Shown here: positions 1 to 64,000 of the stretch, one piece after another
Layout: every line of letters begins with the position of its first letter
How positions within the stretch are numbered: the first letter of the stretch is position 1
Source: a phage
Reading direction: 5' to 3' (one strand)
Length of the DNA: 64,000 nucleotides
Sequence record: PX104380.1
Position numbers and translations under genes: made by a program
Notes under the pieces: model-generated
The model's input: the letters and a program-made list of their open reading frames with translations, nothing else
The model's database searches: none
Told to the model about the DNA's origin: nothing

Positions 1-676
1 TTTTAACTTGCTCATGGTATACCAATTCGCCATCAATTAACACACCTTCTGGATGAATCTGGCGAGCTTCTGCAGTCATTTTGATTAACTCTTCCTTAAG
101 AAGATCTAATCCTAGATATTCATTACCAGCTCGTGATAAAAGACGAACATCATCTAATTCATCACCTCTAACTTCAGCAAAGCACCGAGCTCCATCAGCT
201 TTTAACTGGGCAAAAGCTGGAAATTTGATATTCTTATTAATGCCTTTTTCATCATAAGAACTTGCAAGCATTTGAGGTTGTTCAGGAATTAAACCTGGCC
301 AAACTTTGTTTGCAATAGATACTGATGCACCGCATTCAAGGTCTCGCATCATCACTCGACGCAAAACTTCAACATCATCTTTTTTACCGTCAGTAATATA
401 TCCAGTTAATTCCTCAATTGCCGCATTTCCAGTCAATTTCCGAGTAGCTAACGTGAATTCAATGAAGTCAAGCATATCGGTAAGAGTCAACATTCCAAAA
501 CTCTGGGTAGCAATACCAGGTTTAGGCCATTTCTTGATATAATACTGTAACCCACGAGAATAAGTCAGACGATATACTCGTTTAAGCAATTCATTATCTT
601 TATTCTTTTCAAGAATTGCTTGCTTCTGCTTAGTTGAACCAATAGATGCTATTTCGTTCAGAATTTTAAGAATCAT
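1..676 (-). CDS. 30: ATP-dependent DNA ligase (gene 30), N-terminal ~225 codons; 3' end lies beyond the window start
   Basis: Minus-strand translation from ATG at 676 reads MILKILNEIASIGSTKQKQAILEKNK...; KADGAR adenylation motif encoded near 185-205; no stop before window edge; matches recalled T4 ligase N-terminus. Confidence 0.85.
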   Translation of the reverse strand, partial: MILKILNEIASIGSTKQKQAILEKNKDNELLKRVYRLTYSRGLQYYIKKWPKPGIATQSFGMLTLTDMLDFIEFTLATRKLTGNAAIEELTGYITDGKKDDVEVLRRVMMRDLECGASVSIANKVWPGLIPEQPQMLASSYDEKGINKNIKFPAFAQLKADGARCFAEVRGDELDDVRLLSRAGNEYLGLDLLKEELIKMTAEARQIHPEGVLIDGELVYHEQVK

Positions 677-942
677 TATTCATCCTTCAGAGTTTGGTTT
701 ACAACTCTATTATAAATCAATTCATCATTAAGCTCAGGCAAAGACTTATGATATGTAGTTCTAACTTTATTTCCTTGCATCCAGTGCTTGACGTAAATGA
801 AACCTTGCTCTACACATTTTTTAAAAATTCGTTCGTCTTTTTGAGCTCGGAATTCTGGATTGCATCTAAAAAATTGATTTACGTGACCGTAATCACGTGT
901 AGTATTACCTTCATTTTCATAAATAGTATGAACAACAAACAT
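676..942 (-). CDS. hypothetical protein, 88 aa (position of T4 30.1)
   Basis: ORF track; stop overlaps ligase start (TAATG). Confidence 0.5.
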   Translation of the reverse strand: MFVVHTIYENEGNTTRDYGHVNQFFRCNPEFRAQKDERIFKKCVEQGFIYVKHWMQGNKVRTTYHKSLPELNDELIYNRVVNQTLKDE

Positions 943-1778
943 TAGAATGCTCCTTGGAAAATATTATCACCACTAGTAGGTCTATTATACAAATACTCTA
1001 TGCCACCAGGTTTAATATAGTTCCATGTCTGAAACGGATGTGTCTGATATGGATGATATAGATTATAAGGATTAAATCCAGGAGTTCTCCAGGTAGTGTT
1101 CCAAGGAAAAGAATCGTTTTTAACCATCTTCTCGATTACATCTTTTATAGCTTTTTCACGATCAAAACTTTCTTTATTTTCCTTCGGTGAAAAAAGCTTA
1201 TTCTCTACATCATTCCATGTATAAACTCGCTGTGCAGTTTTTGGAATACTGTCACGCTCCCCTCGAGCCATCCAATAAACAGGAACATTTAATATTTCAC
1301 TCGCGTGATCGCAGTGGTGAGCGAGATCGTCAATATAACAAATTACGTTATATTTCTCTTTTGCTTTTTTGAACAACTCTTCTTTTGAAGAATCATGACC
1401 ACACATCAATACTTCTGAGAAGGCACCAGGAAAAAGAGCATTCAAATTAAATTGACGATTCAGCAGAGCGTCAATAGAATCACCCAGTGCTGTAACAGCT
1501 ACAAAATTATAATCTTCTTTTAATTTGTTAATTACACACAGAGCATCTTTATATGGAGACAAGTAACGAATAAAATCCGAACGATTGTATTTTTCAATTA
1601 ACTTGACGCCAAGTTCTTCGTCGCAATTAAAGAGTTTACCTGGAGAAATAAATTTCTCATCTTGGATCATTTTTAAAATATGTTCTAACGGAAGATTATA
1701 TTTCTGAGCAAAATAAGGAAGGCCTGATTGCCAGCTTAAACATACTCCATCAATATCAGTTAAAATAGTAGGCTTCAT
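942..1778 (-). CDS. HAD-superfamily-like hydrolase-fold protein, 278 aa (position of T4 30.2)
   Basis: N-terminal DIDGV (DxDG[TV]) motif and later IDD acidic motif; function unassigned. Confidence 0.55.
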   Translation of the reverse strand: MKPTILTDIDGVCLSWQSGLPYFAQKYNLPLEHILKMIQDEKFISPGKLFNCDEELGVKLIEKYNRSDFIRYLSPYKDALCVINKLKEDYNFVAVTALGDSIDALLNRQFNLNALFPGAFSEVLMCGHDSSKEELFKKAKEKYNVICYIDDLAHHCDHASEILNVPVYWMARGERDSIPKTAQRVYTWNDVENKLFSPKENKESFDREKAIKDVIEKMVKNDSFPWNTTWRTPGFNPYNLYHPYQTHPFQTWNYIKPGGIEYLYNRPTSGDNIFQGAF

Positions 1779-2233
1779 AGAGAGTCTCTTAATAGGTTTA
1801 ACACATCAATAAATTCAGCTTCGGTTAGTATTGTATCATCTTTTGTTAGACCACTAGCCATGCTATGCTTCAAAATTTTTCCTTTAGAGGCTTGTAAGGC
1901 ATCACGAAACCCCTTGTTTTGAATCGCTGCTTCAAAATATGCATTTGTATACAACTCTTTCCATGCTGCAGAGTATCTTGAAAAGGGAATTCCAAGCCAG
2001 AAAAGCGTCCCACGGTCCGCAGCTCTTGCATAAGCTCTTCCACTTTGCTGGGCGGCCAATCCGGAGAGCCTAAATATACGACGTTGTTGTTCAACATTTT
2101 TCACCTTGCATCCTTGGAGGAATCCTTCAAGACCTCCGAATTGAATACCATCCATGACGAAAGGCCATTGGGCGAAATTACTTAATGCGCATGATGGCCA
2201 TCTAAAATTGCTTCTAATCTCTAACTCAGACAT
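1775..2233 (-). CDS. NADAR / YbiA-like (DUF1768) domain protein, ~152 aa (position of T4 30.3)
   Basis: LSNFAQWPFVMDG...EGFLQGCK resembles recalled E. coli YbiA core FSNFAAWP..DG..E.YFQAQK; track start at 2239 is TTG, first ATG at 2233. Confidence 0.6.
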   Translation of the reverse strand: MSELEIRSNFRWPSCALSNFAQWPFVMDGIQFGGLEGFLQGCKVKNVEQQRRIFRLSGLAAQQSGRAYARAADRGTLFWLGIPFSRYSAAWKELYTNAYFEAAIQNKGFRDALQASKGKILKHSMASGLTKDDTILTEAEFIDVLNLLRDSL

Positions 2234-2432
2234 TTTCAATACTTATAATTTCAACATCAGCCCAATGACCATAGCAAGGAAGACGAAATTCAACTGGCCA
2301 GTTAGGGTCCTTTTCTAATATAATAGACTTAACTTGTGGTTCTTCGTGTTCATCAGTATACGGATTTTTATCTGTTACTTTATATGTGACCTTAATGTAC
2401 TGAATTCCAAAAATCTTATTAATTATATTCAT
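2226..2432 (-). CDS. hypothetical protein, 68 aa
   Basis: ORF track; ATG start verified; overlaps neighbours by a few nt. Confidence 0.45.
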   Translation of the reverse strand: MNIINKIFGIQYIKVTYKVTDKNPYTDEHEEPQVKSIILEKDPNWPVEFRLPCYGHWADVEIISIENV

Positions 2433-2626
2433 ACTAATTCCTTTAATCCGTAGATAGGAGATAATTCATCACCCATACGAAGGTCTTCATTTCCATCTAC
2501 CCAGGAAACAATATAAGCCTCTTTTACTTGAACATCTCCCAATTTAAATGCGGGTAAAACCTTAGAAATTAATCCAGGTATACCAACTCCCTTTAATTCA
2601 ACAGTTTGGCCTAAAAAGAATTTCAT
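2429..2626 (-). CDS. hypothetical protein, 65 aa
   Basis: ORF track; compact array. Confidence 0.45.
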   Translation of the reverse strand: MKFFLGQTVELKGVGIPGLISKVLPAFKLGDVQVKEAYIVSWVDGNEDLRMGDELSPIYGLKELV

Positions 2627-2913
2627 TAAAACCTCATCTGAAAACCATGCGATTTAACATTACCGCCATTAATATCAGAACTATTAATTTCACGTGCAAT
2701 TGAGGGATCAATGTCAATTTCGCCATTAAGTTTAACGATAGCTAAAGTATCGCGCCCATTTACAGTACGGAACTCTAAAGGGCAGACTACATTAACGTAG
2801 TTTTTAATCGATTCACTGGTAGGTTGCAAATGAGCAGGAAGGTCTTTAGGCGCCTTAGAGAAAACCACTTCACAGAAATTTTTGCGGGTATCAAAATAAG
2901 TAGTCATAAACAT
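2626..2913 (-). CDS. hypothetical protein, ~95 aa (track ORF extends to 2964 through an intergenic hairpin)
   Basis: Internal ATG at 2913 preceded by GAGG; upstream extension would translate the GGGGCUUCGGCCCC hairpin. Confidence 0.45.
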   Translation of the reverse strand: MFMTTYFDTRKNFCEVVFSKAPKDLPAHLQPTSESIKNYVNVVCPLEFRTVNGRDTLAIVKLNGEIDIDPSIAREINSSDINGGNVKSHGFQMRF

Positions 2914-2930
2914 AATATTTTCCTCAGTAA

Positions 2931-2955
2931 GGGGCCGAAGCCCCTGTTTTATTTT
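2931..2955. other. intercistronic UUCG-tetraloop hairpin
   Basis: ggggccgaagcccc (minus sense GGGGCUUCGGCCCC); T-run follows on plus strand only. Confidence 0.4.
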
Positions 2956-3319
2956 AAATATCAAATTCGTTAAGAACTACATCAAAGATTGCTTCAAGAT
3001 GCTCAGGTTTAGCTCTATTACTCAGAATATGACGAATCCAAGTTTTAACAAGAAGCTTGCGATTAACGCCATTCCAGCAAGGATGAGCCCCTAAATCACG
3101 TTGACGAAAATCATCATCTAATGCGATTTTAAAAGAAGAACCTTCTTTCGTGATTGAAACTGTAATACCGTTTTCAAATCGCATATACACATAGTTAGGA
3201 GTCATATACTGTTCAATTTCGCATACTGATCCATTTTGATGTTTCCAAAGGCAAATAGTATCAATAGAACCTGCAATACCATTAGAAACATATTTACGTT
3301 CAAAGTTGATGTAGTTCAT
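2954..3319 (-). CDS. hypothetical protein, 121 aa
   Basis: ORF track; early-type promoter immediately upstream. Confidence 0.5.
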   Translation of the reverse strand: MNYINFERKYVSNGIAGSIDTICLWKHQNGSVCEIEQYMTPNYVYMRFENGITVSITKEGSSFKIALDDDFRQRDLGAHPCWNGVNRKLLVKTWIRHILSNRAKPEHLEAIFDVVLNEFDI

Positions 3320-3354
3320 TTTTGTTCTCCGAGATGTTTAATTGCGGTACAGGT

Positions 3355-3385
3355 ATATAATATCATATCCTGTACCAAAGTAAAC
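3355..3385 (-). promoter_or_regulatory. early-type sigma70 promoter (GTTTAC -35 / ~18 nt / TATA-rich -10)
   Basis: Minus sense GTTTAC-N17/18-TATTAT/ATATAT upstream of ORF 2954-3319. Confidence 0.5.
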
Positions 3386-3387
3386 AA

Positions 3388-3720
3388 TTATTTTACTACT
3401 TTCCAGTGCTGCATGTCAAGTTTACCGACTTTTTTCATCTTCTCAATTAAGCGTTCGGCACGTTGGCGAGCTGTAACATAATACCATTCACCTAATTCAT
3501 TTTGTTCAATTTTTCCAACGATTACTGTATTCAATTCATAAATCCAACCAGTAAAGAAATTATGAACTTGAATTGTAAAGGTGAAATCTGTTCCCATACC
3601 TTCTGTTGTTTCTACTTCAATAATATCACCTTCAACTGCCATTAAGAACCACATAGTTTCATCATATTTACCATTGAAGCATTTAGTTTTAACTGCAGCG
3701 TTCAGATTAATCGTTTTCAT
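3388..3720 (-). CDS. hypothetical protein, 110 aa
   Basis: ORF track; preceded by terminator plus early-type promoter. Confidence 0.5.
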   Translation of the reverse strand: MKTINLNAAVKTKCFNGKYDETMWFLMAVEGDIIEVETTEGMGTDFTFTIQVHNFFTGWIYELNTVIVGKIEQNELGEWYYVTARQRAERLIEKMKKVGKLDMQHWKVVK

Positions 3721-3742
3721 TTTATTCTCCTTTGTTTGTGTA

Positions 3743-3777
3743 AGATAATACTATCACAAAGGAACCATACTGTAAAC
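3743..3777 (-). promoter_or_regulatory. early-type promoter
   Basis: GTTTAC...TAGTAT just downstream of terminator 3797-3825, upstream of ORF 3388-3720. Confidence 0.5.
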
Positions 3778-3796
3778 AACTTTGTGCAATCTTTGG

Positions 3797-3825
3797 AAAA
3801 TAAAAAAGGACTCCCGAAGGAGTCC
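3797..3825 (-). terminator. rho-independent terminator (UUCG-tetraloop hairpin + U-run)
   Basis: Minus sense GGACUCC-UUCG-GGAGUCC followed by UUUUUUAUUUU. Confidence 0.65.
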
Positions 3826-3830
3826 TTAAC

Positions 3831-4007
3831 TTATGCTTTCTGCTTACCAAAACGAGAAGCATCATCTCGAAGAACCGCACGTGCTCGGCGCATGATCTTC
3901 TCAACAGTTTGATTGATACGAGAGTTCGACCCACGCTTGTAGCCAGCGCGTTTAGAATCACCAACTTTCTTTTCAACTGCTTTCTTTGCTTTAGCTTGTT
4001 TTGCCAT
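3831..4007 (-). CDS. small lysine/arginine-rich basic protein, 58 aa
   Basis: ATG at 4007 with AAAAGAG upstream; MAKQAKAKKAVEKK...; track ORF has N-terminal extension. Confidence 0.45.
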   Translation of the reverse strand: MAKQAKAKKAVEKKVGDSKRAGYKRGSNSRINQTVEKIMRRARAVLRDDASRFGKQKA

Positions 4008-4251
4008 TATAAATTCTCTTTTAAATGAAAATGCAGGACTTATTGGCATTGCCTGCGAAAGCCCTCAAAGGGGTACTTAGGTTTTGAATATTTACCGACA
4101 GGATAACCATAAACCCGTCATCATTCACATTCAAGAGGTACACCATAAAACTGCCGGGGTCTTAAAACTATAATGATTCGCAAATCATTAATCAGACAGT
4201 TCGACGGCTCCTCGATTTTAGCTCACACTAAGGCAGTGAATCTCCAATAAA

Positions 4252-4500
4252 TTACTTCAGTGTTACCACAAAGTGACGAACTGCTTTTCGTGCAGCAGAA
4301 GCCAGAGGCTTAGCATATTTAAGTTCATCTTTTTCCTGAAGCTCAGCAGCTAATGCAGTTTGAGCAGGATTCAGATGTTTGAAATAACGCAGGATTTCAA
4401 GAGCTTCGGCTTCAACATCAATAGATGCGCCATAGTTTTCGTGACCATTATTCCATGCGTTTCGTTGCAGTTCAAGAGCGTGTTGTAATTGTTTAATCAT
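4252..4500 (-). CDS. rIII: rIII lysis-inhibition accessory protein, 82 aa
   Basis: 82 aa, position between 30.x block and gene 31, sequence matches recalled T4 rIII. Confidence 0.8.
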   Translation of the reverse strand: MIKQLQHALELQRNAWNNGHENYGASIDVEAEALEILRYFKHLNPAQTALAAELQEKDELKYAKPLASAARKAVRHFVVTLK

Positions 4501-4639
4501 TTAAAAATTCTCGTTAGAGATTAAAACTCGGTAGTCACGTTCTTCTGAATTTCATCTTCTTTCGACAGATCTCTCAGTTGTAGACTACCACATAGAATTG
4601 TTCGGTTAACTTATTATTCCGACACCCAATTCATATTAT

Positions 4640-4647
4640 TATTTATA
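4640..4647 (-). promoter_or_regulatory. candidate late promoter (TATAAATA) upstream of rIII
   Basis: Minus-sense TATAAATA immediately after gene 31 stop. Confidence 0.35.
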
Positions 4648-4983
4648 TCACTTATAAAGACACGGAATAGCTTTATAGTGACAAGTAACGAATTTTTGTT
4701 TAATTTCTTTTGGCTGCTTAAGACCCAGAGCTACAAAAGGATGCGGAACATTTCGAATTTGACCAACTGGAAGAGAAGTCAAATCACCGACTTCGCAGAA
4801 ACCTTCAGGAACATCAGGACCAACAGAGTGAACTACACACAGTTCAGGAACTTCACCTTGAACACGTTTACCGATAATAAGTCCTGATTCTGTAACTTCT
4901 TCATCACCGGCTTGTGCAGGTTCAGAAACTAAAATAACATATTCACCGACAGCACGAATTGGTAGCTGTTGTACTTCAGACAT
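4648..4983 (-). CDS. 31: gp31 GroES-like co-chaperonin for capsid protein folding, 111 aa
   Basis: 111 aa, [19 protein letters not shown]...; length and position as T4 gp31. Confidence 0.85.
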
Positions 4984-5013
4984 CGTTTTTCCTTTTTGTT
5001 AACAGATGAATTA

Positions 5014-5040
5014 ATAATAACAAATAATTCTTAAAGCATT
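5014..5040 (-). promoter_or_regulatory. candidate MotA-dependent middle promoter for gene 31
   Basis: Minus sense AAATGCTTTA (MotA box) followed ~12 nt later by TATTAT, ~30 nt upstream of gene 31 ATG. Confidence 0.4.
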
Positions 5041-5348
5041 TATTTACCAATAAATTGAAGCAAATGCTCAACTTTCATACCATTAACGGAAATCAATTTG
5101 TCAATAGAAAAACCTCGCCATGCACCAAGCTCAACATCAAATACTGGAATCATATCCGTAGATTCTTTCCGAGTAGATTCAGTCAATTTACCAGTTTGCA
5201 TGGTTGGCATAAAGTCTGCATCACGAGTACCTTTCATAGTACGAATAGTACCATCAGACTTTTCAAAAACTACGTTTGAAACACCCATGGACAATTTGGT
5301 TTTCAAAATTTCGCGAATTGCTACTTTCTGCTCAGTTGTCAGTTTCAT
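5040..5348 (-). CDS. hypothetical protein, 102 aa
   Basis: ORF track. Confidence 0.5.
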   Translation of the reverse strand: MKLTTEQKVAIREILKTKLSMGVSNVVFEKSDGTIRTMKGTRDADFMPTMQTGKLTESTRKESTDMIPVFDVELGAWRGFSIDKLISVNGMKVEHLLQFIGK

Positions 5349-5585
5349 TTATTTACCTATTACAGTTTTAATATGAGTTGTTCCACGTTCTTTAAGGGTG
5401 GAAAGTAATTTTTGACATTTTTCTAAATCAGATTTCCAACTATATGGTCTATCAATACAAACCCAATTTGTCTTATAATACTGCTTCCATTTAGAGAAAA
5501 AATATTTCTTATACTCTACAGCAAATGAAATATTCTCATTAGAATAAGAACTAATTGCTGTAAGCTTTACCAAACGAAATTTCAT
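5349..5585 (-). CDS. hypothetical protein, 78 aa
   Basis: ORF track. Confidence 0.45.
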   Translation of the reverse strand: MKFRLVKLTAISSYSNENISFAVEYKKYFFSKWKQYYKTNWVCIDRPYSWKSDLEKCQKLLSTLKERGTTHIKTVIGK

Positions 5586-6166
5586 TATTCACCGCAGAAT
5601 TCGTTGATATTTTCCCAGTTTAACTTATTCAAGTTTTTCTTAGGAACATTAAACACTTCAATACCCGCATTTCGCAGAATATCATCCCAGCCAGGTTTAT
5701 TTTTATCGTATGTTTCACAATAAACCAACTTTTTAATACCAGATTGAGCTATCGCTTTTGCACAATCTGGACAAGGAGAAAGTGTTACATACATAGTAGC
5801 ACCTTCAATAGAAGAACCATTTCGTGCAGCAAACAAAATTGCATTTAGTTCAGCATGAATTTCATTTTTAGATGACCATTCCGAGTGAGCACTACGATGT
5901 TCTTTCGCCAAGACAAAACGATCAGTTGAACCAAATGATACGCATTCAGGCTTATGACCTTGAATGATAGTATGTTTAGGTTTATTCAGCAACCAACCTT
6001 GCTCGGCGGCATAATCACAACAGTTCACACCACCGGCAGGCGAACCATTATACCCAGTAGAAATAATACGTCCATTCTTTTCAATTACTGCTCCTACCTT
6101 CCAGGAGCAACATTTTGATTCTTGTGATACTAAATATGCAATTTGAAGTACTGTACTCGCTTTCAT
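5585..6166 (-). CDS. cd: dCMP deaminase, 193 aa
   Basis: Cytidine/dCMP deaminase zinc motifs HAELNAI and SPCPDCAKAI; 193 aa as T4 Cd. Confidence 0.9.
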   Translation of the reverse strand: MKASTVLQIAYLVSQESKCCSWKVGAVIEKNGRIISTGYNGSPAGGVNCCDYAAEQGWLLNKPKHTIIQGHKPECVSFGSTDRFVLAKEHRSAHSEWSSKNEIHAELNAILFAARNGSSIEGATMYVTLSPCPDCAKAIAQSGIKKLVYCETYDKNKPGWDDILRNAGIEVFNVPKKNLNKLNWENINEFCGE

Positions 6167-6501
6167 TTCATAATCACCAGATAAGCAGATTTAGCAGTTT
6201 CAACACGATAAATTTCGTGACGAAGTTTAGTTATACTTTTAATAACAGAACTAATTATATTCTGCCCATCTTTAAAGCGGTTTTTCTTGTCAATAAAAAT
6301 TGCGCCAACCATCTTTTTGTGAAGCTCAACTGGATACTTCGTCACAATAATAGCATCATATACAGAAGGATGAATACTATTTACTAGAGTGTCATTCATT
6401 AAAGTTATTCTAATGAACTGTGCTGTTTCAGAGTCAAGCGCTCTATGATCGCCAGTGTCATTTTCAAGACAATTATCAATTATATCAGTTAAATTCATCA
6501 T
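6163..6501 (-). CDS. hypothetical protein, 112 aa
   Basis: ORF track. Confidence 0.5.
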   Translation of the reverse strand: MMNLTDIIDNCLENDTGDHRALDSETAQFIRITLMNDTLVNSIHPSVYDAIIVTKYPVELHKKMVGAIFIDKKNRFKDGQNIISSVIKSITKLRHEIYRVETAKSAYLVIMK

Positions 6502-6737
6502 AGTACGCCATACACCCTTTGTGCTTCAACTAATCCATCAAAATCTAATTTAAGATGCGATATTTGATCGCCATCGCCTGGATTCACAATTACTAATACT
6601 GAACGAGGAGTTTCGGTAATAACACGAACCGATGTTTCAGGAAATCGTTCAGAAACCTTATTTACCAATTCCTGCGCAAATAGCTTAACTTTTTCTTGGA
6701 ATTCTTTAACAGTAATCGGTTTTTCACTTAGCAGCAT
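6498..6737 (-). CDS. hypothetical protein, 79 aa
   Basis: ORF track; early-type promoter upstream. Confidence 0.5.
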   Translation of the reverse strand: MLLSEKPITVKEFQEKVKLFAQELVNKVSERFPETSVRVITETPRSVLVIVNPGDGDQISHLKLDFDGLVEAQRVYGVL

Positions 6738-6763
6738 TTTGTTTTCCTCATTTGTTTGGTAGA

Positions 6764-6796
6764 GCTATAATATCACAACTCTACCGTAAAGTAAAC
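6764..6796 (-). promoter_or_regulatory. early-type promoter
   Basis: GTTTAC-N18-TATTAT upstream of ORF 6498-6737. Confidence 0.5.
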
Positions 6797-6798
6797 TA

Positions 6799-7074
6799 TT
6801 AAATTGCTTTGAATTCTGCTGTCTGCGATTCAAAACGAATATCGCCTTTGATGACTAGCTCAGCATCAAGACCGAATACAACAATGATATGCGCGGAACC
6901 TGGATACAGCGTAATGGCAATAGAATCCACCTGGTCTGGAAGCAAAGTGTTCAATACATGAGTCACTTGAGCATGAATTCGAAGCTCGGCTGCGTTATCA
7001 AGCTTTTCAAACATATTATTAGCGATAATTTGACTAAACACTACTTCTACGATTTTAGAATAAGTCGGAAACAT
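6799..7074 (-). CDS. hypothetical protein, 91 aa
   Basis: ORF track. Confidence 0.5.
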   Translation of the reverse strand: MFPTYSKIVEVVFSQIIANNMFEKLDNAAELRIHAQVTHVLNTLLPDQVDSIAITLYPGSAHIIVVFGLDAELVIKGDIRFESQTAEFKAI

Positions 7075-7076
7075 AT

Positions 7077-7269
7077 TTACCTCACATAATTTTCTTCAAG
7101 CCAATCGATAACATCCAAAGCGTTATCAAAAGTTGAACCATCTACTTTATCTTCTGTTTCATAGTCAAGAACATCTAAACCTACTCTTCCATTAACAATA
7201 GGCCATAAACAAAACAGGTATTTCTTTTCTTTTTCAATTTTATCACAAAGATGATAAATCTTTTCTAGA

Positions 7270-7277
<8 letters not shown>
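7077..7277 (-). CDS. hypothetical protein, 66 aa
   Basis: ORF track. Confidence 0.45.
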
Positions 7278-8664
<1,387 letters not shown>

Positions 8665-8668
<4 letters not shown>

Positions 8669-8901
8669 TTATTTTTCTCAACCAATGATTGAATATAATC
8701 ATGCAGGTCTTTAGATGCTTTACCCCACTTATTTTGATATTCATTTTTGAGATTAGCACGTGATTGAGCTAATAAAACATCATTAGTTGGAGGTAAAGAT
8801 TCTAACCGCTGAATCTGGCGTCCGTAAATCATTGCAGCCATCTCGGATTCATAAATCAATCCTTTGAGATGTTCAAATTGATGCCATGAAATCATTTGCA
8901 T
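8665..8901 (-). CDS. hypothetical protein, 78 aa
   Basis: ORF track. Confidence 0.45.
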
Positions 8902-9191
8902 TTATCCTCTTTTAACTCTTGACGATAATAACATATCATAGTTTTCTGATCATGTACATATCGTTTTACATCATTAAGCCAAATACGAAATTCCTGGGAA
9001 TCTTCAAATGGCATACCGACCCAAGCTTTACCATCAATAACTTTAACTTGCCAAGATAGTTTAGCTTCGTCATATGACTTTATTTGTACAGGCCAATTAG
9101 GATGAACTGTTTCTTTCTTTACTTCTAGAGGCTTTGTCGAACAACCAACTAGAAGACCAATAGATAATATTACTGCTGATAGTTTAATCAT
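8892..9191 (-). CDS. outer-membrane lipoprotein, candidate o-spanin (Rz1 equivalent), 99 aa
   Basis: Signal peptide with lipobox LLVGC (MIKLSAVILSIGLLVGCSTKP); immediately downstream of the candidate i-spanin. Confidence 0.6.
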   Translation of the reverse strand: MIKLSAVILSIGLLVGCSTKPLEVKKETVHPNWPVQIKSYDEAKLSWQVKVIDGKAWVGMPFEDSQEFRIWLNDVKRYVHDQKTMICYYRQELKEDKCK

Positions 9192-9541
9192 TTAGAAAGG
9201 TCCTGGATGTCTTCTGCGAACTTGTTGAAGGAGTTGTTGATTTGTTTTTCAACCAACCCTGGCTTACGAGCCACCACATCCGCCTTCTTTGTGTCTTTGC
9301 GCAGTTTTTCATTTTCACGCTCAATAGCAGCAATCGCCTCACGATTTTTATTATTCATCGCATCAATATAATTATACTGAATTCGCAAATTATCTAATGC
9401 TAAGGCGTTTTCATTGGCTGTTTTTGTAATTTCAGTAACTGATGTTTCTAATCTTTCTACCTTATTTTTTAAAATAATAGATGTTCCGCCTAATGCTATT
9501 ACAATTAATAGCAAACCTGCTGTAGTATTACTTAATTGCAT
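9188..9541 (-). CDS. candidate i-spanin (Rz equivalent), 117 aa
   Basis: N-terminal transmembrane segment (TAGLLLIVIALGGTSIIL) followed by charged coiled-coil-like region; adjacent to lipoprotein gene. Confidence 0.6.
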   Translation of the reverse strand: MQLSNTTAGLLLIVIALGGTSIILKNKVERLETSVTEITKTANENALALDNLRIQYNYIDAMNNKNREAIAAIERENEKLRKDTKKADVVARKPGLVEKQINNSFNKFAEDIQDLSK

Positions 9542-10038
9542 AAAGTTTTAATAACCTCTACAATATCATCTTGAGAAAGACCGTTAATTAAAATATGATG
9601 TTCAGCCGGAGATTTAGAAATTTTAAAGCATGCCTCAACATCTTCTGCCATATCCGATGCACTACGATTTGGATTACTAATTCCAAGACGATGCTTTCCA
9701 GTCAAAGGATTAACGATGATATAGCATTTGCAGCTATTGATATGAACATTAGGTTGAGTCTGATTAATGAACACTTCACAATCATACTTAGCGAGTTGAT
9801 TTTCTAAAAAGACTTTCATCTCCTCAACCGCATCAGGAAGCATATCACGGGCTTGCTCAAGACGACGATTTCGATATTCTTTAATGGTCGTTTTCCGCTT
9901 GACTTGCTTAGCTAAATCTTTCTTAAGATCGGTGATATATCCAACTCGACGATTTCCTTTAAATACAGAAATCCCATCCGTAGTATCACCGTATGCTTCA
10001 ACAACCATTTCAGTAGTAATAAGCTGCAAATCCATCAT
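9532..10038 (-). CDS. alc: Alc-like transcription termination/host transcription shutoff protein, 168 aa
   Basis: Assigned by size (~167 aa) and position between pseT block and rnlA; sequence identity not verified. Confidence 0.55.
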   Translation of the reverse strand: MMDLQLITTEMVVEAYGDTTDGISVFKGNRRVGYITDLKKDLAKQVKRKTTIKEYRNRRLEQARDMLPDAVEEMKVFLENQLAKYDCEVFINQTQPNVHINSCKCYIIVNPLTGKHRLGISNPNRSASDMAEDVEACFKISKSPAEHHILINGLSQDDIVEVIKTLCN

Positions 10039-10063
10039 AAAGTCCTCATGTTATGTCAGTAAG

Positions 10064-10096
10064 ACTACTATAACACAACACGAGGGACTTGTAAAC
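10064..10096 (-). promoter_or_regulatory. early-type promoter
   Basis: GTTTAC...TTATAGTAG upstream of alc-like ORF. Confidence 0.5.
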
Positions 10097-10099
10097 AGC

Positions 10100-11687
<1,588 letters not shown>

Positions 11688-11694
11688 AATAAAA

Positions 11695-11714
11695 TGGGCC
11701 TTGCGGCCCACTCC
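11695..11714 (-). promoter_or_regulatory. hairpin between Shine-Dalgarno and start codon of denA
   Basis: Minus sense UAA-GGAG-UGGGCC-GCAA-GGCCCA-UUUUAUU-AUG: GNRA-loop hairpin separating GGAG from AUG. Confidence 0.45.
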
Positions 11715-12893
11715 TTAAAAATATTTTTTAAAACTCATCATAACTTTATCATCAACATCATTATCAATCTGTGCAACAAGATAAGATGACAGTTCTACTT
11801 CTTGCGGCGCGGATTGAACATTATCAGAATTAAGGTATTCACGAATCCAAGGATATGGATGTTTAACCGGAGCATCGGTAATTGGACATGGAAGACCGCA
11901 CTGTTTCATACGAGATACAGTTAAGTAATCAATAAAGCTCCACATGCTATTTGTATTTAATCCAGGAACATCGCCATCTTTAAATAAATGAACTGCCCAA
12001 TCTTTTTCTTGGCGGTTAACTTCCATGAAAATATCAACTGCTTCTTGTTCACACTCTTGAGCAATTTTAACCCATTCATCACCATCAGTGCCAAGCTGAA
12101 GTTGACGAATAATATATTGAGTGCCTTTAAGGTGAAGTTGTTCATCACGTGCAATGAACTTCATAATCTTGGCATTACCTTCCATGATTTCCATGTTCTT
12201 ATGGAAGTTAAAGGTACATGCGAAAGATACATAAAAACGAATAGCTTCAAGGGCATTAATAACATGCAGACACAGATAAAGCGACTTCATTAGCTCACGC
12301 TTCCAATATGTCTCATGCTCAATAGCATCTTCAATAACGTCTTCGTCTGCATTAATTTCTTTTTGGTATTCGATATCAGCTTTAGCGTTTTCCCAATAAC
12401 GAGTTTTAATCAGAACGTCATCATAATAACGTCCAATGGATTCAGCGCGTTTCATAATAGCTTCATCTAATACAATCTCATCAAATACCTTTGACGGATC
12501 AGTATAAAGATTTCGCATAATATGAGTGTATGAACGACTGTGAATAGTTTCACTAAAAGTCCATGTAGCAACCCATGTATCAAGACTTGGGTCTGAAATT
12601 AATGACATAAGTACAGCAGATGGCGCACGACCCTGAATGCTATCCAAAAGTGATTGATACTTCAGGTTGTTAGTAAAAATATTTTGCTGGTACTGAGGAA
12701 GCTTATTAAACTGTGCAGCATCCATCATTAAGTTTACTTCTTCAGGACGCCAAAAAAATGATAAAGATTTCTCAATAAGTTCTTCAAATACTCTATGTCG
12801 TTGAATATCATATCGAGCTAAACCCAATCCAGAACCAAAAAACATCGGCTCAGTCAAAATATTAACAGGGGATGTATTAAAAACTGTACTCAT
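11715..12893 (-). CDS. nrdB: ribonucleotide reductase small subunit, 392 aa, uninterrupted
   Basis: Full-length contiguous ORF with RNR R2-like features; position between denA and mobE. Confidence 0.9.
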   Translation of the reverse strand: MSTVFNTSPVNILTEPMFFGSGLGLARYDIQRHRVFEELIEKSLSFFWRPEEVNLMMDAAQFNKLPQYQQNIFTNNLKYQSLLDSIQGRAPSAVLMSLISDPSLDTWVATWTFSETIHSRSYTHIMRNLYTDPSKVFDEIVLDEAIMKRAESIGRYYDDVLIKTRYWENAKADIEYQKEINADEDVIEDAIEHETYWKRELMKSLYLCLHVINALEAIRFYVSFACTFNFHKNMEIMEGNAKIMKFIARDEQLHLKGTQYIIRQLQLGTDGDEWVKIAQECEQEAVDIFMEVNRQEKDWAVHLFKDGDVPGLNTNSMWSFIDYLTVSRMKQCGLPCPITDAPVKHPYPWIREYLNSDNVQSAPQEVELSSYLVAQIDNDVDDKVMMSFKKYF

Positions 12894-13531
12894 TTAGAAT
12901 CCTTAAATTTACATTTATCATAATGCCATCTTAAAGCATTGCCTTTATTAACTTTCTTGCCACAATGCGGACAAGGCGGATACTCTGTACCTTGCTTAGT
13001 TCTCAAAGAAATCAAATCACGGGTTTCTTTAGTATGAGGAACATCTCTTGTCGGAGAAATTGTACCATACATCGGATTAAGCACGCCGACTTTAGCAGCA
13101 GCTATATTCTTTTTAGCTTCTTCGGTTTTAGGTTTTCTCATGCGAGCTAAATGCTCTTTGGTAAATTTCCTTCCTTTAAGAGCTCTACTTATCTTTTCTC
13201 TGGTTTCCATAGAAACTTCACGTCCTATAGCAGCTTCAGATAAACGTCGTCTACCTAATTCGTACAGTTGAGAAGAAATTTTATATGAGCGATTTTTACC
13301 AGTCAAGCACATTAAACCAAAAGCTTTCTTTAATCCTGGGGTGTCATATATTTTACATAAAAGCCAATGAGCTATAAAATGCTCTCTACCTGTTAATTCA
13401 ACTAAATTTTCTTTATCATCAGAACCTCCCATGCATTTAGGGACTATATGATGTGTCTCTTTATATTCGGATAAAGGTTCCCGAGCCTGAGCTCGGGAAA
13501 TTAGGTCATTATAGATTTTTTGATAATTCAT
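12890..13531 (-). CDS. mobE: HNH homing-endonuclease-like protein, 213 aa, between nrdA and nrdB
   Basis: HNH motif ETHHIVPKCMGGSDDKENLVELTGREHFIAHWLL; position matches recalled T4 mobE. Confidence 0.7.
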   Translation of the reverse strand: MNYQKIYNDLISRAQAREPLSEYKETHHIVPKCMGGSDDKENLVELTGREHFIAHWLLCKIYDTPGLKKAFGLMCLTGKNRSYKISSQLYELGRRRLSEAAIGREVSMETREKISRALKGRKFTKEHLARMRKPKTEEAKKNIAAAKVGVLNPMYGTISPTRDVPHTKETRDLISLRTKQGTEYPPCPHCGKKVNKGNALRWHYDKCKFKDSK

Positions 13532-15795
13532 TACAATTTACACGCTGCACAATCGTCGGCTTTAGGAGTTTCTATTTCATAATCATCAGTACCAGAACCA
13601 TCACGGGTATTATGATAATAGAAATTTTTAATGCCATAATACCATCCGTATAACATGTCATCAATCATTATTGACATTGGAACCTTTCCTTTTGGAAAAA
13701 TCTGCGGGTCATAGTATGTATTCGCCGAAGCTGATTGACAAACCCATTTCAGCATAATAGCTACCTGCGTAAGATAAGGTTTATTACCTTTCTTAGCTAA
13801 TTTCCATGTATAATCATAGAGGTCTATGTTATGCTCAATATTGGGCACGACTTGATTAAAGGAGCCCTCTTTTGATTCTTTAACAGAGACTGGTCCACGT
13901 GGAGGCTCGATACCGTTTGTACTGTTAGAAACTTGGGAAGATGACTCACATGGCATAAGTGCTGATAATGTGCTATTACGGATGCCAAAGAGCTTAAGGT
14001 CTTCCCGCAGCGACGACCAGTCACAAACGTATTTTGGAGCTGCGATTTGGTCAATCTTTTTATTGTACCAGTCGATAGGTAATTCGCCTCGAGACCAACG
14101 AGTGTCTGAATAATATTCGCAAGGTCCTTTTTCTTTGGCGAGTTTAATGGATGCTTTAATGAGTCCATACTGTAATCTCTCAAATAGTTCATGTGTTAAA
14201 TCGTTAGCATCTTCATAAGAAGCAAAGTTACTTGCCAGCCAAGCTGCATAGTTAGTAACACCTACACCGAGGTTACGACGCTTTTTAGCTTTTTCTGCTT
14301 CAGGAACTGGATATCCTTGGTAATCCAAAAGATTATCAAGAGCACGAACTTGAACTTCTGCCAATTCATTAATTTTATCTTGGTCTTGCCAATCGAAGTT
14401 ATCCAGCACAAATGCAGATAACGTGCACAATCCAATTTCAGCATCGGGGCTATTCACATCATTTGTTGGAATAGCAATTTCACAGCACAAGTTACTCTGA
14501 CGAATAGGTGCCTTTTCACGAATAAACGGAGTATAGTTATTCGTATTATCAATGAACTGTACATAAATCCTTGCTGTTCCTGAGCGTTCAGTCATGAGCA
14601 ATTCAAATAGTTCACGAGCTTTAATACGCTTTTTACGAATATTAGGGTCTTTTTCTGCTGCTTCGTATAATTCACGGAAACGGTCTTGGTCTTTAAAATA
14701 AGAATAATAAAGCTCTCCACCCATTTCATGCGGACTGAACAAAGTAATGTAGTCGTTCTTTCCAAAACGTTCCATCATTAGGTCATTCAGCTGGACGCCA
14801 TAATCCATATGACGGATACGGTTTTCTTCTACACCTTTGTTATTTTTCAAAACGAGAAGATTTTCAACTTCCAAATGCCAAATAGGATAATAAGCAGTAG
14901 CAGCGCCGCCACGAATTCCACCCTGTGAGCATGATTTAACAGCAGTCTGAAAATGTTTCCAAAAAGGAATAACACCAGTATGACGCACTTCACCCATGCC
15001 AATCTTAGAACCTTCGGCACGAATCATACCAACGTTAATACCAATTCCAGCACGTTTGGAGATATATTCAACAATTGAAGCGGAAGCCTTATTGATAGAC
15101 TTTAATGAATCACCTGCCTCAATAACAACACATGAACTAAACTGCCGAGTCGGAGTACGGCAACCAGCCATAATAGGAGTTGGTAATGAAATCTGTCGAG
15201 TAGATACTGCTTCATAAAAACGAATAACATGTTTTAATCTATCAACAGGTTCATCTTGATGCAATGCCATTCCAATAGTCATAAATGCAAACTGAGGAGT
15301 TTCATAAATTTGACCAGTGGTTTTATCTTTAACTAAATATTTTTCTTTTAATTGCATCGCCCCGGAATAAGTAAATTCCATATCCCGCTCGTGCTTAATT
15401 TTTGATTCTAAAAATGTAATTTCTTCTGCTGAATATTTTGACAATAATTCAGGGTCATATTTACCTTCATTTACACAGTAAGAAATATGGTCAATAAATG
15501 AACGCGGTTCATACTGCCCATAAACATGCTTACGAAGAGCGAACATTAGACAACGTGCAGCTACATATTGATAATCAGGCTCTTCAACCGAAATAGAATT
15601 CGCAGCGGCCTTAATGACAATAGTCTGAATATCATCAGTTGTCATTCCATCACGGAGATAAGATTTAATATTTTCATATAATTCATAAGGATCTACTGAT
15701 GTTCCCTCAGCTGCCCAAGATAAAACTTTAATAATTTTTTGTGGGTCAAAGCTCTGAGAAACACCACTACTTTTGATAACATTAATTAATTGCAT
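13531..15795 (-). CDS. nrdA: ribonucleotide reductase large subunit, 754 aa
   Basis: 754 aa with N-terminal ATP-cone and class I RNR catalytic region; ATG verified. Confidence 0.95.
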   Translation of the reverse strand: MQLINVIKSSGVSQSFDPQKIIKVLSWAAEGTSVDPYELYENIKSYLRDGMTTDDIQTIVIKAAANSISVEEPDYQYVAARCLMFALRKHVYGQYEPRSFIDHISYCVNEGKYDPELLSKYSAEEITFLESKIKHERDMEFTYSGAMQLKEKYLVKDKTTGQIYETPQFAFMTIGMALHQDEPVDRLKHVIRFYEAVSTRQISLPTPIMAGCRTPTRQFSSCVVIEAGDSLKSINKASASIVEYISKRAGIGINVGMIRAEGSKIGMGEVRHTGVIPFWKHFQTAVKSCSQGGIRGGAATAYYPIWHLEVENLLVLKNNKGVEENRIRHMDYGVQLNDLMMERFGKNDYITLFSPHEMGGELYYSYFKDQDRFRELYEAAEKDPNIRKKRIKARELFELLMTERSGTARIYVQFIDNTNNYTPFIREKAPIRQSNLCCEIAIPTNDVNSPDAEIGLCTLSAFVLDNFDWQDQDKINELAEVQVRALDNLLDYQGYPVPEAEKAKKRRNLGVGVTNYAAWLASNFASYEDANDLTHELFERLQYGLIKASIKLAKEKGPCEYYSDTRWSRGELPIDWYNKKIDQIAAPKYVCDWSSLREDLKLFGIRNSTLSALMPCESSSQVSNSTNGIEPPRGPVSVKESKEGSFNQVVPNIEHNIDLYDYTWKLAKKGNKPYLTQVAIMLKWVCQSASANTYYDPQIFPKGKVPMSIMIDDMLYGWYYGIKNFYYHNTRDGSGTDDYEIETPKADDCAACKL

Positions 15796-16112
15796 AAGTC
15801 CTCAACTTGAAAATCGTCTTTAAACAATCGGTTAACTATATGAGCTATTATATCACCATGACACGGCTTTGGTTTACATGTGCATCCTAGCCTCATTCCA
15901 CGTAAAGGCTCTAAATGTGCTTTAGTTATTTCTCCGGATTTAATTCGACGTATAAAATCTTTTTTGAATAATTCAATGGCAGCCTCCCGGCTGCCAGCAT
16001 CTTTACCGACGTAATTTCCCCAAAATGTACCACGGTGAATATTAACATCAAAGTCGGATTTGTATTTATTCACTACCCGACATAGACGGCCCGCGCGGTG
16101 ATAATTCGGCAT
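15786..16112 (-). CDS. hypothetical Cys/His-containing protein, 108 aa (position of T4 nrdA.1)
   Basis: ORF track; [11 protein letters not shown] motif; ATG verified. Confidence 0.5.
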
Positions 16113-16329
16113 ATTGTTTTTCCGTTAAAACAGTAATATCGTAGTAACAGTCAGAAGAAGTTTTAACTGTGGAAATTTTATTATCAAAATACTCACGAGT
16201 CATTTTATGAGTATAATATTTTTTGCCATAAATGATAATAGGCTGATTTGGTCCTGGAACTTCCAGTTCACTTGGATTGGGAAGTTCAAAAAGAACAACA
16301 CCAGAAGTATCTTTAAATCGTAAAATCAT
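16066..16329 (-). CDS. hypothetical protein, ~87 aa (position of T4 nrdA.2)
   Basis: Track start 16341 is TTG; ATG at 16329 preceded by GAGGA; 3' end overlaps next gene by ~47 nt. Confidence 0.4.
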
Positions 16330-16352
16330 ATATCCTCGCAATTAAATTAAAA

Positions 16353-17213
16353 TTATACTGCCATTTTTCCTTTAATTGGCGGGTGAGATACATAGTCGTT
16401 AAGAACAAAATTATGCGGCTTTGCGAATTGACTCAACCAAAATACCTGCGATTCTGTATCCCATTCATCAAATTCATCTGGAAATTTTAATTGTAATTCG
16501 CATAAATCCATAGGTTCACGACGCAAAATTTCTTTACATTGTTCTACGTGATTCATATAGATATGAGTATTACCACCAGAAAATATCAAATCTCCCGGAA
16601 TAAGATTACACATCTTAGCTACAATATGAACTAACGTAGCATATGATGCAATATTAAATGGAAGACCGAGGAAAACATCTACCGAACGTTGATACCACTG
16701 AAGGTCAAGGTATCCATTACGAACATTAAATTGATAGAACATATGACAAGGTGGTAATGCCATCTGCTTGAGTTCAGCTGGATTCCATGCTGAAACAATT
16801 TGACGCCTATCATTTGGCAGTTTTTTAATACGATCAATAACTTCTATAATTTGGTCTACACCACCAAAATCACGCCACTGTTTTCCATAAATTGGACCAA
16901 GTTCACCGCTATGGTATCCTAAATCTTTTGCTTGATTTTCGTAATTTTCATCCCAAACTGTTTTGCCTTGGATTAACGAATCATGTTGAATTAATCGCAA
17001 ATCATTGACATTTGTGCTTCCCGATAAAAACCATATTAACTCAGCAATGCAAGCTTTCCAGGCGAGCTTTTTAGTTGTTACTGCAGGAAAACCTTTAGTT
17101 AAATCCCAGCGTAATTTAGTACCGAACAAAGCAATTGTTCCTGTGCCTGTTCGGTCATCGGTTTCATAACCATTTTCAAAAATGTCTTTAATTAAATCTT
17201 GGTATTGTTTCAT
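16353..17213 (-). CDS. td: thymidylate synthase, 286 aa, uninterrupted
   Basis: Contiguous 286-aa ORF with ThyA features (catalytic Cys region PPCHMFYQF). Confidence 0.95.
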   Translation of the reverse strand: MKQYQDLIKDIFENGYETDDRTGTGTIALFGTKLRWDLTKGFPAVTTKKLAWKACIAELIWFLSGSTNVNDLRLIQHDSLIQGKTVWDENYENQAKDLGYHSGELGPIYGKQWRDFGGVDQIIEVIDRIKKLPNDRRQIVSAWNPAELKQMALPPCHMFYQFNVRNGYLDLQWYQRSVDVFLGLPFNIASYATLVHIVAKMCNLIPGDLIFSGGNTHIYMNHVEQCKEILRREPMDLCELQLKFPDEFDEWDTESQVFWLSQFAKPHNFVLNDYVSHPPIKGKMAV

Positions 17214-17228
17214 TTAACACCTATATAA

Positions 17229-17576
17229 TCAATACGGTTTAGCATCAAATTTTCTCTCAATTTCAGGCGTGAAATATAATTCTTTACCGCGTTTGGAAAA
17301 GCGACCAATAATATGATAATTATTCTCATCAAACGTGATATTACCAATATCCATAGCTTTCAACCAAATATCGATATTTCTATCCAGCTTTATGTCAAAA
17401 TTCCAATACGGAGAACTATTACCGAAAATACTGCAAGCGGATTCAGTGAAACAACTGCTATAAATCTTATCTTTAGGAACTACTAATTGATAGACACCTT
17501 TAATAAACTGAGGACCCTGCCACTTTGGCTGTTTCTCGTCTTTTTCTAATAGAATAGGGTAATAATTAAAATTCAT
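17229..17576 (-). CDS. hypothetical protein, 115 aa, between frd and td
   Basis: ORF track; ATG verified; no recognised motif. Confidence 0.5.
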   Translation of the reverse strand: MNFNYYPILLEKDEKQPKWQGPQFIKGVYQLVVPKDKIYSSCFTESACSIFGNSSPYWNFDIKLDRNIDIWLKAMDIGNITFDENNYHIIGRFSKRGKELYFTPEIERKFDAKPY

Positions 17577-17595
17577 ATTTCCGCCACGCGTTATT

Positions 17596-18422
<827 letters not shown>

Positions 18423-18433
18423 ATTATCTCCTA

Positions 18434-18766
18434 TTAAAAAGGATCAGGAACATATCCGCTAGCTTTAATCATTTTAATTAACGTTAACATTCCTTTGTTA
18501 ACTGCTCGTGAGATTTCATCAAAAACTTCATCACTAAAAAGTTCTAACACGCCCTTCTGAACTTTTAATTTACAGCCAACAATTTCTTCATCGCCTATAG
18601 TAAATTCATTACCACCAATTCCACCGAAAAACTTAATTACACCAGTTAACTGTCTTCCACGAGAATATGGGTCGTGTGATAAAGTAATATGAGTCACCCC
18701 GAGTACAGTTTTAAATTGGCAGCGAATATTTACTTGTGAAATTCCAGTTACATGAATGTCAGACAT
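18434..18766 (-). CDS. hypothetical protein, 110 aa
   Basis: ORF track; ATG verified. Confidence 0.5.
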   Translation of the reverse strand: MSDIHVTGISQVNIRCQFKTVLGVTHITLSHDPYSRGRQLTGVIKFFGGIGGNEFTIGDEEIVGCKLKVQKGVLELFSDEVFDEISRAVNKGMLTLIKMIKASGYVPDPF

Positions 18767-18776
18767 AATATTTTCC

Positions 18777-19019
18777 TCAAATAGACTTTTTCACAATTTT
18801 CCAATCAGCTTTAAACTGATCGACGTCAGAGTGATAAATCCAAAATCCTGCGCTTTCACCGTCTTCATAAAGCGGACACCCATCACATTCATCTTCCCAT
18901 CCCATACCACGTAAAAGATGTTCAGCTTTTTCAACAAGTTCAGAATCTTTACCGATGATATTAAAATACCATTTACCTCTAACTTCTGAATCTTTGATGC
19001 TTTGGCGTTGTAATCTCAT
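18777..19019 (-). CDS. hypothetical protein, 80 aa
   Basis: ATG at 19019 preceded by AGGAGAATAAA; track extension runs through the promoter. Confidence 0.5.
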   Translation of the reverse strand: MRLQRQSIKDSEVRGKWYFNIIGKDSELVEKAEHLLRGMGWEDECDGCPLYEDGESAGFWIYHSDVDQFKADWKIVKKSI

Positions 19020-19048
19020 TTTATTCTCCTCATGTAGTTGATAGGGTA

Positions 19049-19078
19049 ATAGTATCACACTACTACCCTACCGTAAAC
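19049..19078 (-). promoter_or_regulatory. early-type promoter
   Basis: GTTTAC-N18-TACTAT plus conserved leader CTATCAACTAC upstream of ORF 18777-19019. Confidence 0.55.
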
Positions 19079-19443
19079 TACTTTTTGAAAGTTTTTCGCA
19101 AAAGTTCAATGATTTCATCTACATTGTTTTCATCTACAATGCAGTGAATTTTTGTTACGCCAGAAACCGGGTCTTTGACTTCATCTTTTTCAGAAGTCGG
19201 TTCTTTATACTCACGAAAACAATGAAATTCGTCTTCACAAACGTTAAAGTAAAAATGCTTTCCATTTGCGCATTCAATGTGTTTTATTACTCTAAATCCA
19301 TCAACAAAGAAAGCTTCTTTAACTTCAAACCATCCGCCATTTTCTTGAATAATTTTAACTATTGCTGAATTAGAACGTGGGCAATAATTAATAAATGTAT
19401 CAATAAGTCTTGGAACAAGTTCATACTTTTTACCGATATACAT
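19078..19443 (-). CDS. hypothetical Cys-containing protein, 121 aa
   Basis: ORF track; ATG verified. Confidence 0.5.
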   Translation of the reverse strand: MYIGKKYELVPRLIDTFINYCPRSNSAIVKIIQENGGWFEVKEAFFVDGFRVIKHIECANGKHFYFNVCEDEFHCFREYKEPTSEKDEVKDPVSGVTKIHCIVDENNVDEIIELLRKTFKK

Positions 19444-19487
19444 TATGTTTTCCTCATTTTAACGGGGCTGTAATAGCCCCTTGATAA

Positions 19488-19715
19488 TTATTGTTCAATC
19501 AATCCCATGTAAAATTCTGCGTCTTCAGAATCCATACCATCACAATATTCATTAGCCATAAAGCGGGTGAGGTCTTCAAGAGGACCTTCAATAACGATTT
19601 GAATACTCCAAAACTTAGAATCTTGCACGCTTGTGATACTAAGTTCAGGATAACGATTACGAATAATTTCTTCGATATATTCAAAATCAACGATGTCAAT
19701 ATCAACTTTAGCCAT
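19488..19715 (-). CDS. hypothetical acidic protein, 75 aa
   Basis: ATG at 19715 preceded by AAAGAGGAAAATAAT; track extension covers promoter. Confidence 0.45.
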
Positions 19716-19756
19716 ATTATTTTCCTCTTTAATCATCAGCAGTATTGCCGATAGTT

Positions 19757-19788
19757 GTATAGTACCATGGAAGGACAAGGATGTAAAC
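19757..19788 (-). promoter_or_regulatory. early-type promoter
   Basis: GTTTAC...GGTACTATAC after gene 32 terminator. Confidence 0.55.
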
Positions 19789-19811
19789 CGTTTTGTGAAA
19801 AAATTTTTGAA

Positions 19812-19839
19812 ATAAAAAAAGGGGACCCTAGAGGTCCCC
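19812..19839 (-). terminator. rho-independent terminator downstream of gene 32
   Basis: Minus sense GGGGACCUCUAGGGUCCCC followed by UUUUUUUAUUU. Confidence 0.65.
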
Positions 19840-19861
19840 AATTAATTAGTAATATAATCTA

Positions 19862-20770
19862 TTAAAGGTCATTCAAAAGGTCATCTAGGTCCGTGTCATC
19901 AGCACTAGATGAACTGCCAGAGCTTGAGCTCATAAAATCATCTTCAGTTTTTGTATTGAAGTCATCAACATTGAATGCATCCAAATCATCAGCAACTTTA
20001 TCAGCTTTCTTAGCAGCAGTTGCAGCAGCACCGCCCATCACAGCAGTTCCCATAACTTGACCGAATTTAGTGCTCAGTTCTTCAAACGATTTGAATTTAT
20101 CTTTAGAAGTCATTTCAGAAAGGTCAACCATTTGTTCGAACAGTTCTTTCTGGAAAGATTCATCGTCAATGTTTGGAATCGCAGATTGATTCAGGAATTT
20201 AGATTCGTCGTAGTTACTAAAACCAGAAACTTGTTTAACTTTCAGTACAAAGTTAGCACCTTCCCACGGACAAGTTACATCAACCGGAGTTTCACCCATT
20301 TCAACATCAACTGCAATCATTGCATTGATTTTATCCCAGATTTTCTTACCGAAACGGTATTTAAATACTTTACCTTCGTTTTCTGGAGTAGCTGGGTCTT
20401 TTACAACAAGAATGTTAGCCCAGTAAGAAGTTTTGCGTTTAACAAGACTGTACTCTTTATTGTCAGTGTTGTACAGATCATTTTTACTGATGTATTGACA
20501 TACTGGGCAAGAATCGTAATCACCGTGGGTAGATGAACATGTTTCAATATACCATTTACCATTTTTCTTGAAACCGTGATTTACAAGAATTGCGAATGGT
20601 GCTTGTTCATCATTTTTAGACGGAAGAAAACGAATTACTGCTTGACCGTTACCCGCATTATCGAGTTTCAGTTTCCACTCGCCTTTATCTTCAGAAGAAA
20701 AACCACCTTTATTGCCATTCAGTTTAGCCATTTGTGCAGCGAGTTCAGCAGTAGATTTACGTTTAAACAT
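19862..20770 (-). CDS. 32: single-stranded DNA-binding protein gp32, 302 aa
   Basis: 302 aa; zinc-binding Cys/His region and acidic Ser/Asp-rich C-terminal tail; matches recalled T4 gp32. Confidence 0.95.
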
Positions 20771-20824
20771 TTTATTTCCTTTTTAACTTAATTTAATTAA
20801 CAGTTGGTGCTATGACACTTTACC

Positions 20825-21454
20825 TCATAGCTGGCATAATTTGCAATACTCTGGGTCTTCGAGAGGTATCCAACCTGAGTTGAAATACTTTACCATCGAT
20901 TTAGCAGTTGTATCAGTTATATTTATATTACCTTTAACTCTTCGCCATCCAGGAGTTTTACCGTACAGATTAGAAGATAATAACACATAATTCTCGTAAG
21001 CAATATGAGATAATTTCCAAGACTCTATATTAGCTCGTGATGTTTTCCAAGGTCTAAAATCGTCACGGTTCATATAATTAGCCAATCTCATATGCTCTCT
21101 AACTTCCGGGTCTTTGGCTGGATGAGTTTCACCACTCACACCAAATCCGCCGCCAGCATATACCAGATTAAAATAGTCTGGATTATCTCTGGCATTTACT
21201 TCAAGTTGGTATTTTCGTTCTGCTTCAATAACATCCAAGCCATCATCAATTTGAATTATTTTAACGCTCGGTTTTTGAAGCATTACCGCATTCAAAAATC
21301 TTTTTTGTTTACATGAACTCCAATATTCCTTTCCGGAAGAGTCATATATTATTCCGTTCTCAAATGAGCAATTTAATTTACTACCGATATAGTAGTATGG
21401 CGGAGTCTTATTTTTGACACGGTCTTCAAATGTAAACCAATATACTATATTCAT
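20825..21454 (-). CDS. GIY-YIG homing-endonuclease-like protein (Seg-like), 209 aa, between genes 32 and 59
   Basis: N-terminal IVYWFTF...YYYIGSK...ERKYQLEVNARDNPDYFN resembles GIY-YIG catalytic core; occupies the recalled T4 segG position. Confidence 0.5.
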   Translation of the reverse strand: MNIVYWFTFEDRVKNKTPPYYYIGSKLNCSFENGIIYDSSGKEYWSSCKQKRFLNAVMLQKPSVKIIQIDDGLDVIEAERKYQLEVNARDNPDYFNLVYAGGGFGVSGETHPAKDPEVREHMRLANYMNRDDFRPWKTSRANIESWKLSHIAYENYVLLSSNLYGKTPGWRRVKGNINITDTTAKSMVKYFNSGWIPLEDPEYCKLCQL

Positions 21455-21455
21455 A

Positions 21456-22109
21456 TCAATACTTACAAGATTTCACAGTTTCAATGAAAACATTTTTAGC
21501 TTTCTGTGAATCAATATTTAAAATTTTTCTATAAGCCTTTAACTTTATAGAATAATTATTCCAGACTAAATTATCAGTCTGTTCATCATGTTTATCAATT
21601 ATATTTAAAAATGAATCAAGCAAAATAAACGTTTCAAACGAAATTATGTTCGACTGAAGCAGTTTAAAAATATAACTTGATTGAACTTTTGGATTATATT
21701 CAAAGATTTCTTTAAAAGCAGAAACTTCAACTTTCTTACTAAAATAATAAATGTTGCGAATATCTTCTTCAAACTTAAATTTAATTTGCTTTAAGCGTCC
21801 GATATATTCACGATAAAACACAAGTGCATCAGCGTCAGAGATATCACCAATCCAAGCATCTTGGTTAGCAACCAAATTACTTATAAAGATTAAAGCAAGT
21901 TCCTTTAATTTATATTTTTCTGATAACTTCTGGAAAAAATACTTATCCCTTCGCTTTTGATAAGCGGCATCAGACACCCGCATGCACCAATTATACTTAA
22001 TAACATCATACTTTCCATTCATATGTTGTTTTATCATTAAGTATAATTTATAAACTGATTTACCATCAATGTATCTTTCACCACCAGCAGGCATGCGGAG
22101 TTTAATCAT
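21456..22109 (-). CDS. 59: gp59 helicase loader, 217 aa
   Basis: 217 aa; position between gene 32 block and gene 33. Confidence 0.85.
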   Translation of the reverse strand: MIKLRMPAGGERYIDGKSVYKLYLMIKQHMNGKYDVIKYNWCMRVSDAAYQKRRDKYFFQKLSEKYKLKELALIFISNLVANQDAWIGDISDADALVFYREYIGRLKQIKFKFEEDIRNIYYFSKKVEVSAFKEIFEYNPKVQSSYIFKLLQSNIISFETFILLDSFLNIIDKHDEQTDNLVWNNYSIKLKAYRKILNIDSQKAKNVFIETVKSCKY

Positions 22110-22444
22110 AGCAGAAAATCTAATGTATTAGTTTTTTCACAACGAACAACAGAAGGACGTAAAAGATTTTCGTCAATAGCTTCCGACTGAATTTTTTCAA
22201 TTATACCCGAAGGAATAAATTTAGCAAATTGAGTTTCAGGAATAGAGTTTTCTTCCAAGAATGCTGTTGTAGCTTCAAGATAACTCATTCCAAACTCTTC
22301 TACCATTTTTTCAATAATAAATCCATTTTCTTGACGATCAAGAAGCTTTGCTATTTCATCCTTTTCTTTCTTGATTGAAAGTTCTTTTTCTGAAAGCCCG
22401 GCCTCATCGACCGGGCGAATATCATTTAGAGAAAACTGTGTCAT
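22106..22444 (-). CDS. 33: gp33 late transcription co-activator, ~112 aa
   Basis: MTQFSLNDIRPVDE... from ATG at 22444; track begins 3 codons upstream; overlaps dsbA 3' end. Confidence 0.75.
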   Translation of the reverse strand: MTQFSLNDIRPVDEAGLSEKELSIKKEKDEIAKLLDRQENGFIIEKMVEEFGMSYLEATTAFLEENSIPETQFAKFIPSGIIEKIQSEAIDENLLRPSVVRCEKTNTLDFLL

Positions 22445-22691
22445 AAAGTTCAACTACCTCTTCAGTTTCAGCTTCAAACACATCACGGTTATCTTTATGA
22501 TACAAAGCTAATAGACGATTAAACATCTTGCCATCAACACCAAGTTCATCTTTAGCACGAATTCGAATATCTTTAATCAGTTCATTATAACCGGAAATTT
22601 TCAGTTTATGATCAGATGCTTCTTTAATAAATTTAGCCAAGTCTTCGCCGTGGATAGCTTCATCAAATTCAACCATTTCTTTTTTAGCCAT
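22422..22691 (-). CDS. dsbA: DsbA double-stranded DNA-binding protein, 89 aa
   Basis: 89 aa; position between rnh and gene 33. Confidence 0.8.
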   Translation of the reverse strand: MAKKEMVEFDEAIHGEDLAKFIKEASDHKLKISGYNELIKDIRIRAKDELGVDGKMFNRLLALYHKDNRDVFEAETEEVVELYDTVFSK

Positions 22692-22699
22692 TATTCACC

Positions 22700-23617
22700 T
22701 CAAAATTCATTAATGCTATTAGTTAATTTAGAAAGACCCGCTTTTACAAAATATGAATAAATTTTGCCACGCGGTGGTAATTTATATGAATTATAGTAAT
22801 TCACAATGTTTGAAGCAATATTATCAGGAATATAATCAAAATCAATTAGAACTAAATTTTCTTTATAACGATTATATTCAGATTCTGTAAGAAGCACCTT
22901 AGCTTGCTCACGGTCATTAGCAATAGCTTCAACGATTGAAGTTTTCATTGAAGGAGTTCGTTCACCTTCAACTCTGGTAAACCAAAAGTCAGATCGTACT
23001 TTAACTGAAGCAACGTTATCCTTTTTGTCGCCTTTAAGGATTTTAGTCATACAGTCAATTTCAGCAGAACCGCTTTTAATTTTAACCCATTTCTTATGCA
23101 TCGGTGACCATTGCTTAACATTTGGGTATTTGTGAAGCTGTGTAAAGTCACCATCCGATGAAATGATTAAAATCTTGTGTCCTTCTAAAGAGAATTTTTT
23201 AACAAGAACAGCAATGTGGTCATCTGCTTCATACTTATCAATATCCATAACAATGTATGGCATATAAGCTTTCAATTCATCTATAACTTTATGACTGGAT
23301 TCAAAATAACCTTCCCAGTCCCAAGTAGATTCTTCTCGTGCTTTTCCACGGTTTTTCTTGTAATAGTAAGCAAAATCACGACGCCAGTATCCAGATTTCG
23401 CGTTATCAATACACAGTACAATTTTAGTGTATCCAAGCGTTTTTGCTTTTTTGACATTAAACTTAATTGAGTTCAATATCAAATGACGAACCATTGATAA
23501 ATTAATTTTTTCTTTATCTGGGAAGTTTACTAAAGCAGTTGAAAGCGCAATTTGACTAAAGTCAATAAAGCAAATTCCTTCTTTGTAATCTTCATCCAGC
23601 ATCATTTCTAAATCCAT
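22700..23617 (-). CDS. rnh: RNase H (5'-3' exonuclease / flap endonuclease), 305 aa
   Basis: ATG at 23617 (MDLEMMLDEDYKEG...); acidic catalytic residues in a FEN-like fold. Confidence 0.9.
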   Translation of the reverse strand: MDLEMMLDEDYKEGICFIDFSQIALSTALVNFPDKEKINLSMVRHLILNSIKFNVKKAKTLGYTKIVLCIDNAKSGYWRRDFAYYYKKNRGKAREESTWDWEGYFESSHKVIDELKAYMPYIVMDIDKYEADDHIAVLVKKFSLEGHKILIISSDGDFTQLHKYPNVKQWSPMHKKWVKIKSGSAEIDCMTKILKGDKKDNVASVKVRSDFWFTRVEGERTPSMKTSIVEAIANDREQAKVLLTESEYNRYKENLVLIDFDYIPDNIASNIVNYYNSYKLPPRGKIYSYFVKAGLSKLTNSINEF

Positions 23618-23646
23618 ATGAACCTCGTTCAATTAGTGAGATTTCT

Positions 23647-23676
23647 ATTATATACCATCCAAATCTTAAAGTAAAC
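23647..23676 (-). promoter_or_regulatory. early-type promoter upstream of rnh
   Basis: GTTTAC-N18-TATAAT, ~30 nt upstream of rnh ATG. Confidence 0.5.
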
Positions 23677-23679
23677 AAG

Positions 23680-23687
23680 TATAAATA
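23680..23687 (+). promoter_or_regulatory. late promoter (TATAAATA) for gene 34
   Basis: Exact TATAAATA ~35 nt upstream of gene 34 ATG. Confidence 0.7.
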
Positions 23688-23721
23688 CTTATTATTGAAA
23701 ACACAATAGGAGCCCGGGAGA

Positions 23722-26700
23722 ATGGCCGAGATTAAAAGAAAGTTCAGAGCAGAAGACGGTCTGGACGCAGGTGGTGATAAAATAATCAACGTAGCTTTAG
23801 CTGATCGTACCGTAGGAACTGACGGTGTTAACGTTGATTACTTAATTCAAGAAAACACAGTTCAGCAATATGATCCAACTCGTGGATATTTAAAAGATTT
23901 TGTAATCATTTATGATAACCGCTTTTGGGCTGCTATAAATGATATTCCAAAACCAGCAGGAGCTTTTAATAGCGTACGATGGAGAGCGTTACGTACTGAT
24001 GCTAACTGGATTACGGTTTCATCTGGTTCATATCAATTAAAATCTGGTGAAGCTATTTCGGTTAACACCGCAGCTGGTAATGATATTACATTTACTTTAC
24101 CATCTACCCCAATTGATGGTGATACTATCGTTCTCCAAGATATTGGAGGAAAACCAGGAGTTAACCAAGTTTTAATTGTAGCTCCGGTGCAAAGTATTGT
24201 AAACTTCAGAGGTCAACAAGTACGTTCAGTACTAATGACTCATCCAAAATCGCAGATAGTTTTAATTTTTAGTAATCGTCTGTGGCAAATGTATGTTGCT
24301 GATTATAGTAGAGAAGCTGTAGTTGTAACGCCTGCGAGTCTCTATCAGGCGCAATCAAACGATTTTATCGTACGTAGATTTACTTCTGCTTCAGCAATTA
24401 ATATTAAACTTCCTAGATTTGCTAATCATGGGGATATTATTAATTTTGTTGATTTAGATAAATTAAATCCGTTATATCATACTATCGTTACTACATACGA
24501 TGAAACGACTTCAGTACAAGAAGTTGGAACTCATTCCATTGAAGGCCGTACAACGATTGACGGTTTCTTAATGTTTGATGATAATGAGAAATTGTGGAGA
24601 TTATTTGACGGGGATAGTAAAGCACGTTTACGCATTATAATAACTAATTCTAATATTCGTCCAAACGAAGAAGTTATGGTATTTGGTGCGAATAACGGAA
24701 CAACTCAAACAATTGAGCTTCAGCTTCCAACTAATATTTCTGTTGGTGATACTGTTAAAATTTCCATGAATTACATGAGAAAAGGACAAACAGTTAAAAT
24801 CAAAGCTGCCGGTGAAGATAAAATTGCTTCTTCAGTTCAATTGCTGCAATTCCCAAAACGTTCAGAATATCCGCCTGAAACTAAATGGGTGACTGTCCAA
24901 GAATTAGTTTTTAACGGTGAAACTAATTATGTTCCAGTTTTACAGCTTGCTTATATAGAAGATTCTGATGGAAAATACTGGGTTGTACAGCAAAACGTTC
25001 CAACTGTAGAAAGAGTAGATTCTTTAAATGATTCTACTAGAGCAAGATTAGGCGTAATTGCTTTAGCTACACAGGCTCAAGCTAATGTCGATTTAGAAAA
25101 TTCTCCACAAAAAGAATTAGCAATTACTCCAGAAACATTAGCTAACCGTACTGCTACAGAAACTCGTAGAGGTATCGCAAGAATAGCAACTACTGCTCAA
25201 GTGAATCAGAACACCACATTCTCTTTTGCAGATGATATTATCATCACTCCTAAAAAGCTGAATGAAAGAACTGCTACAGAAACTCGTAGAGGCGTCGCTG
25301 AAATTGCTACACAGCAAGAAACTAATGCAGGAACCGATGATACTACAATCATCACTCCTAAAAAACTTCAAGCTCGCCAAGGTTCTGAATCATTATCTGG
25401 TATTGTAACTTTTGTATCTACTGCAGGTGCTACTCCAGCTTCTAGCCGTGAATTAAATGGTACGAATGTTTATAATAAAAACACTAATAACTTGGTTGTT
25501 TCGCCTAAAGCTTTGGATCAGTATAAAGCTACTCCAACGCAACAAGGTGCAGTAATTTTAGCAGTTGAAAGTGAAGTAATTGCTGGACAAAGCCAAGAAG
25601 GATGGGCAAATGCTGTTGTAACGCCAGAAACGTTACATAAAAAGACATCAACTGATGGAAGAATAGGATTAATTGAAATTGCTACGCAAAATGAAGTTAA
25701 TACAGGAACTGATTATACTCGTGCAGTCACTCCTAAAACTTTAAATGACCGTAGAGCAACTGAAAGTTTAAGTGGTATAGCTGAAATTGCTACACAAGTT
25801 GAATTCGACGCAGGCGTCGACGATACTCGTATCTCTACACCATTAAAAATTAAAACCAGATTTAATAGTACTGATCGTACTTCTGTTGTTGCTCTATCTG
25901 GATTAGTTGAATCAGGAACTCTCTGGGACCATTATACCCTTAATATTCTTGAAGCAAATGAGACGCAACGTGGTACACTTCGTGTAGCTACACAGGTCGA
26001 AGCTGCTGCAGGAAAATTAGATAATGTTTTAATAACTCCTAAAAAGCTTTTAGGTACTAAATCTACTGAAGCACAAGAAGGTGTTATTAAAGTTGCAACT
26101 CAGTCTGAAACTGTGACTGGAACGTCAGCAAATACTGCTGTATCTCCAAAAAATTTAAAATGGATTGTGCAGAGTGAACCTACCTGGGCAGCTACTACTG
26201 CAGTAAGAGGCTTTGTTAAAACTTCATCTGGTTCAATTACATTTGTCGGTAATGATACAGTCGGTTCTACCCAAGATTTAGAACTGTATGAGAAAAATAG
26301 TTATGCAGTATCACCATATGAATTAAACCGTGTATTAGCAAATTATTTGCCATTAAAAGCAAAAGCTGCAGATAGTAATTTATTGGATGGTCTAGATTCA
26401 TCTCAGTTCATTCGTAGGGATATTGCGCAGACGGTTAATGGTTCACTAACCTTAACTCAACAAACGAATCTGAGTGCCCCTCTTGTATCATCTAGTACTG
26501 CTACGTTTGGTGGTTCAGTTACAGCAAATAGTGTACTAACAATTTCTAATACTGGAACAGCAACTCGATTGATTTTTGAGAAAGGACCTCAAACTGGAAC
26601 AAACCCAGCCCAAACGATGACTGTTAGAGTGTGGGGAAATCAATTTAGTGGGGAATCAGATACAACACGTTCTACCGTATTTGAAGTTAGTGATGAAACA

Positions 26701-27591
26701 TCTAGTCATTTTTATTCTCAGCGCAATAAAGCCGGAAATATAACATTTAATATCAACGGTACAGTAACACCGATAAATGTTAATGCTTCAGGAACATTGA
26801 ATGCAAATGGCGTAGCAACATTTGGTAATTCAGTCACTGCAACCGGTGAAATTATTTCTCGAAGCGCAAATGCTTTCCGTGCTATTAACGGAAATTATGG
26901 TTTCATTGTTCGCAACGATGGATCAGTAACGAATTTTATGCTTACTGCATCGGGTGATCAGACTGGTGGATTCAACGGATTACGCCCATTAGCTATTAAT
27001 AATGCATCTGGTCAAGTAACGATTGGTGAAAGCTTAATCATCGCCAAAGGTGCTACTATAAATTCAGGTGGTTTAACTGTTAACTCGAGAATTCGTTCTC
27101 AGGGTACTAAAACCGCTGATTTATACACCCGTGCACCGACATCTGATACTGTAGGATTCTGGTCAATCGATATTAATGATTCAGCTACTTATAACCAATT
27201 CCCGGGTTATTTTAAAATGGTTGAAAAAACTAATGAAGTGACTGGACTTCCATATTTAGAACGTGGCGAAGAAGTTAAATCTCCTGGTACATTGACTCAG
27301 TTTGGTAACACACTTGATTCGCTTTACCAAGATTGGATTACTTATCCAACAACCCCAGAAGCGCGTACCACTCGTTGGACCCGCACATGGCAGAAAACCA
27401 AAAATTCCTGGTCAAGTTTTGTTCAGGTATTTGATGGAGGTAACCCTCCTCAACCGTCTGATATCGGTGCTTTACCATCTGATAATGCTACAATGGGTAA
27501 TCTTACTATTCGTGATTTCTTACGAATTGGTAATGTTCGCATTATTCCTGACCCAGTGAATAAAACTGTTAAATTTGAATGGGTTGAATAA
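23722..27591 (+). CDS. 34: long tail fibre proximal subunit gp34, 1289 aa
   Basis: 1289 aa, internal ~38-aa repeats (TATETRRGIA.IAT...TPKKL); late promoter upstream. Confidence 0.95.
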   Translation: MAEIKRKFRAEDGLDAGGDKIINVALADRTVGTDGVNVDYLIQENTVQQYDPTRGYLKDFVIIYDNRFWAAINDIPKPAGAFNSVRWRALRTDANWITVSSGSYQLKSGEAISVNTAAGNDITFTLPSTPIDGDTIVLQDIGGKPGVNQVLIVAPVQSIVNFRGQQVRSVLMTHPKSQIVLIFSNRLWQMYVADYSREAVVVTPASLYQAQSNDFIVRRFTSASAINIKLPRFANHGDIINFVDLDKLNPLYHTIVTTYDETTSVQEVGTHSIEGRTTIDGFLMFDDNEKLWRLFDGDSKARLRIIITNSNIRPNEEVMVFGANNGTTQTIELQLPTNISVGDTVKISMNYMRKGQTVKIKAAGEDKIASSVQLLQFPKRSEYPPETKWVTVQELVFNGETNYVPVLQLAYIEDSDGKYWVVQQNVPTVERVDSLNDSTRARLGVIALATQAQANVDLENSPQKELAITPETLANRTATETRRGIARIATTAQVNQNTTFSFADDIIITPKKLNERTATETRRGVAEIATQQETNAGTDDTTIITPKKLQARQGSESLSGIVTFVSTAGATPASSRELNGTNVYNKNTNNLVVSPKALDQYKATPTQQGAVILAVESEVIAGQSQEGWANAVVTPETLHKKTSTDGRIGLIEIATQNEVNTGTDYTRAVTPKTLNDRRATESLSGIAEIATQVEFDAGVDDTRISTPLKIKTRFNSTDRTSVVALSGLVESGTLWDHYTLNILEANETQRGTLRVATQVEAAAGKLDNVLITPKKLLGTKSTEAQEGVIKVATQSETVTGTSANTAVSPKNLKWIVQSEPTWAATTAVRGFVKTSSGSITFVGNDTVGSTQDLELYEKNSYAVSPYELNRVLANYLPLKAKAADSNLLDGLDSSQFIRRDIAQTVNGSLTLTQQTNLSAPLVSSSTATFGGSVTANSVLTISNTGTATRLIFEKGPQTGTNPAQTMTVRVWGNQFSGESDTTRSTVFEVSDETSSHFYSQRNKAGNITFNINGTVTPINVNASGTLNANGVATFGNSVTATGEIISRSANAFRAINGNYGFIVRNDGSVTNFMLTASGDQTGGFNGLRPLAINNASGQVTIGESLIIAKGATINSGGLTVNSRIRSQGTKTADLYTRAPTSDTVGFWSIDINDSATYNQFPGYFKMVEKTNEVTGLPYLERGEEVKSPGTLTQFGNTLDSLYQDWITYPTTPEARTTRWTRTWQKTKNSWSSFVQVFDGGNPPQPSDIGALPSDNATMGNLTIRDFLRIGNVRIIPDPVNKTVKFEWVE

Positions 27592-27599
27592 GAGGTATT

Positions 27600-28715
27600 A
27601 TGGAAAAATTTATGGCAAAGTTTGGACAAGGATATGTCCAAACGCCATTTTTATCGGAAAGCAATTCAGTAAGATACAAAATAAGTATAGCGGGTTCTTG
27701 CCCGCTTTCTACCGCAGGACCATACGTTAAATTTCAAGATAATCCTGTAGGAAGTCAAACATTTAGTGCAGGTCTTCATTTAAGAGTTTTTGACCCTTCC
27801 ACGGGAGCATTGGTTGATAGTAAGTCATATGTTTTTTCGACTTCAAATGATACTACATCAGCTGCTTTTGTTAGTTTCATGAATTCTTTTTCAAACAACA
27901 GACTTGTTGCCATATTAACTAGCGGAAAGGTTAATTTTCCTCCTGAAGTAGTATCTTGGTTAAGAACGGCAGGAACATCTGCTTTTCCATCTGATTCTTT
28001 ATTGTCAAGATTTGATGTATCATATGCTGCCTTTTACACTTCTTCTAAAAGAGCTATCGCACTAGAGCATGTTAAACTGAGTAACAGAAAAAGCACAGAT
28101 GACTATCAAACTATATTAGATGTAGTATTTGACAGTTTAGAAGATGTTGGAGCGACAGGATTTCCTAAAAGAACATATGAAAGCGTTGAGCAATTTATGT
28201 CAGCTGTTGGTGGAACTAATAACGAAATTGCACGTCTACCTACAGCATCTGCAATAAGTAAACTTTCTGACTATAATTTAATTCCTGGAGATGTTCTTTA
28301 TCTTAAAGCACAACTATATGCTGATGCTGATTTACTTGCTCTTGGAACTACAAATATATCTATCCGTTTTTATAATGCGTCGAATGGATATATTTCCTCG
28401 ACACAAGCTGAGTTTACTGGACAGGCTGGGTCTTGGGAATTAAAGGAAGATTATGTAGTTGTTCCTGAAAACGCTGTAGGATTTACGATATACGCACAGA
28501 GAACTGCACAAGCGGGTCAAGGCGGTATGAGAAATTTAAGCTTTTCTGAAGTGTCAAGAAATGGCGGCATTTCAAAACCTGCTGAGTTTGGCGTCAATGG
28601 TATTCGAGTTAATTATATCTGCGAATCTGCTTCACCTCCAGATATAATGGTACTTCCTACGCAAGCATCGTCTAAAACTGGTAAAGTGTTTGGACAAGAA
28701 TTTAGAGAAGTTTAA
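27600..28715 (+). CDS. 35: long tail fibre hinge protein gp35, 371 aa
   Basis: Immediately downstream of 34; length and sequence as recalled T4 gp35. Confidence 0.9.
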   Translation: MEKFMAKFGQGYVQTPFLSESNSVRYKISIAGSCPLSTAGPYVKFQDNPVGSQTFSAGLHLRVFDPSTGALVDSKSYVFSTSNDTTSAAFVSFMNSFSNNRLVAILTSGKVNFPPEVVSWLRTAGTSAFPSDSLLSRFDVSYAAFYTSSKRAIALEHVKLSNRKSTDDYQTILDVVFDSLEDVGATGFPKRTYESVEQFMSAVGGTNNEIARLPTASAISKLSDYNLIPGDVLYLKAQLYADADLLALGTTNISIRFYNASNGYISSTQAEFTGQAGSWELKEDYVVVPENAVGFTIYAQRTAQAGQGGMRNLSFSEVSRNGGISKPAEFGVNGIRVNYICESASPPDIMVLPTQASSKTGKVFGQEFREV

Positions 28716-28720
28716 ACTGA

Positions 28721-28747
28721 GGGAGCCTTCGGGTTCCCTTTTTCTTT
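28721..28747 (+). terminator. hairpin plus U-run between genes 35 and 36
   Basis: Plus sense GGGAGCC-UUCG-GGUUCCC followed by UUUUUCUUU, then late promoter. Confidence 0.5.
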
Positions 28748-28754
28748 ATAAATA
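28747..28754 (+). promoter_or_regulatory. late promoter (TATAAATA) for gene 36
   Basis: Exact TATAAATA ~25 nt upstream of gene 36 ATG, directly after hairpin. Confidence 0.7.
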
Positions 28755-28777
28755 CTATTAAAATAAAGGGGCATACA

Positions 28778-29434
28778 ATGGCTGATTTAAAAGTAGGTTC
28801 AACAATCGGAGGCTCTGTCATTTGGCATCAAGGAAATTTTCCATTGAATCCAGCCGGTGACGATGTACTCTATAAATCATTTAAAATATATTCAGAATAT
28901 AATAAACCACAAGCAACTGATAACGATTTCGTTTCTAAAGCTAATGGTGGTACTTATTTAAATAAAGTAATTTTTAATAAAGGAATGACTGTTCCTGGTG
29001 CTGGGTCAGGTGACAACGGTATTTTTGCCGGTCCTGGTGATAATGCCACATATGATACTACAAATATGGATATTGTTTCATGGTATGGTATCGGCTTTAA
29101 ATCATCACAAGGAGCAGCAGGTAGAACTGTAGTAATTAACACACGAAACGGAGATATTAGCTCAAAGGGTGTAATTGAAGCATCACAAATACGCGCAACT
29201 TCGCTATCACCAGTAAATAATTATGACCTTACGAGAAAAGATTATGTTGATGGAGCAATAAATATTGTTACAACAAATGCAAACTCTAGAGTATTACGCT
29301 CTGGAGACACTATGACAGGAAATTTAACTGCGCCAAACCTTTTTTCACAGAATCCTGCATCTCAACCCTCGCATGTTCCGCGATTTGACCAAATCGTAAT
29401 TAAGGATTCTGTTCAAGATTTCGGCTATTATTAA
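28778..29434 (+). CDS. 36: long tail fibre distal connector gp36, 218 aa
   Basis: Position, size; own late promoter upstream. Confidence 0.85.
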   Translation: MADLKVGSTIGGSVIWHQGNFPLNPAGDDVLYKSFKIYSEYNKPQATDNDFVSKANGGTYLNKVIFNKGMTVPGAGSGDNGIFAGPGDNATYDTTNMDIVSWYGIGFKSSQGAAGRTVVINTRNGDISSKGVIEASQIRATSLSPVNNYDLTRKDYVDGAINIVTTNANSRVLRSGDTMTGNLTAPNLFSQNPASQPSHVPRFDQIVIKDSVQDFGYY

Positions 29435-29442
29435 GAGGACTT

Positions 29443-33562
<4,120 letters not shown>

Positions 33563-33594
33563 TTTTTGAATAAATATCCTTAAAAGGAGGGTCT

Positions 33595-34251
33595 ATGGCA
33601 GCACCTAGAATATCATTTTCGCCCTCTGATATTCTATTTGGTGTTCTAGATCGCTTGTTCAAAGATAACGCTACCGGGAAAGTTCTTGCTTCCCGGGTAG
33701 CTGTCGTAATTCTTTTGTTTATGATGGCGATTGTTTGGTATAGGGGAGATAGTTTCTTTGAGTACTATAAGCAATCAAAGTATGAAACATACAGTGAAAT
33801 TATTGAAAAGGAAAGAAATGCACGCTTTGAATCTGTCGCCCTGGAACAACTCCAGATAGTTCACATATCATCTGAGGCAGACTTTAGTGCGGTGTATTCT
33901 TTCCGCCCTAAAAACTTAAACTATTTTGTCGATATTATAGCATATGAAGGAAAATTACCTTCAACAATAAGTGAAAAATCACTTGGAGGATATCCTGTTG
34001 ATAAAACTATGGATGAATATGCAGTTCATTTAAATGGACGTCATTATTATTCCAACTCAAAATTTGCTTTTTTACCAACTAAAAAGCCTACTCCCGAAAT
34101 AAACTACATATACAGTTGTCCATATTTTAATTTGGATAATATCTATGCTGGAACGATAACCATGTACTGGTATAGAAATGATCATATAAGTAATGACCGC
34201 CTTGAATCAATATGCGCCCAGGCGGCCAGAATATTAGGAAGGGCTAAATAA
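33595..34251 (+). CDS. t: holin t, 218 aa
   Basis: 218 aa; short cytoplasmic N-terminus, one TM segment (VAVVILLFMMAIVWY), large periplasmic domain; matches recalled T4 T. Confidence 0.9.
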   Translation: MAAPRISFSPSDILFGVLDRLFKDNATGKVLASRVAVVILLFMMAIVWYRGDSFFEYYKQSKYETYSEIIEKERNARFESVALEQLQIVHISSEADFSAVYSFRPKNLNYFVDIIAYEGKLPSTISEKSLGGYPVDKTMDEYAVHLNGRHYYSNSKFAFLPTKKPTPEINYIYSCPYFNLDNIYAGTITMYWYRNDHISNDRLESICAQAARILGRAK

Positions 34252-34524
34252 TTATTTGTTCGTATACATCTCTAGATATCGATATACACCCTCAAAACCC
34301 TCGTTGAATTCGTCGATGAGGGTTTTCTTATCTTCTTGAGTTAATTCAGAAACAATTTTACGGAATGAATTCTGATTTAATTTTCTACCTTCATGTGTTA
34401 CTCCAATCTCATTCAGAAATGCAATAAAATTAGCACGATTTTCAACAATATCTTCTCTGGAAAATTTAATTAAAATAGACGCAACAGTAATAATTTCACG
34501 AACTGTATCAATATTTTTATTCAT
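34252..34524 (-). CDS. asiA: AsiA anti-sigma-70 factor, 90 aa
   Basis: 90 aa, MNKNIDTVREIITVASILIKFSREDIVENRANFIAFLNEIG... matches recalled T4 AsiA. Confidence 0.9.
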   Translation of the reverse strand: MNKNIDTVREIITVASILIKFSREDIVENRANFIAFLNEIGVTHEGRKLNQNSFRKIVSELTQEDKKTLIDEFNEGFEGVYRYLEMYTNK

Positions 34525-34530
34525 TAACTA

Positions 34531-34689
34531 TACCACTCAATTAGTTGACTTTGTTATAATATCATCAGACGCTTGATTTGTAAACTGGTCTGTGTTATTT
34601 TCTTCAAAAATTTTTTCTACGAATTCCTTGAACGACTTACGTTCCTGAGCTACATTATGCTCGATTACTTTTTCAAGATTATGACTCAT
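34531..34689 (-). CDS. hypothetical small acidic protein, 52 aa
   Basis: ATG at 34689 overlapping arn stop; below track size cutoff. Confidence 0.35.
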
Positions 34690-34964
34690 TCGAAATAATC
34701 TTCAATTTCATAATCATGGACGTAAATCATTATAGTTTTTAATACATCATCAATACTTTTTCCTGGTGCTGGAATTACGTAGAAATATCCTGCTTTTGAA
34801 AGGTCTTTATAAGTTCCAATCAAGAAATCATTATTCTCGAGATGTAATTCTTCAACTAATTCATTAACAATTGAGTGGTATAAATTTGGTAGAAACTTAT
34901 ATAGCTTTTCTAGAATATCAATTTTGATTGTGTATTGAACCACAGACTGAGAATCAATAATCAT
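34686..34964 (-). CDS. arn: Arn anti-restriction protein (McrBC inhibitor), 92 aa
   Basis: 92 aa, position between asiA and motA; matches recalled T4 Arn. Confidence 0.75.
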   Translation of the reverse strand: MIIDSQSVVQYTIKIDILEKLYKFLPNLYHSIVNELVEELHLENNDFLIGTYKDLSKAGYFYVIPAPGKSIDDVLKTIMIYVHDYEIEDYFE

Positions 34965-35047
34965 AGACCTTCCCCTTATGTTTCTGTTTACGATTAGAAT
35001 CTTTAAACGCTTTCTTCTTATCTTTATGAACAGAAGCTTTATTAAAA

Positions 35048-35266
35048 TTATGTTTTGCGACTAAATTGTTCATAGTGCTGAATTACCTCTCTTAAACATT
35101 TGCATGTAAATGAGAACTTTTTAGCTACACCACATTCAAATATATGTTCTCTTAAATCACGCGTATCAGTATATCCCATCTCAACAATAAAATGCCTTAT
35201 TAGATTTTTATCTTTATCATTGAGAGAATTAAAATAATCAGATTTTGAATTAATTTCCCTGGCCAA
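35048..35266 (-). CDS. hypothetical protein, 72 aa
   Basis: ORF track. Confidence 0.45.
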   Translation of the reverse strand: MAREINSKSDYFNSLNDKDKNLIRHFIVEMGYTDTRDLREHIFECGVAKKFSFTCKCLREVIQHYEQFSRKT

Positions 35267-35546
35267 ATTGAATCACCTTCAGTTGACGTTTTAATTCTTT
35301 TATCATTTCTTCGTTCATCGCAATATAAAGATCGCGTAAAGCAGGTTTTAGCATGTCATTTATTATAGAACTAAATGGACATACATAATCTTTTCCTACG
35401 AGCTTTTTGGTGAATTCCATATCACAGAACTTAAATCCCGGCTCATTGGTATAAATTCCCCAATTAGTTGACATCATTTTATTGGCATATTCTAGTGCCT
35501 GGATTTGATTCATAATTCCATCAATTTGAAACTTTTTAATATTCAT
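35250..35546 (-). CDS. hypothetical protein, 98 aa
   Basis: ORF track. Confidence 0.45.
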   Translation of the reverse strand: MNIKKFQIDGIMNQIQALEYANKMMSTNWGIYTNEPGFKFCDMEFTKKLVGKDYVCPFSSIINDMLKPALRDLYIAMNEEMIKELKRQLKVIQFGQGN

Positions 35547-36007
35547 TAGTAAAGGTCCTCAGAGTAAAGTTCTTTTTCACTACCACCACGTTCAATACGT
35601 ACTTGTCCAGCGTAAGTTGCAATAATCATTGCTTCTTCACGTGTCCAATAATTACTATATTGGTCAATAAACCCTTGGTCATCATCACAAACTTGTTGAG
35701 TAACTAATTGAGGTTTAACTACATCTAAAACTTCTGCCATATCTTTAGAATAATGACGAGCACCTGGAATAATAAGAGTTCGTCCATCTTTTAATTTAAA
35801 ACGATTAGCTGCACAGACAATTCGTCGTTGATACTTTTGGTTTTCATCCCAGTACGCAGTCTGCCAACAGATTTCAGGAACTTCTTTCAGAATATCTTCT
35901 TCTGTGCATTTATAACCATGCGCTTTAAATTTTTGAACAAGACTCTCCGGAGTCTCACGAGATAAAGGCACATTCAGCATTTTTAAACGATTAATAAATG
36001 GGTTCAT
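35546..36007 (-). CDS. hypothetical protein, 153 aa
   Basis: ORF track. Confidence 0.5.
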
Positions 36008-36333
36008 TTAAACCATCCTTTAATACGCTGCCACAAAGTTTTCTGCTGAGCTTTGTTGACACCAATTGAACGAATAACTGGTTGAGATTCCTGGAATTCT
36101 TTATAATCGGCAAGGTAAATTTCGTAAGCTGCATCCGTAAATGAACTTATCGCTGCCATAAAATTATTGCGAATACCTACTGGAGCATCTTTACTTTCAC
36201 GAATAATCATGTATTTACCAGTCTTAATCTTTACAATAGTTCCAAGATAAGCTCCATGATACCAGATGTCCCAACCCTCTTGAGTAGGTTCTGCACAACG
36301 ACGAAGTTCATTAACAATTTCTAACTTGTTCAT
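36004..36333 (-). CDS. hypothetical protein, 109 aa
   Basis: ORF track. Confidence 0.5.
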
Positions 36334-36343
36334 TATTTATTCC

Positions 36344-36979
36344 TCACAGTTCAGATGCTACAGTGATTACTGCTTCAATGTTTTCTGCCGAGCGTTTAAT
36401 GTCAAGATAAACATTACCGTTTTTAGCGATTTTACAAGACATTCCGATATCAGTAAATTTCTGAATATGATGTTCCATCATTTTGTATCCAAAAATTCGC
36501 ATATTTCCATTGTTGTTAATTTCAAAATTACGAATTCCGTGAGTGCGTTTTTCTAAAATAGCGAGATAGTTACTGCGATAAGTTTCAACCTTTTTAAGAA
36601 CAAATCCATTTTCATCTAAAAGTTTTAACATGAGGTCTTTATCTTCTTCCATATCAGAAGTAATCTCACGAGCTTTACGAGTTGCTCGTTTTTTCAGTAG
36701 TTCCGGAGCATTTTCCTGTGCGTATAAAGTTGCTGCATTTGAAATAATATCCTGGGCTTCACCTGTAATGATTAATCCATCACCAGATTTCTCCACCAGG
36801 CCTTTTTTAATCAATACCCCAATATTACTATTAACTACTGCGTTACCTAAATCTGGATGCACCCCACGAACTTCTGCGGCTGTAATGAAATCTTTCTTAG
36901 CAATGGTAATTAAAATCGCAGCAGTTTTTTCATTCAGAACATCGTTAGAAGCTTTGATGATGTAAGTTACTTTAGACAT
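36344..36979 (-). CDS. motA: MotA middle-transcription activator, 211 aa
   Basis: 211 aa, MSKVTYIIKASNDVLNEKTAAILITIAKKDF...; early-type promoter upstream. Confidence 0.9.
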   Translation of the reverse strand: MSKVTYIIKASNDVLNEKTAAILITIAKKDFITAAEVRGVHPDLGNAVVNSNIGVLIKKGLVEKSGDGLIITGEAQDIISNAATLYAQENAPELLKKRATRKAREITSDMEEDKDLMLKLLDENGFVLKKVETYRSNYLAILEKRTHGIRNFEINNNGNMRIFGYKMMEHHIQKFTDIGMSCKIAKNGNVYLDIKRSAENIEAVITVASEL

Positions 36980-37017
36980 TTTCTAATCTCCGTAATTCTG
37001 TATCAGTAGTTGATAGT

Positions 37018-37050
37018 TGTATAGTACCACAGTATGCTTTGGTTGTAAAC
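37018..37050 (-). promoter_or_regulatory. early-type promoter upstream of motA
   Basis: GTTTAC-N18-TACTAT with A/T-rich upstream tract and conserved leader. Confidence 0.6.
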
Positions 37051-37070
37051 CGTTTTATGAAAAAAATTTT

Positions 37071-37100
37071 AAAATAAAAAGGGAGAGCCTCGGCTCTCCC
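37071..37100 (-). terminator. rho-independent terminator upstream of motA promoter
   Basis: Minus sense GGGAGAGCCGAGGCUCUCCC followed by UUUUUAUUUU. Confidence 0.65.
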
Positions 37101-37105
37101 TAAAA

Positions 37106-37255
37106 TTACTGCATGACTGTGATAACTGTCATGATAACACGTTGAATTCCGAACGCAAGAAGACCTCCTGCTACGGCTGGAACAACACCTAAACCCGCCA
37201 GTAAAATGCTACCGGATACTAATGCAGCGCTTGTAATACCAATGAATGGACTCAT
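37106..37255 (-). CDS. small hydrophobic membrane protein, 49 aa
   Basis: MSPFIGITSAALVSGSILLAGLGVVPAVAGGLLAFGIQRVIMTVITVMQ; ATG overlaps gp52 stop (ATGA); below track cutoff. Confidence 0.4.
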   Translation of the reverse strand: MSPFIGITSAALVSGSILLAGLGVVPAVAGGLLAFGIQRVIMTVITVMQ

Positions 37256-38580
37256 TTGATTTCCTCTAAATCTTTAGTGTATTCTGTAACTACATCAGTA
37301 GTTTTCCAATATTCGTTTTCTTCTTTTTTAGCTTTAGCTTCTTCAGCAAGTTTCTTTGCTTCGTCGGAAGTCATATGAAAAATATTCATTCCGACTAGTT
37401 TATCGACATAAGAAGAATACATCTCAATTTTAGAAAGTTCTTCGGTCAGTTCTTTGCGAGTTTTACCCTGTACAACAATTTCACCTGAAATTACTTTCTT
37501 AATGAAATGCGCCTTGGCAAAGGCTAAACGAAAAGCTGACTCAGTTTCTTTGATTTTGTTATCAATTCGTTTTTGGACATAAGTTTTACGAACTTCAACG
37601 AAGTCTTTGATTAAATCAACTACGTTATCGTAAACTTGTAGCTTTCCTTTCTCATTAATAACGGTAATATTTTGGGAACGACGCTCAATCAACCCAAAGT
37701 CTTTCATAATTTTTGCATGGCGTTCTTCTTCGTTATCGCTCAAAGAATATTCTTTGCGGAATTTAACTTTGAAGCCAAAACCATGCTCACCACAAGCATC
37801 ATCCCATGTAATGAAGCCTTTATCTTCAAGTGGATCTAAAATTTTGCTCACATAAGTTTCACGATCATACTTATACGGAATCTCAGTGATATGCATTTGC
37901 GTTCGTGAAGTAAACTTATATGTTCCACGAATTTCATATTGACCGTCAATCTCAACGACTTCACCACGAAATTCTGGGAATTCTACCTTCGGTTTAGTTA
38001 CTTTCTTTCCTTGAAGAGCTTGCAGTACAGCTTTCTTGACAGAAGAAACACTATGAGGAAGAATGTAAGTTGCATAACCAGTTGCAATACCGGAAACACC
38101 ATTAAGAAGAACAGTAGGAATAATAGGCAAATAGAAAGCAGGCGGAATGTGTTCTTTATCTTGATGTACCGGAGCATATTCAGTATCTTTATATACGTTA
38201 TAGAAATTTTTACTTACACGAGCAAAAATATAACGACTTGCTGCTGCTTTTTGAACGGTACGAGAACCAAAGTTTCCTTGACCATCTAACAAAGGAAAGT
38301 TATTATTCCAAGTGTTAGCCATCAAAGCCCCCGCATCTTGTGCAGAGTTTTCACCATGATGATATCCAAGGTCCGCTACACCACCTGCAATAGAAGCGAG
38401 TTTGTGAAACTTATCTTTATTTCCTCGTGCCAAATCAAGAGCTCGAGCAATAACAAATCGTTGAACTGGCTTAAATCCGTCAATCATATTTGGAATGGCA
38501 CGATTTTCAACCGTGTACATAGCATAAGCCAATGCTTCATTATCAATGATACTTTTTAAATCGCGATTATTCAGTTGCAT
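37252..38580 (-). CDS. 52: DNA topoisomerase II medium subunit gp52 (GyrA-like), 442 aa
   Basis: 442 aa; GyrA-type catalytic region (ASRYIFARV). Confidence 0.9.
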   Translation of the reverse strand: MQLNNRDLKSIIDNEALAYAMYTVENRAIPNMIDGFKPVQRFVIARALDLARGNKDKFHKLASIAGGVADLGYHHGENSAQDAGALMANTWNNNFPLLDGQGNFGSRTVQKAAASRYIFARVSKNFYNVYKDTEYAPVHQDKEHIPPAFYLPIIPTVLLNGVSGIATGYATYILPHSVSSVKKAVLQALQGKKVTKPKVEFPEFRGEVVEIDGQYEIRGTYKFTSRTQMHITEIPYKYDRETYVSKILDPLEDKGFITWDDACGEHGFGFKVKFRKEYSLSDNEEERHAKIMKDFGLIERRSQNITVINEKGKLQVYDNVVDLIKDFVEVRKTYVQKRIDNKIKETESAFRLAFAKAHFIKKVISGEIVVQGKTRKELTEELSKIEMYSSYVDKLVGMNIFHMTSDEAKKLAEEAKAKKEENEYWKTTDVVTEYTKDLEEIK

Positions 38581-38584
38581 AAAT

Positions 38585-38725
38585 TTACCATACTAGTGAA
38601 TGTAGTGCCATAATAACATCAGAAATGAAAAGCACGACTTGAATTAATCCGAACATTACTCCATAATATAGTGCTACTAATAAAGTAGCAAGGGCTAATG
38701 AATAGCCCAAGATTTTCTTAATCAT
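38585..38725 (-). CDS. small hydrophobic protein, 46 aa
   Basis: MIKKILGYSLALATLLVALYYGVMFGLIQVVLFISDVIMALHSLVW; below track cutoff. Confidence 0.35.
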   Translation of the reverse strand: MIKKILGYSLALATLLVALYYGVMFGLIQVVLFISDVIMALHSLVW

Positions 38726-38876
38726 TAGTAGATAACAACACAAATGTTAAATATGCACACATACCCTGAGCTAAAGCTTGCGAAAACACACTGCTGGCAT
38801 CAATACAGATAGTTAAAACACATGCTACTATCCAACAAATAAATGAAATAACTCCTAATAATTTTGCAATATTCAT
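38718..38876 (-). CDS. small hydrophobic Cys-rich membrane protein, 52 aa
   Basis: MNIAKLLGVISFICWIVACVLTICIDASS...; below track cutoff. Confidence 0.35.
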   Translation of the reverse strand: MNIAKLLGVISFICWIVACVLTICIDASSVFSQALAQGMCAYLTFVLLSTND

Positions 38877-38883
38877 ATTTTCC

Positions 38884-38997
38884 TCACATAAATCCAAAGT
38901 AAACGTTTAATACATCAATCATTAAAACGATTGGGAATATACTCAAAACTACTAGTATTATAACTACATTCCATATAGCTTTAACAATCTTTTTCAT
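38884..38997 (-). CDS. small membrane protein, 37 aa
   Basis: ATG at 38997 after GGAGGAACAG; MKKIVKAIWNVVIILVVLSIFPIVLMIDVLNVYFGFM; track extension covers promoter. Confidence 0.4.
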   Translation of the reverse strand: MKKIVKAIWNVVIILVVLSIFPIVLMIDVLNVYFGFM

Positions 38998-39023
38998 TTT
39001 CTGTTCCTCCGTAGTTGATAGGG

Positions 39024-39055
39024 TAATAGTACCACGGAAGAACAGTCTTGTAAAC
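39024..39055 (-). promoter_or_regulatory. early-type promoter
   Basis: GTTTAC...GGTACTATTACCC; leader plus RBS nearly identical to cassette at 39530. Confidence 0.55.
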
Positions 39056-39062
39056 AGCTTTT

Positions 39063-39161
39063 TTAAAAATATTCGTAATAAATGTGAATACCAACTACTA
39101 CCGCTGAAACCTGTGCAACCCACCACGCACAAGCAATAAGTACAGAATTCAAAATTTTCAT
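39063..39161 (-). CDS. small hydrophobic peptide, 32 aa
   Basis: MKILNSVLIACAWWVAQVSAVVVGIHIYYEYF; overlapping ATG/TGA with next mini-ORF. Confidence 0.3.
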   Translation of the reverse strand: MKILNSVLIACAWWVAQVSAVVVGIHIYYEYF

Positions 39162-39244
39162 AATAACCTCATTACAAAAGTAAATGTTAAACAAATTACT
39201 GGAATACTAATTAACCAAACAAAACACCACCATAGTGAACTCAT
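39158..39244 (-). CDS. small hydrophobic peptide, 28 aa
   Basis: MSSLWWCFVWLISIPVICLTFTFVMRLL; start overlaps stop of upstream ORF. Confidence 0.3.
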   Translation of the reverse strand: MSSLWWCFVWLISIPVICLTFTFVMRLL

Positions 39245-39504
39245 AGCTCAATCTCAGCGATTTTCATTTCATTACTATTAATAGCCGCTTTAAGACTATC
39301 TGAAAGAATTACATTCCAATGGTCATTCATATGACCATTAACTAAGCGTGTAATTTCTTCGGGAGTTGAAAAATAAGGCTGATCAGACTCCCAATGCGAT
39401 AGTCCCAAGCGAGTATAAATCATACCTTCATCATCGCTAGAATATTCAACTGACACAAACTCATCAGTTATTTTATGTTTAGCGTAATAAAATTTAAATT
39501 TCAT
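39241..39504 (-). CDS. hypothetical protein, 87 aa
   Basis: ORF track; early-type promoter upstream. Confidence 0.5.
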   Translation of the reverse strand: MKFKFYYAKHKITDEFVSVEYSSDDEGMIYTRLGLSHWESDQPYFSTPEEITRLVNGHMNDHWNVILSDSLKAAINSNEMKIAEIEL

Positions 39505-39529
39505 TTTCTGTTCCTCCGTAGTTGATAGT

Positions 39530-39562
39530 TATATAGTACCACGGTCCTTGTGGTGTGTAAAC
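39530..39562 (-). promoter_or_regulatory. early-type promoter
   Basis: GTTTAC...GGTACTATATAAC; near-identical to cassette at 39024. Confidence 0.55.
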
Positions 39563-39580
39563 CATTTTGTGAAAAATTTT

Positions 39581-40138
39581 TTAAATGGAAAGATACCATC
39601 CGTTGTAGTTGCTTTTTCGCACTACCTTACGAAGGTCTTCTCTGTCACCGATGAACTTCGGAGTGTACTGGATGACACCTGGATGAATTTCTTTAGTGTT
39701 GAATATAATTATACAGTCCGCGACTTGATGATTTAGAATGGGCCCTAGATTTATTCCAGAACCATATGGATACTCTCCGCTGCATCCCGTTGTTACCGAA
39801 ATCCAACGCGAGTCAGTTTGATGTGTCTTAACTTCTACACGGAGCCCACAGTATTTTGGATGTGCTAAAACATCCCATGCATACGTGTACGGATCATCGG
39901 CATCTTCTTGACCTTTGTTAACATATCCACTCAACCAATCTGCTACCACATACTCGGCATACACAGCAATACGGCATCTTTCGATAACTTCTGCCTTATC
40001 CTGATTTGGGTTTTGTTTTAAAGAGTATCTTGCAGTATCAGCAATTTTGGCCTTCATTTCACTAGTCAAGTCACTGTTAGATAGTGTAAATGACGGAATC
40101 TGAAATAGTCTCTGCAAACCCGGATTCGTTTTCTGCAT
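39581..40138 (-). CDS. denB: endonuclease IV-like protein, 185 aa
   Basis: 185 aa, position upstream of rIIB; assignment by size and synteny. Confidence 0.7.
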   Translation of the reverse strand: MQKTNPGLQRLFQIPSFTLSNSDLTSEMKAKIADTARYSLKQNPNQDKAEVIERCRIAVYAEYVVADWLSGYVNKGQEDADDPYTYAWDVLAHPKYCGLRVEVKTHQTDSRWISVTTGCSGEYPYGSGINLGPILNHQVADCIIIFNTKEIHPGVIQYTPKFIGDREDLRKVVRKSNYNGWYLSI

Positions 40139-40175
40139 TTAAACTTTCCTTTATGTCGGAATCATAATTTCTCTT

Positions 40176-40208
40176 AAAACAAAAGGGCCGAAGCCCTTAT
40201 TTTATTTG
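40176..40208. terminator. bidirectional terminator-like hairpin between denB and upstream ORF
   Basis: GGGCCGAAGCCC hairpin (UUCG loop on minus sense) flanked by A-run on one side and T-run on the other. Confidence 0.45.
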
Positions 40209-40396
40209 AATTGTGCAATTCTTTTTTCTAAACAATCTGCGTAAGATTTCATTGAGATGAACTGTGAAAGCAGTAATTCTTGCTCAACTGCATTAACTGT
40301 TAGAAACTTTGCGCTTTCTAAAAATTTACTCAGTGCATTAATTTTGAGCATTAATTGATCGTATTCTTCTTTTACTCGTGCTTGATAACCTAACAT
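40202..40396 (-). CDS. hypothetical protein, 64 aa
   Basis: ORF track; flanked by tetraloop hairpins. Confidence 0.45.
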   Translation of the reverse strand: MLGYQARVKEEYDQLMLKINALSKFLESAKFLTVNAVEQELLLSQFISMKSYADCLEKRIAQFK

Positions 40397-40428
40397 AATT
40401 TTCCTTAATGTGATAAGGGACGAAGCCC

Positions 40429-41367
40429 TTATTTAAATTGTTCTGTAACGTCTTCAACTACTTCGTATTGGCAGGTACGCATTTTAGCATCGTTGTAATC
40501 AATCGGAATTGATACTACATCACGCGGATGTACTTTAACTTTTACAACTCGGCTAGTTGAACTGCCAAAGTGACGAATATAAGATTTAGAACACACATGC
40601 AGACCGCGAGAACAAGTTTGTGTATCATCGTCATTCACACGAGTACGTGGCATTTTAACTACTTTACCAGGGCTGTTATCAAAAGTATTTGAATGACAGT
40701 CAAAGTAATTGCTGCGAACTACTTTCCAAGCATAGAAGTAACCGTCTTCTGTAATTTCAATATCGTTTGCTACCAAGAAATCAAAGAGTCGAGATACCGC
40801 TTTTTGGCTTGGGTTTTCCAGCAGATTTTCCAAGAACGGAAAATAGAATTCAAAGTTTTCGCCTTTTTCCATCGAGTCAAGAATACGATCAACCAAACCA
40901 GACCGTAATTCGATATTTTGATAGAACAAGCTTCCACCTTCAATTCGAACATCGCCGGAAATATATTTTTCAACAGCGCGGCGAACATTAATTTTTTGCG
41001 CAGCTTCTTCCAGCTTATCTGCTACAAGCAGATTAAGAATTTCCTGGAAGTTTGAATGAGTATTAGGAGTTGCGTTATAAGTTACACCGTCAACAGTAAT
41101 TGAAATGAATTTTTTAGATGCATTCCAAATAATGTCAGATTTAGCAACTGGAGCAATAGCTACATCACTCTTAACTTCAACTGTAATGTCACCGCTAATA
41201 GTAACTTTGGAGCGTTTAGCTTCTTCAGCATTTTTCAAAACACGACGGATTGTGTCAACCGATACACCTTGCCAATCAGCCAATTCCTGTTGGGTGTAAT
41301 TACCACTTGAATACAGCTTAACAATTTCAGCTTGTTCGTTTTTGGTCAGGCATTTAATATTGTACAT
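40429..41367 (-). CDS. rIIB: rIIB, 312 aa
   Basis: 312 aa, immediately downstream of rIIA; N-terminal HTH-like region (YTQQELADWQGVSVDTIRR). Confidence 0.9.
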   Translation of the reverse strand: MYNIKCLTKNEQAEIVKLYSSGNYTQQELADWQGVSVDTIRRVLKNAEEAKRSKVTISGDITVEVKSDVAIAPVAKSDIIWNASKKFISITVDGVTYNATPNTHSNFQEILNLLVADKLEEAAQKINVRRAVEKYISGDVRIEGGSLFYQNIELRSGLVDRILDSMEKGENFEFYFPFLENLLENPSQKAVSRLFDFLVANDIEITEDGYFYAWKVVRSNYFDCHSNTFDNSPGKVVKMPRTRVNDDDTQTCSRGLHVCSKSYIRHFGSSTSRVVKVKVHPRDVVSIPIDYNDAKMRTCQYEVVEDVTEQFK

Positions 41368-41378
41368 AATTTTCCTTA

Positions 41379-43556
41379 TTAGGCCGCAAGGGCCTTCATA
41401 GTTTTAGCGATTTGAGAAACTTCATCATCACTTAAAGAGTTGCGATATCCGATGAAGTCGGAAACAATACGGAATTTCTTGGTAAACTCAGCAACCATTT
41501 TATCACTGTTTTTTGAAGCATTATTTGATAATACATCAAAAAGATTAGTTACTGTCCAGATGTCATGACCGATGGTATCTTTTCCACCATTAAAATACAC
41601 ACCCTGCAATGAACTAACCATATTAGCGAGTCGTGTATATTCTTCAGAAACTTCATCTGTACTGAAGTACTTCATCATAAAATCTAGTTCAGGATGCTTG
41701 ATAATTTTATCAATATATCGTTGAGCTGAACTTGAATAACCTACATACTTATCATAATCTACATCATCAAAAGCATCTACATATAAATCACGTAAAGCTT
41801 CAAAAATACATTGGCACTGACCAAGCTCTTTTACCTTTTTCTGCAAAAGCGGACGAATAACATAAAATTCATTAATGCCAATAAGATTAGCCATACGAAT
41901 CAAAATATTCATAGATGGATGACAAAGCGATGTAGTACCATCCATAGAGAAAATATCAGAACGATGCATATACGCTACATACCCAGTAATTTCATCTGCT
42001 TCTGATGTGAGCGTAAATAATTCCTCTTTTTCCCAGCGCCCGTCTTTAATTTCAAACTTAAATGCTGTAGCAGCTTTAGGACGAGGAGCTTTACTTTTAA
42101 CTACCTTTGGAATATAGCTTTTAACTAAAGCTTCAATTTCTGACAAATAATGAATGTTAACTTCATCACTTTCAAACATCGCCATAATATCAGGAAGCAA
42201 ATCAATCTGCGATTCTACTTCTGGATTAATAAACAGAAGGCGTTCGTTGTGATGAATATTTAAGGTGTTATTAAATTCACTATCATCTAACGCATGTGCT
42301 AATCCACGGACAATATTAACACGATTTTTAATATTATCAATAACGATATTAATTTTTGTTGCATTAATACCAAACAGACGATAACTTGATGCAACGGCTG
42401 AAGTTTCATGACTTTGCTTAATGCGTTTCAGTCGAGGGTCAAGATTTACTTCATACACAACTCCTGCATTGCATAACTTACTATCAGGTTCAAACATACT
42501 CTGCATCTTTTTATATGACAGATTTTTAGTCGTGAATTTGACTGAATTACTAATCATATAATCTCGAGCAGAATACCCCATCTTCATCAATTCACGATAT
42601 GTGTGACGAGGAGATGTAGATTCTTTAAATCGTTTTACATCTTCATTAAATGCTTTCTCACTGAGTTCTTTAACTCGTTCAATAATATTTTTACGAGTAC
42701 GATCATCCAGTGAAAGAGCCTCACGAGATGGAGCAATATCAAGTGAACCCATTGGAAACTTAATGTAATTCACTTCATTGCGAATGCTTAGCCAGTTACG
42801 GTCTCTAATAACACCGTCGATAGGATAAACAATACCGCCATAGATAGCATATAATCCGCCGCGATCTGGCCAGTATCTTTCTGGATTTACACCGTAATAA
42901 TCATCAAAATCCGGAAAATAATCAATTTCGCGGTCAAGACCGTTAATGATAGCCAAATCTTTGAACGGTCGCATGATATAAGAAACTTCATAAGCAAAGT
43001 TTCTAAAGTCTTTTTCTTCAACTGGAACTACGATTTCAATACCAGTTTTATCATCTGGATCCATTTCTTTTACGAATGTAGGTTTAATCTGTGGACCATC
43101 ACCATCCATGTAAGCTACATAACCACGAATTTCACCTTTATGATACGAAGTAATACTAAACGTATCAGTATAACTAAACGGAGATTTAGAACCTAAACCA
43201 AATCCACCAATGAAATCATTAGATTCAGCTTTAGATGAACTGAAATATGAATTATACAGACCAGGAGAATTATCATCACCCTGAATATCAAAATCACTCA
43301 TACCCGGACCAAAATCTCGACAAACAAATCGTGGATCTAAACGTCCAGGAACTTGAATGATAAATTTTTCAGGATTTCCATTGAGAGAATGGGCATCAAT
43401 CATGTTGGTAATCAATTCACGGACTACTGCGCGAATCTTGTTTGTATACAAATCAGACGACAGAATTTTAAATACTTTAGGAGATGCTGTGATGCTAAAT
43501 GCTTTTGATTTAGAACCATTGCCAAGAATTGTTTCTTTTTCAGTGGTGATAATCAT
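41379..43556 (-). CDS. rIIA: rIIA, 725 aa
   Basis: 725 aa; N-terminal GHKL-ATPase-like motifs ([10 protein letters not shown]..., GFGLGSKS). Confidence 0.9.
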
Positions 43557-43566
43557 AATTTCCTCA

Positions 43567-43770
43567 TTAATTCATATTACGCTTAATAACTTCAGCAACT
43601 TCTAGTAATTCATCTTTAGTTGCAGTGTCGGATTGAATTTTATCTCTAATATCTTTAAAGCGGTTTTTAAATTCTTCGGCTTCTCCCATATCGAAAAAGC
43701 GTTGAATGATTCTATATTCTCGATGAACTGCTTTATCAAAAAGTTCTAAATTTACTTTATATGATTTCAT
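43567..43770 (-). CDS. hypothetical protein, 67 aa
   Basis: ORF track; early-type promoter upstream. Confidence 0.5.
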
Positions 43771-43795
43771 TTCAATATCCTCATTTGCCCAATTA

Positions 43796-43825
43796 ATTAT
43801 ACCACATCCTTGTGGTAAAGTAAAC
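43796..43825 (-). promoter_or_regulatory. early-type promoter
   Basis: GTTTAC-N18-TATAAT upstream of ORF 43567-43770. Confidence 0.55.
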
Positions 43826-45642
43826 TACTGGCTCATCCATTCTTTACGAAGGTCAGCATTATCTCCCATGAGCATTTCAAAAAGCTCATTCCAGTTCTCA
43901 GGAAGTTTAACAACATCATATACCGGATTTTGAATCATCTCACGATATTCAGATTTTTCCAAAGAGCCAAGTCCCTTAATATAACGGATGCTATGTTTAG
44001 GTAGAGCATCTTTAGCACTCTCATATTCAGCGACTGTATAAAACCATTCTTGTTTTTTACCGACCTGAGCGATGATTACAGGAGTTTTGACAAAGCGAAT
44101 TCTTCCTTGTTCAAACAGTTCTGGCCAATTACTAAAAAATCCGAGCAGAGAAGGATAAATGCTTCCTAGACCATCATGGTCAGCATCGGTCATAATAGCA
44201 ATATTATGATAATTCAAGTTTTCAGCTTTTTCACCAAGAACTAATCCAGTGATTGCGCAAATATCAAACAGTTCTTTGTTTTTAAGCATATCAGCATATG
44301 ACATACCCCAACTGTTGAGAACTTTACCGCGCAATGGATAGCCACCATGAAGTTCTTTATCACGAACATCGATTAAATAACCAATTGCAGAATCACCCTC
44401 AGTCAAGAAAAGAGTAGTGTCAGCATCTTTACCACAAAGATTCGCTTTGATATGTTTATGAACCTTAGCTTTAGAAGCCTTTTTAGCTGCTTTAGTTTCT
44501 GCTGCTTTTTCTGCCGCCAATTTACGAGCCAAGGCAGCTTCAATAATCGGCATTAAAATTGCTTCATTATTTAGAATAGCGCGTGAAATCTTTTTAGCAT
44601 CAAGTTGAATATGACTACGAATTTCGCCAAATGGAGAAGTCAAACGCTCTTTAGTTTGAGAATCAAATCGCATGTTTTTCATATCACGGACAAACATAAC
44701 GATAGTCAAACATTCTTTAACGCGTGCTTTAGTCACATCAATTTTGAACTTACGTTTGATTTGTGGAATAAGGTCTTCACAAATATCATCCATAACACAG
44801 TCAATGTGATGGCCACCATTCTTAGTGTGAATGTTATTCACATAAGTTAATTGACGAAAACCATCCGGTGAACGACCAACCGCAATAGAGCAATTTTCTT
44901 GTTCTTGAACGATAGCATGCTCATCATATTGGCGTGCATATTTCTTAAAATTGCCCTGAACCTTTTTACCATTAAAGGTAAATTGAATATCAGGATAAAC
45001 TACTGCAAGTGTCTGGAGACGATCTAGTGTAATGTCAAGATAAACTTGGGACAGCTCATTAGTTTCAAATGACATAAAATCAGGAATGAAAGTAACACGA
45101 GTTCCTTTCCATTTTCCAGGAATAGTTTCCCATGATTTATTTTCCATGCCATTTGAACAACGAACTACAATATTATTTTGACCATCACCAGTTTCACCGA
45201 CAAACATCACAGAAAAAATGTTTGTCAAACTAGAACCAACACCATTCATACCGCCAGTGACGCGTTCTTTATCATCACCGAAGTTACCACCTGCTTTTGG
45301 AATAGTCCAGGCAGCAACAGGACCAGGAATTTCTTCACCGGTAGGTGTTTTGACCATCGCTTGTGGAATACCGCGACCGTTATCTTCAACTGTTACCTGA
45401 TTATTTTTAATGGTAACATTAATTTTATTCGCGAATTTAAACTTAGTACGAATACCTTCATCTACTGAGTTATCGATAATTTCATCAATAAGCTTAACAA
45501 GACCAGGTACATACTGAACACTTTCCCATTTACCAAACAGAAAGCGCTCATGCATTTCATTAGCAGAAGAGCCAATATACATGCCGCTACGCTTTTTGAT
45601 ATGTTCAATATCGCTCAGAATTTTAATTTCATTCTTAATCAT
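43825..45642 (-). CDS. 39: DNA topoisomerase II large subunit gp39 (GyrB-like), contiguous 605 aa
   Basis: GHKL ATPase N-terminus (IDEIIDNSVDE, GRGIP), TOPRIM region; single uninterrupted ORF. Confidence 0.9.
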   Translation of the reverse strand: MIKNEIKILSDIEHIKKRSGMYIGSSANEMHERFLFGKWESVQYVPGLVKLIDEIIDNSVDEGIRTKFKFANKINVTIKNNQVTVEDNGRGIPQAMVKTPTGEEIPGPVAAWTIPKAGGNFGDDKERVTGGMNGVGSSLTNIFSVMFVGETGDGQNNIVVRCSNGMENKSWETIPGKWKGTRVTFIPDFMSFETNELSQVYLDITLDRLQTLAVVYPDIQFTFNGKKVQGNFKKYARQYDEHAIVQEQENCSIAVGRSPDGFRQLTYVNNIHTKNGGHHIDCVMDDICEDLIPQIKRKFKIDVTKARVKECLTIVMFVRDMKNMRFDSQTKERLTSPFGEIRSHIQLDAKKISRAILNNEAILMPIIEAALARKLAAEKAAETKAAKKASKAKVHKHIKANLCGKDADTTLFLTEGDSAIGYLIDVRDKELHGGYPLRGKVLNSWGMSYADMLKNKELFDICAITGLVLGEKAENLNYHNIAIMTDADHDGLGSIYPSLLGFFSNWPELFEQGRIRFVKTPVIIAQVGKKQEWFYTVAEYESAKDALPKHSIRYIKGLGSLEKSEYREMIQNPVYDVVKLPENWNELFEMLMGDNADLRKEWMSQ

Positions 45643-45696
45643 TACTTATCCTCGTTTGGTTTCGGGAATATTATACTCCAATAATCATAAAGCTAA

Positions 45697-45714
45697 AGGC
45701 CCGAAGGCCTTTTA
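45697..45714. other. UUCG-tetraloop hairpin overlapping stop of lipoprotein ORF
   Basis: aaaggcccgaaggccttt; minus sense GGCC-UUCG-GGCC. Confidence 0.4.
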
Positions 45715-45972
45715 TTTAAAACGAATAGTTGAATCCTTAAAGAACAGCCCAGAACATACTGTTCCTTCTACTTTCTGCCCGGTAGGTCCAATAGCACGAA
45801 ATCCAGTATGCTGGAAATCATTTTCAGAGCAACCGAACCAATTATATCCAGTGATTTCAATATTAGTAAAACCACTTGAAGACAAAACTTTGGTTGCATT
45901 ATCAGCATCAGTACATCCTACTAAAGATACTGCTAATACTAATGCCGCGATAGAACGATTAACATATTTCAT
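45712..45972 (-). CDS. small lipoprotein, 86 aa
   Basis: Signal peptide with lipobox LVGC (MKYVNRSIAALVLAVSLVGCTDA). Confidence 0.5.
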   Translation of the reverse strand: MKYVNRSIAALVLAVSLVGCTDADNATKVLSSSGFTNIEITGYNWFGCSENDFQHTGFRAIGPTGQKVEGTVCSGLFFKDSTIRFK

Positions 45973-45976
45973 AATT

Positions 45977-46354
45977 TCACTTAAATTTAATGGCTTGAAG
46001 GAGACTAATAATTCTTAAACGGCTTCTTTCATCTTTAACTGTAAAGGAAAGAGGGTCACCAGATTTCATAGTGATAGTGCATCCAAAATCAAAATTTTCG
46101 GAAACTTCTTCGAAGAAGTCAAATTCTTCAGCATAAATTAGAACATTACTCTGCATACTGTGAAGAATTTTTCCATCATTTCCAGATGCTGTACTAATCA
46201 TCGTAACATTATGACCTTTCATATCTTCAACGATAAATTCGCTTGTAGATATTACAGCATTAATAGAACCATTCCTATAAATAGCAGACATTAGATATTT
46301 CTTTTCTTCACCTTCGCGAACACGATATTTCTTACCGATTTTAAACATAATCAC
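45977..46354 (-). CDS. hypothetical protein, 125 aa
   Basis: ORF track. Confidence 0.5.
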   Translation of the reverse strand: MIMFKIGKKYRVREGEEKKYLMSAIYRNGSINAVISTSEFIVEDMKGHNVTMISTASGNDGKILHSMQSNVLIYAEEFDFFEEVSENFDFGCTITMKSGDPLSFTVKDERSRLRIISLLQAIKFK

Positions 46355-46527
46355 CCTTTAAGTAAATCGTAAAAACCACCATTCACATGCTTAGGAGCAG
46401 AAGGCCGACGAGTAGACAAACGATGACATTTAGGGCAAACATCATTTTCTCGTTCAGAAATCTTTTTAATTTTTTCATATTCATGCCCGCAGTCTTCAGA
46501 TTGGCATTTATAATCATACATTGGCAT
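46351..46527 (-). CDS. small zinc-ribbon protein, 58 aa
   Basis: MPMYDYKCQSEDCGHEYEKIKKISERENDVCPKCHRLSTRR: CxxC...CPKC; below track cutoff. Confidence 0.4.
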   Translation of the reverse strand: MPMYDYKCQSEDCGHEYEKIKKISERENDVCPKCHRLSTRRPSAPKHVNGGFYDLLKG

Positions 46528-46529
46528 AA

Positions 46530-46934
46530 TTATTCCTTAAAGTGTGCTTTCAACATCTGATACAAGGACCATGCTTGTTCATTATTTTCAATAGTAACTT
46601 TCATTACCGGGAATTCTGAGAAATCTTCTATCTGTTCTTGCTCTTCAGAAGCTTGGTATGGATTTTCAACTTCATCAAAGAACCCAGCTTCGTTAGTAGA
46701 GAGCCAGATAAAGTTTTCGTCAAGGATATCACCGCCGGCACAACGTTTGAGTACACCTGTGGATGTCATAATTTTAGTAGGACGCCCAAGATAATCAGCA
46801 TCTAAAATTTTAAAAGGCTCCATACCTAAACGTCGTGCATAGATTCCGTTATCAGTATGGTCTTTAATAAAATTTTCTTGAGCTTGTTTATTTTTAAATT
46901 GATACCATTTATTAACTTCAAATTTAATAGCCAT
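46530..46934 (-). CDS. hypothetical protein, 134 aa
   Basis: ORF track. Confidence 0.5.
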
Positions 46935-47149
46935 TAATAAATTTCCTTCCAGTAAGTTGTGCCGTCTTCAGTAATTTCACGGAATACACCATAAATCGGT
47001 TGTTTATCACCGACTTTCTCATACACATAAACCGAAGTCAAGTGAGTAAACTTAACGGTATGTTCCTTTTGAACCACTACCAAATCTGGATCGAATAATA
47101 CATCTTCAAATTCGTCATTAGTACAGTTCTGAACAATTTTACGTTTCAT
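46934..47149 (-). CDS. hypothetical protein, 71 aa
   Basis: ORF track. Confidence 0.45.
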
Positions 47150-47162
47150 TACAATTTCCTCA

Positions 47163-47432
47163 TTAATTGAACAGCGGAGCGATACGTTTCAGAAGAGTAG
47201 CAGCACCTTTAGCGAATTTTACATCATGAAAAACAGTTTCTTCTTCTGTAACAACTCGAACTTTAATATTTTCACAATCCCAATTTTTACGAACAATCTT
47301 CAAAAGCTGCAGTAAATCTTTACATTCAGCAATATCGATAACACATCCACGAGAATCTTCCATTATCGCACGATAACCGTAAGCCATACCATAATCGTTG
47401 AAAGATTGCTCGATGATAATTAAGTTTTCCAT
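47163..47432 (-). CDS. hypothetical protein, ~89 aa
   Basis: Second ATG at 47432 has GGAG at correct spacing. Confidence 0.45.
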   Translation of the reverse strand: MENLIIIEQSFNDYGMAYGYRAIMEDSRGCVIDIAECKDLLQLLKIVRKNWDCENIKVRVVTEEETVFHDVKFAKGAATLLKRIAPLFN

Positions 47433-47529
47433 TTTATTCTCCAAGTTGTTTTCTGTATCAGTAGTTGATATTGATATAGTACCATAATCAACTACTGATG
47501 TATATAGTTTTATGAAAAAATTTTAAACT

Positions 47530-48027
47530 TTATGCATAGCGAGCTTTGCTGTAGTGTTTAATCCAACTTTCAGGAATGACTTTGTATGTTCCCAAAAATA
47601 CCACGTTGTACAACTTAACACCATCTTCTACCCACTGATCGGTAATGTATGCACACATAGCACGAGTATGATGTTTTTGAACAACCCCTTCCTCATCTTC
47701 AGTAAATTCGAATTCATAAGGAGCAACGAACTTAATAGCTTGACCGAGTTTCCACTTAAAGTCTACACCTACATGTGAAGTATCAATCGTTTCAATTCCT
47801 TTAGCAGGAACAGCTTTCAAAAACGCAGACTCAAGAAATTTCGCACGAACATAGCCAAACTGAGGTTTAGACTTTCCATCTTTAGGAATGATACGCACTT
47901 TTACTTCAGAATCTTCATCTTTAACACCATGTTTAAGCTGAATGCTTACAATTTCGACCAATTTTCCTGCTGCTTTAGAACGGGATTTATCAGATACACG
48001 AGCAATTTCACCAATATTAATAATCAT
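47530..48027 (-). CDS. hypothetical protein, 165 aa; paralog of the next gene
   Basis: C-terminal AYITDQWVEDGVKLYNVVFLG similar to GWVTDQWIEDGVELLNVVHAG of 48104-48649. Confidence 0.5.
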   Translation of the reverse strand: MIINIGEIARVSDKSRSKAAGKLVEIVSIQLKHGVKDEDSEVKVRIIPKDGKSKPQFGYVRAKFLESAFLKAVPAKGIETIDTSHVGVDFKWKLGQAIKFVAPYEFEFTEDEEGVVQKHHTRAMCAYITDQWVEDGVKLYNVVFLGTYKVIPESWIKHYSKARYA

Positions 48028-48071
48028 AGTTATCTCTCACTTGTTAAAAAGATTTTATACTCCACGGGACC

Positions 48072-48101
48072 AGAGTATAATGGTCCCAAGAGTTTGTAAA
48101 C
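48072..48101 (-). promoter_or_regulatory. possible early-type promoter
   Basis: GTTTAC present; -10 less clear (TTATAC/TACTCT); flanking inverted repeat GGGACCA/TGGTCCC. Confidence 0.35.
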
Positions 48102-48103
48102 TA

Positions 48104-48649
48104 TTAATTTAAAATAGCTACCACCGCACTACGAGGTACTACACTAAAATCACCTGCATGAACAACGTTCAGAAGTTCAACACCATCTTCAATCCACTGG
48201 TCTGTTACCCAACCACAGATAGGATTATCAAAAGGACGACGGATAGACACAGCAGCACACAACAGGTCTGTAGGGTCTTGTTCTTCAACTTCTTGGAACA
48301 GGATGAACTCATCTTCATAAACCAGGTTTTTCTTTATTTTGTTATTATCTAACCGGCGACCGTGGATGACGTAAGATTTGTCAAACCACTCACTTTTGGC
48401 AAATTCTTCAACAATAAATTCGCCTTCGCCAAAAACATCAGTCAGAGTTTTATGACCAGAAATCAAGGCATTAGTTTTAATTTTAGGTTCAACCAGTTTG
48501 TAGGTTTTGCCGATTTCAATAGCGATAGTCATAGTAGGTTCCTTAATTTCCAGTGGTTTAACAGGGCATACATAAGTGCTTACAACATCAAAATCAATCA
48601 GTTTAGCTACCGGATTTGGTATGTATTCAGGATTATAATTAAATTTCAT
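48104..48649 (-). CDS. hypothetical protein, 181 aa; paralog of previous gene
   Basis: Shared C-terminal motif with 47530-48027. Confidence 0.5.
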   Translation of the reverse strand: MKFNYNPEYIPNPVAKLIDFDVVSTYVCPVKPLEIKEPTMTIAIEIGKTYKLVEPKIKTNALISGHKTLTDVFGEGEFIVEEFAKSEWFDKSYVIHGRRLDNNKIKKNLVYEDEFILFQEVEEQDPTDLLCAAVSIRRPFDNPICGWVTDQWIEDGVELLNVVHAGDFSVVPRSAVVAILN

Positions 48650-48651
48650 AA

Positions 48652-49152
48652 TTATCTCATTTCAATAAAATCTACGAGTTCAGCATGCGATTTGCGGAAC
48701 ATTACTTGGTGCCCACCAATGATAACTTCATCTTCAGGAACTTCGTATACAGCGAGATAAAATCCTTTAGAAGATAATTCTTCCCGCTCTTCTCGTGTGA
48801 ACCATCTCATCATATCATACTCACTAGCGAAAGCAAAATGATAAAGAGCTATAAACCATCCTGGAATATGATATTCTACTCCAACATAATCTTTCTTGAA
48901 CTTAGTATTAATTACTATATTAGCGTTTTTAACTAATAGTTTATCTTCGTGTGGTAAAGGAATTCTTTTATTATTATCGCTATGATGCATAAAATTAGGT
49001 CTGTCATAACCTACGTGTAATAGCCACTCTTCGCTCCATGAATCTATTATACTCCTGTACGGAGTTATTTGAACACAAAGATTTCGACGTATTGTTATAG
49101 CATCTTCATAATCAAGAATACTAAACGATGATTCAACACGATAAATTTTCAT
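48652..49152 (-). CDS. hypothetical protein, 166 aa
   Basis: ORF track; ATG verified; early-type promoter upstream. Confidence 0.5.
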   Translation of the reverse strand: MKIYRVESSFSILDYEDAITIRRNLCVQITPYRSIIDSWSEEWLLHVGYDRPNFMHHSDNNKRIPLPHEDKLLVKNANIVINTKFKKDYVGVEYHIPGWFIALYHFAFASEYDMMRWFTREEREELSSKGFYLAVYEVPEDEVIIGGHQVMFRKSHAELVDFIEMR

Positions 49153-49176
49153 TTTATTATCCTCAGTAGCTATGGT

Positions 49177-49209
49177 GTTATAATACCATAACTAACCGAG
49201 GAAGTAAAC
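49177..49209 (-). promoter_or_regulatory. early-type promoter
   Basis: GTTTAC...GGTATTATAAC upstream of ORF 48652-49152. Confidence 0.5.
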
Positions 49210-49215
49210 AACTTT

Positions 49216-49899
49216 TTATCGTTTTGTTGGAAGAGATAGAGGATCACACTCTTCCTCTGACGGAGCATCTTCAAGACCCATAGCATATCGCAAAGCATAC
49301 TTCATCATCAGGATGTCTTTCGCACAGTCATGAATAGAATCATGCGCAACGAATCCATTTAAGGTTCCCTTCGGAAGAGGACACGTGGTCATATCACGAA
49401 CAAGGAGAAGTGCTTCAATTCTAGTACGAATATCACGCTGATTCCAAAATTTACAAGGTTCTAACTTAAATGTATCAAGCTCATTCTCGGAAACGCCGTT
49501 AAGACGTTGAATATCGCGAATGAGATCGACTAAAATTGGAAAATCAAACGACATTCCACGGCACCAGCCTTGAGATTTCCAAGGATCGATATTATGTGCA
49601 TTGATGTAATCATTGAATTTTGCAATACCATCAATGGTGCTTACATCTTCATCTGATGGTGCAATATTTTTTCTAGCTTCAGGCGATTGATTTTTCCACC
49701 ATTCAATAGTGCTTTTAGTAAAAAGACGGTGTCCTTTTTGACTTTTTAAGTCAAATTTAATTTTAATGCCACGTGAAACTAGTTCATCGAATGTTTCAAC
49801 AACTTCCGGGTTAGGGTCAAAGGCAATAACAGCCAAATCAATAACAGCTGCCTTTTCACCGCTTCCCATTGTTTCAAAATCTATAATAAAATCAAACAT
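49216..49899 (-). CDS. dexA: exonuclease A (DnaQ-like 3'-5' exonuclease), 227 aa
   Basis: 227 aa; MFDFIIDFETMG exo I motif; matches recalled T4 DexA. Confidence 0.9.
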   Translation of the reverse strand: MFDFIIDFETMGSGEKAAVIDLAVIAFDPNPEVVETFDELVSRGIKIKFDLKSQKGHRLFTKSTIEWWKNQSPEARKNIAPSDEDVSTIDGIAKFNDYINAHNIDPWKSQGWCRGMSFDFPILVDLIRDIQRLNGVSENELDTFKLEPCKFWNQRDIRTRIEALLLVRDMTTCPLPKGTLNGFVAHDSIHDCAKDILMMKYALRYAMGLEDAPSEEECDPLSLPTKR

Positions 49900-50141
49900 T
49901 AAACTTTCCTCGCTAAATCGCGAATTTGACCTACAGTATAATCTTGAATATAAACTTTATTAATAGGCTCATCCATAAATTTTGCCATAGATTCAATATC
50001 TTTTTGCATCTCTTCAAGACTGTATACTATCTTTGAAGCTTTTTCACGAATAGTTACATTTTCAGGTCCTGGATTTTCTTCAATGACAGCTTTAACATTT
50101 GCCATAAGAGATTTAAACTGATACCAACTTAATTCAATCAT
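49899..50141 (-). CDS. hypothetical protein, ~81 aa
   Basis: Internal ATG at 50141 with AAGGCGG upstream. Confidence 0.4.
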   Translation of the reverse strand: MIELSWYQFKSLMANVKAVIEENPGPENVTIREKASKIVYSLEEMQKDIESMAKFMDEPINKVYIQDYTVGQIRDLARKV

Positions 50142-50394
50142 TAATAACCGCCTTATAAAGATGGTTAATTTCACCCAAAACATAATCACTTATTGTAACA
50201 GTTTTTACTTCACCACAAAAGAATTCTAACGCAATTAAATCTCGTTCAATTTCTTCTAATTGAAGCATTAACTTGCCAGATTCAATTTTTACATTTCTAC
50301 GATTTTTACTATAAGCTATTTCATAAATTTCGCTCACTTTATCTTGAAGAAGATAAAACTGGTCTTTAGTTATTTCCACGAATAGCTTCCTCAA
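50134..50394 (-). CDS. hypothetical protein, 86 aa
   Basis: ORF track. Confidence 0.4.
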   Translation of the reverse strand: MRKLFVEITKDQFYLLQDKVSEIYEIAYSKNRRNVKIESGKLMLQLEEIERDLIALEFFCGEVKTVTISDYVLGEINHLYKAVIND

Positions 50395-50626
50395 ATTTAA
50401 TTAGTAATTTACAGACACTTTCATCTAGTGTAATTACCGTATCTGTATTACTGTGATATGATTGTTTTTCAATTCGTTTAATTGCTAATATAGTATCACT
50501 TATAAGATAAAGCTTATGAAGGAGCTCAGCTCCTGTTACCATAACATCGAGATTATCTTGCTTATTAGTATGCTTCCTTATACCATCTATTAGACGATTT
50601 AAATATTTTGAATTGATGTTAATCAT
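50366..50626 (-). CDS. hypothetical protein, 86 aa
   Basis: ORF track. Confidence 0.4.
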   Translation of the reverse strand: MININSKYLNRLIDGIRKHTNKQDNLDVMVTGAELLHKLYLISDTILAIKRIEKQSYHSNTDTVITLDESVCKLLIKFEEAIRGNN

Positions 50627-50632
50627 ATAGCC

Positions 50633-51952
50633 TCACACATAAAATACATCATAACGACCACGAGTTACACCAACATAAAGAAGTTGTTGGGCCAATTCAG
50701 CATCTGCATAATGAATACAAGGCGTATAAATGAAAGCACGGTCTACAGACATACCCTGAGCTTTATGGAATGTTGATGCAGGAAGTGCTTTCACTTTACT
50801 AAACTGTGATTTAGCATCCCAAAAATCACTCCATGGAGCTTTTCCGCCTTTGTTCCAATTTTTATAAGTTTCTGCCGTTTTACCTAAAAATAGGTTAAAC
50901 TTATACAATTCTTCATCAGATGAAATTATTTTAATCTTTTCACGATAATATTCATCATCGCCGTAAGTTTCTACTGTTAAATCCCAATGACGAATTAAGT
51001 ATTCTCCAGGAACACCACGAGCTTTAACAAACGTCGATGTATACTCTGCTTCTATAATACGAACTAATTGTCCGTTATTAAAAATAATTTCTGACACAGG
51101 CTTTCCATCAATTTTATATGTTTTAATTAATGGTTCCTGCATTACAATAATTTCACCAACAATAAAATCTTTATCAGTTTCAAAAATCTTTTTACGAATA
51201 ATGCTATTTAACTTGTCAACAGATTTATTCGTAAATGCCATTACGCGATTTTCAAACAAATCATCTAAAGATTTGACGATTGAAAAATAATTTACCATAA
51301 AATCGCGTAAAGCGGTATCACCAGTAAATCCACGTACTCCATGCCCGTCAACAACTTTATCATAAATCCACTTACCGTTACGAACATCAGTAGCTACATC
51401 AATAATAGGAGCATTACTGCGTTTAACTTCAGTAAGTTCACACTGATAAAAATCTTTGTGTGTAAAGAATGGACTGATATAAGCAGTATTTTCTCCTGGG
51501 TCAACAGGTCTAATTTGCTTATTATCGCCTATTCCAATTATAGTACACCACGGTGGGATAGTTGAAAGCAAAATTTTGAAGAGCTTTCTATCATACATTG
51601 ACACTTCGTCGCAGATTAATACCCTGCATTTAGCTAAATCTGGTACTTCTTTTTGTTCAAAAAGAACGTTTTCTTCATACGTAACTGGGTTAATTTTAAG
51701 AATACTGTGAATAGTACTCGCTTCTTTCCCCGACAGTTTTGAAAGAATCTTTTTAGCTGCATGAGTAGGAGCTGCTAAAATAATACCAGTTTCACCCGTA
51801 GATATTAAAGCTTCAATGATGAACTTAGTAAGAGTAGTCTTACCAGTACCAGCAGGTCCATTAATAGTTACATGATGTTTCTTTTCTTTAATAGCCCTCA
51901 TAACGATGTTAAAGGCATTTTTCTGGCCTTCTGTCAAATCATCAAATGTCAT
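50633..51952 (-). CDS. dda: Dda SF1 DNA helicase, 439 aa
   Basis: Walker A GPAGTGKTT, Walker B LICDEVSM; 439 aa. Confidence 0.9.
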   Translation of the reverse strand: MTFDDLTEGQKNAFNIVMRAIKEKKHHVTINGPAGTGKTTLTKFIIEALISTGETGIILAAPTHAAKKILSKLSGKEASTIHSILKINPVTYEENVLFEQKEVPDLAKCRVLICDEVSMYDRKLFKILLSTIPPWCTIIGIGDNKQIRPVDPGENTAYISPFFTHKDFYQCELTEVKRSNAPIIDVATDVRNGKWIYDKVVDGHGVRGFTGDTALRDFMVNYFSIVKSLDDLFENRVMAFTNKSVDKLNSIIRKKIFETDKDFIVGEIIVMQEPLIKTYKIDGKPVSEIIFNNGQLVRIIEAEYTSTFVKARGVPGEYLIRHWDLTVETYGDDEYYREKIKIISSDEELYKFNLFLGKTAETYKNWNKGGKAPWSDFWDAKSQFSKVKALPASTFHKAQGMSVDRAFIYTPCIHYADAELAQQLLYVGVTRGRYDVFYV

Positions 51953-52260
51953 CGGAAAGCCCCTGCAATTGGAATACTAACAATACGCCCAGTATCTAGA
52001 ATTCGTTGATATAATCTTTGTGTATCTACATCAGGCTTAACATGTTTAACTTCTATTTTATTAAACCAAAACTTGCGTGGAGTCTCAACTAATCTTGGAA
52101 TTCCCTTACCTAAAGCTAGTTGATACTGCTCTTTAAGAGTGGTAAATACTTTATCAGCAATCTCTCTTTCAAAAAATACAGCAGGACGATGTTCATCAAG
52201 TGGAACTGGCGCCGTAAATCCGTCTTTGTCTCGGTAAACTATCGCATATACATAAACCAT
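51949..52260 (-). CDS. hypothetical protein, 103 aa
   Basis: ORF track. Confidence 0.5.
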   Translation of the reverse strand: MVYVYAIVYRDKDGFTAPVPLDEHRPAVFFEREIADKVFTTLKEQYQLALGKGIPRLVETPRKFWFNKIEVKHVKPDVDTQRLYQRILDTGRIVSIPIAGAFR

Positions 52261-52261
52261 A

Positions 52262-53008
52262 TTATCCTCGGATAAGTTTAAAAATTGAACAATTTAGCGG
52301 GTATCCTCTTTTCAGTTTAAGTTTATCAATAAAAGACAAGTTTTGATACCGCTCTACACCTTGAATAATTTTATCACACATATCATATTGCATTTCTGCT
52401 TCTGACAACTTTTTCACAGTTTTCCAATCCGAGCCTTTAAGAAGAACGTTCAATTTAACAACTTCAGCGCCTTCTGCTATGCGAGAACCATCAATACGAG
52501 CTTTAAGTGCTATAATCGTTAGCTTAACGTCAGAAGTTTGTTTTGATTTAGAAAGCTGAGAAATGTGTTCAATTCGGTTTTCACGTTTTTTCTGTATAGC
52601 TTTAATTTGATTATAAGTCTTTTTGATTTTAGCCCATTTCTTTTCATCTAAATTTAGTTTATGAACTTTTTTCGCAGATGAACGACCAATTCGCAAAGCA
52701 AATAAATCACGTTTTTCAATTAACTCCTCTAAAGTATAATCAGAACGAAATGTATTATACTTTTTCTTTACTGCAATAACATTCCCTTTAATGTATCCAA
52801 TGTTATTATCAAAACGTTCTAATGATAATTTCTCTCCTTCAATACGATTATCAAAAGGTTCTCCTGAATAGGCACAAACTTTTTGATCTAAAATGTTCTT
52901 AATGTAATTGAAGTCTAAGTTAAAATCTTTAGAACGTCTTTTTGCAGATGCCTGAGTATGCTCTAAACGACGTTTAATTTTACGAATTTGATTATTAGAC
53001 AGTTTCAT
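52262..53008 (-). CDS. srd: Srd-like protein, 248 aa
   Basis: Assigned by size and position between dda and modA; sequence not independently verified. Confidence 0.5.
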   Translation of the reverse strand: MKLSNNQIRKIKRRLEHTQASAKRRSKDFNLDFNYIKNILDQKVCAYSGEPFDNRIEGEKLSLERFDNNIGYIKGNVIAVKKKYNTFRSDYTLEELIEKRDLFALRIGRSSAKKVHKLNLDEKKWAKIKKTYNQIKAIQKKRENRIEHISQLSKSKQTSDVKLTIIALKARIDGSRIAEGAEVVKLNVLLKGSDWKTVKKLSEAEMQYDMCDKIIQGVERYQNLSFIDKLKLKRGYPLNCSIFKLIRG

Positions 53009-53029
53009 ATTTTTCTCACATCTTACGGA

Positions 53030-53063
53030 CGATTGACTACTATACTATAACATTTTTACCTTA
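53030..53063 (-). promoter_or_regulatory. early-type promoter
   Basis: GTTTAC...TTATAGTATAG upstream of srd-like ORF. Confidence 0.5.
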
Positions 53064-53130
53064 GCTTGTAAACAACTTTATGTAAAAATGCTTTAAAAAT
53101 TTCATGGTATAATGAATCTAAGTCCTTCCA

Positions 53131-53733
53131 TTATAGATTAAATCCTTCAAAATCAAGAGTATAGATAGTGTATGTTGAATACTTTTTATACTCATATCTA
53201 TCTGCAATTCTAAATACACTTCCAGCTGGTATCATTACTTCTTGTTCATCTGAAACTAATTCCATATTACGATAACGATGGCTATCCGGAAACTTAAAGT
53301 TTGGATTGTATTCTTTACAGCGTAGAGCTTTTATAGCATACTCCTGGAAATTGAATACCATAGGAGCTTTGAATTCAAAAATAACCTGTGTGCTATACTC
53401 TAAACCAGAAGCAAAATGTAGAGCTATATTTTTATCATATGAAGCTGATACGACTTTATCAAATGTAATAATATCAATTCCTTGATTTAACACCTGCTTA
53501 GTCTCAGCTGGAACACCTCTCCAAAGAGGTTTATCGTTTGGTTCCAAACGAGATTTGATTATTTCATTTAACCAAGTATGGTCATCTGGCTTATTAGTAA
53601 TACAATGAATTAAAAGTTCAATTTCAGATAAATTAAACCCTTCAGAAAGTAATTCTTCACGAATAGAAGCACGCACCGATGCATCCATTGATTTTATTTT
53701 AAAATCTTTTAGTTGCATTACTGAGTATTTCAT
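53131..53733 (-). CDS. modA: ADP-ribosyltransferase ModA, 200 aa
   Basis: 200 aa; tandem with 207-aa paralog; ATG verified. Confidence 0.8.
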   Translation of the reverse strand: MKYSVMQLKDFKIKSMDASVRASIREELLSEGFNLSEIELLIHCITNKPDDHTWLNEIIKSRLEPNDKPLWRGVPAETKQVLNQGIDIITFDKVVSASYDKNIALHFASGLEYSTQVIFEFKAPMVFNFQEYAIKALRCKEYNPNFKFPDSHRYRNMELVSDEQEVMIPAGSVFRIADRYEYKKYSTYTIYTLDFEGFNL

Positions 53734-54353
53734 TCAACTACCTCAATATCATAAACTTTAAATGTTCCAAACGAATCGTGTAATTTTTCTTTTGAAATAG
53801 AAGTTATTTTATACTTTCCAATTGGAATCATCCATTCTTGTTCACGCACGATCATCATTAAGTTATCAGTACGCTCTGAATCTAATCCATCAGTATCTTC
53901 ATATGTATACTTAAACTCAGTATTAGGAGAAGAAAGTATAATATCGCTGATATGGTCAGAGTAATTAAAAGCTTTATCAGTTTTTAAGCGGAATATTATT
54001 TCAGTGAAATATTCAGCATAAGAAAAAGAACACGCTGTGTGTAAACTAGTAGTAAATGAATCTACCCTATTCGTTGAAAACACATCTCCAACCTGTAAAT
54101 TTTCTATTATTTCTTTTGTTGTTTTTGATATACCACGATATAACTGATAAGGCGATTTAGTTAAATGCTTTTTAATGATTTTATTCAACTGTCTGTGAAG
54201 AGCTTCATTCTTTTTGGCTTCCATACATTGCCAAAGAATTGATTGTTCAAAATCAGTAAACTTTTCACAAACCTTTTTATACATATCATATTGAAAATCA
54301 ACGCTTTCAGCTTTTATAGATAACTGTTCAACATCTGCAAGATTAATAATCAT
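53730..54353 (-). CDS. modB: ADP-ribosyltransferase ModB, 207 aa
   Basis: 207 aa, upstream of modA, shared architecture. Confidence 0.8.
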   Translation of the reverse strand: MIINLADVEQLSIKAESVDFQYDMYKKVCEKFTDFEQSILWQCMEAKKNEALHRQLNKIIKKHLTKSPYQLYRGISKTTKEIIENLQVGDVFSTNRVDSFTTSLHTACSFSYAEYFTEIIFRLKTDKAFNYSDHISDIILSSPNTEFKYTYEDTDGLDSERTDNLMMIVREQEWMIPIGKYKITSISKEKLHDSFGTFKVYDIEVVE

Positions 54354-54376
54354 GATAGCCTCCGTATACTTCAGAA

Positions 54377-54409
54377 GCTATCATATCATTGTTAGAAAGG
54401 AAAGTAAAC
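54377..54409 (-). promoter_or_regulatory. early-type promoter
   Basis: GTTTAC-N18-TATGAT upstream of modB. Confidence 0.5.
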
Positions 54410-54420
54410 AACTTTTTGAA

Positions 54421-54603
54421 TTATTTTGCCCAGGGAGCCCAAGGCGGAGGGTCAAGATGGTATGAAGCCAGTTCTTCTAGAAGAGCATCTGGGGCTTCAA
54501 TTCCATAATTCTGTAATACTATACGGTATTCTTTCTTATAATCACTAGAATCATTCTGGATATTCGTAGAATGATTATCTTCTAACATCTCAAATAAATC
54601 CAT
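54421..54603 (-). CDS. hypothetical protein, 60 aa
   Basis: ORF track. Confidence 0.4.
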   Translation of the reverse strand: MDLFEMLEDNHSTNIQNDSSDYKKEYRIVLQNYGIEAPDALLEELASYHLDPPPWAPWAK

Positions 54604-54611
54604 ACTAATTC

Positions 54612-55082
54612 CTAGCGATAAAAACCAAATTGACGATTAGCTTCAATAATCTTTCTTTCTTCTTCGGACATTCTCCAGCGTAGTCCAACATCAAAATGAG
54701 CCCAGACCATCTTAACAAATGCATTTATATCTTTAATATCTTCAATAATGAATGTTTTACTTTTAGAAGGTTGACTCGCTAATTTAACTTTATCATCTTC
54801 AAATAGGTCAAAAAGACCATATTCATGAGCTCTTTTATAGCCTTTAATAGTTAAAGCTTCAGAAGAAGAAAACGGTGAATCGGTATTATGCAAAATATCT
54901 TCAGTATGCTTTATAATTAGAATAACATTTTCTGGATATTTTCTTTCTTTTATATCTTTAATTAAAAAATCCGGATTTTCTGCTAAAGGAATAATTAATG
55001 AGCATTTTTTATCAAGTGTATTTACTGATTTACCTTCTTTAGACATAAATTCTATTGAATATAATTTTGCTACTTCAATCAT
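54612..55082 (-). CDS. hypothetical protein, 156 aa
   Basis: ORF track; ATG verified. Confidence 0.5.
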
Positions 55083-55239
55083 GTGATTTCCTTTTGCCTA
55101 CTAATGGACCGTCAGGAACTTTGTTTTCCTGAATGTATTTCTCATTTTCTTCCATCATTTTACTACCAATTTTAAGAAGCAAATCCATTGCTTCATTTGC
55201 TTTTGCTTTAGCCTCTTCCAATGTCATATCTTTGCTCAT
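55075..55239 (-). CDS. hypothetical small protein, 54 aa
   Basis: ATG at 55239 overlapping upstream stop; below track cutoff. Confidence 0.35.
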
Positions 55240-55439
55240 GATTTATCACCATAGATGTCTCTCATCAATTTAAGCGCTGAGCGTTCTAATTTCTTTTCTT
55301 TCTCAGCACTAATCATTGATTTCATCCATTCTTCTGATTCGTTCTGCATTTCTTTATTTGCTTGTTCAACCCAACCATCATCAATATACATTGAGTTTGG
55401 TCTATTGAACCATTCAAGAATCTTCTTGAGAGCTTTCAT
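55236..55439 (-). CDS. hypothetical protein, 67 aa
   Basis: ORF track. Confidence 0.45.
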
Positions 55440-55911
55440 TTATTTTACCTAAAACAATAGTATGGACACCGTCAAATTTATGAATTTTTAGCAAATTAGG
55501 ATTTAAATTATTCCATAAAGAGGTAATAAAATATGATAGTGCATTTTCTTCTGTAATTATAAATTTATTTCCCTTATCTATTTTCCAGTCATATATTGAA
55601 TCGTATGAATATAATGGCAATGGTTTATTGTTATAATATGATTCAGCAACATCAATATAGTTAGATTTAGTAAATGCTTGAATTGACATAAATGGAGAAT
55701 TTCGTACAGTTTCAATAATTCCGATCTTTTTAAGTTTTATTTCAACATCTTCTGGAACTGGCATTGAAATAAAATCTTCTACTAGATACATGTTATTATC
55801 ATATCTTTTATCAATCATTACTGCTACTGTAATTGGAATATCTTTAGCAAACGCCATGCTATCACTATTGATAGACATTTCAAACAAAATCGCTTCCATA
55901 ATTTTCCTCAA
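55414..55911 (-). CDS. hypothetical protein, 165 aa
   Basis: ORF track. Confidence 0.5.
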
Positions 55912-56249
55912 TCACAAGATGTAGATGAACAACCAGAATCACAAGAACTTCCACATGAATCGCCCGTCCATACATGAACAGGAACATTAGTGTCATATGA
56001 ATCAGAACTAGACTGTGTATTCTGCGTATTAGATGATGTAGTAGGTGTTGACCAGCGCCAAGGATTTTTATAATATTCTTGGGCTTCTTCATAAGTCATA
56101 GTAACTGCTTCTACTGTTCCATCTCCCATATAAACATATTCAACTACAGTTAAAGGAAGGTAGTCATTTGAAATAGGAACTACACCTTCTCCGGGAGTTG
56201 TAGAGAAAAAATCCGTAAAGAAACTTTTAAACCAATTAAAGATAAACAT
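55908..56249 (-). CDS. hypothetical protein with Ser/Thr-rich linker and Cys-rich C-terminus, 113 aa
   Basis: C-terminus [18 protein letters not shown] after [15 protein letters not shown] low-complexity stretch. Confidence 0.45.
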
Positions 56250-56461
56250 TACAAAAAGCCTCTCTTAAATTCGATTCTTTGAAATCCACCCCAGTCAGTG
56301 TATCGCATTTCAGCATTGAACTCGACTGAACCATCTGCATGCATCATGAATGAATGCGTGACGATATCACAATCCCAGCTTTTCATACCCCATTTATCAG
56401 AGATAGCTTTATCAAGAACCTTCTGGAGGTCTTCATTTGGTTTAATCCAACGATTTAACAT
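56249..56461 (-). CDS. hypothetical protein, 70 aa
   Basis: ORF track. Confidence 0.45.
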   Translation of the reverse strand: MLNRWIKPNEDLQKVLDKAISDKWGMKSWDCDIVTHSFMMHADGSVEFNAEMRYTDWGGFQRIEFKRGFL

Positions 56462-56485
56462 AGTGCTCTCCTCTATAAGATAATT

Positions 56486-56517
56486 CTATTATACCATACT
56501 CATTTTGGAAAGTAAAC
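56486..56517 (-). promoter_or_regulatory. early-type promoter
   Basis: GTTTAC-N18-TATAAT directly after soc terminator. Confidence 0.55.
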
Positions 56518-56526
56518 CAGTAAAAT

Positions 56527-56551
56527 GAAAAAAGGACTCCCGAAGGAGTCC
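56527..56551 (-). terminator. rho-independent terminator downstream of soc
   Basis: Same 18-nt hairpin GGACUCCUUCGGGAGUCC as at 3808-3825, followed by UUUUUUCAUUUUA. Confidence 0.65.
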
Positions 56552-56559
56552 TTGAATTA

Positions 56560-56796
56560 TTAACCACCTATTTGTGTAGGCGTAAACATTGCAGCATTCT
56601 TAGTTTTCCAAGTTGCTGCATCAGAAACTACAGTAGAATATGCCGCCTTTTCAGAAGGAAAGGTCTGATAATGAGAATCTGCAATACGATGCTCGTTAGA
56701 ATAAATTTCAAACGGAACAGAAACTTCCATACCTTTAACTTCTTTGCCTTCACCTGCTGGATGAGTAAAGGTCTTGATGTTAACGAAACCACCCAT
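56560..56796 (-). CDS. soc: Soc small outer capsid protein, 78 aa
   Basis: ...VNIKTF...HYQTFPSEKAAYSTV... matches recalled T4 Soc; TATAAATA late promoter upstream. Confidence 0.85.
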   Translation of the reverse strand: MGGFVNIKTFTHPAGEGKEVKGMEVSVPFEIYSNEHRIADSHYQTFPSEKAAYSTVVSDAATWKTKNAAMFTPTQIGG

Positions 56797-56827
56797 AATA
56801 AACTCCTTTATTGTTTAATTACAAGTG

Positions 56828-56835
56828 TATTTATA
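56828..56835 (-). promoter_or_regulatory. late promoter (TATAAATA) for soc
   Basis: Minus-sense TATAAATA ~30 nt upstream of soc ATG, overlapping the 3' end of the HNH ORF. Confidence 0.65.
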
Positions 56836-57667
56836 ATCCATTTTCAAATCTCTTTATCATGTTTATATAATTTTCGTCAGGATAACCTAGGCTAACTGCT
56901 AGTTTTCTAAAATTGACATATTTAGGTTTGTTGTTATTAATCCATAATTCTCTAAGCTCTTTTTCATAATTCCATTTAAGTTGATTTCTGCGTGCAGTTT
57001 TGCTTAAAGTTTTTCCTTTAGCTTTTAAAGCTTTTTCAGATGACTGTTTTAATTTTTGAATATTTAAAACTTCTTCTATAGATAAATTATTTTCCTTTGA
57101 ATATCTTATGCAAAAATCTTTTACTGCGGCTATTAGGCAATTTTTGTGAGTACCTAAAATTTCTGGGTTATTTTCTTCAACTAAAATTCCCCAATATCTT
57201 CGGTAGCGAGGCATATCTCTTGAAATCCAGTCATTATACCAAAAATCAAAGTTGGAATACATGAAAGATTTTCTTTTACGAAGAGTATCTTGGTTTATCC
57301 ATTGCTCACGTTTATCAGCCCATAACTTAATAGTAAAGTCTTTTTCTGAGTCAGAAAGCTTCTTAAATTGCGAGCTATTTACTGAGGTCATTCTCTGGAA
57401 TGCATTCAGCAATCCAAATCTTCCAGTTGAACATAAGAGATAGTGAACATATATGTGTTGATATATTGGGAGATATACTCTATTCCAAGGATGTATTTTA
57501 AAATCACTATACTCAGGAAATGCGCATTTAGGAAGTATATGATGGGCTTCTGTTTTAGATTTGATGTGAGTGTTTAACTTATATTTATCTATAATTTTTA
57601 AGTACTCATCTAAAAGTTCCCATTGCGGGAACTTTTCTTTAAGAGCAGATTTGAAATTAATATCCAT
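56831..57667 (-). CDS. HNH homing-endonuclease-like protein, ~278 aa, between soc and gene 56
   Basis: HNH motif EAHHILPKCAFPEYSDFKIHPWNRVYLPIYQHIYVHYLL, similar to the mobE ORF; track start 57682 is TTG, ATG at 57667. Confidence 0.6.
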   Translation of the reverse strand: MDINFKSALKEKFPQWELLDEYLKIIDKYKLNTHIKSKTEAHHILPKCAFPEYSDFKIHPWNRVYLPIYQHIYVHYLLCSTGRFGLLNAFQRMTSVNSSQFKKLSDSEKDFTIKLWADKREQWINQDTLRKRKSFMYSNFDFWYNDWISRDMPRYRRYWGILVEENNPEILGTHKNCLIAAVKDFCIRYSKENNLSIEEVLNIQKLKQSSEKALKAKGKTLSKTARRNQLKWNYEKELRELWINNNKPKYVNFRKLAVSLGYPDENYINMIKRFENGL

Positions 57668-58175
57668 TATCTTGACGTTCAAAATTATGCTTGTTCTTCA
57701 GATAATAAAGTTTAAAGATTTCTTCAGCAGTAAGGCCGAGACCTTGGAACATGTTCAGAACGAAATGAAGAATATCAATCATTTCGAATTTAATTTCCAA
57801 CTGGTCTTGTGGAGACAAATCAGTAATCAGAGTTTCACGACGTTCACCATGCTGCGACTTCCAAGGCTTCCATACAGCAGATGCATCTTTTTCACCATTG
57901 CTCATACCACCAAGAGAAGTCAGAAGTTCACGGAATTCATCATCAATGTAATCTTTCTGATTACGCAGCCAATCGACAACTTCACCTGCAGTAGCCAAAT
58001 CATCAGGATGACGGTTATATTCAGGTTTATCTTTAGCTAAACGAACCTGCAGAGATTTCTGCATATCAAGCATAACTTGCAGTGGGTCTTTTTCATCACC
58101 GAGAATATCCCAGTATTCATTTTGAGCTTTATCAGCACCAGCGATCAGATGACTACATTCGTTGAAATGTGGCAT
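57657..58175 (-). CDS. 56: dCTP pyrophosphatase (dCTPase/dUTPase) gp56, 172 aa
   Basis: 172 aa MazG-like; position upstream of soc. Confidence 0.85.
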   Translation of the reverse strand: MPHFNECSHLIAGADKAQNEYWDILGDEKDPLQVMLDMQKSLQVRLAKDKPEYNRHPDDLATAGEVVDWLRNQKDYIDDEFRELLTSLGGMSNGEKDASAVWKPWKSQHGERRETLITDLSPQDQLEIKFEMIDILHFVLNMFQGLGLTAEEIFKLYYLKNKHNFERQDNGY

Positions 58176-58248
58176 GTTATTTTTCCTTTCAATTCATGGG
58201 TTAGTAGATTAATTATACAATAAATATATAAAGCAATAAGGAGGACAT

Positions 58249-58449
58249 ATGGTACAAAAATTAATGGCACTTGTTAATGCCATAAAAGGTAATAAAAAAC
58301 GTATAGCTTTTACTATTTCTGCTATGGTAGGAATTTTACTCTGGAACTTTATTTTATCACCTGTTGCAATTGCACATGGTGTTAATATTCCAGTAGTTAC
58401 TCTTGATACATTTGTAGATTTAGCATTTGCTTTAGTTGGGTTAATTTAA
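58249..58449 (+). CDS. small membrane protein, 66 aa, plus strand
   Basis: ATG at 58249 preceded by AAGGAGG; two predicted TM segments (IAFTISAMVGILLWNFIL, LVGLI). Confidence 0.45.
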   Translation: MVQKLMALVNAIKGNKKRIAFTISAMVGILLWNFILSPVAIAHGVNIPVVTLDTFVDLAFALVGLI

Positions 58450-59474
58450 ATCTTAGCATATTTAGATAACCGCATTTTAGCCATTAACCCCTGGGCAATA
58501 TTATTTTTCATATATTCCATAATTTGTTCAGGGGTTGCACCTTCCTTTCTAATCATATCATTAACATCTTTTGATTTCCAGGGAGATTTATCCCAAAACA
58601 TAACCCTTTCTCCTGCATCAACTAATTTAGTCATTCGCTTGATAGTGTCAGGATGACGAGGTTCATTATCTAAAACCCACACTCGTCTATCTTTAAATGG
58701 AACAACTTCTAGGTCTAATTGACCACCCGTAATAGCTATACCATTTTCAATGAAAAGGGAATCGATAGGTCCTTCTAGAACATATACATCGCCATCTTTA
58801 ACTCGTTCAACTCCATAGATTTTTGTTGCCTCAGGATAAGCTTTAATGGTGATATATTTTTGAGGAGCATCTTTCTTTAATGCGCGTCCTTGAAAAGACT
58901 CAGCCTTTCCGTCAGCATTATAAATTGGAATAACAAGACGAGGCTCAGAAATTTCCTTTTTGTATGTTCCCGGTGCGATGCTATTAACTAATTTAGGCCA
59001 TTCGGTTGTAAACCAAAGATATTTCCATTTATCCTTTGGAATACAACGAGCTTTTACATATTTTATAATTGGATGGTCTTCCGCCAGTTTATCTAATCTA
59101 ACACATGACGGAAGAGATTTAATTATTTTCTTCTCAGGTTGTTTAGGAAGTTCTTTAGGTTTTTCTACTGAACGACTTTTACCTTTTTCTTTTCTTATTT
59201 CAAAGATATACTCACGATATAAATCAGGTTCAAACTCCTTTAAATATATTCCGATTGGTGCATGATAGTTACAGTTATAACAATGAATATTTCCTTCATT
59301 ATTATCACCATAATACCATCCACGGGCTTTATTCTGGTCGGTTTTTGAATCTCCACAAACTGGGCATCTAAACCGTAATTTAAAAGTTGAACTATTATTT
59401 ACTTGTGTGAATTTAGGTAAATGAGCTAATGCACGGTATGCAAACTCATTATCAATCCAAGGTATTGATGACAT
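58446..59474 (-). CDS. 61: DNA primase gp61, 342 aa
   Basis: N-terminal zinc ribbon CPVCGDS...CYNC; TOPRIM region; 342 aa. Confidence 0.9.
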   Translation of the reverse strand: MSSIPWIDNEFAYRALAHLPKFTQVNNSSTFKLRFRCPVCGDSKTDQNKARGWYYGDNNEGNIHCYNCNYHAPIGIYLKEFEPDLYREYIFEIRKEKGKSRSVEKPKELPKQPEKKIIKSLPSCVRLDKLAEDHPIIKYVKARCIPKDKWKYLWFTTEWPKLVNSIAPGTYKKEISEPRLVIPIYNADGKAESFQGRALKKDAPQKYITIKAYPEATKIYGVERVKDGDVYVLEGPIDSLFIENGIAITGGQLDLEVVPFKDRRVWVLDNEPRHPDTIKRMTKLVDAGERVMFWDKSPWKSKDVNDMIRKEGATPEQIMEYMKNNIAQGLMAKMRLSKYAKI

Positions 59475-59476
59475 TT

Positions 59477-59641
59477 TTACTCTTCTTTTTCTTTAGATTC
59501 CTCTTTTTTCTTTTTAGGAATCTGTTCAGGACCTTTATTTACTATAGCACCTGATGTTGTTCCAGTAGAGATATTTTCAGGATTACCACCTGAATCTCCA
59601 GCAACCATATCTTCTTTAATAAATTCTTTATATGTTTTCAT
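59477..59641 (-). CDS. hypothetical small lysine/glutamate-rich protein, 54 aa
   Basis: ATG at 59641; below track cutoff. Confidence 0.35.
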   Translation of the reverse strand: MKTYKEFIKEDMVAGDSGGNPENISTGTTSGAIVNKGPEQIPKKKKEESKEKEE

Positions 59642-59642
59642 A

Positions 59643-60290
59643 TTAACCTCTATTCATAAAAGCATTAAAAATTTGATCGTCAATAGAAACTTTTACTTTA
59701 GGCTGTTCTTCAAACGGTAATTCATATCCACATATTACAATTTTGTGATCGATACCAAAATACACAGAAGCAATATGATTAATATTATTTTCAGTGAAAT
59801 CTAAATCAACATCAACATCTTTTTGACTAACGCTCAAAGGATAATTAATACGAATAATTCGATTATCTTTAACAAAGATTCCACCGACATACTCTGTGTT
59901 GCGTTTAAAGTTTACACGTTTCCTAAATGAAAAATATTCAGGTTCTTTATGAGCCCGACTCATAGGACACAATGAGTAGCTAGAATAAGAGATGTCAAAT
60001 CCTACACCTTCAATATGAATATGAGCCAACGTGTCATGATTAAACCAATTATAATCATATGCCAAATCCATTATATTGTAATATGTGAAAGGCACCGGAT
60101 TAACATCATGTGTTGTACCTTTAAAATCTGCCCAGGCAACGATTTCGTTATCTTTAACAATTACAAAAATTGTGCCAATAAGATATCCACGGTTATTTTC
60201 ATCAGGCGTTATAGTATAACATTGTGCATCAGGAAATTTACCGTATTTAAACGGTGGATTTTTGTGCATATAATAAATCATATTATTCAC
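59643..60290 (-). CDS. hypothetical protein, 215 aa
   Basis: ORF track. Confidence 0.5.
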   Translation of the reverse strand: MNNMIYYMHKNPPFKYGKFPDAQCYTITPDENNRGYLIGTIFVIVKDNEIVAWADFKGTTHDVNPVPFTYYNIMDLAYDYNWFNHDTLAHIHIEGVGFDISYSSYSLCPMSRAHKEPEYFSFRKRVNFKRNTEYVGGIFVKDNRIIRINYPLSVSQKDVDVDLDFTENNINHIASVYFGIDHKIVICGYELPFEEQPKVKVSIDDQIFNAFMNRG

Positions 60291-60576
60291 CTGTGATTTC
60301 GGTTACGATATTTTTGTTATTAAAGTTTTTATCGCAATACAGAACATAATTATACTGCATTACACCACCAGACTTAAGCTGTTTTTGTACTTCAGCTTTC
60401 ATTTCAGGACGATCGCGCTCAACAATATTCATAATATCCGCTTCAATTTGAGTTTCAACTTCAGTCTGATCTGCAGTCATAGACCATTCACACAAATCTT
60501 TATCATATCCTGCCATAGCAGGCTGAGCAGCACAAGAAGCCAAAGTAAAAATTGTAGCAAAAATAAATTTTTTCAT
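60283..60576 (-). CDS. secreted/periplasmic protein, 97 aa
   Basis: N-terminal signal peptide MKKFIFATIFTLASCAAQPAMA. Confidence 0.5.
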   Translation of the reverse strand: MKKFIFATIFTLASCAAQPAMAGYDKDLCEWSMTADQTEVETQIEADIMNIVERDRPEMKAEVQKQLKSGGVMQYNYVLYCDKNFNNKNIVTEITGE

Positions 60577-60602
60577 GATAATCTCCTCAGTAGTTTATGT
60601 TT

Positions 60603-60634
60603 ATATAGTATCTCAATTTCCAACAAAAGTAAAC
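60603..60634 (-). promoter_or_regulatory. early-type promoter
   Basis: GTTTAC...TACTATATA upstream of ORF 60283-60576. Confidence 0.5.
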
Positions 60635-60636
60635 AG

Positions 60637-60894
60637 CTATTTTAAAACTTCTGTATAATCACATGTTACAAACTGTTTCTCTAACTTGACGATTTTACGA
60701 AAATACCTTTTACACTGACGAATCTGTCGCTTCGTAGGACGTACAGCAAACTTAATAAATTCCACTCGACCAAATGGAGGACTTTCTTCTGCTGGAATAT
60801 CTAGCACCAATTCCCACGTATCTGCAATAAGTGCTTTGAATTGAGTATTTTTCCTGACGTTATACGGAGTAGGTTTAAATAAAACAATATGCAT
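60637..60894 (-). CDS. hypothetical protein, 85 aa
   Basis: ORF track. Confidence 0.5.
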   Translation of the reverse strand: MHIVLFKPTPYNVRKNTQFKALIADTWELVLDIPAEESPPFGRVEFIKFAVRPTKRQIRQCKRYFRKIVKLEKQFVTCDYTEVLK

Positions 60895-60895
60895 A

Positions 60896-61078
60896 TTATC
60901 CTCGGCAATCTACTTCACATACTTTCTTGTCATCAATGAAAGCTTTAACTAATGCTGTATTAACTTCAGCATATTGAGTAGTAGCCCATTGAACGTCATC
61001 TTTCATCATTGTGATTTCTTTAGTAAACGTACTTTCATTCTTAAACCACCCCATAAAAACTACCTTTACCAATTCCAT
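60896..61078 (-). CDS. dmd: Dmd (discriminator of mRNA degradation; antitoxin against host RnlA/LsoA), 60 aa
   Basis: 60 aa MELVKVVFMGWFKNES...; matches recalled T4 Dmd; immediately downstream of gene 41. Confidence 0.75.
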   Translation of the reverse strand: MELVKVVFMGWFKNESTFTKEITMMKDDVQWATTQYAEVNTALVKAFIDDKKVCEVDCRG

Positions 61079-61104
61079 AACAATCTCCTCATTTAACCAA
61101 CAAG

Positions 61105-61137
61105 ACTACTATACCATAGTCTTGTCAGCTTGTAAAC
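61105..61137 (-). promoter_or_regulatory. early-type promoter
   Basis: GTTTAC-N18-TATAGT upstream of dmd, overlapping gene 41 stop. Confidence 0.5.
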
Positions 61138-62564
61138 TAAAATTTTAATTCATTTGCCAAAGCATCTAACTGAGCTCGAGCTGATTCGTTTCTTTGATAG
61201 CGATTCTGTTCAGCCTGAATCTGCTGTGAACCTGCTACTTCACTCACTTCGGTTGGAGTAGAATCTTGTTCAATTTCTACCCATTTTTGATTTCCTTTTT
61301 GAACACCCATCAAAAACTTATTCCACTTATTCTTATCGCCATAACGTGATTTGATTTGCTTAATGAGTTGTTGTTCAGCAGCTGCTAGCTCCTCGGTTTC
61401 AATGACCGCAAGCATAAAATCAGCTGTTGCTGGAAGACCAGCAGATTCTGCAATATCGCTCATGTTAACATCGGAAGAGTCCCAAGCTTGTTTACCAACC
61501 TGTGCTGCAGTCCAAAGAACAGTTTCGGTTTCAACAGCCAGAGCACGCAATTCCTCTGCAATAGCTTTAACAGTTGTGTAACTATTTTCTGAGTAAACTC
61601 TGATGCGGCAAGATTTACAAATACCTAGATAGTCGACAATAATGATTGTTGGAACAAAATTCTTCTTGAGCTTTAATTCATTTAAAAGTGATCGAAATGT
61701 ATTAGCGTCTGCTCCACCAGTAGGATATTGCTTAACGATTAAACGACCGAGAGTAGATTTCTCACGCCATTTTTCCATTTTTCCTTTATACTCGGCATAA
61801 GAAATATGTCCATCATCAATGTCATCAAGAGAAACATCAAGCATGTTAGCGTCAATACGTTTAGCGCAGACTTCTTCTGCCATTTCCATGGAGATATAAA
61901 GAACGTTATGACCAAGCTGTAAATAATCCGCTGCTAATGAACACAATCCTAATGACTTACCAACGTTAACGCCAGCCATTAAAACGTTCAGTGTTCCTGT
62001 TTCAGCTCCGCCTTTTGTAATTTTATTCAAAATACGGAGTTTAAATGGAACCTTACGAGCTTTATTCATATAAGATAGCCAGCGTGCTTCGTAGTCATCC
62101 ATCCAATCATGACCAACGTAGCTATCAAATGAAATTGATAATGCTTGACGCATGATGTCAGGAATAGCACCAACATCCGGCATTTTCTTATTTCGTTTTT
62201 CCGGAGGAAGCTCAGCATTAGTTTGAATTTCAATTATTTTAGACGTAGCATTAAACATCGCCCTTTGCTGAACATATTTTTCTGTTTCTTTTATTAACCA
62301 ACTGTGGTCTTCTGGAGAATCAGCTAGTTTTGAAATAAGTGTTTTTACACCAGAATATTCTGTTTCAGTAAATGAACTATTTTCTAATGCAACATTTAAC
62401 GCATTAATAGATGGAACGCTATGGTACTCATTAACATGAGATTTAATTAATTTGAATGTATTTTTAGCTGGACCACTTTCAAAATATTCTGAATCCATAT
62501 ATGGCCAAACTTTTGAAAAATAAGCTTGATCAAATATGAGATGAGAAAGAATAATTTCTACCAC
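61137..62564 (-). CDS. 41: replicative DnaB-like helicase gp41, 475 aa
   Basis: Walker A GVNVGKS, RecA-like core; 475 aa; apparent GTG start with AAGGAG 5 nt upstream. Confidence 0.95.
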   Translation of the reverse strand: MVEIILSHLIFDQAYFSKVWPYMDSEYFESGPAKNTFKLIKSHVNEYHSVPSINALNVALENSSFTETEYSGVKTLISKLADSPEDHSWLIKETEKYVQQRAMFNATSKIIEIQTNAELPPEKRNKKMPDVGAIPDIMRQALSISFDSYVGHDWMDDYEARWLSYMNKARKVPFKLRILNKITKGGAETGTLNVLMAGVNVGKSLGLCSLAADYLQLGHNVLYISMEMAEEVCAKRIDANMLDVSLDDIDDGHISYAEYKGKMEKWREKSTLGRLIVKQYPTGGADANTFRSLLNELKLKKNFVPTIIIVDYLGICKSCRIRVYSENSYTTVKAIAEELRALAVETETVLWTAAQVGKQAWDSSDVNMSDIAESAGLPATADFMLAVIETEELAAAEQQLIKQIKSRYGDKNKWNKFLMGVQKGNQKWVEIEQDSTPTEVSEVAGSQQIQAEQNRYQRNESARAQLDALANELKF

Positions 62565-62573
62565 ACTTACTCC

Positions 62574-62918
62574 TTAAAAGAATTTAAATTTTTTCTTTGA
62601 CCTTTTATTAAATGCATCTTGTAGTTGCATTGTAATACATTTTTCTACATGAGGAGCTAACTCAGCTTTTCTTTCTTGGTCAAGAACAGCAAAGTCCATT
62701 ACGACTTTTCCATCAACCCAATCTAATTTTGTCACATACACAATGTGTGTAGAACCATCTTCTAGTTTAATGACAATCTCCTGGATAACATTTTCCATGG
62801 CAGATTTAATTATCTTAAGAGATTCATTAAAAAGACGTTCTTTTCTTTCTTCTTCCCCCTCCGAAGAGGGGGATTCATCGATAATTTCTAGATCTAAATC
62901 TAAATCATCTTTATTCAT
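62574..62918 (-). CDS. 40: gp40 head-vertex assembly protein, ~114 aa
   Basis: Track start 62936 is GTG; ATG at 62918 overlaps uvsX 3' end; assignment by position between uvsX and 41. Confidence 0.5.
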   Translation of the reverse strand: MNKDDLDLDLEIIDESPSSEGEEERKERLFNESLKIIKSAMENVIQEIVIKLEDGSTHIVYVTKLDWVDGKVVMDFAVLDQERKAELAPHVEKCITMQLQDAFNKRSKKKFKFF

Positions 62919-64000
62919 TAAATTCTTCCATATCACTTAACTGCTCGAGGTCAGTTTCTAAATCAGCAGCTGATTTACTTTTACTTTCTGAAGATTTAAA
63001 TTTTTCAACTTTTGAGTTAATTAATTCATCAACTTCAGCTTCAACAATTTCATTACTATCAATAGCACCTAACTGATAAGCACGTTTAATAGCATCTCGG
63101 AATGGTTGATGCTTAAATAAAGGACCCCAGAATGTAGTGCAGTTGGTATCTTTTGCACGCCAAGATTTTTCTTCGCGAATCATCTCACCGGTTTCTTCAT
63201 CAAGAAATTCACGAGCATACCAACCATTTTTAGGTTTTACCACGAATCCTAATTCTAGAGCCATATCTAACAATCCAGAATAAGGATCAATACCACCGTC
63301 AAATTTAACATCAATAAAGAATTTACTTTTTTCTTTAACGGTACGAGATTTTTCTACATTTAGAACAAATTGATACCCCTGAAGATCAGAGCCATCTTTA
63401 ATCTGACGTTTACCGATAATGAATACGGTATCAGCCGAATACATTACGCCTGTACCACCTGTCATCACGGTTTTACTAAACATTTCAATTGTTTCAATTG
63501 TATGGTTAACCGCAACACATGGAATATTTTTAATGCTAAAGTAAGGAGTAACAATACGGAATAATGACTTCAGTGATTTAGCACGAGTCATATCTGCCAC
63601 AGATTTTTCATTCAAGGCATCTTCCGTTTCTTTCTTAGAAGCCATATTACCAATTGAGTCGATGAATACAATAACCTTTTCACCACGCTCAATAGCTTCA
63701 AGCTGATTCACCATATCAATTTTCAGCTGTTCAACTGACTGAATTGGCGTATGAATTACTCGTTCCGGGTCAACTCCCATGGATCGCAAATAAGCTGGAG
63801 TAATACCAAATTCGCTATCATAGAATAGACAAACCGCGTCAGGATATTTGTTCAAATATGCCGCAACCATAGTCAAAGACATATTTGATTTAAAGTGTTT
63901 AGAAGGTCCTGCGAAAATAGTTAAACCAGACTGCATACCGCCATCAATCGCACCAGAAATAGCAATATTAAGCATTGGGATTTTTGTACGAATTACATCC
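62911..64000 (-). CDS. uvsX: UvsX RecA-like recombinase, C-terminal ~360 codons; N-terminus beyond window end
   Basis: Walker A GPSKHFKSN, RecA-fold core, acidic C-terminal tail; ORF open to window edge. Confidence 0.9.
   Translation of the reverse strand, partial: DVIRTKIPMLNIAISGAIDGGMQSGLTIFAGPSKHFKSNMSLTMVAAYLNKYPDAVCLFYDSEFGITPAYLRSMGVDPERVIHTPIQSVEQLKIDMVNQLEAIERGEKVIVFIDSIGNMASKKETEDALNEKSVADMTRAKSLKSLFRIVTPYFSIKNIPCVAVNHTIETIEMFSKTVMTGGTGVMYSADTVFIIGKRQIKDGSDLQGYQFVLNVEKSRTVKEKSKFFIDVKFDGGIDPYSGLLDMALELGFVVKPKNGWYAREFLDEETGEMIREEKSWRAKDTNCTTFWGPLFKHQPFRDAIKRAYQLGAIDSNEIVEAEVDELINSKVEKFKSSESKSKSAADLETDLEQLSDMEEFNE

Follow-up and report, generated by a model that had tools for sequence, protein, structure and literature searches.

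What does the small open reading frame between genes 30.2 and 30.4 of this phage encode, and is the copy carried here a complete one? We addressed both questions in a window of 64,000 nucleotides, the whole stretch of DNA analysed, from phage sequence record PX104380.1. The initial annotation had placed a NADAR (YbiA-like) protein at this locus and had proposed two roles for it, counter-defence against systems that ADP-ribosylate DNA or salvage of nucleotides. The role of gene 30.3 is already known from T4, where it specifies an experimentally characterized anti-DarTG1 enzyme, AdfN. We conclude that the reading frame is an intact ortholog (allele) of T4 adfN that encodes a core-only NADAR-fold enzyme reversing guanine ADP-ribosylation of DNA, and we assign this reading a probability of roughly 0.93.

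Identity and integrity of gene 30.3

The window is T4-like phage (Tequatrovirus) DNA. Bases 1500-2500 have matches in 711 phage records, with a best identity of 98.5%, and the minus-strand genes follow the T4 order (30.2, 30.3, 30.4 ... 30.9, rIII, 31, cd). The coordinates in the initial annotation are exact for the minus-strand reading frame, which starts with ATG at 2233-2231 and ends with TGA at 1777-1775 (Table 1). An in-frame TTG (2239) lies two codons 5' of this ATG, and the T4 annotation does not start there. The predicted protein of 152 aa is 100% identical to its counterparts in phages ECP52 and 121/2022-2B. It shares 144 of 152 residues (95% identity) with T4 gp30.3 (NP_049816), which has the same length and aligns without gaps. 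The eight substitutions relative to T4 (G55R, A64S, S67A, Q72A, V82I, P89A, V120I, and I125M) are conservative, cluster within residues 55-125, and in no case fall on an invariant column of the family.

Table 1. Coordinates of adfN, its landmarks, and other features of the window
Feature	Position	Strand	Basis or remark
adfN (gene 30.3) CDS	1775..2233	minus	152 codons plus TGA stop; predicted phage-type NADAR ADP-ribosylglycohydrolase
Overlap of 8 bases, ATGTCTGA, 30.3 start and 30.4 stop	2226..2233	minus	ORF coordinates and sequence
Conserved NADAR active-site motif SNFAQWPFVMDGIQFGGLEGFLQGCK, residues 18-43	2105..2182	minus	Regex match; aligns with YbiA 29-55
Glu36 codon GAA, catalytic residue	2126..2128	minus	Invariant in family; equals PnNADAR E43 and E. 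coli C7 NADAR E88
Lys43 codon AAG, catalytic/ADP-ribose-contacting residue	2105..2107	minus	At least 90% conserved; equals PnNADAR K50 and C7 NADAR K95
His123 codon CAT, residue defining phage (gp30.3-type) NADARs	1865..1867	minus	Invariant in 53 sequences
Codons of C-terminal helix, last 15 residues (138-152)	1778..1822	minus	Helix 138-151 in model; intact here
ATGA overlap, 30.3 stop and 30.2 start	1775..1778	minus	ORF coordinates; same sequence in T4 and phage 121/2022-2B
Gene 30.2	942-1778	minus	278 aa
Gene 30.4	2226-2432	minus	68 aa
Overlapping ORF 30.3'	1870-2097	minus	Annotated in T4; rejected here as a gene
Near-consensus sigma-70 promoter match	3390-3419	minus	TTGACA, 18 nt spacer, TAAAAT
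Terminator-like hairpin	3806-3827	minus	9 bp stem, then T-run
modA	53134-53733		
modB	53733-54353		
ORF with HNH-like motif	56831-57682		283 aa
adfA (gene 61.2) homolog	59646-60281	minus	73% identity to T4

The T4 annotation also lists 30.3', a 75-aa reading frame set within 30.3 in the +1 frame. It is open both here and in phage MN01. Relative to T4, 20 of its 76 residues are changed, versus 7 of 77 for the 30.3 protein over the same DNA. The stretch contains 30 nucleotide differences, 19 of them at third positions of 30.3 codons, and most changes leave the 30.3 product unaltered. Because of these two patterns we see no sign of selection on the 30.3' frame, and we rejected it as a real gene.

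Public records hold further versions of the gene. Escherichia phage MN01 (MT129652) has an intact adfN reading frame of 152 aa at 1501-1959; it is 86% identical, and the GenBank record gives no CDS for it. Truncated gp30.3 variants also occur, as do fusions to gp30.7-, gp30.8-, and PF11097-type sequences (P0004-P0017, P0045, and P0100 of our homolog set). Their sequences suggest that deletions in a plastic region may have destroyed adfN in some T4-like phages.

We also looked for signals that could govern transcription of the cluster. The promoter scan gave 17 matches where 14.6 +/- 3.7 were expected, which is not above chance. One near-consensus sigma-70 match is located where 30.8 ends, upstream of genes 30.7-30.2, and a strong terminator-like hairpin lies between 30.9 and 30.8.

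NADAR fold and active site

The 30.3 protein matches the Pfam family PF08010 (Phage_30_3) over the entire profile (positions 1-138 of 138; E 2.7e-67; 225 bits versus a cut-off of 36). Searched as a single sequence, it gave no match to the Pfam NADAR profile PF08719 even at E<=10, and nothing in NCBIfam. The sole PHROGs match was a family of unknown function, and the PDB search returned E. coli YbiA alone, at a non-significant E of 0.48. A search with the NADAR profile, suggested in the initial annotation as a check, thus misses this sequence itself, but evidence from the family, from profiles, and from structure bears the assignment out.

We collected 105 homologs and aligned a diverse full-length set of 52-53. 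Among 52 family members, 21 match PF08719 themselves, the best at E 1.5e-7. Searching the PDB with the family profile brings up YbiA (E 0.0026), and hhalign pairs the family with YbiA over residues 17-123 (94.3% probability; E 1.1e-7). The AlphaFold2 model built from the family alignment is confident (pLDDT 92.8; pTM 0.88) and has a YbiA-like alpha+beta fold. Fold searches with this model recovered only NADAR structures; the top three Foldseek probabilities were 0.99-1.00 and all others were 0.04 or lower. Because the family-level, profile-level, and structural evidence supports NADAR, it overrides the PF08719 miss on the single sequence. The 30.3 protein belongs to the NADAR superfamily despite the absent direct Pfam match.

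The active-site motif had been written down as SNFA.WP...DG...E...Q..K. All of the residues named there are present and in that order, but the literal pattern fails because six residues, not three, separate DG and E. The pattern SNFA.WP...DG......E...Q..K matches residues 18-43, and E. coli YbiA is spaced identically. Across 53 family members S18, N19, F20, E36, G37, F38, and Q40 are invariant, and D28, G29, and K43 are at least 90% conserved. Both the sequence search and hhalign align E36 and K43 to E48 and K55 of YbiA, and the comparison with characterized enzymes pairs them with the catalytic residues of PnNADAR and C7 NADAR (Table 1). Published mutations in C7 NADAR, as in T4 AdfN, support their catalytic role.

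A third catalytic position splits the superfamily according to the literature, including Schuller et al. (2023): Glu marks the YbiA type, Asp the DarT-associated type (DarG1), and His the phage gp30.3 type. In our model His123 stands directly after the last beta-strand (residues 120-122). The hhalign alignment stops at ILK122, opposite KLV124 of YbiA, and H123 is therefore placed opposite YbiA E125 by extension. The allele retains all 21 invariant residues of the family, including E36 and H123, as well as the near-invariant K43. Loss of the conserved catalytic residues, named at the outset as evidence that would speak against the assignment, is therefore not what we see.

Function and alternative readings

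Counter-defence against DNA ADP-ribosylation, one of the two roles first proposed, is the published and experimentally shown function of T4 30.3. The accompanying remark that its function in T-even phages was not established has been overtaken by in vitro work (2024), by in vivo genetics (2024-2025), and by a transposon screen (2025). With T2/T4 x RB69 chimeras, Johannesman et al. (Nat Commun 2025, PMC11825919) traced DarTG1 resistance to 30.3, which they renamed adfN. Without it T4 and T2 fail to plaque on DarTG1 hosts, and adfN supplied in trans rescues RB69 on DarTG1, so that the gene is both necessary and sufficient (PMC11825919). Purified T4 AdfN strips DarT1-modified DNA of its ADP-ribose, an activity that E36A abolishes in vitro; rescue of RB69 is weakened by each of E36A, K43A, and an RB69-like truncation (PMC11825919). 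The same study found that T4 AdfN neither binds DarT1 nor counters DarTG2.

Other studies define the specificity of the enzyme. The NADAR mechanism and structures were described by Schuller et al. (2023), who pointed out the His of phage NADARs. In vitro, T4 gp30.3 hydrolyses guanosine-ADPr and not thymidine-ADPr (2024 paper, PMC11125620), and it does not remove cytidine-ADPr (2026 paper). The methods of PMC11125620 give the T4 NADAR construct as 'gp30.3; residues 1-208', versus the 152 aa of T4 gp30.3. In the HIDEN-SEQ transposon screen (2025 preprint) 30.3 is non-essential on plain E. coli K-12, where 27 of 28 insertion sites are tolerated. Insertions in T4 30.3 are strongly depleted when the host carries DarTG1 (log2FC -7.25; adj p 0), but not when it carries DarTG2 (log2FC 0.03).

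From the literature on the ortholog, the pathway in this phage would run as follows. The DarT1 toxin of a host DarTG1 system would ADP-ribosylate guanine in phage DNA and block replication. AdfN would cleave the N-glycosidic bond between ADP-ribose and guanine by means of Glu36, Lys43, and the phage-specific His123, which would restore normal DNA and allow the phage to replicate. As an orphan (type-IV-like) antitoxin, AdfN would undo the modification enzymatically instead of binding the toxin, and neither thymidine-linked (DarT2) nor cytidine-linked ADP-ribose would be its substrate. All features known to be required for AdfN function are present in the 30.3 allele. Its orthology, fold, catalytic residues, and full length are established in the present analysis; activity and phenotype come from work on the 95%-identical T4 protein, and we infer that this allele is equally active.

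The first alternative concerns the substrate. The enzyme might act mainly or additionally on targets other than phage DNA, such as ADP-ribosylated guanine in RNA, free nucleotides, or soluble immune signals derived from ADP-ribose. NADARs of all families remove guanosine-linked ADP-ribose from RNA in vitro as they do from DNA (2026 paper), and according to a comparative-genomics survey the main targets of phage NADARs would be low-molecular-weight ADP-ribose derivatives. The weak action of T4 AdfN outside T-even infection also fits. However, loss of adfN has a strong and specific effect on DarTG1 hosts, the protein has been shown to take ADP-ribose off DNA in vitro, and the other substrates have no reported phenotype. 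We consider this reading unlikely; such activities could supplement the repair of DNA and would hardly replace it.

A related question is whether AdfN needs a partner. In uninfected cells T4 AdfN does not detoxify DarT1, and phages T5 and Bas25 are barely helped by it (literature on T4 AdfN); full function of the T4-type protein is seen only during T-even infection. On the DarTG1 host of the HIDEN-SEQ screen, 30.4 is the only significantly depleted gene besides 30.3 (log2FC -1.79; adj p 0.014), a result on which the text of the preprint is silent. The gene 30.4 protein gave no family match, and among the loci examined it is limited to Tevenvirinae. It is quite unlikely, in our estimate, that gp30.4 or another T-even protein, for example one of the replisome, acts as a genuine cofactor and recruits the bare NADAR core to modified phage DNA. 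If it were, the screen signal of 30.4 would be more than a polar effect. Because the 30.4 stop and the 30.3 start share 8 bases, the 30.4 depletion is most simply, and probably correctly, explained by polarity on 30.3. Judging from the arrangement of the two reading frames, the overlap is likely to couple their translation.

The gene on the other side, 30.2, was also considered as the required T-even partner. It gave no match in Pfam. All four catalytic HAD motifs of its product are invariant (D8xD10(G), T96, K132, and D150-D151), and the predicted fold most resembles that of cytosolic/mitochondrial 5'(3')-deoxyribonucleotidases, so gp30.2 is a predicted HAD-superfamily phosphatase. Disorder is predicted for its last ~55 residues (pLDDT mostly <60, and <50 at 242-260 and 269-278). 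Our literature search on gp30.2 found no papers, and its function appears to be undescribed. The adjacency of the NADAR and HAD genes recurs in Morganella, Acinetobacter, and Gaprivervirus phages and across several Straboviridae genera; in Vibrio schizoT4 phages, despite different flanks, the gene after the NADAR gene is a HAD gene of the NT5C family. It is absent in Rhizobium, Ralstonia, and Aeromonas phages. Insertions in T4 30.2 are not depleted on the DarTG1 host (log2FC -0.12; p 0.61), and gp30.2 is therefore not required for resistance. This rules it out as a required partner, and the adjacency is also not universal.

The phage's own transferases offer a further possible target, as the 30.3 protein could reverse or tune ADP-ribosylation by Alt, ModA, and ModB. 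Both modA and modB are in the window, as the initial annotation had supposed, and alt adjoins the 30.x region in T4. T4-like NADAR genes are also reported to be expressed early together with ADP-ribosyltransferases (ARTs) (comparative-genomics survey). Against this, the targets of Alt, ModA, and ModB in the T4 annotation are proteins, whereas characterized NADARs act on base-linked ADP-ribose (guanine in all, cytosine in some), and the literature examined reports no NADAR activity on protein-linked ADP-ribose. Loss of adfN causes no defect when DarTG1 is absent. We regard this role as very unlikely.

Equally, the copy in this phage might be an inactive allele. The precedent is RB69, a DarTG1-sensitive phage whose 30.3 carries a frameshift that deletes 15 C-terminal residues and reduces activity (Johannesman et al., PMC11825919), and truncated and fused variants also occur in databases, as described above. 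The reading frame here, however, is of full length with no gap or frameshift relative to T4, and the C-terminal helix is retained together with the invariant residues and K43. In its variable middle part the nucleotide differences from T4 fall mostly at third codon positions (19 of 30), as expected under purifying selection. An inactive allele is highly improbable on these grounds.

We give next to no credence to a YbiA-like N-glycosidase for salvage and damage control of nucleotides or riboflavin intermediates, the second role first proposed: the fold and the Glu/Lys motif are common to the 30.3 protein and E. coli YbiA, an annotated N-glycosidase, and nucleotide-metabolism genes (cd and 30.2) surround 30.3, but the Glu that defines the YbiA branch is His in the 30.3 family, and the gene is dispensable on K-12 and essential only with DarTG1, with no salvage phenotype known.

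Overall, the anti-DarTG1 reading of 30.3 brings no new biology, as the role of the gene is settled. By analogy with T4, resistance to DarTG1-type defence is to be expected of this phage, and this expectation can help to predict host range, as in phage therapy.

We also surveyed other parts of the window. The adfA (gene 61.2) homolog has far lower identity to T4 than its flanking genes 61 and 41 (99%), and from this divergence it may be a locally fast-diverging counter-defence allele. Since it is present in addition to adfN, the phage appears to have layered anti-DarT defences. No dam methyltransferase gene was found between gene 56 (57657-58175) and gene 61 (58446-59474), its site in T4 (56831-58449 examined). 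The reading frame with an HNH-like motif adjoins gene 56, where T4 carries segF.

Comparison with known systems

The closest relative is T4 AdfN. The gene occupies the same locus between 30.2 and 30.4, and the two proteins share E36, K43, H123, and the C-terminal helix; the present allele differs by the eight conservative substitutions listed above. E. coli YbiA (PDB 2b3w) is a more distant relative (~20% identity), a housekeeping enzyme with Glu125 in the place of the phage His123.

DarG1, the antitoxin of DarTG1 (for example the Geobacter lovleyi NADAR, PDB 8bat, and the E. coli C7 NADAR), carries at its N terminus an extension forming a positively charged putative groove for ssDNA, whereas the phage protein is a bare core. 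It has Asp rather than His at the third catalytic position, and its gene lies beside that of its toxin, whereas AdfN is an orphan. In uninfected cells T4 AdfN cannot replace DarG1, according to the literature.

The AdfN proteins of Bas32 and Bas60 are likewise NADARs that remove guanine-linked ADP-ribose and act against DarTG1 (literature). They belong to other branches of the superfamily and were acquired independently. Unlike T4 AdfN, they act without T-even infection, detoxifying DarT1 and helping T5 and Bas25.

Two other anti-DarT factors are known from the same group of phages. AdfM (Tk.4) of T4, a macrodomain protein, counters DarTG2. AdfA (gp61.2) of T4 is small and appears to bind and thereby block DarT, without enzymatic action (PMC11825919).

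Follow-up and report, generated by a model that had tools for sequence, protein, structure and literature searches.

Judged by their sequence, the repeated cassettes are very probably the early promoters (Pe) of this T4-like phage. The window, that is, the whole 64,000-nt stretch analyzed, represents a T4-like Tequatrovirus with 95–97% identity to slur02, ADUt and PST-type phages. The original prediction spoke of at least 17 near-identical cassettes. The family itself is real: the pattern GTTTAC-N17-19-TANNAT occurs 17 times in the window, compared with 0.99 ± 0.97 expected from dinucleotide shuffles (shuffle maximum 4), and 16 of the 17 matches are on the minus strand. Two matches within the tail-fibre gene 34 (24175–24204, minus; 24626–24656, plus) had low PWM scores and were discarded as chance-like, while the PWM added five variant cassettes (-35 positions 10096, 47505, 48101, 53073 and 61137), bringing the total to 20. 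At a PWM score of at least 10 there are 27 minus-strand positions and no plus-strand ones, with 0.03 in shuffles. The first and the last cassette coincide with the ends of the predicted span (3357 and 61137). Near-identity, on the other hand, did not hold up: compared in pairs over 80 nt, the cassettes average 0.46 identity (maximum 0.74), and their spacers, at 0.30 versus 0.27 for random sequence, are no more alike than by chance.

What the cassettes share is a set of elements: an A-rich UP-type tract (-40 to -55), the T4-specific -35 element GTTTAC(A/T), a canonical 17-bp spacer, an extended -10 (TGn), TAnnAT and the start region C-2 T-1 A+1 T C A A. Position-specific conservation was found for the UP tract, TGn and the start region. 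The predicted A/T-rich tract is borne out by the 14 seeds, which have A at -40 in all cases, at -44 in 12 and at -42 in 11; G at -14, within the TGn 5′ of the -10 box, is present in 13. The 3′ part of the leader is a GGAG/GAGG Shine-Dalgarno (SD) sequence followed by the ATG of a co-oriented early gene, 19–38 nt from the predicted +1 in each of the 20 cassettes. T4 early promoters are known to have GTTTAC at -36 to -31, A-rich positions -40 to -44 and a GT-rich stretch 5′ of -12 (PMC1524935), and an early-promoter class termed 'uber UP/-35/TGn/-10' has been published (PMC2988021). Moreover, dRNA-seq of T4 revealed TGTG(A/G)TA(C/T)(A/T)AT in early promoters and A as the first nucleotide at 90 of 150 TSSs (bioRxiv 10.1101/2024.04.04.588121). 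The cassettes match T4 Pe in elements and spacing (A-rich UP, GTTTAC, TGn, TAnnAT, A start) as well as in downstream genes, with no essential difference; this phage departs from T4 in that the -10 loop of its motB promoter is flipped and a few spacers or downstream genes are replaced.

All 20 cassettes have a syntenic T4 ortholog (90–99.5% identity), and it is from this orthology that we infer promoter activity in this phage; the start sites are predicted. The assignment as strong T4-type early sigma70 promoters is confirmed by these orthologs, by the published architecture and by the annotation of relatives. In the T4 record, 'early promoter Pe133295' is the exact predicted +1 for the ortholog of the cd.2-ortholog cassette (6735–6820; all cassette and terminator coordinates are on the minus strand; -35 at 6796, -10 TATTAT, +1 6760, ATG 6737). 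Some relatives lack a cassette upstream of cd.2. In the fPS-2 record, eight of the nine cassettes in the region shown are labeled 'predicted early promoter'. Labeled sites include those of rIIA.1 (43768–43849; -35 43825, -10 TATAAT, ATG 43770; 99.5% to T4), motB.2 (49150–49233; -35 49209, -10 TATTAT, ATG 49152), modB (54351–54433; -35 54409, -10 TATGAT, ATG 54353) and sp (60574–60658; -35 60634, -10 TACTAT, ATG 60576), and the variant cassettes of srd (53006–53097; -35 53073, -10 TATAGT, ATG 53008) and dmd (61076–61161; -35 61137, -10 TATAGT, ATG 61078). Close T4 orthologs also exist for the asiA cassette (34522–34609; -35 34585, -10 TATTAT, ATG 34524; 97%) and the alc variant cassette (10036–10120; -35 10096, -10 TATAGT, ATG 10038; 97.5%). 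The latter has a low PWM score (7.4), as does the motB cassette.

Placement directly after a terminator had been described as frequent. The four terminators named at the outset are indeed perfect hairpins followed by T-runs, but they adjoin only 4 of the 20 cassettes; the other 16 lie immediately next to the preceding gene's stop codon. Identical stem-loops (AAGGACTCC-TTCG-GGAGTCCTT, then a T-run) at 3806–3827 (-15.0 kcal/mol, z -4.25) and 56532–56553 (-15.1 kcal/mol, z -4.9) precede the 30.8-ortholog cassette (3718–3801; -35 3777, -10 TAGTAT, +1 about 3741, ATG 3720; 99% to T4) and the mrh.2 cassette (56459–56541; -35 56517, -10 TATAAT, ATG 56461), respectively. The mrh.2 cassette is labeled in fPS-2, where a terminator adjoining it is annotated too. 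The frd.3 cassette (19713–19812; -35 19788, -10 TACTAT, ATG 19715) follows GGGGACC-TCTAG-GGTCCCC and a T-run at 19821–19839 (-15.2 kcal/mol). Upstream of the motA cassette (36977–37074; -35 37050, -10 TACTAT, +1 37014, ATG 36979; leader 37006–37016) lies the terminator ranked first by the scanner, AGGGAGAGC-CGAG-GCTCTCCCT with a T-run at 37080–37101 (-17.6 kcal/mol, z -4.0). These four match the described PeSL terminator-promoter module, in which a terminator hairpin is followed by an early promoter, SD and ATG (Arbiol et al. 2010, PMC2839356; Comeau et al. 2014, PMC4122927). The same order is seen at 3.8, 19.8, 37.1 and 56.5 kb, and the promoter consensus fits that of the PST/T4 PeSL pair, TTTACW-N17-TAYWAT (PMC4122927). 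As in PeSL, indel and replacement junctions relative to T4 are located in cassettes, in the interval from the -10 box to the ATG. Unlike in PeSL, the upstream stem-loop is confined to the minority of cassettes given above.

Could the similarity of the cassettes, especially within a sub-family of six that have the UP tract and leader in common, derive mainly from gene conversion or recombination among paralogous modules of the PeSL type rather than from per-base selection, the cassettes being chiefly portable crossover sites by which genes are shuffled? We consider this quite possible, though not quite probable. Experiments in RB49/phi1 have demonstrated PeSL mini-circles and crossovers (PMC2839356), and in our comparison with T4, 6 of 36 homology breakpoints lie within 60 bp of cassettes versus 1.35 expected (p=0.0016). 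T4 homology breaks within the leader of the frd.1-ortholog cassette (19017–19102; -35 19078, -10 TACTAT, +1 19042, ATG 19019; leader CTATCAACTAC at 19034–19044), where 65 bp are present only in T4. It ends just after the leader in the cassette at 39502–39586 (-35 39562, -10 TACTAT, ATG 39504; leader 39518–39528), which drives an 87-aa ORF absent from this position in T4. Just downstream of the variant cassette at 47430–47529 (degenerate -35 ATATAC 47505, -10 TACTAT, ATG 47432; leader ATATCAACTAC at 47461–47471) starts a 200-bp segment exclusive to the window in the comparison with T4. In the frd.3 cassette, the 14-nt spacer has been wholly replaced relative to T4, with both flanks conserved, and an identical 14-nt spacer, aagcataaagcttt, is found in the T4 frd.3 promoter and the L068 ndd.6-type promoter, which are not orthologous cassettes. 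Moreover, cassette 39562 and the ortholog of the T4 ndd.4 promoter (38995–39079; -35 39055, -10 TACTAT, ATG 38997; leader 39011–39021) are identical over 30 nt of leader, SD and ATG. However, within the window the sub-family spacers are 0.21–0.43 identical (chance), whereas the UP tract and leader are 0.7–1.0 identical, as would be expected if purifying selection acted on functional blocks. Non-orthologous promoters of other genera also share the start-region consensus. Recombination and purifying selection do not exclude each other. The near-identity of leaders in the sub-family of six would also reflect recombination between paralogous cassettes, which may have shuffled downstream genes as well.

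The leader CTATCAACTAC had been proposed as a post-transcriptional signal common to the cassettes, such as part of a GGAG processing site. It is enriched in the window (6 matches versus 0.95 expected), but only 5 of the 20 cassettes have it, in four exact copies and one with a single mismatch; the sixth match is a chance-like one on the plus strand. The degenerate cTATCAA is commoner than the full 11-mer. TATCAA keeps an offset of 6 to the -10 box in 28 of 31 occurrences, whereas the distance from the 11-mer to the ATG varies from 20 to 44 nt. Since the 11-mer is in register with the -10 box and not with the ATG, it reflects the start-site consensus (C-2 T-1 A+1 TCAA) rather than a processing signal. 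Moreover, as its first base lies some 2 nt upstream of the predicted +1, it is partly untranscribed. The conserved 'leader' would thus be the start-site and initially transcribed part of the promoter consensus, with positions +1 to +9 possibly contributing to start-site choice or promoter escape.

GGAG, present in 12 of the 20 leaders, is nonetheless a processing site as predicted, namely the already known RegB site, and an element separate from the leader. RegB cuts early mRNAs within their SDs (PMC3014915), and the RegB/S1 target GG*AGRAYARAA (Durand et al. 2006, PMC1702504) is matched in the SDs after cassettes. A search of both strands found exact GGAGRAYARAA at four sites in the 64 kb, all in SDs directly following cassettes. 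They are GGAGAACAAAA at 3320–3330 in the 30.7-ortholog cassette (3317–3409; -35 G 3385, 17-nt class, -10 TATTAT ending at 3357, +1 3350, ATG 3319; 98% to T4), GGAGAATAAAA at 3720–3730 in the 30.8-ortholog cassette, 19019–19029 in the frd.1-ortholog cassette and 47432–47442 in cassette 47505. Four more SDs right after cassettes have sites with one mismatch; the motA SD GGAGATTAGAA is one mismatch from the consensus, and that of motB.2, GGATAATAAAA, represents the rare GGAU type of site that RegB is reported to cleave (PMC1702504). The motA, motB and motB.2 RNAs are published RegB substrates (PMC1702504). These sites could favor the post-transcriptional reading of the leader, but they lie at a variable distance from the 11-mer and are independent of it: two of the four exact ones (3330 and 3730) follow cassettes without it. 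In addition, deletion analysis showed that RegB/S1 needs sequence 3′ of GGAG, with 'no specific information upstream' (PMC1702504). We regard this reading as already largely refuted and very unlikely.

Virtually no chance is left for an origin of the motif in A/T-rich composition, or for the sites being MotA-dependent middle promoters: the genome is 64–69% A+T, with many sigma70-like matches (83 per 20 kb), but a generic sigma70 scan of 36–56 kb gave just the expected number (83 versus 84.0 ± 8.7, no enrichment), while the T4-type pattern shows an enrichment of about 17-fold, on one strand, and, by comparison with the middle-promoter consensus (PMC2988021, PMC1524935), the -35 element is GTTTAC, with the MotA box TGCTT at -30 in none of the 20 cassettes. 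Motif enrichment, the PWM and the generic scan thus refute both origins. Because the generic count equals expectation, the signal is specific to the T4-type motif, and the predicted enrichment beyond A/T composition holds.

Stable hairpins surround the -10 box in six to seven of the 20 cassettes and covary across genera. We found no description in the literature of such -10-enclosing hairpins, which affect about a third of the promoters here. They are located in the cassettes of the 30.7 ortholog (3345–3377, -16.1 kcal/mol, z -5.5; arms invariant in divergent relatives), the cd.2 ortholog (6758–6785, -16.3 kcal/mol, z -6.5), the frd.1 ortholog (19040–19072, -19.4 kcal/mol, z -5.5), motB (48066–48087, -12.9 kcal/mol) and dmd (61099–61126, -13.8 kcal/mol, z -4.5), and in cassette 47505 (47457–47499, 13-bp arms, -20.2 kcal/mol, z -6.9). 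In the rnh cassette (23615–23700; -35 23676, -10 TATAAT, ATG 23617), the arms AGATTT/AAATCT flank the -10 box, and orthologs in other genera have different yet complementary arms in identical geometry. Because their 5′ arm is located 5′ of the proximal start site, the helix is possible only in read-through RNA and not in the proximal transcript. This is reminiscent of the RBS-sequestering hairpins with an internal promoter in T4 e, soc, 49 and I-TevI (PMC3014915), whose 5′ arm is likewise upstream of the proximal start. In contrast to those, the hairpins here contain an early rather than a late internal promoter, and their 3′ arm spans the discriminator/+1 region instead of the SD or AUG. Spacer–SD complementarity was no better than in the cross-cassette control, and SD accessibility showed no consistent drop.

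In the motB cassette (48025–48125; -35 48101), the 10-nt loop ATTATACTCT at 48072–48081, between GGGACC and GGTCCC, contains the -10 box in inverted form. The sequence of this loop (48.07 kb) corresponds exactly to the reverse complement of AGAGTATAAT, the loop of T4. Among GenBank records, the flipped allele occurs in 10 and the T4 orientation in 493. An inversion was also observed at the cd.2 promoter, whose 14-nt loop has the opposite orientation in the T4 entry X03007 of 1985. The exact inversion of the motB loop relative to T4 resembles inverted-repeat arm homogenization and template-switch spacer inversion (PMC8604942), except that the inverted segment here is the promoter -10 box; the flip should therefore alter both promoter strength and direction. 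Cassettes 48101, with its inverted -10 box, and 47505, with its poor -35 ATATAC, may be weak or inactive.

By analogy with T4 biology, the cassette promoters would fire immediately after infection, when host sigma70 RNA polymerase would bind all four elements. The original prediction was right about sigma70, but the polymerase is not strictly 'unmodified', because injected Alt ADP-ribosylates its alpha subunit at once, stimulating some early promoters (PMC2988021). Later, RegB/S1 would cut the RBS GGAG plus A-rich run, shutting off translation of early messages. The repeated module thus appears to be the well-known strong T4-like early promoter with a RegB-cleavable ribosome site and an occasional upstream terminator, a real but ordinary finding. 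It was in fact already known, and the records of relatives label the cassette sites as predicted early promoters.

The pattern GTTTAC-N17-19-TANNAT occurs 17 times in the window, 16 of them on the minus strand, compared with 0.99 ± 0.97 matches (maximum 4) in dinucleotide-preserving shuffles. We trained a two-block position weight matrix (PWM) on 14 of the 17 matches; at scores of at least 10 it recovered 27 positions on the minus strand and none on the plus strand, against 0.03 in shuffled sequence. Five members whose hexamers deviate were added by the PWM: 10096, 53073 and 61137 (-10 TATAGT in all three), 47505 (-35 ATATAC) and 48101, each number being the minus-strand position of the first base of the -35 box. 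Two matches inside gene 34 (24204 on the minus strand and 24626 on the plus strand) were dropped, as their PWM scores were low and their number was that predicted by chance, leaving 20 cassettes. A generic sigma70 scan over 20 kb returned 83 sites, with 84.0 ± 8.7 expected. Composition thus accounts for generic promoter look-alikes, not for the T4-type motif, and the concern attached to the original prediction, namely that A/T-rich DNA might by itself produce this many motifs, can be set aside.

The cassettes share a detailed architecture. GTTTAC and TAnnAT are 18 nt apart (a 17-bp canonical spacer) in 14 of the cassettes found with the pattern and 17 nt apart in 3385, and GTTTAC is kept in four of the five PWM variants, the exception being ATATAC in 47505. 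Outside the pattern itself, the 14 seed cassettes contain an UP-type tract with A at -40 (14/14), -44 (12/14), -42 (11/14) and -54 (11/14), an extended -10 element (TGn) with G at -14 in 13 and T at -15 in 12, and a conserved block directly after the -10 box. The extended -10 pattern, GTGR/ATGR TAYWAT, matches the motif obtained for T4 by dRNA-seq. All 20 cassettes lie on the early-gene strand and are followed by a Shine-Dalgarno (SD) sequence and the ATG of a same-strand ORF, with 19–38 nt between the predicted +1 and the ATG. The cassettes had been described as near-identical. The consensus family is real, but its members are not near-identical: mean pairwise identity is 0.46 over 80 nt (maximum 0.74), and spacers are 0.30 identical compared with 0.27 for random sequence. 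Six cassettes (19078, 19788, 37050, 39055, 39562 and 47505) form a sub-family in which the -10 box is always TACTAT, the UP tract is 0.5–0.9 identical and the start region 0.5–1.0 identical.

Comparison with relatives assigns the window (31–38% G+C) to Tequatrovirus. An 8-kb piece carrying rIIA, rIIB, motA and topoisomerase genes is 96.8% identical to ADUt, slur02/04 and PST-type Yersinia phages, and the first 25 kb is 95–96% identical to the nrd/ligase/tail-fibre region of the same ADUt/slur02/PST group. The T4 map direction corresponds to the plus strand of the window; the minus strand carries the early genes and the plus strand tail-fibre genes 34–37, with the strand switch at about 23.7–34.2 kb. 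Apart from the cassettes, most differences from T4 reside in introns, homing endonucleases and the tail-fibre tip. At the nrdB (12217-12220) and td (16664-16665) intron positions, 600 and 1017 bp of T4 are absent, respectively, and gene 39 (43825-45642) forms one ORF of 605 aa and lacks about 1.1 kb found in T4 in the gene 60/mobA region. The gene 37 tip and gene 38, which make up the distal tail-fibre region (29609-33570), span 3960 bp compared with 3488 bp in T4 and have no detectable nucleotide similarity to it, as expected of a host-range cassette. No Rfam family reached the gathering threshold anywhere in the window.

For each cassette, T4 has a counterpart in synteny that is 90–99.5% identical. 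The genes downstream (30.7, 30.8, cd.2, alc, frd.1, frd.3, rnh, asiA, motA, ndd.4, rIIA.1, motB, motB.2, srd, modB, mrh.2, sp and dmd) are all classic early genes. The published T4 early promoter has GTTTAC at -36 to -31, is A-rich between -40 and -44 and, 5′ of -12, contains a GT-rich stretch (PMC1524935). Such promoters have been described as 'uber UP/-35/TGn/-10' promoters that outcompete those of the host and gain additional activity through ADP-ribosylation by Alt (PMC2988021). T4 dRNA-seq found early-phase promoters with TGTG(A/G)TA(C/T)(A/T)AT and an A at 90 of 150 T4 start sites (bioRxiv 10.1101/2024.04.04.588121). The T4 RefSeq/GenBank records contain no promoter features save one note, 'early promoter Pe133295 between cd.2 and cd.3'. 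In the T4 ortholog of the cd.2 cassette 6796, counting 7 nt from the -10 box leads exactly to 133295, so the start-site rule agrees with the T4 annotators. In NC_000866.4 coordinates, the start sites predicted for T4, all on the minus strand, are 129883, 130274, 133295, 136300, 150727, 161175, about 163638, 166771, 2422, 7179, 8182, 13150 and 20576. Moreover, in the record of Yersinia phage fPS-2, eight of the nine cassettes in the rIIA-to-gene 41 stretch are labelled 'predicted early promoter'. The original reading of the cassettes as strong T4-type early promoters is thus borne out by syntenic orthologs, published architecture and existing annotation. Judged by sequence, the cassettes are already known T4-type early promoters, whose early activity would come from host RNA polymerase.

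We next consider the conserved leader, whose positions +1 to +9 read ATCAACTAC. The longer form CTATCAACTAC is present on the minus strand in exact copies at 19034, 37006, 39011 and 39518 and with one mismatch at 47461, all five adjoining cassettes. In a set of 80 non-redundant T-even cassettes drawn from the window, T4, RB69 and IMG/VR T4-like contigs, the 31 copies of TATCAA include 28 at offset 6 past the -10 hexamer, between 20 and 44 nt separate the motif from the ATG, and the start-region consensus is C-2 T-1 A+1 T C A A. The fixed register with the -10 box, coupled with the variable distance to the ATG, indicates that the leader belongs to the promoter consensus, of which it forms the start site and the first transcribed stretch. 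This consensus is common across genera and its initial bases lie outside the transcript; its role may be in start-site choice or promoter escape.

GGAG in early ribosome-binding sites is the target of the T4 endoribonuclease RegB acting with S1, with the strong-site consensus GG*AGRAYARAA (PMC3014915). Exact GGAGRAYARAA occurs in the window at 3330, 3730, 19029 and 47442, each time in the SD directly after a cassette, and nowhere else on either strand. Four further sites carry one mismatch, including those of motA, motB and motB.2 (the latter with the rare cleaved GGAU). In T4, motA, motB and motB.2 are published RegB substrates, cleavage at the GGAU of motB.2 included, and deletion analysis showed that RegB/S1 cleavage needs no specific sequence 5′ of GGAG (PMC1702504). 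The SD sites after the cassettes are therefore predicted RegB targets, and the conserved 11-mer falls outside the RegB signal. A processing site at GGAG had been proposed as part of a post-transcriptional signal shared through the leader. The processing site stands, as a sequence-predicted instance of a known target; its link to the leader does not, nor does the leader as a post-transcriptional signal, since its register follows the -10 box and not the ATG and since RegB requires nothing upstream of GGAG.

Stem-loop terminators expected directly upstream of four cassettes (3777, 19788, 37050 and 56517) were all found, as perfect GC-rich hairpins with T-runs (-15 to -17.6 kcal/mol); the other 16 cassettes have none. 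An SD and a start codon close the 3′ end of the element in all 20. The four cassettes thus resemble the promoter-early stem-loop (PeSL) modules of T4-like phages, which comprise a terminator, early promoter, SD and ATG. In RB49/phi1, experiments have shown that PeSL modules recombine into mini-circles (PMC2839356). The identical terminator stem-loop AAGGACTCC-TTCG-GGAGTCCTT, with a UUCG tetraloop, occurs at 3806-3827 and 56532-56553, 52 kb apart, and the 3.8-kb cassette also matches the T4 copy of the 56.5-kb cassette. Between denB.1 and denB, a symmetric hairpin AAGGGC-TTCG-GCCCTT (40183-40198) that has a T-run on either strand resembles a bidirectional terminator.

Cassettes also coincide with rearrangement junctions. 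Six of 36 breakpoints between the window and T4 lie at most 60 bp from a cassette, with 1.35 expected (p=0.0016), a count in which junction 39515 enters twice and which represents about four independent events. Homology with T4 stops within or right after the leader at 19078, 39562 and 47505. In the frd.3 promoter (19788), the 14-nt spacer atccttgtccttcc (19763-19782) is wholly different from T4 aagcataaagcttt, with both flanks conserved, and the T4 spacer reappears in another T4-like contig (L068), in a promoter of ndd.6 type that is not orthologous. This recurrence suggests, at the sequence level, patch conversion between paralogous promoters. Taken together, junctions located at cassettes and a swapped and recurring spacer argue that recombination between cassettes is ongoing and partly explains sub-family similarity. 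About 1.1 kb of T4 with stp, ndd and ndd.1 to ndd.3 (165508-166624) is absent, so that the phage appears to lack ndd; the junction (38872-38887) is a 16-bp direct repeat, GTGAGGAAAATATGAA, comprising an SD and start codon, which T4 carries at both ends. Conserved strings for translation initiation therefore serve as crossover sites as well. Relatives differ in cassette content as well: at cd.2 (6735-6820), L171 and L173-L175 have a different ORF upstream and no cassette, which points to presence/absence polymorphism among close relatives. A spacer motif, CCACAAGGA(T/C) followed by GTGGTA, recurs in non-orthologous promoters at 39536-39556 and 43800-43819 and at many IMG/VR loci (L029, L036, L046, L060, L116 and L128); within it, CCAC and GTGG make up a short inverted repeat that involves the extended -10.

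The spacers have a further property. In eight of the 20 cassettes the spacer is exactly complementary over at least 6 bp to the stretch that directly follows the -10 box, compared with 33 of 380 pairings of spacers with other cassettes' downstream regions (permutation p<2e-4). In the 80-cassette set, at least 6 bp of complementarity between the spacer and the discriminator/+1 region was found in 13, with 2.1 expected (0 of 4000 permutations). In the resulting minus-strand hairpins, the spacer between -35 and -10 supplies the 5′ arm and the discriminator/+1 the 3′ arm, with G.U pairs bringing the -10 hexamer into the stem. Stable hairpins occur at 3345-3377, 6758-6785, 19040-19072, 47457-47499, 48066-48087 and 61099-61126 and weaker ones at 23632-23668 and 49165-49206. 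Folded as RNA, the six have energies of -12.9 to -20.2 kcal/mol (z -3.9 to -6.9), equalling true terminators in stability. About one in six T-even early promoters (six or seven of the 20 here) has its -10 box in a stable hairpin. A composition-corrected z of -3 or below was reached by 14 of 80 cassettes compared with 3 of 150 random 42-mers, and z was lower on the sense than on the antisense strand in the 80-cassette set (p=0.0003).

Pairing is retained as sequences change. Orthologs of the rnh promoter pair as AGATTT/AAATCT, as ACTCAG/CTGAGT in the same geometry, and as TCAAaTGA/TCAagTTGA, and those of the motB promoter as GGGACC/GGTCCC and GAGAGC/GCTCTC, where one extra ortholog was usable since other protein-query matches did not start at the start codon. 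In the 30.7 promoter the arms are invariant and the UP tract and leader have diverged. A strong hairpin and an upstream terminator were never found together (0/14 versus 17/65; Fisher p=0.03). The 3′ arm contains the predicted +1, so the hairpin could form in read-through RNA alone. Our best guess is a 3′-protective or insulating hairpin for read-through messages: in place of a terminator, it would give the upstream cistron a protective 3′ end or, alternatively, act in read-through mRNA as an insulator of the downstream ribosome site. That the -10 hairpin is a selected RNA element marking the transcript origin is a tentative view, and we hold it to be rather unlikely.

The same covariation could also arise, with no function involved, if template switching homogenised the arms (PMC8604942). 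Two other explanations were not borne out. A spacer acting generally as a specific anti-SD that silences the read-through gene is not supported: pairing of at least 5 bp was seen in 14 of 80 cassettes, with 14.2 in the cross-cassette control, and SD accessibility gave a null result (Wilcoxon p=0.78). There is one striking single case, not significant family-wide, in RB69 (L145, around 7380-7429), where the motB.2 promoter spacer TTCTCCTCTGGTT is exactly complementary, over its full 13 nt, to the SD region downstream (AACCAGAGGAGAA); related contigs keep this pairing with compensatory changes (TTCTCCTCATG / CATGAGGAGAA). Hairpins that sequester the ribosome-binding site and contain an internal promoter, as at e, soc, 49 and I-TevI, do not fit, because here the 3′ arm pairs with the discriminator/+1, not with the SD/AUG.

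A protective or insulating hairpin would, as a side effect, make the -10 box invertible, as at the motB promoter (48101). Here the 10-nt loop (48072-48081) between the arms GGGACC (48082-48087) and GGTCCC (48066-48071) reads ATTATACTCT, the exact reverse complement of T4 AGAGTATAAT. Seed-limited 62-nt queries against the GenBank phage collection found the orientation of the window in 10 records and that of T4 in 493; IMG/VR exact-pattern scans for both orientations gave no matches. In the flipped promoter TGn is gone and TATACT at 15-bp canonical spacing is left, and a TATAAT appears on the plus strand (48076-48081), 16 bp from TTTATA. The sense start predicted at 48065 would accordingly be weak or missing, and the plus-strand TATAAT might give rise to an antisense start. 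The cd.2 promoter has a 14-nt loop (6765-6778; T4 NC_000866 133300-133313) between GGTAGAG and CTCTACC, which is flipped in X03007.1, a 1985 T4 entry, and in no modern genome of the collection. The T4 record notes at Pe133295 a 14-bp 'inverted complement of previously reported sequence', exactly this loop in its X03007 version, which could reflect either a sequencing mistake of the time or strain variation. Seven full-length Pu-Krd-SF matches to the inverted 6796 loop proved on inspection to be in normal orientation. Inverted-loop queries for 3385 and 61137 gave partial matches only and no flipped allele; since arm-loop-arm units are self-reverse-complementary, these matches represent the normal allele on the opposite strand.

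Most of this analysis recovers textbook knowledge of T4, namely its early promoters, its RegB sites and the PeSL modules, and adds no new principle. Its value is that real regulatory grammar proved reachable by reading sequence alone, and a coordinate list of 20 promoters is now provided for this genome. The -10 hairpin and the loop inversion are the only parts that may be new. Our literature search, which left the classic T4 promoter papers outside its scope, found no description of arms or of dyad symmetry flanking the -10 box in early promoters of T4. If the hairpins act at the RNA level, they would represent a design rule that separates read-through from promoter-proximal messages in packed early operons, and the flipped motB loop would then be a ready test case for recombinase-free promoter inversion.

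Follow-up and report, generated by a model that had tools for sequence, protein, structure and literature searches.

The 64,000-nt stretch of phage DNA analyzed here (sequence record PX104380.1; hereafter the window) carries an identical hairpin with a UUCG loop at two distant loci. This raises the questions of what such hairpins do in this genome and whether the identity of the two copies reflects the movement of a terminator-promoter unit, as a first-pass annotation had proposed. The window belongs to a T4-like phage of the genus Tequatrovirus: approximately 4 kb around the site at 3808 match genomes of this genus, among them BW-1 and e11/2, at 97-98% identity. The gene order of T4 is retained. 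The minus strand carries 30.x, rIII, 31 and cd, the plus strand the tail-fibre genes 34-38, and the minus strand again motA...rIIB, rIIA, 39...dda, modA/B, soc, 56, 61, 41, 40 and uvsX. Genes lie on the minus strand from 1 to 23700, on the plus strand from 23722 to 34251 and on the minus strand again from 34252 to 64000. The phage is nevertheless not T4 itself: unlike in T4, gene 39 (43825-45642) is a single ORF of 605 aa devoid of a split gene 60, a bypass segment or mobA, and gene 38 (32786-33562) encodes a long adhesin of the T2/T6 type, of approximately 258-268 aa.

As had been claimed, the 18-nt hairpin GGACTCCTTCGGGAGTCC is found at 3808-3825 and at 56534-56551. The window contains no further copy, the two are on the minus strand, and 100 shuffles of the window yielded no match. 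The identity in fact covers 26 nt, AAGGACTCCTTCGGGAGTCCTTTTTT, which comprise the hairpin and its U-run (3802-3827 and 56528-56553); past these come a one-base indel and then ATTTT in both. Both 26-nt copies are also present in T4. Copy 1 (3806-3827, minus strand) forms a 9-bp stem with a C-G closing pair, AAGGACUCC-UUCG-GGAGUCCUU, with a predicted energy of -14.5 kcal/mol, and it folds as predicted in its 81-nt context (z = -2.8). It directly follows the ORF of gene 30.9 (3831-4049, minus strand). The U-run on its 3′ side, UUUUAUUUUC (3796-3805), is a match in a scan for terminator-like sequences, and the position is labelled as a terminator in GenBank KJ668714, a predicted annotation. Past the stem comes UUUUAUUUU, and a sequence resembling an early-type sigma-70 promoter, TTTACA-N17-TAGTAT with a TG (3748-3776, minus strand), begins 30 nt downstream of the stem. 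It lies upstream of gene 30.8 (3388-3720, minus strand), which is preceded by a Shine-Dalgarno sequence and is the first gene downstream. On the other side of gene 30.9, the approximately 200 nt that separate it from rIII (4050-4251, minus strand) contain a small hairpin (4061-4074) and no sense-strand ORF of at least 50 aa.

Copy 2 (56532-56553, minus strand) has the same stem and loop, AAGGACUCC-UUCG-GGAGUCCUU, and also folds as predicted in its 81-nt context (z = -4.5). It is located at the 3′ end of soc (56560-56796, minus strand), a late gene that codes for the small outer capsid protein. Next come the U-run UUUUCAUUUU (56522-56531, minus strand) and, 16 nt after the stem, an early promoter-like TTTACT-N17-TATAAT with a TG (56488-56516, minus strand), 100% identical to T4. 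A Shine-Dalgarno sequence and an ATG then lead into a homologue of mrh.2 (56249-56461, minus strand), the first gene downstream. In GenBank MH243439 a terminator and then a promoter are annotated at this position, again by prediction. A U-run and then an early promoter had been noted after both copies, and this was borne out, the promoter-like sequences conforming to TTTAC(A/T)-N17-TA(G/T)(T/A)AT preceded by TG. The placement just past a stop codon, at 3 nt for 30.9 and 6 nt for soc, is that of intrinsic terminators at both sites.

Upstream of soc, 37 nt before its ATG, we found the motif TATAAATA (56828-56835, minus strand), which we take to be a late-promoter motif by the established T4 consensus. 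Since this motif and copy 2 bracket soc, the gene would form a short unit of its own. Macdonald, Kutter and Mosig reportedly described the soc mRNA in 1984 as a short monocistronic late transcript ending at the soc hairpin. Our search of the literature on transcript 3′ ends and Term-seq retrieved nothing specific to T4.

Hairpins of this kind are not limited to the two identical copies. The first-pass annotation had listed seven, all of which were found, at 2930, 3806, 28719, 32757, 40183, 45695 and 56532, and an eighth that was absent from its list is located at 62854-62873 on the minus strand. All eight combine a UUCG loop and a closing C-G pair with a stem of Watson-Crick and G.U pairs, and their predicted energies range from -8.8 to -15.9 kcal/mol. 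Given the strands on which the genes lie, the UUCG is mRNA-sense in every case, the eighth hairpin included. Seven of the eight are intergenic, the exception being 62854, within gene 40. A U-run follows the stem only at 3806, 28719, 40183 and 56532. The shape of an intrinsic terminator, a GC-rich stem-loop with a U-rich tract, is absent at 2930, 32757, 45695 and 62854. Intrinsic termination requires a hairpin plus a U-tract. As four of the eight hairpins are devoid of a U-run and one is in a coding sequence, the label of terminator cannot fit the whole set. A scan of the whole window against Rfam yielded no family that reached its gathering threshold.

Two hairpins in addition to the identical copies have a U-run. 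The one after gene 35 (28719-28740, plus strand), GAGGGAGCC-UUCG-GGUUCCCUU, includes one G.U pair, which is available in the sense RNA alone; the predicted energy is -14.6 kcal/mol in the sense orientation versus -8.8 kcal/mol in the antisense orientation. The other, AAGGGC-UUCG-GCCCUU followed by UUGUUUU, is located upstream of denB (40183-40198, minus strand). At 32757-32776 (plus strand), UGAGGGGC-UUCG-GCCCCUUG sits between the stop codon of gene 37 and the Shine-Dalgarno sequence of gene 38 and has no U-run. The hairpin that follows 39.1, AAAGGCC-UUCG-GGCCUUU (45695-45712, minus strand), similarly has none and adjoins a MotA box, AGCTTTA (approximately 45688-45694), with TATAAT 12 nt further on (45670-45675). 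These two elements constitute P39, a middle promoter that Table 1 of PMC2988021 places at position 5349 of T4.

The hairpin between 30.7 and 30.6, AGGGGC-UUCG-GCCCCU (2930-2945, minus strand), is directly 5′ of the Shine-Dalgarno sequence of 30.6. It lacks a U-run on the sense side and has a T-run, GTTTTATTTT, on the antisense side, which gives it the shape of a terminator for antisense transcription. The loop at this site is UUCA in T4 and UUCG in the window and in e11/2. The hairpin in gene 40, UCCCCCUC-UUCG-GAGGGGGA (62854-62873), with 8 bp and an energy of -15.9 kcal/mol, is made of the codons for SPSSEGE. The start codon of gene 40 overlaps the 3′ end of uvsX, and the hairpin begins 37 nt past this codon; an identical hairpin is found in T4 (NC_000866, 22329-22348). 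An internal attenuator and an RNA-stability element are both possibilities for its role. The set also contains a second exact pair, AGGGGCUUCGGCCCCU, at 2930-2945 (minus strand) and 32759-32774 (plus strand), both mRNA-sense despite lying on opposite DNA strands. Identical short hairpins can therefore recur without common flanks.

We compared these numbers with chance expectation. CTTCGG occurs 29 times in the window, versus 13.5 times in dinucleotide shuffles, and within stems of at least 6 bp it occurs 9 times, versus 0.12 in the shuffles. Thirteen of the CTTCGG hexamers are sense and 16 antisense. Such stems enclose 8 of the 13 and 1 of the 16, respectively (Fisher p = 0.003), and the sole antisense stem is weak, with three G.U pairs and an energy of -2.5 kcal/mol. 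Antisense hairpins, whose equal frequency the annotation had named as an argument against its own claim, are thus clearly less frequent in the window, with 8 sense versus 1 weak antisense. All genes in the first 50,000 nt of T4 lie on the minus strand, and there 9 of 10 sense CTTCGG, including the gene-60 bypass hairpin, are enclosed in a stem of 6 bp or longer, as opposed to 0 of 11 antisense ones. A scan of IMG/VR on both strands retrieved the 18-mer in 105 stretches, corresponding to at least 85 distinct contexts. The downstream side alone was T-rich in 72 and the upstream side alone A-rich in 4, so that the UUCG faced the U-run rather than the opposite direction by 72:4 for the 18-mer, and by 62:1 for a control in which the two arms were swapped (GGAGTCCTTCGGGACTCC). 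Across approximately 150 independent viral contexts, the bias is thus about 20:1 or more, which argues for an element that operates at the level of RNA. The loop energies differ by only about 0.9 kcal/mol between the sense and antisense orientations in nearest-neighbour calculations (ViennaRNA), and the orientation argument therefore rests on the experimentally known extra stability of UUCG.

Base pairing was also assessed in relatives, whose loci were retrieved by way of their Soc and gp30.8 proteins, without reference to the hairpin. The stems at the soc site were GGACUCC, GGAAUCC, GGAAUCC/GGGUUCC, GGAACC and GGGAACC, and those at the 30.9 site GGACUCC or, in RB69-like contigs, GGGACUC, so that in the latter the two sites differ in stem. 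GGAAUCC and GGACUCC differ by one compensatory base pair. Neither the UUCG nor the closing C-G pair varied at any of the soc and 30.9 sites retrieved. A loop-centred alignment of 18 distinct sequences had 98% of its cells paired, and changes on both sides were found in 6 of the 9 pairs. None of 500 shuffles attained the observed values, and pairing fell to 69% or less when the register was slid.

These data bear on a reading in which the palindromes act as DNA, as a protein-binding site or a cruciform or recombination signal, the RNA hairpin being incidental. The stems are indeed perfect DNA palindromes, and nature provides two cases of an inverted loop, with CGAA in the gene-sense strand, in the T4-like contigs L199 at the soc site (2755-2772 region; IMGVR_UViG_2974573174_000001) and L204 at the 30.9 site (2706796299_000001). 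The stems and flanks are as in their relatives, and each case is a small inversion between the arms of the palindrome. The loop is thus able to flip in DNA, and the sense orientation of UUCG is maintained by selection. A DNA signal would be expected to have no preference for loop orientation, yet the ratios are 72:4 and 62:1 in viral contigs and 8:0-1 in the window. In addition, the G.U pairs at 28719 and in relative L137 are A.C mismatches on the opposite strand, and the compensatory changes preserve pairing rather than sequence. We therefore regard an action as DNA as extremely improbable.

The combination of hairpin and promoter at the two identical copies is reminiscent of the so-called PeSLs (promoter-early stem-loops), composite cassettes of a stem-loop and an early promoter that have been proposed to mediate modular shuffling in T4-like phages (Arbiol et al. 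2010, PMC2839356; Comeau et al. 2014, PMC4122927). In T4 and PST, the stem-loop is just 5′ of TTTACW-N17-TAYWAT (PMC4122927). For RB49, termination has been demonstrated with a stem-loop, and recombination of cassettes into mini-circles has been demonstrated as well. Both cassettes of the window have the PeSL layout of a stem-loop, an early promoter, a Shine-Dalgarno sequence and an ATG in an intergenic region, the promoter at 3748 being one base off the form given for T4 and PST in PMC4122927. The conservation over approximately 100 bp between differing ORFs that characterizes PeSLs is found for the soc-mrh.2 cassette, whose approximately 130 nt run from the soc stop codon into the start of the mrh.2 coding sequence, taking in its first codons, and match T4 at 93-100%, whereas the bodies of soc and mrh.2 are only about 40-80% identical. 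The Soc proteins encoded at 56560-56796 in the window and at 15331-15573 in T4 are diverged alleles, and the body of mrh.2 has diverged as well. From the sequence, soc looks like a case of allele replacement bounded by the terminator-promoter cassette.

In contrast, the likeness of whole cassettes to each other that is typical of PeSLs was not found for the two window copies, which share 26 nt and not the promoter half. We anchored the 20 early-type promoters of the window on their -10 hexamers and compared them in all 190 pairs, for a mean identity of 41%. The promoter halves of the two cassettes are 34% identical, ranking 134th of 190. The distance from hairpin to promoter also differs by 14 nt between the cassettes (30 versus 16 nt), and no local alignment of the flanks of the two copies rose above background. 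The promoter comparison rules out a duplication of the whole terminator-promoter cassette.

Two other cassettes on the minus strand, at 19821-19839 with a promoter ending at 19759 and at 37080-37101 with a promoter ending at 37021, have non-UUCG loops, UCUAG and CGAG. Their stems differ, and their T-runs and promoter halves are 63% alike, with ...TTTTTCA(C/T)AAAACGGTTTACA...TGGTACTATACAACTATC in common. Judged by sequence, these two are better candidates for repeated PeSL copies than the pair at 3808 and 56534. The minus strand also has five long palindromes, at 19040-19072, 6758-6785, 61095-61130, 54351-54385 and 48065-48088, with stems of 10-15 bp and energies of -13 to -19 kcal/mol. Two of them (19040-19072 and 6758-6785) contain the -10 region and the start site of early-type promoters (GTGATACTAT and GTGATATTAT), and those at 61095, 54351 and 48065 have -10-like TATA motifs within or near their loops. 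All five may be leader hairpins or stem-loops of the RB49 PeSL type.

We looked for the two identical copies in other genomes. A third copy is listed for a few Tequatrovirus records (IME340, Kelasse). In PEi20-like, PG7-like and other T4-like contigs, where protein identity is approximately 61% (gp61), 67% (gp56) and 54-78% (Soc), soc is followed by the 18-mer core. The core also follows the C terminus of gp30.9 (...AAAGCATAA) in several other T4-like contigs, including PG7. Orthologous hairpins are thus present at both sites in Karamvirus (PG7-like) and other T4-like contigs, and at the soc site also in Kanagawavirus (PEi20). Because both sites are orthologously occupied across T4-like genera, neither copy is a recent insertion.

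The orthologous occupancy weighs on the possibility that the identical copies stem from a mobile or duplicating PeSL cassette, which would have passed from one locus to the other by recombination or as an excised and reintegrated mini-circle. Several observations are in line with such movement. For T4-like phages, gene shuffling and mini-circle formation by PeSLs have been proposed (PMC2839356, PMC4122927), and the soc-mrh.2 cassette is a conserved island amid diverged genes. In other genera the hairpin links soc to other downstream modules, and in relative L009 it joins a different upstream gene to the downstream module of relative L010. Furthermore, the 26-nt identity was unmatched in 100 shuffles of the window. 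However, the promoter halves are less alike than the average pair and differently spaced from their hairpins, the flanks have no homology, and neither terminal repeats nor target duplications are present. Both sites are orthologously occupied in Karamvirus and other T4-like contigs, the soc site in Kanagawavirus as well, and the stems of the two sites differ from each other in RB69-like contigs. We consequently give this possibility only a slight chance of being correct. A MITE-like or other transposable element is ruled out by the lack of homology between the flanks, by terminal repeats that are just the stem, and by orthologous occupancy across genera. The proposal of a mobile terminator-promoter unit is therefore partly supported: the published PeSL concept and the soc-mrh.2 island of approximately 130 nt speak for it, and the exact duplication fails as proof of mobility, given an identity confined to 26 nt, promoters 34% identical, no flank homology, orthologous sites and a control hairpin that is at least as common.

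We next consider why the copies are identical. The 18-mer is not uniquely widespread, a notion ruled out by the arm-swapped 18-mer, which was found in at least 120 viral stretches versus 105 for the query. A third control, GGAUUCC-UUCG-GGAAUCC, had just 7 matches, indicating that the frequencies of such hairpins are lineage-driven. The template AAGGNNNCC-UUCG-GGNNNCCUUUUUU, scanned as AAGGNNNCC-TTCG-GGNNNCCTTTTTT, occurs in at least 120 viral stretches, from which only rough proportions can be taken; it accommodates many inner triplets, and among the matches listed ACU/AGU accounts for 2 of 107, which is no excess. The GGAAUCC variant one base pair away, the AGGGGCUUCGGCCCCU pair, the variety of the template and the arm-swapped control together indicate that identity can arise from a small design space.

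Structure alone could nevertheless be insufficient, and the identity could be kept by concerted evolution, through short-patch gene conversion or template switching between the copies, or by a phage or host factor that recognizes GGACUCC-UUCG-GGAGUCC. We aligned seven soc-site loci from different genera and found the 26-mer to be the sole invariant block, with a mean column identity of 57%. The Soc protein of T4 is 47% identical to that of the window, yet the same 26-mer accompanies both, and in general it accompanies soc alleles of 47-100% amino acid identity, with variant stems in some nearer relatives. Its invariance beside Soc alleles that are only 47-78% identical exceeds what a constraint on structure alone would lead one to expect. 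The core also recurs within genomes of several T4-like genera, at 2-3 non-homologous intergenic sites each, and the base pair that flanks it is genus-specific: both sites have A..U in T4, the window and PEi20, and all three have G..C in PG7-like genomes. This minor new hint could stem from concerted evolution or from selection particular to a genus. However, with just two or three lineages involved, and with the outermost pair under the weakest constraint, the parallel change could be a coincidence. Compensatory variant stems occur at both sites, showing that the exact sequence is not required, and the two sites differ from each other in RB69-like genomes. Moreover, viral contigs contain the arm-swapped control at least as often as the query, and the ACU/AGU triplets are in no excess among the matches listed. 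Concerted evolution or recognition by a factor thus appears unlikely to us, though less so than the mobile cassette. A broader proposition, in which GGACUCC-UUCG-GGAGUCC is not just one among many interchangeable terminator stems, seems similarly doubtful. The hairpin would then be a sequence-specific element with multiple copies in T4-like phages, the same at several non-homologous intergenic sites and in genera whose neighbouring proteins share only 47-78% identity. Such an element could be maintained by either gene conversion or factor recognition. If it existed, it would also be a short homology anchor for the exchange of gene modules. Should the genus-specific conservation of the multiple copies turn out to be concerted evolution, it would provide a handle on how short regulatory palindromes are homogenized and how they anchor module exchange in T4-like genomes.

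Our preferred reading, which we hold with considerable confidence, is that the UUCG hairpins are RNA-level elements of T4-type mRNAs, that the identical copies are terminators of PeSL-type cassettes and that purifying selection accounts for their identity. In such mRNAs, the elements would be GC-rich stems topped by C(UUCG)G, a tetraloop of exceptional stability. Copies 1 and 2, with their 9-bp stem and U-run, would be Rho-independent terminators that end the 30.9 and soc transcripts, and the strong early promoters just downstream would restart transcription into 30.8 and mrh.2, making each terminator and promoter a composite PeSL-type cassette that insulates adjacent transcription units. In the soc cassette, the T-tract of the terminator, at approximately -51 to -46 of the downstream promoter and thus at the position of an UP element, may serve as part of that element. 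The hairpins at 28719 and 40183 would be terminators of the same kind. Those at 2930, 32757, 45695 and 62854 are more likely to be barriers to 3′ exonucleases, folding nuclei or modulators of translation-initiation regions. The identity of the copies would reflect strong purifying selection on an old, slowly evolving type of hairpin with a small design space; homogenization between copies may happen on occasion, and recent transposition is not indicated.

Hairpins of the C(UUCG)G class are described as blocking reverse transcriptase. Their stability is unusual, and the intergenic regions of T4 contain many of them (Tuerk et al. 1988, PNAS 85:1364, as summarized in PMC4371310 and PMC8948821), which supports the description of UUCG hairpins as a known feature of T4 intercistronic regions. 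Those of the window share with the T4 hairpins the loop, the closing C-G pair, the sense orientation and the mostly intergenic location, and T4 has the same sequences at the same loci. The window differs from T4 by its T2-type gp38, its fused gene 39 and its soc allele, and in nothing essential as regards the hairpins. The occurrence of sense UUCG hairpins, with an identical pair among them, is thus confirmed. The elements are orthologous to those of T4 and their classes have already been described, UUCG hairpins in 1988 and PeSLs in 2010 and 2014. The main value of the survey is that of a positive control, in that the classic UUCG hairpins and the cassette architecture of T4 were recovered from sequence alone. 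It also adds a clean statistic for orientation and covariation support for the two T4 terminators, together with a caution: because the design space is small, the fact that two short hairpins are exactly identical argues only weakly for mobility.

By sequence, the two copies also resemble the Rho-independent terminators of E. coli: a short loop tops a GC-rich stem, a U-run of at least 4+4 adjoins the stem on its 3′ side, and the whole lies a few nt past a stop codon. Four of the eight UUCG hairpins differ from those terminators in having no U-run. Early promoters of T4 consist of UP, -35, TGn and -10 elements (PMC2988021). The proximity of a terminator and the next promoter, within tens of nt, is shared with the promoter-coupled terminators described by Fletcher et al. 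in a 2026 preprint (10.64898/2026.08.19.745784), in which the DNA of the stem doubles as a -35 element and the T-tract as a spacer. A dual use of the T-tract is plausible here as well. Unlike in those terminators, the T-tract is located upstream of the -35, in the UP-element region, and in other genera it merges with a MotA box. The latter arrangement was observed in relatives L005, L007-L011, L016, L183, L187 and L194, which include PEi20 and PG7. In these T4-like contigs, the U-run of the hairpin runs into a MotA-box-like TGCTTT(T/C)(T/A)A, so that T-tract and box overlap, and a TATAAT-like hexamer follows approximately 12 nt past the box, yielding a fusion of terminator and middle promoter of the PmSL type.

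Follow-up and report, generated by a model that had tools for sequence, protein, structure and literature searches.

The question raised by the nrdB-denA junction of this phage is how translation of denA begins when a stable hairpin stands between its Shine-Dalgarno (SD) sequence and its start codon. The window, that is, the whole stretch of 64,000 nucleotides of phage DNA that was analysed (record PX104380.1), carries both genes on the minus strand (Table 1). The junction RNA, read from the sequence, is ...AAAUAUUUU UAA GGAG UGGGCC GCAA GGCCCA UUUUAUU AUG AAA GAA.... The upstream product matches PF00268 (E = 1.8e-36), and the same gene is annotated as nrdB in matching phage records. The downstream product is a GIY-YIG protein that shares 99% identity with the crystallised T4 endonuclease II of PDB 2WSH. 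The nrdB stop codon lies 27 nt from the denA start codon and 4 nt from the stem. The hairpin comprises 16 nt and six Watson-Crick pairs, five of them G-C and one U-A. The linear distance from the last G of GGAG to the A of AUG is exactly 23 nt. The preliminary description had placed GGAG, a 16-nt GCAA-tetraloop hairpin, UUUUAUU and AUG directly after the nrdB stop, had put the spacing at about 23 nt and had named the flanking genes as nrdB and denA; the order is exact to the base, and the spacing and both genes are as described. It had also proposed comparison with the equivalent region of T4, in which the sequence of the element proves identical.

Table 1. Coordinates of features at and near the nrdB-denA junction (positions in the window)
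Feature	Position	Strand	Remarks
nrdB, ribonucleotide reductase small subunit	11715..12893	(-)	392 aa, uninterrupted; stop UAA 11717-11715
Shine-Dalgarno UAAGGAG, overlapping the nrdB stop	11711..11717	(-)	core GGAG 11714-11711
In-frame GUG at the last G of GGAG	11709..11711	(-)	denA start in the T4 reference record
Tetraloop hairpin UGGGCC-GCAA-GGCCCA	11695..11710	(-)	5' arm 11710-11705, loop 11704-11701, 3' arm 11700-11695
U-rich, SD-free spacer UUUUAUU	11688..11694	(-)	between hairpin and AUG; terminator-like U-tract
denA, endonuclease II, GIY-YIG	11277..11687	(-)	136 aa; AUG 11687-11685, stop UGA 11279-11277; PF01541
Candidate MotA-type middle promoter for rnlA	11251..11276	(-)	TGCTT 11276-11272, TACTAT 11256-11251; consensus match only

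As far as computation goes, the junction is rather probably a translation initiation region of the split (non-contiguous) kind, as in T4 gene 38. The duplex of UAAGGAG with the 3' end of 16S rRNA is calculated at -8.7 kcal/mol. The spacer together with AUG gives +2.6 kcal/mol against the anti-SD, so that no competing SD adjoins the denA AUG. The 23 nt of the linear RNA exceed the 15 nt beyond which an SD is too distant to work by linear spacing; closing the hairpin leaves 7 nt between GGAG and AUG, or 9 nt counted from AGG, within the usual range of about 5-11 nt. The 30S subunit would bind UAAGGAG at the nrdB stop codon. The hairpin, which begins right after the SD, would remain folded, would be accommodated outside the mRNA track and would be required for initiation; the AUG, distant in the linear RNA, would thereby come to lie some 7-9 nt from the SD, which is a usual distance for initiation. 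Ribosomes ending nrdB would be released right on the SD site. Through this overlap of SD and nrdB stop, denA may receive ribosomes both by de novo initiation and by termination-reinitiation coupling. Hairpin and UUUUAUU probably also act, in T4 and in this phage, as a leaky intrinsic terminator or as a stabiliser of the nrdB mRNA 3' end. Some transcripts would then terminate at the site, denA would be carried by read-through transcripts only, and endonuclease II would stay low relative to NrdB. The layout is relevant to keeping a DNA-degrading nuclease low relative to an abundant upstream neighbour, and the toxic-nuclease rationale for controlled translation of denA is plausible.

The fold is far more stable than expected by composition. 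The 33-nt element reaches -16.4 kcal/mol versus -6.2 +/- 2.4 kcal/mol in 200 dinucleotide shuffles (z = -4.2; 0/200 as good), and a 91-nt context around the hairpin gives z = -2.9. The 16-nt core hairpin is calculated at -11.6 to -12.2 kcal/mol, and an extended helix of 10 pairs at -16.4 kcal/mol versus -12.2 for the core. The UUUUAUU spacer can pair weakly with GGAG through G.U and A-U pairs. In thermodynamic folding, GGAG is expected to be partly occluded by this pairing with the U-run (unpaired probability 0.03-0.31) and the AUG to be weakly paired; both predictions would count against a split site.

Conservation was assessed across 26 distinct nrdB-denA junctions (DenA identity 58-100%), with Tequatrovirus, Mosigvirus, Tegunavirus, Citrobacter phage Moon and Proteus phage phiP4-3 among the named sources. 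The order of stop/SD, tetraloop hairpin, SD-free tail of 6-10 nt and AUG is kept across the set. An SD-like AAGG or AGGAG that overlaps the nrdB stop is found at the same place upstream of the hairpin in all 26 junctions. Its duplexes with the anti-SD range from -3.9 to -9.3 kcal/mol (26/26); the tails range from -0.1 to +2.6 kcal/mol and never hold an SD. The stem covaries: 28 double-change cells are counted versus 11 +/- 2.8 in shuffles, none of 500 shuffles is as high, and the signal collapses in a control in which the 3' partners are slid by 1-3 columns. Stem cells are paired in 87% of cases, with GC, AU, CG, UA and GU as pair types. RNAalifold independently predicts the same six pairs, four of them with compensatory changes. 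The loop on the mRNA strand is always a special stable tetraloop, mostly UUCG, and GCAA or GUAA in the T4 group. Such loops, together with G.U pairs on the mRNA strand, indicate function at the RNA level on that strand. A palindrome acting at the DNA level, for example as a protein-binding site, was rejected, as these two traits occur only on the mRNA strand. The Rfam search of the element returned just RF00558 L20_leader at 25.8 bits, far below the gathering threshold of 58.7.

The distance from AGG to AUG is 23-29 nt in the linear RNA (mean 24.7) and 6-14 nt with the hairpin folded out (mean 8.9) in the 26 junctions. The standard deviation is 1.1 for the linear versus 1.6 for the effective spacing, so that the linear distance is equally tightly kept. 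Because of this, required bridging and a hairpin that is merely tolerated are inseparable by the comparative data. Three relatives depart from the common order. In Krischvirus ECD7 a hairpin is present upstream of denA but precedes a canonical SD, and nothing is bridged. The hairpin is absent in Yersinia phage fHe-Yen9-01, with an ATGA overlap, and in Pseudomonas phage PspYZU05, with a TAATG overlap. The hairpin can thus exist without bridging and can be dispensed with. Overlap coupling of the ATGA/TAATG kind resembles the arrangement studied here in that it ties denA to translation of nrdB and is used by two relatives at the same junction. It differs in that stop and start in the window do not overlap, being separated by the 27 nt that hold SD and hairpin. 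A 'ribosome_binding_site' feature annotated in phiR1-RT was considered and set aside; it is not that of denA and belongs to the next gene. The denA series, with 26 covarying variants and natural forms that are hairpin-free or carry the hairpin before the SD, is a ready system for the size and position of structure tolerated by the 30S subunit.

Very few natural split initiation regions with a folded hairpin accommodated by the ribosome are known to us, and two of them are T4 genes. The denA site adds a third T4 example of this known layout, besides genes 38 and 25, with the strongest hairpin of the three and no new mechanism. Of 1955 candidate starts in an annotation-blind scan of T4 (142 kb) for SD, hairpin, SD-free tail and start, four matched, namely gene 25, gene 38, denA and one non-gene. 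In the same kind of scan of the 64-kb window, no real gene start other than that of denA has such a site. A covariance model trained on the denA junctions alone has T4 gene 38 as its best non-self match (33.4 bits, full length). T4 gene 38 reads UAAGGAG-AGGGGC-UUCG-GCCCUU-CUAAAU-AUG. As at denA, the SD UAAGGAG shares bases with the stop codon of the preceding gene and is followed at once by a tetraloop hairpin, after which a short SD-free A/U spacer leads to AUG. AGG and AUG are 24 nt apart in linear and 8 nt in closed form, compared with 25 and 9 nt at denA. The loop is UUCG instead of GCAA, and gene 38, a late gene, follows gene 37. The gene 38 site is described as an SD and AUG set apart by a UUCG hairpin (Gold 1988, cited in PMC3014915, PMC7297116) and has experimental support in reviews, whereas the denA site is known here from computation, no experiment having been found.

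The region of T4 gene 25, at the 26-25 junction, is also split (Nivinskas 1999; Malys and Nivinskas 2009; reviewed in PMC3014915). Its SD lies about 27 nt upstream of AUG, and a hairpin cuts the spacing to about 11 nt. Like the denA site, it is found at a junction where ribosomes of the upstream gene terminate, and it is conserved in close T-even phages. It differs in a much weaker, A/U-rich hairpin (-6.4 kcal/mol), in an SD within the coding sequence of gene 26, in a gene 26 stop that overlaps the gene 25 AUG, and in being verified by reporter fusions and DMS probing. Reviews report that weakening the hairpin by mutation reduces initiation in genes 38 and 25 (PMC3014915, PMC7297116), and that compensatory mutations restore it (PMC3014915). 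The same two reviews name genes 38 and 25 only as split T4 regions; an older mention of the denA hairpin is possible. The window's own gene 38 was rejected as an internal control, being a T2-type adhesin gene with the canonical order hairpin-SD-AUG; gene 38 of T4 was used in its place. The structure and its conservation, the stem covariation, the placement of the SD, the spacing and the layout shared with T4 gene 38 are observed, and they favour the hairpin-bridged SD and AUG of the preliminary description; for its claim that initiation depends on the hairpin, need and tolerance fit the comparative data alike.

The reading presupposes that denA starts at the AUG, as the preliminary description had it. 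In the T4 reference record denA starts at GTG 11711, and the comparative evidence speaks against that start. A start at this GUG would yield a 144-aa product and place the hairpin inside the coding sequence. It is annotated in AF158101.6 (denA 137517-137951, 144 aa) and repeated in RefSeq-derived tables; it lies 3 nt after the nrdB stop in the same frame, where reinitiation is possible, and the JS98/IME281-like group and L030 also have an in-frame ATG or GTG at that position. We regard it as very improbable. The GUG shares its first base with the end of the SD, which leaves a spacing of zero. Ahead of the conserved ATG, 4/26 distinct junctions have an in-frame ATG or GTG and 22/26 have none, and several junctions have in-frame stops there. 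Substitutions in this stretch preserve RNA pairing, not amino acids. All 18 aligned orthologues (18/18) begin at the Met encoded by AUG, the crystallised endonuclease II (PDB 2WSH) begins MKEIATEY after its tag, and other records of the same sequence annotate ATG. The denA start of the T4 reference (GTG, 144 aa) is probably wrong, to judge from these sequences. The probable mis-annotation affects proteomics and the re-annotation of hundreds of T4-like genomes.

The terminator-like character of the hairpin with UUUUAUU was not part of the preliminary description. The hairpin could be a transcriptional element only, either a leaky Rho-independent terminator or a stabiliser of the nrdB 3' end, with its position between SD and AUG incidental and with denA translated on read-through RNA mainly by unbridged reinitiation 27 nt past the nrdB stop. 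A G+C-rich stem-loop is followed by a U-tract, and the d'Aubenton-type score in this phage is +24.7, a relative measure only, obtained with modern energies and an old threshold. ARNOLD-based annotations label the hairpin a putative terminator in two records, those of phages G29 and KAW3E185. Orthologous tails contain 63% U versus 35% in 130 ordinary T4 spacers, and are in this respect atypical. The Krischvirus hairpin that precedes a normal SD agrees with a transcriptional role, as do the two lineages that exchange the element for overlapping stop and start codons, where coupling alone can serve denA. A purely transcriptional role is nevertheless rather unlikely. The SD stands upstream of the hairpin in 26/26 junctions and is never relocated beside the AUG, though the tail drifts freely. 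The score is positive in 9/26 orthologues and negative in 17/26; since it is positive in only nine, termination is probably not the conserved function. The tails of L037 and L038 (GUAAAGCU, AUAAAGCU) lack a U-run, yet hairpin and spacing persist. T4 gene 38 carries the same cassette with a spacer, CUAAAU, that is not U-rich and clearly not terminator-like (score -52 versus +24.7 at denA). A pattern scan detected no promoter-like site between the nrdB start and denA, and efficient termination is for that reason impossible. A ribosome terminating at nrdB, 4 nt from the stem, would moreover cover the 5' arm.

The built-in terminator scan of the window does not list the denA hairpin. In our reading, a G.T-tolerant extension of the stem absorbed the first four U's (a separate hairpin scan gives this 10-pair stem), and the miss is therefore no evidence against a terminator. 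The lack of a promoter-like site from the nrdB start to denA, together with the MotA-like box that rnlA has to itself, agrees with leaky termination at the hairpin. If the candidate MotA-type promoter of rnlA is real, denA alone would depend on read-through of the hairpin. No usable T4 Term-seq or other 3'-end map covering the denA hairpin was found in the literature. In a T4 omics paper nrdB RNA is grouped with the early and denA RNA with the middle transcripts, a weak and indirect indication as regards termination. Transcription and translation could also be joined, with the hairpin a translation-gated attenuator fused to the initiation region that sets the NrdB:EndoII ratio through transcription, translation and RNA stability. 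A ribosome at the nrdB stop, 4 nt from the stem, would block the terminator hairpin behind RNA polymerase, and transcription would enter denA just on nrdB messages under translation. On read-through RNA the refolded hairpin would bridge the split site and make GGAG resistant to RegB. This combined scheme is judged improbable.

Resistance to RegB might even be the main role of the hairpin, which would shield GGAG from the T4 RegB/S1 endoribonuclease, so that a prereplicative gene could retain a strong GGAG and escape shut-off, or would mark a site of RNA processing or stability. RegB/S1 needs 11 nt of single-stranded GGAGRAYARAA, and structured GGAG sites, often with UUCG loops, are RegB-resistant in T4 (PMC1702504). 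At denA, GGAG is followed by UGGGCCG inside a helix. The denA GGAG was itself rejected as a RegB/S1 target site, the next 7 nt being G/C-rich and base-paired and the 3' consensus absent. Most orthologues, on the other hand, have AAGGA or AAGGU instead of GGAG and still keep the hairpin; evasion of RegB is therefore not the conserved reason for it. Genes 38 and 25, moreover, are late genes. No data on RegB at this junction were found in the literature. Shielding is very improbable as the main function, and is better regarded as a possible side benefit than as a competing mechanism.

For the leaky termination that probably accompanies split initiation in T4 and in this phage, the nearest known case is the weak intrinsic terminator inside T4 mobE, with mapped 3' ends (Wilson and Edgell 2009, PMC2790892). 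This comparable short hairpin stops only 30-50% of transcripts, a point in favour of termination at denA. At both sites a brief U-run follows a short, G+C-rich tetraloop hairpin, and both belong to the same nrd gene cluster. The mobE terminator differs in its stem of 9 pairs, compared with 6 at denA, and in its place inside a coding region and outside any initiation region. The mobE hairpin itself is also present in the window, at 13499-13478.

The nrdB-denA locus (table below) is 96-98% identical in gene order and sequence to that of T4-group phages carrying these gene names. In T4, a group I intron with a defective I-TevIII interrupts nrdB; in the window nrdB is continuous. Junction RNA on the minus strand reads UUU-UAA-GGAG-UGGGCC-GCAA-GGCCCA-UUUUAUU-AUG-AAA, so that the preliminary description of a hairpin between SD and AUG, with 23 nt of linear spacing, is exact; the comparison it proposed with the junction of T4 itself gives an identical sequence. 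For the 33-nt element the folding energy is -16.4 kcal/mol, versus -6.2 +/- 2.4 kcal/mol for shuffled sequences (z = -4.2; 0/200 as good).

Features of the nrdB-denA locus (window coordinates)
Feature	Position	Strand	Remarks
mobE-like ORF	13531-12890	-	HNH/NUMOD3
nrdB	12893-11715	-	392 aa, uninterrupted
nrdB stop UAA	11717-11715	-	
SD core GGAG	11714-11711	-	
In-frame GTG	11709-11711	-	overlaps last G of GGAG; denA start in T4 reference
Hairpin UGGGCC-GCAA-GGCCCA	11710-11695	-	
Spacer UUUUAUU	11694-11688	-	
denA, GIY-YIG ORF	AUG 11687-11685	-	136 aa from ATG
Candidate MotA-type middle promoter for rnlA	11251-11276	-	TGCTT, 15 nt, TACTAT; overlaps denA stop
rnlA, RNA ligase 1	11224-10100	-	

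Junctions of relatives were gathered from IMG/VR via the DenA protein and a DenA alignment, giving 26 distinct sequences (DenA 58-100% identical to that of the window). Sources include T4-group phages, Mosigvirus (KAW3E185, IME281, VR5), Tegunavirus (TG1, phiR1-RT), Citrobacter phage Moon and Proteus phage phiP4-3. In all 26 the stop codon overlaps an SD-like AAGG(A/G/U), and a 12-18-nt hairpin, a 6-10-nt tail and AUG follow in that order. The loop is a tetraloop in 25 of them, the exception being a 5-nt CUUGA loop (junction L029); UUCG occurs in most, GCAA or GUAA in the T4 group, all unusually stable and seen on the mRNA strand only. Stems vary by lineage with pairing kept: GGGCC/GGCCC, GGGAC/GUCCC, GGGGC/GCCCC, GGGAGAC/GUCUCCC, CAGGGC/GCCCUG and others. 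The hairpin is a real, selected RNA structure, because 87% of stem alignment cells pair, cells changed on both sides number 28 versus 11 +/- 2.8 in shuffles (0/500 as high), the covariation signal collapses when 3' partners are slid by 1-3 columns, and RNAalifold, not given the pairs, predicts the same six.

The SD lies upstream of the hairpin. Its duplex with the 16S 3' end has -3.9 to -9.3 kcal/mol in 26/26 junctions (-8.7 in the window); the tail, at -0.1 to +2.6 kcal/mol, never pairs, although it drifts freely in sequence. The AGG-to-AUG distance is 23-29 nt (mean 24.7) when linear and 6-14 nt (mean 8.9), around the normal working distance, when the hairpin is closed. Such an arrangement is known from T4 genes 38 and 25, whose 'split' initiation regions regain working spacing because a hairpin closes the gap from SD to AUG (from 22 to 5 nt and from 27 to 11 nt, respectively); mutations that destabilise the hairpin are reported to lower initiation (PMC3014915; PMC7297116). 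T4 gene 38, UAA-GGAG-AGGGGC-UUCG-GCCCUU-CUAAAU-AUG, shares with denA the stop/SD overlap and the hairpin placement; its spacing is 24 nt linear and 8 nt effective. T4 (142 kb) was scanned, blind to annotation, for an SD, a stable hairpin, 3-12 nt of SD-free tail and a start opening an ORF of 35 codons or more; of 1955 candidate starts, four qualified, namely those of genes 25 and 38, that of denA and one that belongs to no gene. In a similar scan of the 64-kb window, denA is the sole site at a real gene start to have an upstream SD and to lack a proximal one. A covariance model trained on denA junctions only has T4 gene 38 as its top foreign match, at full length and 33.4 bits (denA itself, 35.3 bits). 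On every feature testable computationally denA belongs to the split class; no paper placing it there was found in the literature covered. At 32752-32788 (+), gene 38 of the window is the T2-type adhesin, and its initiation region is of ordinary order (UUCG hairpin, GGAGG, 5 nt, AUG); the T4 gene 38 split site is therefore absent here and the denA one present.

In the T4 reference (AF158101.6) denA begins with the in-frame GTG at 137951, which is position 11711 of the window, giving 144 aa; RefSeq-derived tables do likewise. This start is rejected. Only 4/26 junctions (three lineages) have any ATG or GTG in frame ahead of the conserved ATG, and 22/26 have none; substitutions between GTG and ATG keep RNA pairing, not peptide sequence. 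The same first Met is found in 18/18 aligned DenA orthologues, crystallised endonuclease II begins MKEIATEY, and other records of the same DNA annotate the ATG. We conclude that denA starts at the ATG at 11687, the AUG chosen in the preliminary description. The GTG of the T4 reference is likely an annotation error spread to RefSeq-based tables; minor use of GUG during reinitiation is conceivable.

Three natural variants bear on coupling. In Yersinia phage fHe-Yen9-01 (junction L033, 1490-1510) the nrdB stop overlaps the denA start (ATGA) and the hairpin is absent, with a recombination breakpoint exactly at the ATG of denA; the relatives of this phage, TG1 and phiR1-RT, retain the hairpin. Pseudomonas phage PspYZU05 (junction L076, ~1160-1200) has a TAATG overlap without hairpin. 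Krischvirus ECD7 has another upstream gene, a GAAA hairpin with UUUGUUGU, and a canonical SD adjoining AUG. These variants indicate that denA translation is generally linked to the upstream gene's end. They also show that an overlap of stop and start makes the hairpin dispensable, and that denA is again preceded by a hairpin even where nothing is bridged. For naked RNA in 141-nt context, folding predicts weak G.U and A-U pairs between GGAG and the U-run (unpaired probabilities of GGAG 0.03-0.31), giving a 10-pair helix of -16.4 kcal/mol versus -12.2 for the core, and weak pairs between AUG and nrdB codons. Consistent with coupling, both sets of pairs would be opened by ribosomes on nrdB. RegB/S1 cuts GGAG only ahead of 7 single-stranded, A-rich nucleotides, and GGAG sites in structure were RegB-resistant in T4 (PMC1702504). 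The denA GGAG should resist RegB, since a helix follows it; resistance is at most a side benefit, as most orthologous junctions have no GGAG.

The hairpin is annotated as a putative terminator in two GenBank records, one naming ARNOLD as predictor. Its d'Aubenton-Carafa-type score is +24.7, a relative measure only, and orthologous tails are 63% U and 18% A versus 35% U and 45% A in 130 ordinary T4 spacers. The built-in terminator scan of the window does not list it; in our reading, a G.T-tolerant stem extension absorbs the U-run (10-pair stem in a separate hairpin scan). A similar short hairpin in T4 mobE stops 30-50% of transcripts (PMC2790892), and the MotA-like box that rnlA has for itself also favours a terminator role. 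That role is limited by a score that is positive in only 9/26 orthologues, by two tails that lack a U-run and by the gene 38 cassette, which is clearly no terminator. No promoter-like site was found from the nrdB start to denA, so that EndoII can be made only if termination is leaky. On these grounds attenuation is probably a lineage-specific second function, not the conserved one. If the MotA-like rnlA promoter is real, denA would be the sole gene dependent on read-through of the hairpin. Neither the split-site nor the terminator model alone fully explains the U-rich tail and the fixed linear distance. The junction is more likely than not a gene 38-type split region with two sources of ribosomes, joined in the T4 group by a second role: free 30S subunits as well as ribosomes coming off the nrdB stop that overlaps the SD would initiate at denA, and the hairpin probably doubles as a leaky attenuator or as a stabiliser of the nrdB mRNA 3' end.

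Linear AGG-to-AUG distance is held at 23-26 nt in 25/26 junctions (24 nt in T4 gene 38). The Rfam match to the L20_leader attenuator (11680-11806, -) falls below threshold (25.8 bits versus gathering 58.7; E = 0.005) and most likely reflects only hairpin and U-run. Within the mobE-like ORF (12890-13531), ~30 nt past the mobE start, lies a hairpin of 9 bp and 4-nt loop, UUCCCGAGC-UCAG-GCUCGGGAA (13478-13499, -), the counterpart of the weak terminator that experiments in T4 placed inside mobE (PMC2790892). An identical 22-nt UUCG hairpin, AAGGACUCC-UUCG-GGAGUCCUU, is present at 3806-3827 and 56532-56553 (-), each time followed by a U-run, and may be a repeated terminator cassette at two distant loci.

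Follow-up and report, generated by a model that had tools for sequence, protein, structure and literature searches.

Gene content and order of the locus

The window, meaning the whole 64-kb stretch of phage DNA that was analysed, comes from the genome of a Tequatrovirus (T4-like coliphage) and was 94–97% identical in nucleotide sequence to many Tequatrovirus genomes. The region of interest is its nucleotide-metabolism gene cluster, ordered pseT, rnlA, denA, nrdB, mobE, nrdA, nrdA.1, nrdA.2, td, frd and gene 32. BLAST and alignment against T4 showed the window to be colinear, save for two clean intron absences. The td, nrdB and HNH ORFs were all located on the minus strand, among the following genes.

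11715–12893, minus strand: nrdB, class Ia ribonucleotide reductase beta subunit, 392 aa, single uninterrupted ORF
12890–13531, minus strand: mobE, free-standing HNH homing endonuclease, 213 aa, T6-type allele (Pfam, T6 identity)
13531–15795, minus strand: nrdA, class Ia ribonucleotide reductase alpha subunit, 754 aa (Pfam)
15786–16112, minus strand: nrdA.1 (DUF4326; Pfam, T4 annotation)
16066–16341, minus strand: nrdA.2 (DUF5496; Pfam, T4 annotation)
16353–17213, minus strand: td, thymidylate synthase, 286 aa, single uninterrupted ORF (Pfam, full length)

NrdA matched the Pfam domains ATP-cone, Ribonuc_red_lgN and Ribonuc_red_lgC (E=3e-137). Td matched Thymidylat_synt (PF00303; E=5.7e-95) over residues 2–286 and profile positions 1–266 of 266, and NrdB matched Ribonuc_red_sm (PF00268; E=1.8e-36) over profile positions 9–271 of 281. 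The start of nrdB overlaps the stop of mobE (ATGA). An earlier, sequence-only reading of this DNA had described td and nrdB as uninterrupted and of canonical length, had placed an HNH endonuclease ORF between nrdA and nrdB, and had assigned group I introns to both T4 genes. These observations were correct: the td product has the canonical 286 aa, and that of nrdB has 392 aa, as in T2; the HNH ORF matched Pfam HNH and NUMOD3 and was identified as MobE; and the T4 annotation gives td and nrdB as two-piece joined CDSs with I-TevI and I-TevIII. Mobile-element occupancy is also unlike that of T4, as had been said, T4 having both introns and the window neither. The interpretation placed on these observations was right in part only.

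Empty intron sites in td and nrdB

Alignment to the T4 exons located an empty insertion site in each gene, together with a variable patch in nrdB.

16654–16691, minus strand: empty td intron site, homologue of the 38-bp I-TevI homing site (alignment to T4)
12188–12247, minus strand: empty nrdB intron site, including I-TevIII cleavage positions -14/-16 (alignment to T4)
12250–12400, minus strand: hypervariable nrdB patch, about aa 168–205 (alignments)

T4 td was spliced in silico with the 1017-nt intron length of NC_000866.4 before comparison. The window td was identical to spliced T4 td at 749/861 nt and to spliced T6 td at 814/861 nt and 281/287 aa. The 1017-nt T4 td intron (T4 nt 143547–144563) is cleanly absent, and the exons are directly joined between window positions 16665 and 16664 (td gene nt 549/550), where the sequence reads CAACGTTCGGTAGATGTTTTCCTCGGT up to the insertion point and CTTCCATTTAA after it. 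I-TevI is described as having a 38-bp site, with cuts that fall 23 and 25 nt upstream of the insertion point (PMC2988022); the CAACG cleavage-site pentamer is kept at -27 to -23. Six synonymous differences from T4 were found in the window site (-22, -19, -6, -4, +3 and +6); the td site of T2 also has six, five of them at the same positions. No difference separates the homing site from that of vB_Eco_CP, itself intron-less, and the window td illustrates cleanly a recipient allele without an intron.

In nrdB, the 598-nt T4 intron (T4 nt 138458–139057) is likewise cleanly absent, with the exons directly joined between 12218 and 12217, corresponding to nt 676/677 of the window gene (nt 664/665 in T4 numbering). 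Only two synonymous differences from the T4 exons, at -2 and -5, lie within 30 nt on either side. Since the I-TevIII site is empty and differs from T4 by these two changes alone, cleavage by an intact I-TevIII of the RB3 type is plausible. NrdB is 392 aa long in the window, T2 and vB_Eco_CP and 388 aa in T4 and T6; the window carries a T2-like allele of the variable patch, which accounts for its difference from T4 and T6. The extra residues are an indel in this patch and no remainder of an intron.

The td and nrdB region (window 11000–18300) was scanned for group I introns with the Rfam model Intron_gpI (RF00028), which gave no match at E≤10; the T4 td and nrdB introns, run as a positive control at the same threshold, were detected with 36.9 and 35.7 bits. 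The Rfam gathering cut-off was uninformative, as it also missed real introns of T4 and T6, and the null result for the window at that setting was therefore rejected as evidence. The T4 td and nrdB introns were compared with the whole window by blastn, which returned only chance 13–17-mers and no intron remnant, and tblastn with I-TevI and I-TevIII over the same sequence found no homologue at E≤1e-3. An assembly artefact or a cDNA-like origin of the intron-less genes was rejected, the same junctions being present in many independent genomes.

An intact T6-type mobE

Three features lie within or at the ends of mobE.

13529–13534, minus strand: TAATGA, nrdA stop overlapping mobE start (sequence)
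13478–13499, minus strand: stem-loop inside the mobE 5′ end, homologue of the T4 mobE weak intrinsic terminator (fold, alignment)
12900–12960, minus strand: mobE 3′ end, identical to T4, with a MotA-box-like AATGCTTTA upstream of the nrdB start

The window MobE was identical to annotated T6 MobE at 210/213 aa (99%). Its HNH match in Pfam (E=8.2e-5) scored 23.1 bits against a cut-off of 21.4, and it matched the homing endonuclease family phrog_655 with E=1.7e-66; among solved structures, searched by sequence, nothing better than marginal matches to the HNH motif turned up (E no lower than 0.1). The HNH motif is intact (H27 H28 x13 N42 x8 H51), its residues paralleling the catalytic residues H26/H27/N39/H48 of I-TevIII (PMC1865063), and the C-terminus carries a CPHC...H...C zinc-finger-like motif.

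Comparison with T4 MobE, which the earlier reading had proposed, showed the proteins to be homologous, but the 141-aa ORF of the T4 reference covers no more than the initial portion of MobE: it matched the window MobE with 60% identity over 127 aa (E=4e-51), and T4 NrdB.1 matched with 99% identity over 83 aa. Against full-length T4/RB59 MobE, 164/232 alignment columns were identical, with the N-terminal 55 aa and C-terminal 83 aa shared and the central third different (about 60% identity, 19 aa shorter). Given this divergent central third, target specificity could differ from that of the T4 enzyme. In the T4 reference, two single-base insertions split what would otherwise be one 232-aa ORF into the 141-aa mobE and a separate nrdB.1; neither insertion is present in RB59 or in a resequenced T4. 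Anyone designing MobE constructs on that reference should bear the split in mind, and the full-length T6-type MobE could suit biochemistry better than the T4 reference ORF.

A UAAUGA overlap of nrdA and mobE is described for T4 as a translational-coupling arrangement (PMC2988022), and T4 mobE holds a weak intrinsic terminator hairpin about 27 nt downstream of its AUG (PMC2790892). The window hairpin consists of TTCCCGAGC TCAG GCTCGGGAA (9-bp stem, 4-nt loop) followed by CCTTTATCC; its fold z-score was -3.0 and the stretch is identical to T4 and T6. A simple terminator scanner passed it over on account of its short T-tract, in agreement with the description as a weak terminator (PMC2790892). 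In T4, nrdB is reported to have its middle promoter towards the 3′ end of mobE (PMC2790892, PMC2988022); by analogy, the 3′ region of mobE in the window would contain an nrdB promoter.

MobE nick region and T6-like tract

Sequences relevant to mobE homing were located in nrdB and around mobE.

12763–12780, minus strand: nrdB nt 114–131, homologous to the MobE nick-site region (alignment to T6, T2)
about 12550–14350, no strand assigned: T6-like tract comprising the nrdB 5′ end, mobE and the nrdA 3′ end; candidate co-conversion tract

In T4, mobility of the nrdB intron depends wholly on MobE acting in trans, through a nick at nrdB nt 122–126, and T2 nrdB is nicked there by T4 MobE (PMC2790892). 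Over nt 114–131, T2, which is without mobE, has TTTAACCGAAAAGCAGTT, and the window has ACTTATTGAGAAATCTTT, with AAA at codon 42 and identity to T6 throughout. Over the first 150 nt of nrdB the window matches T6 in haplotype, with 35 positions unlike T2. Codon 42 is polymorphic (AAA/AAG/CGG/CGA; PMC2790892), and a mobE-bearing phage is expected to have a variant nick-site sequence, polymorphic over nt 114–131, in its own nrdB. The proposal that nrdB would be a naive target thus divides in two: it is plausible for I-TevIII, whose homing site is empty with only the two synonymous changes, but is not supported for MobE, whose nick region here is the mobE-linked T6 haplotype and not the cleavable T2 one.

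Identity was computed in 150-nt bins against T6, vB_Eco_CP, T4 and T2. A tract of ~1.8 kb centred on mobE was 97–100% (mostly at least 99%) identical to T6, against 94–98% outside it. This pattern fits intronless homing of mobE with co-conversion, and near identity to T6 around mobE could instead reflect ordinary recombination or shared ancestry. Description of the endonuclease gene as retained, implying ancestral presence, was not upheld: mobE is itself mobile, is patchy among relatives and lies inside the T6-like tract.

If the window enzyme acts as T4 MobE does, its synthesis from nrdA transcripts would be low, limited by TAATGA translational coupling and by attenuation at the internal hairpin. 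In mixed infections its target for nicking would be the 5′ region of nrdB in mobE-less phages, and repair of the nick from the mobE-bearing genome would transfer mobE to the recipient along with adjoining stretches of nrdA and nrdB. Self-cleavage would probably be prevented by the mobE-linked variant haplotype that the phage has in its nrdB.

Occupancy among related phages

In the phage collection, td carried the intron in 197 records and an empty site in 198, and nrdB carried the intron in 118 and an empty site in at least 512. mobE was present in about 131–143 of roughly 500–1000 related records, with the window-type allele in about 50. The combination of intron-less td, intron-less nrdB and mobE is shared with vB_Eco_CP (OZ034683), slur02/04, FL08, FelixPlatter and KAW1E185. 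The special state that the sequence-only reading had implied was not borne out: td alleles with and without the intron are equally common, nrdB alleles by a wide margin mostly have none, and published genomes show the same combination; it is T4 that has been described as the oddity (PMC2988022). Occupancy of td, nrdB and the nrdA/nrdB site has long been studied in T-even phages, with hundreds of genomes showing every combination. The arrangement is an already known polymorphism, one of many documented T-even presence/absence combinations, and its importance beyond correct annotation is small.

Intron history and susceptibility to homing

We consider with high confidence that the window carries ordinary intron-less td and nrdB alleles with precisely empty sites, together with an intact, selectively maintained T6-type mobE whose product is predicted to act as T4 MobE does. 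No result spoke against the descriptive part of this reading. For a degenerate, very short or otherwise placed intron to be concealed inside the td or nrdB ORF is exceedingly improbable, both ORFs being continuous, colinear and full length against the spliced T4, spliced T6 and T2 proteins, and the Intron_gpI scan being null at a threshold at which its control detected both T4 introns. Secondary precise loss, for example by recombination with an intron-less allele, in place of sites that were never invaded, draws on the fact that the nearest genomes over this 6.7-kb stretch (G2540, T6) have the td intron, and on the roughly half occupancy of td in the population, which implies that gain and loss are both frequent. 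Had the intron lately been excised with precision from an allele like that of T6, however, the flanks would be T6-like, and td identity to T6 and T4 was lowest at the insertion site (88–89% in bin 16600–16749, although against T4 the td 3′ bins 16300–16599 were lower still, at 77%); neighbouring td bins were roughly 93–97% identical to T6, and the clustered changes are synonymous. With the td site also matching intron-less vB_Eco_CP exactly, and the intron-less state being the large majority for nrdB, secondary loss was judged unlikely.

The same clustered synonymous changes could have been selected against I-TevI or I-TevIII cleavage, which would make the td and/or nrdB sites resistant and not naive. 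The six td changes lie in the 38-bp I-TevI site, and four of these cluster in the 20 bp around the insertion point, a density above that of flanking exon 1 (0–2 per 30 nt). The cleavage pentamer is nevertheless intact, I-TevI binding is described as sequence-tolerant (PMC2988022), and the T2 record has equally many td-site differences while T2L was efficiently converted by T4 I-TevI (ratio 2.1; PMC2790892); with only two changes at the nrdB site, we regard selected resistance as doubtful. A broader version, in which the td-site changes and the mobE-linked nrdB haplotype are together selected immunity alleles against I-TevI and MobE conversion, or in which T6-type MobE, with its divergent middle, differs from T4 MobE in nick preference and the two alleles could convert each other's hosts, appears no more than a slight possibility; if the immunity reading is true, the phage would be resistant to both I-TevI- and MobE-driven conversion and would be no naive recipient. 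The mobE ORF might alternatively be an inactive relic kept only for the nrdB promoter that it carries, as the T4 middle promoter in the mobE 3′ part selects against deletion and as MobE activity has never been reconstituted in vitro, T4 included (PMC2790892). The ORF, however, is full length with its HH...N...H residues intact, its dN/dS was 0.18 (dS saturated, about 1.1) when compared with the 213-aa orthologue of Mosigvirus LF82-31, a phage of another genus, and the same 642-nt ORF is kept in about 50 records; these points make a relic very unlikely and favour a maintained mobE.

Comparison with known phages

T2 (AP018813) resembles the window in its intron-less td and nrdB, 392-aa NrdB, variable-patch type and 115-aa ORF; it differs in being without mobE, with a 51-nt nrdA–nrdB spacer, and in its MobE-cleavable nrdB 5′ haplotype, in which codon 42 is AAG (PMC2790892). 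T4 (NC_000866) has the same gene cluster in the same order, and its MobE shares the N-terminal HNH domain, terminator hairpin, TAATGA coupling and C-terminal 83 aa. It differs in having both introns, the one in td with I-TevI and the one in nrdB with a defunct I-TevIII, in the divergent, longer central region of mobE (232 aa when intact), in CGG at nrdB codon 42 and in having no 115-aa ORF between frd and td. vB_Eco_CP, slur02/04, FL08, FelixPlatter and KAW1E185 share intron-less td and nrdB with a 642-nt mobE between nrdA and nrdB, but are only 94–96% identical in nucleotide sequence overall and carry another nrdB variable-patch allele. T6 (MH550421 / AY262134) differs in its 1016-nt td intron with I-TevI, which the window is without, and in its T4-type NrdB variable patch (388 aa, against the 392-aa T2-type of the window). 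It shares the gene order, the 213-aa mobE, the intron-less nrdB and the 115-aa ORF between frd and td, and the 5′ 340 nt of its nrdB, including the MobE nick-site haplotype, are identical to those of the window.

Intron absence in td and nrdB

By its sequence, the phage is a T4-like coliphage (Tequatrovirus). Genes on the minus strand of the window were ordered pseT, rnlA, denA, nrdB, an HNH endonuclease ORF, nrdA, nrdA.1, nrdA.2, td, a 115-aa ORF, frd and gene 32, including:

11277-11711, minus strand: denA
11715-12893, minus strand: nrdB, 392 aa
12890-13531, minus strand: HNH ORF (mobE), 213 aa
13531-15795, minus strand: nrdA
16353-17213, minus strand: td, 286 aa

By megablast, window 11000-17700 matched ~500 phage records at ≥80% coverage and 90-97% identity, with G2540 and T6 as top matches and no identical record. 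In a further 25 kb of the window, identity to any record did not exceed 97%.

The sequence-only reading had placed td, nrdB and the HNH ORF at these coordinates, taken the first two as uninterrupted, and described both as intron-bearing in T4; all of this was borne out. In the T4 record (NC_000866), td (holding I-TevI) and nrdB (holding defective I-TevIII) are annotated as two-piece CDSs. BLAST alignment was colinear across the region except for two clean deletions, T4 143547-144563 (1017 nt, td intron) and T4 138458-139057 (598 nt, nrdB intron). Alignment to the T4 exons gave exact junctions at the empty insertion sites, TTCCTCGGT joined to CTTCCATTT between window positions 16665 and 16664 (td) and TCTTTCGCAT joined to GTACCTTTAAC between 12218 and 12217 (nrdB). 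Translations of both genes were colinear with spliced T4, spliced T6 and T2 (AP018813). Td length was the same in T4; NrdB is 392 aa in the window, T2 and vB_Eco_CP (OZ034683) and 388 aa in T4 and T6, the difference being due to an indel within a variable patch.

At gathering thresholds, Rfam gave zero matches in the window but also zero in T4 or T6. The scan was therefore rerun at E≤10 with the T4 introns as positive control; the T4 td and nrdB introns were detected (36.9 and 35.7 bits, E ~1e-6) and no Intron_gpI match was found in window 11000-18300. Both T4 introns as blastn queries, and I-TevI and I-TevIII as tblastn queries, found nothing across the 64-kb window.

The td homing site

The recognition site of I-TevI is 38 bp long, and the enzyme's cuts fall 23 and 25 nt upstream of the point of intron insertion (PMC2988022). 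In the window, CAACG at -27 to -23 was intact, and the 38-bp site had six differences from T4, all synonymous, four of them within ±10 nt. The T2 record differs from T4 at an equal number of positions, mostly shared with the window, and T2L is efficiently converted by T4 I-TevI (PMC2790892, Table 2); the window site is therefore probably cleavable. Divergence from intron-bearing td alleles was highest at the homing site itself (88% identity to T6, bin 16600-16749), and the site was identical to that of intron-less vB_Eco_CP, both of which argue against a recent precise excision of the intron from a T6-like td. The 3' third of td (16300-16600) was mosaic, at 77% identity to T4 and T2 and 97% to T6 and vB_Eco_CP; Td was consequently identical to T4 at 255/287 aa and to T6 at 281/287.

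The HNH ORF is mobE

The HNH ORF matched HNH and NUMOD3 (Pfam) and was assigned to phrog_655 ('homing endonuclease'). It was identical to annotated T6 MobE at 210/213 aa. The T4 reference mobE (141 aa) matched its first 127 residues (60% identity) and reference nrdB.1 (83 aa) its last 83 (99%). RB59, ECO4 and a resequenced T4 clone (OL964735) carry instead one 699-nt ORF of 232 aa. The sole difference of NC_000866 is two additional bases, A and C, at alignment columns 351 and 438. The reference split (NC_000866 139716-140416; the extra A falls in an A-run) is thus due to two single-base insertions, nrdB.1 of T4 is therefore the C-terminal part of MobE, and the proper comparison is 213 aa against 232 aa. 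In this comparison 164 columns were identical; the first 55 and last 83 aa were nearly identical, whereas the middle was divergent and 19 aa shorter in the window. RB5 has a third C-terminal type (243 aa) at the same locus, with only the first ~165 nt in common. Constructs of the 141-aa ORF would miss the C-terminal part, which is probably DNA-binding; this may be relevant to the report that MobE activity could not be detected in vitro (PMC2790892).

In window MobE the HH-N-H residues are intact, as is a CxxC...H...C motif toward the C terminus. Against the 213-aa orthologue in Mosigvirus LF82-31, dN/dS was 0.18 (dS saturated), which marks mobE as a maintained gene; its reading as a relic was rejected.

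All features described for T4 mobE were found. The nrdA stop overlaps the mobE start (TAATGA), as described for T4 (PMC2988022). Just within the ORF lies a hairpin (9-bp stem, 4-nt loop) identical to its T4 counterpart, which was mapped as a weak terminator (PMC2790892). The ~75 nt at the 3' end are identical to T4 and hold the MotA-box-like AATGCTTTA, and mobE ends overlapping nrdB (ATGA). We infer that the TAATGA overlap, hairpin and MotA-box-like element function in this phage.

nrdB as a target and the tract around mobE

The empty nrdB intron site had two differences from the T4 exons within ±30 nt, both synonymous (-2, -5), and would probably be cleavable by I-TevIII. The T4 nrdB intron is defunct, being mobile only when MobE nicks mobE-less nrdB at nt 122-126; mobE-bearing phages have variant nick-region sequences, with codon 42 AAA, AAG, CGG or CGA (PMC2790892). 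In the nick region the window has the haplotype of T6, with AAA as codon 42, and T2 had 35 differences from the window among the first 150 nt of nrdB. The proposal that nrdB is a naive target thus probably holds for its near-T4 I-TevIII site; toward MobE-driven conversion the gene looks protected.

The sequence-only reading had also called mobE retained. However, a tract around it (~12550-14350) was 97-100% (mostly ≥99%) identical to T6, with flanks at 94-98%, as would be expected of intronless homing with co-conversion. Passive retention is therefore no more likely than acquisition or maintenance by homing. By analogy with the T4 work, MobE of this genome would drive intronless homing into mobE-less relatives, and the empty td and nrdB sites could take introns from suitable donors.

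Overall, nrdB was mosaic: its 5' end was like that of T6, its variable patch like that of T2, and its 3' end conserved. The patch (12250-12400, aa ~168-205) was 64% identical to T6, vB_Eco_CP and T4, with >95% either side, and occurs as at least three unrelated indel-bearing alleles (window/T2, vB_Eco_CP and T4/T6 types).

Frequency among relatives

Counts were taken in a 50,697-record phage collection. The td intron was ≥80% covered in 197 records and a contiguous empty td junction was present in 198; for nrdB these numbers were 118 (many of them T4 stocks) and at least 512. Window-type mobE occurred at full length in 50 records, and any allele with the same 5' end in 131-143. Both introns were absent and mobE present in vB_Eco_CP (by annotation) and in slur02/04/11/13, FL08, FelixPlatter, AdolfPortmann, KAW1E185 and Killian (by span and coverage). 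An even-step sample of the match ranking contained every combination of intron and mobE states, the fully empty, T2-like state being commonest (~9/29 sampled records with ≥80% coverage). Intron-less td and nrdB with mobE is an ordinary, already documented state; T4, with its load of 15 endonucleases, has been called the oddity among T-even phages (review, PMC2988022).

In HP3 (KY608967, OK275722) and L14 (OQ992558), only ~32% of the T4 td intron was matched and the td locus spanned ~320 nt above the empty span, which points to a td intron lacking the I-TevI ORF.

Other differences from T4

Gene 39 (topoisomerase large subunit; 43825-45642, minus strand) was a single 605-aa ORF, without the mobA and 60.1 insertion and 50-nt gene 60 translational bypass region of T4 (2794-3910). 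The T4 stp-ndd-ndd.1-ndd.3 block (165509-166623) was absent at ~38872-38887, with a 16-nt overlap at the junction, as was the dam methyltransferase gene (T4 16846-17625) at ~58218-58237; Stp, Ndd and Dam as tblastn queries found nothing in the window. The 115-aa ORF between frd and td (17229-17576, minus strand; phrog_1928) also occurs in T6, T2 and vB_Eco_CP, whereas in T4 frd and td overlap directly. Also not in T4 at these positions were a 100-aa ORF beside pseT (8366-8668, minus strand; phrog_2364) and two ORFs after frd (18177-18766, minus strand), one of them DUF7247.

No intron-encoded homing endonuclease was found in the window. A SegG homologue adjoining gene 32 (20825-21454, minus strand; 98% identical to T4 SegG) brings the free-standing homing endonuclease genes to at least three: MobE, SegG and a Mob-like ORF at the segF locus. 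The last (56831-57682, minus strand; 283 aa) has an HHILPKC motif and matched phrog_655 homing endonuclease (E=4.5e-33), with no Pfam match. T4 has the GIY-YIG endonuclease gene segF between soc and gene 56, so that this intergenic slot is filled in the two phages by endonucleases of different families.
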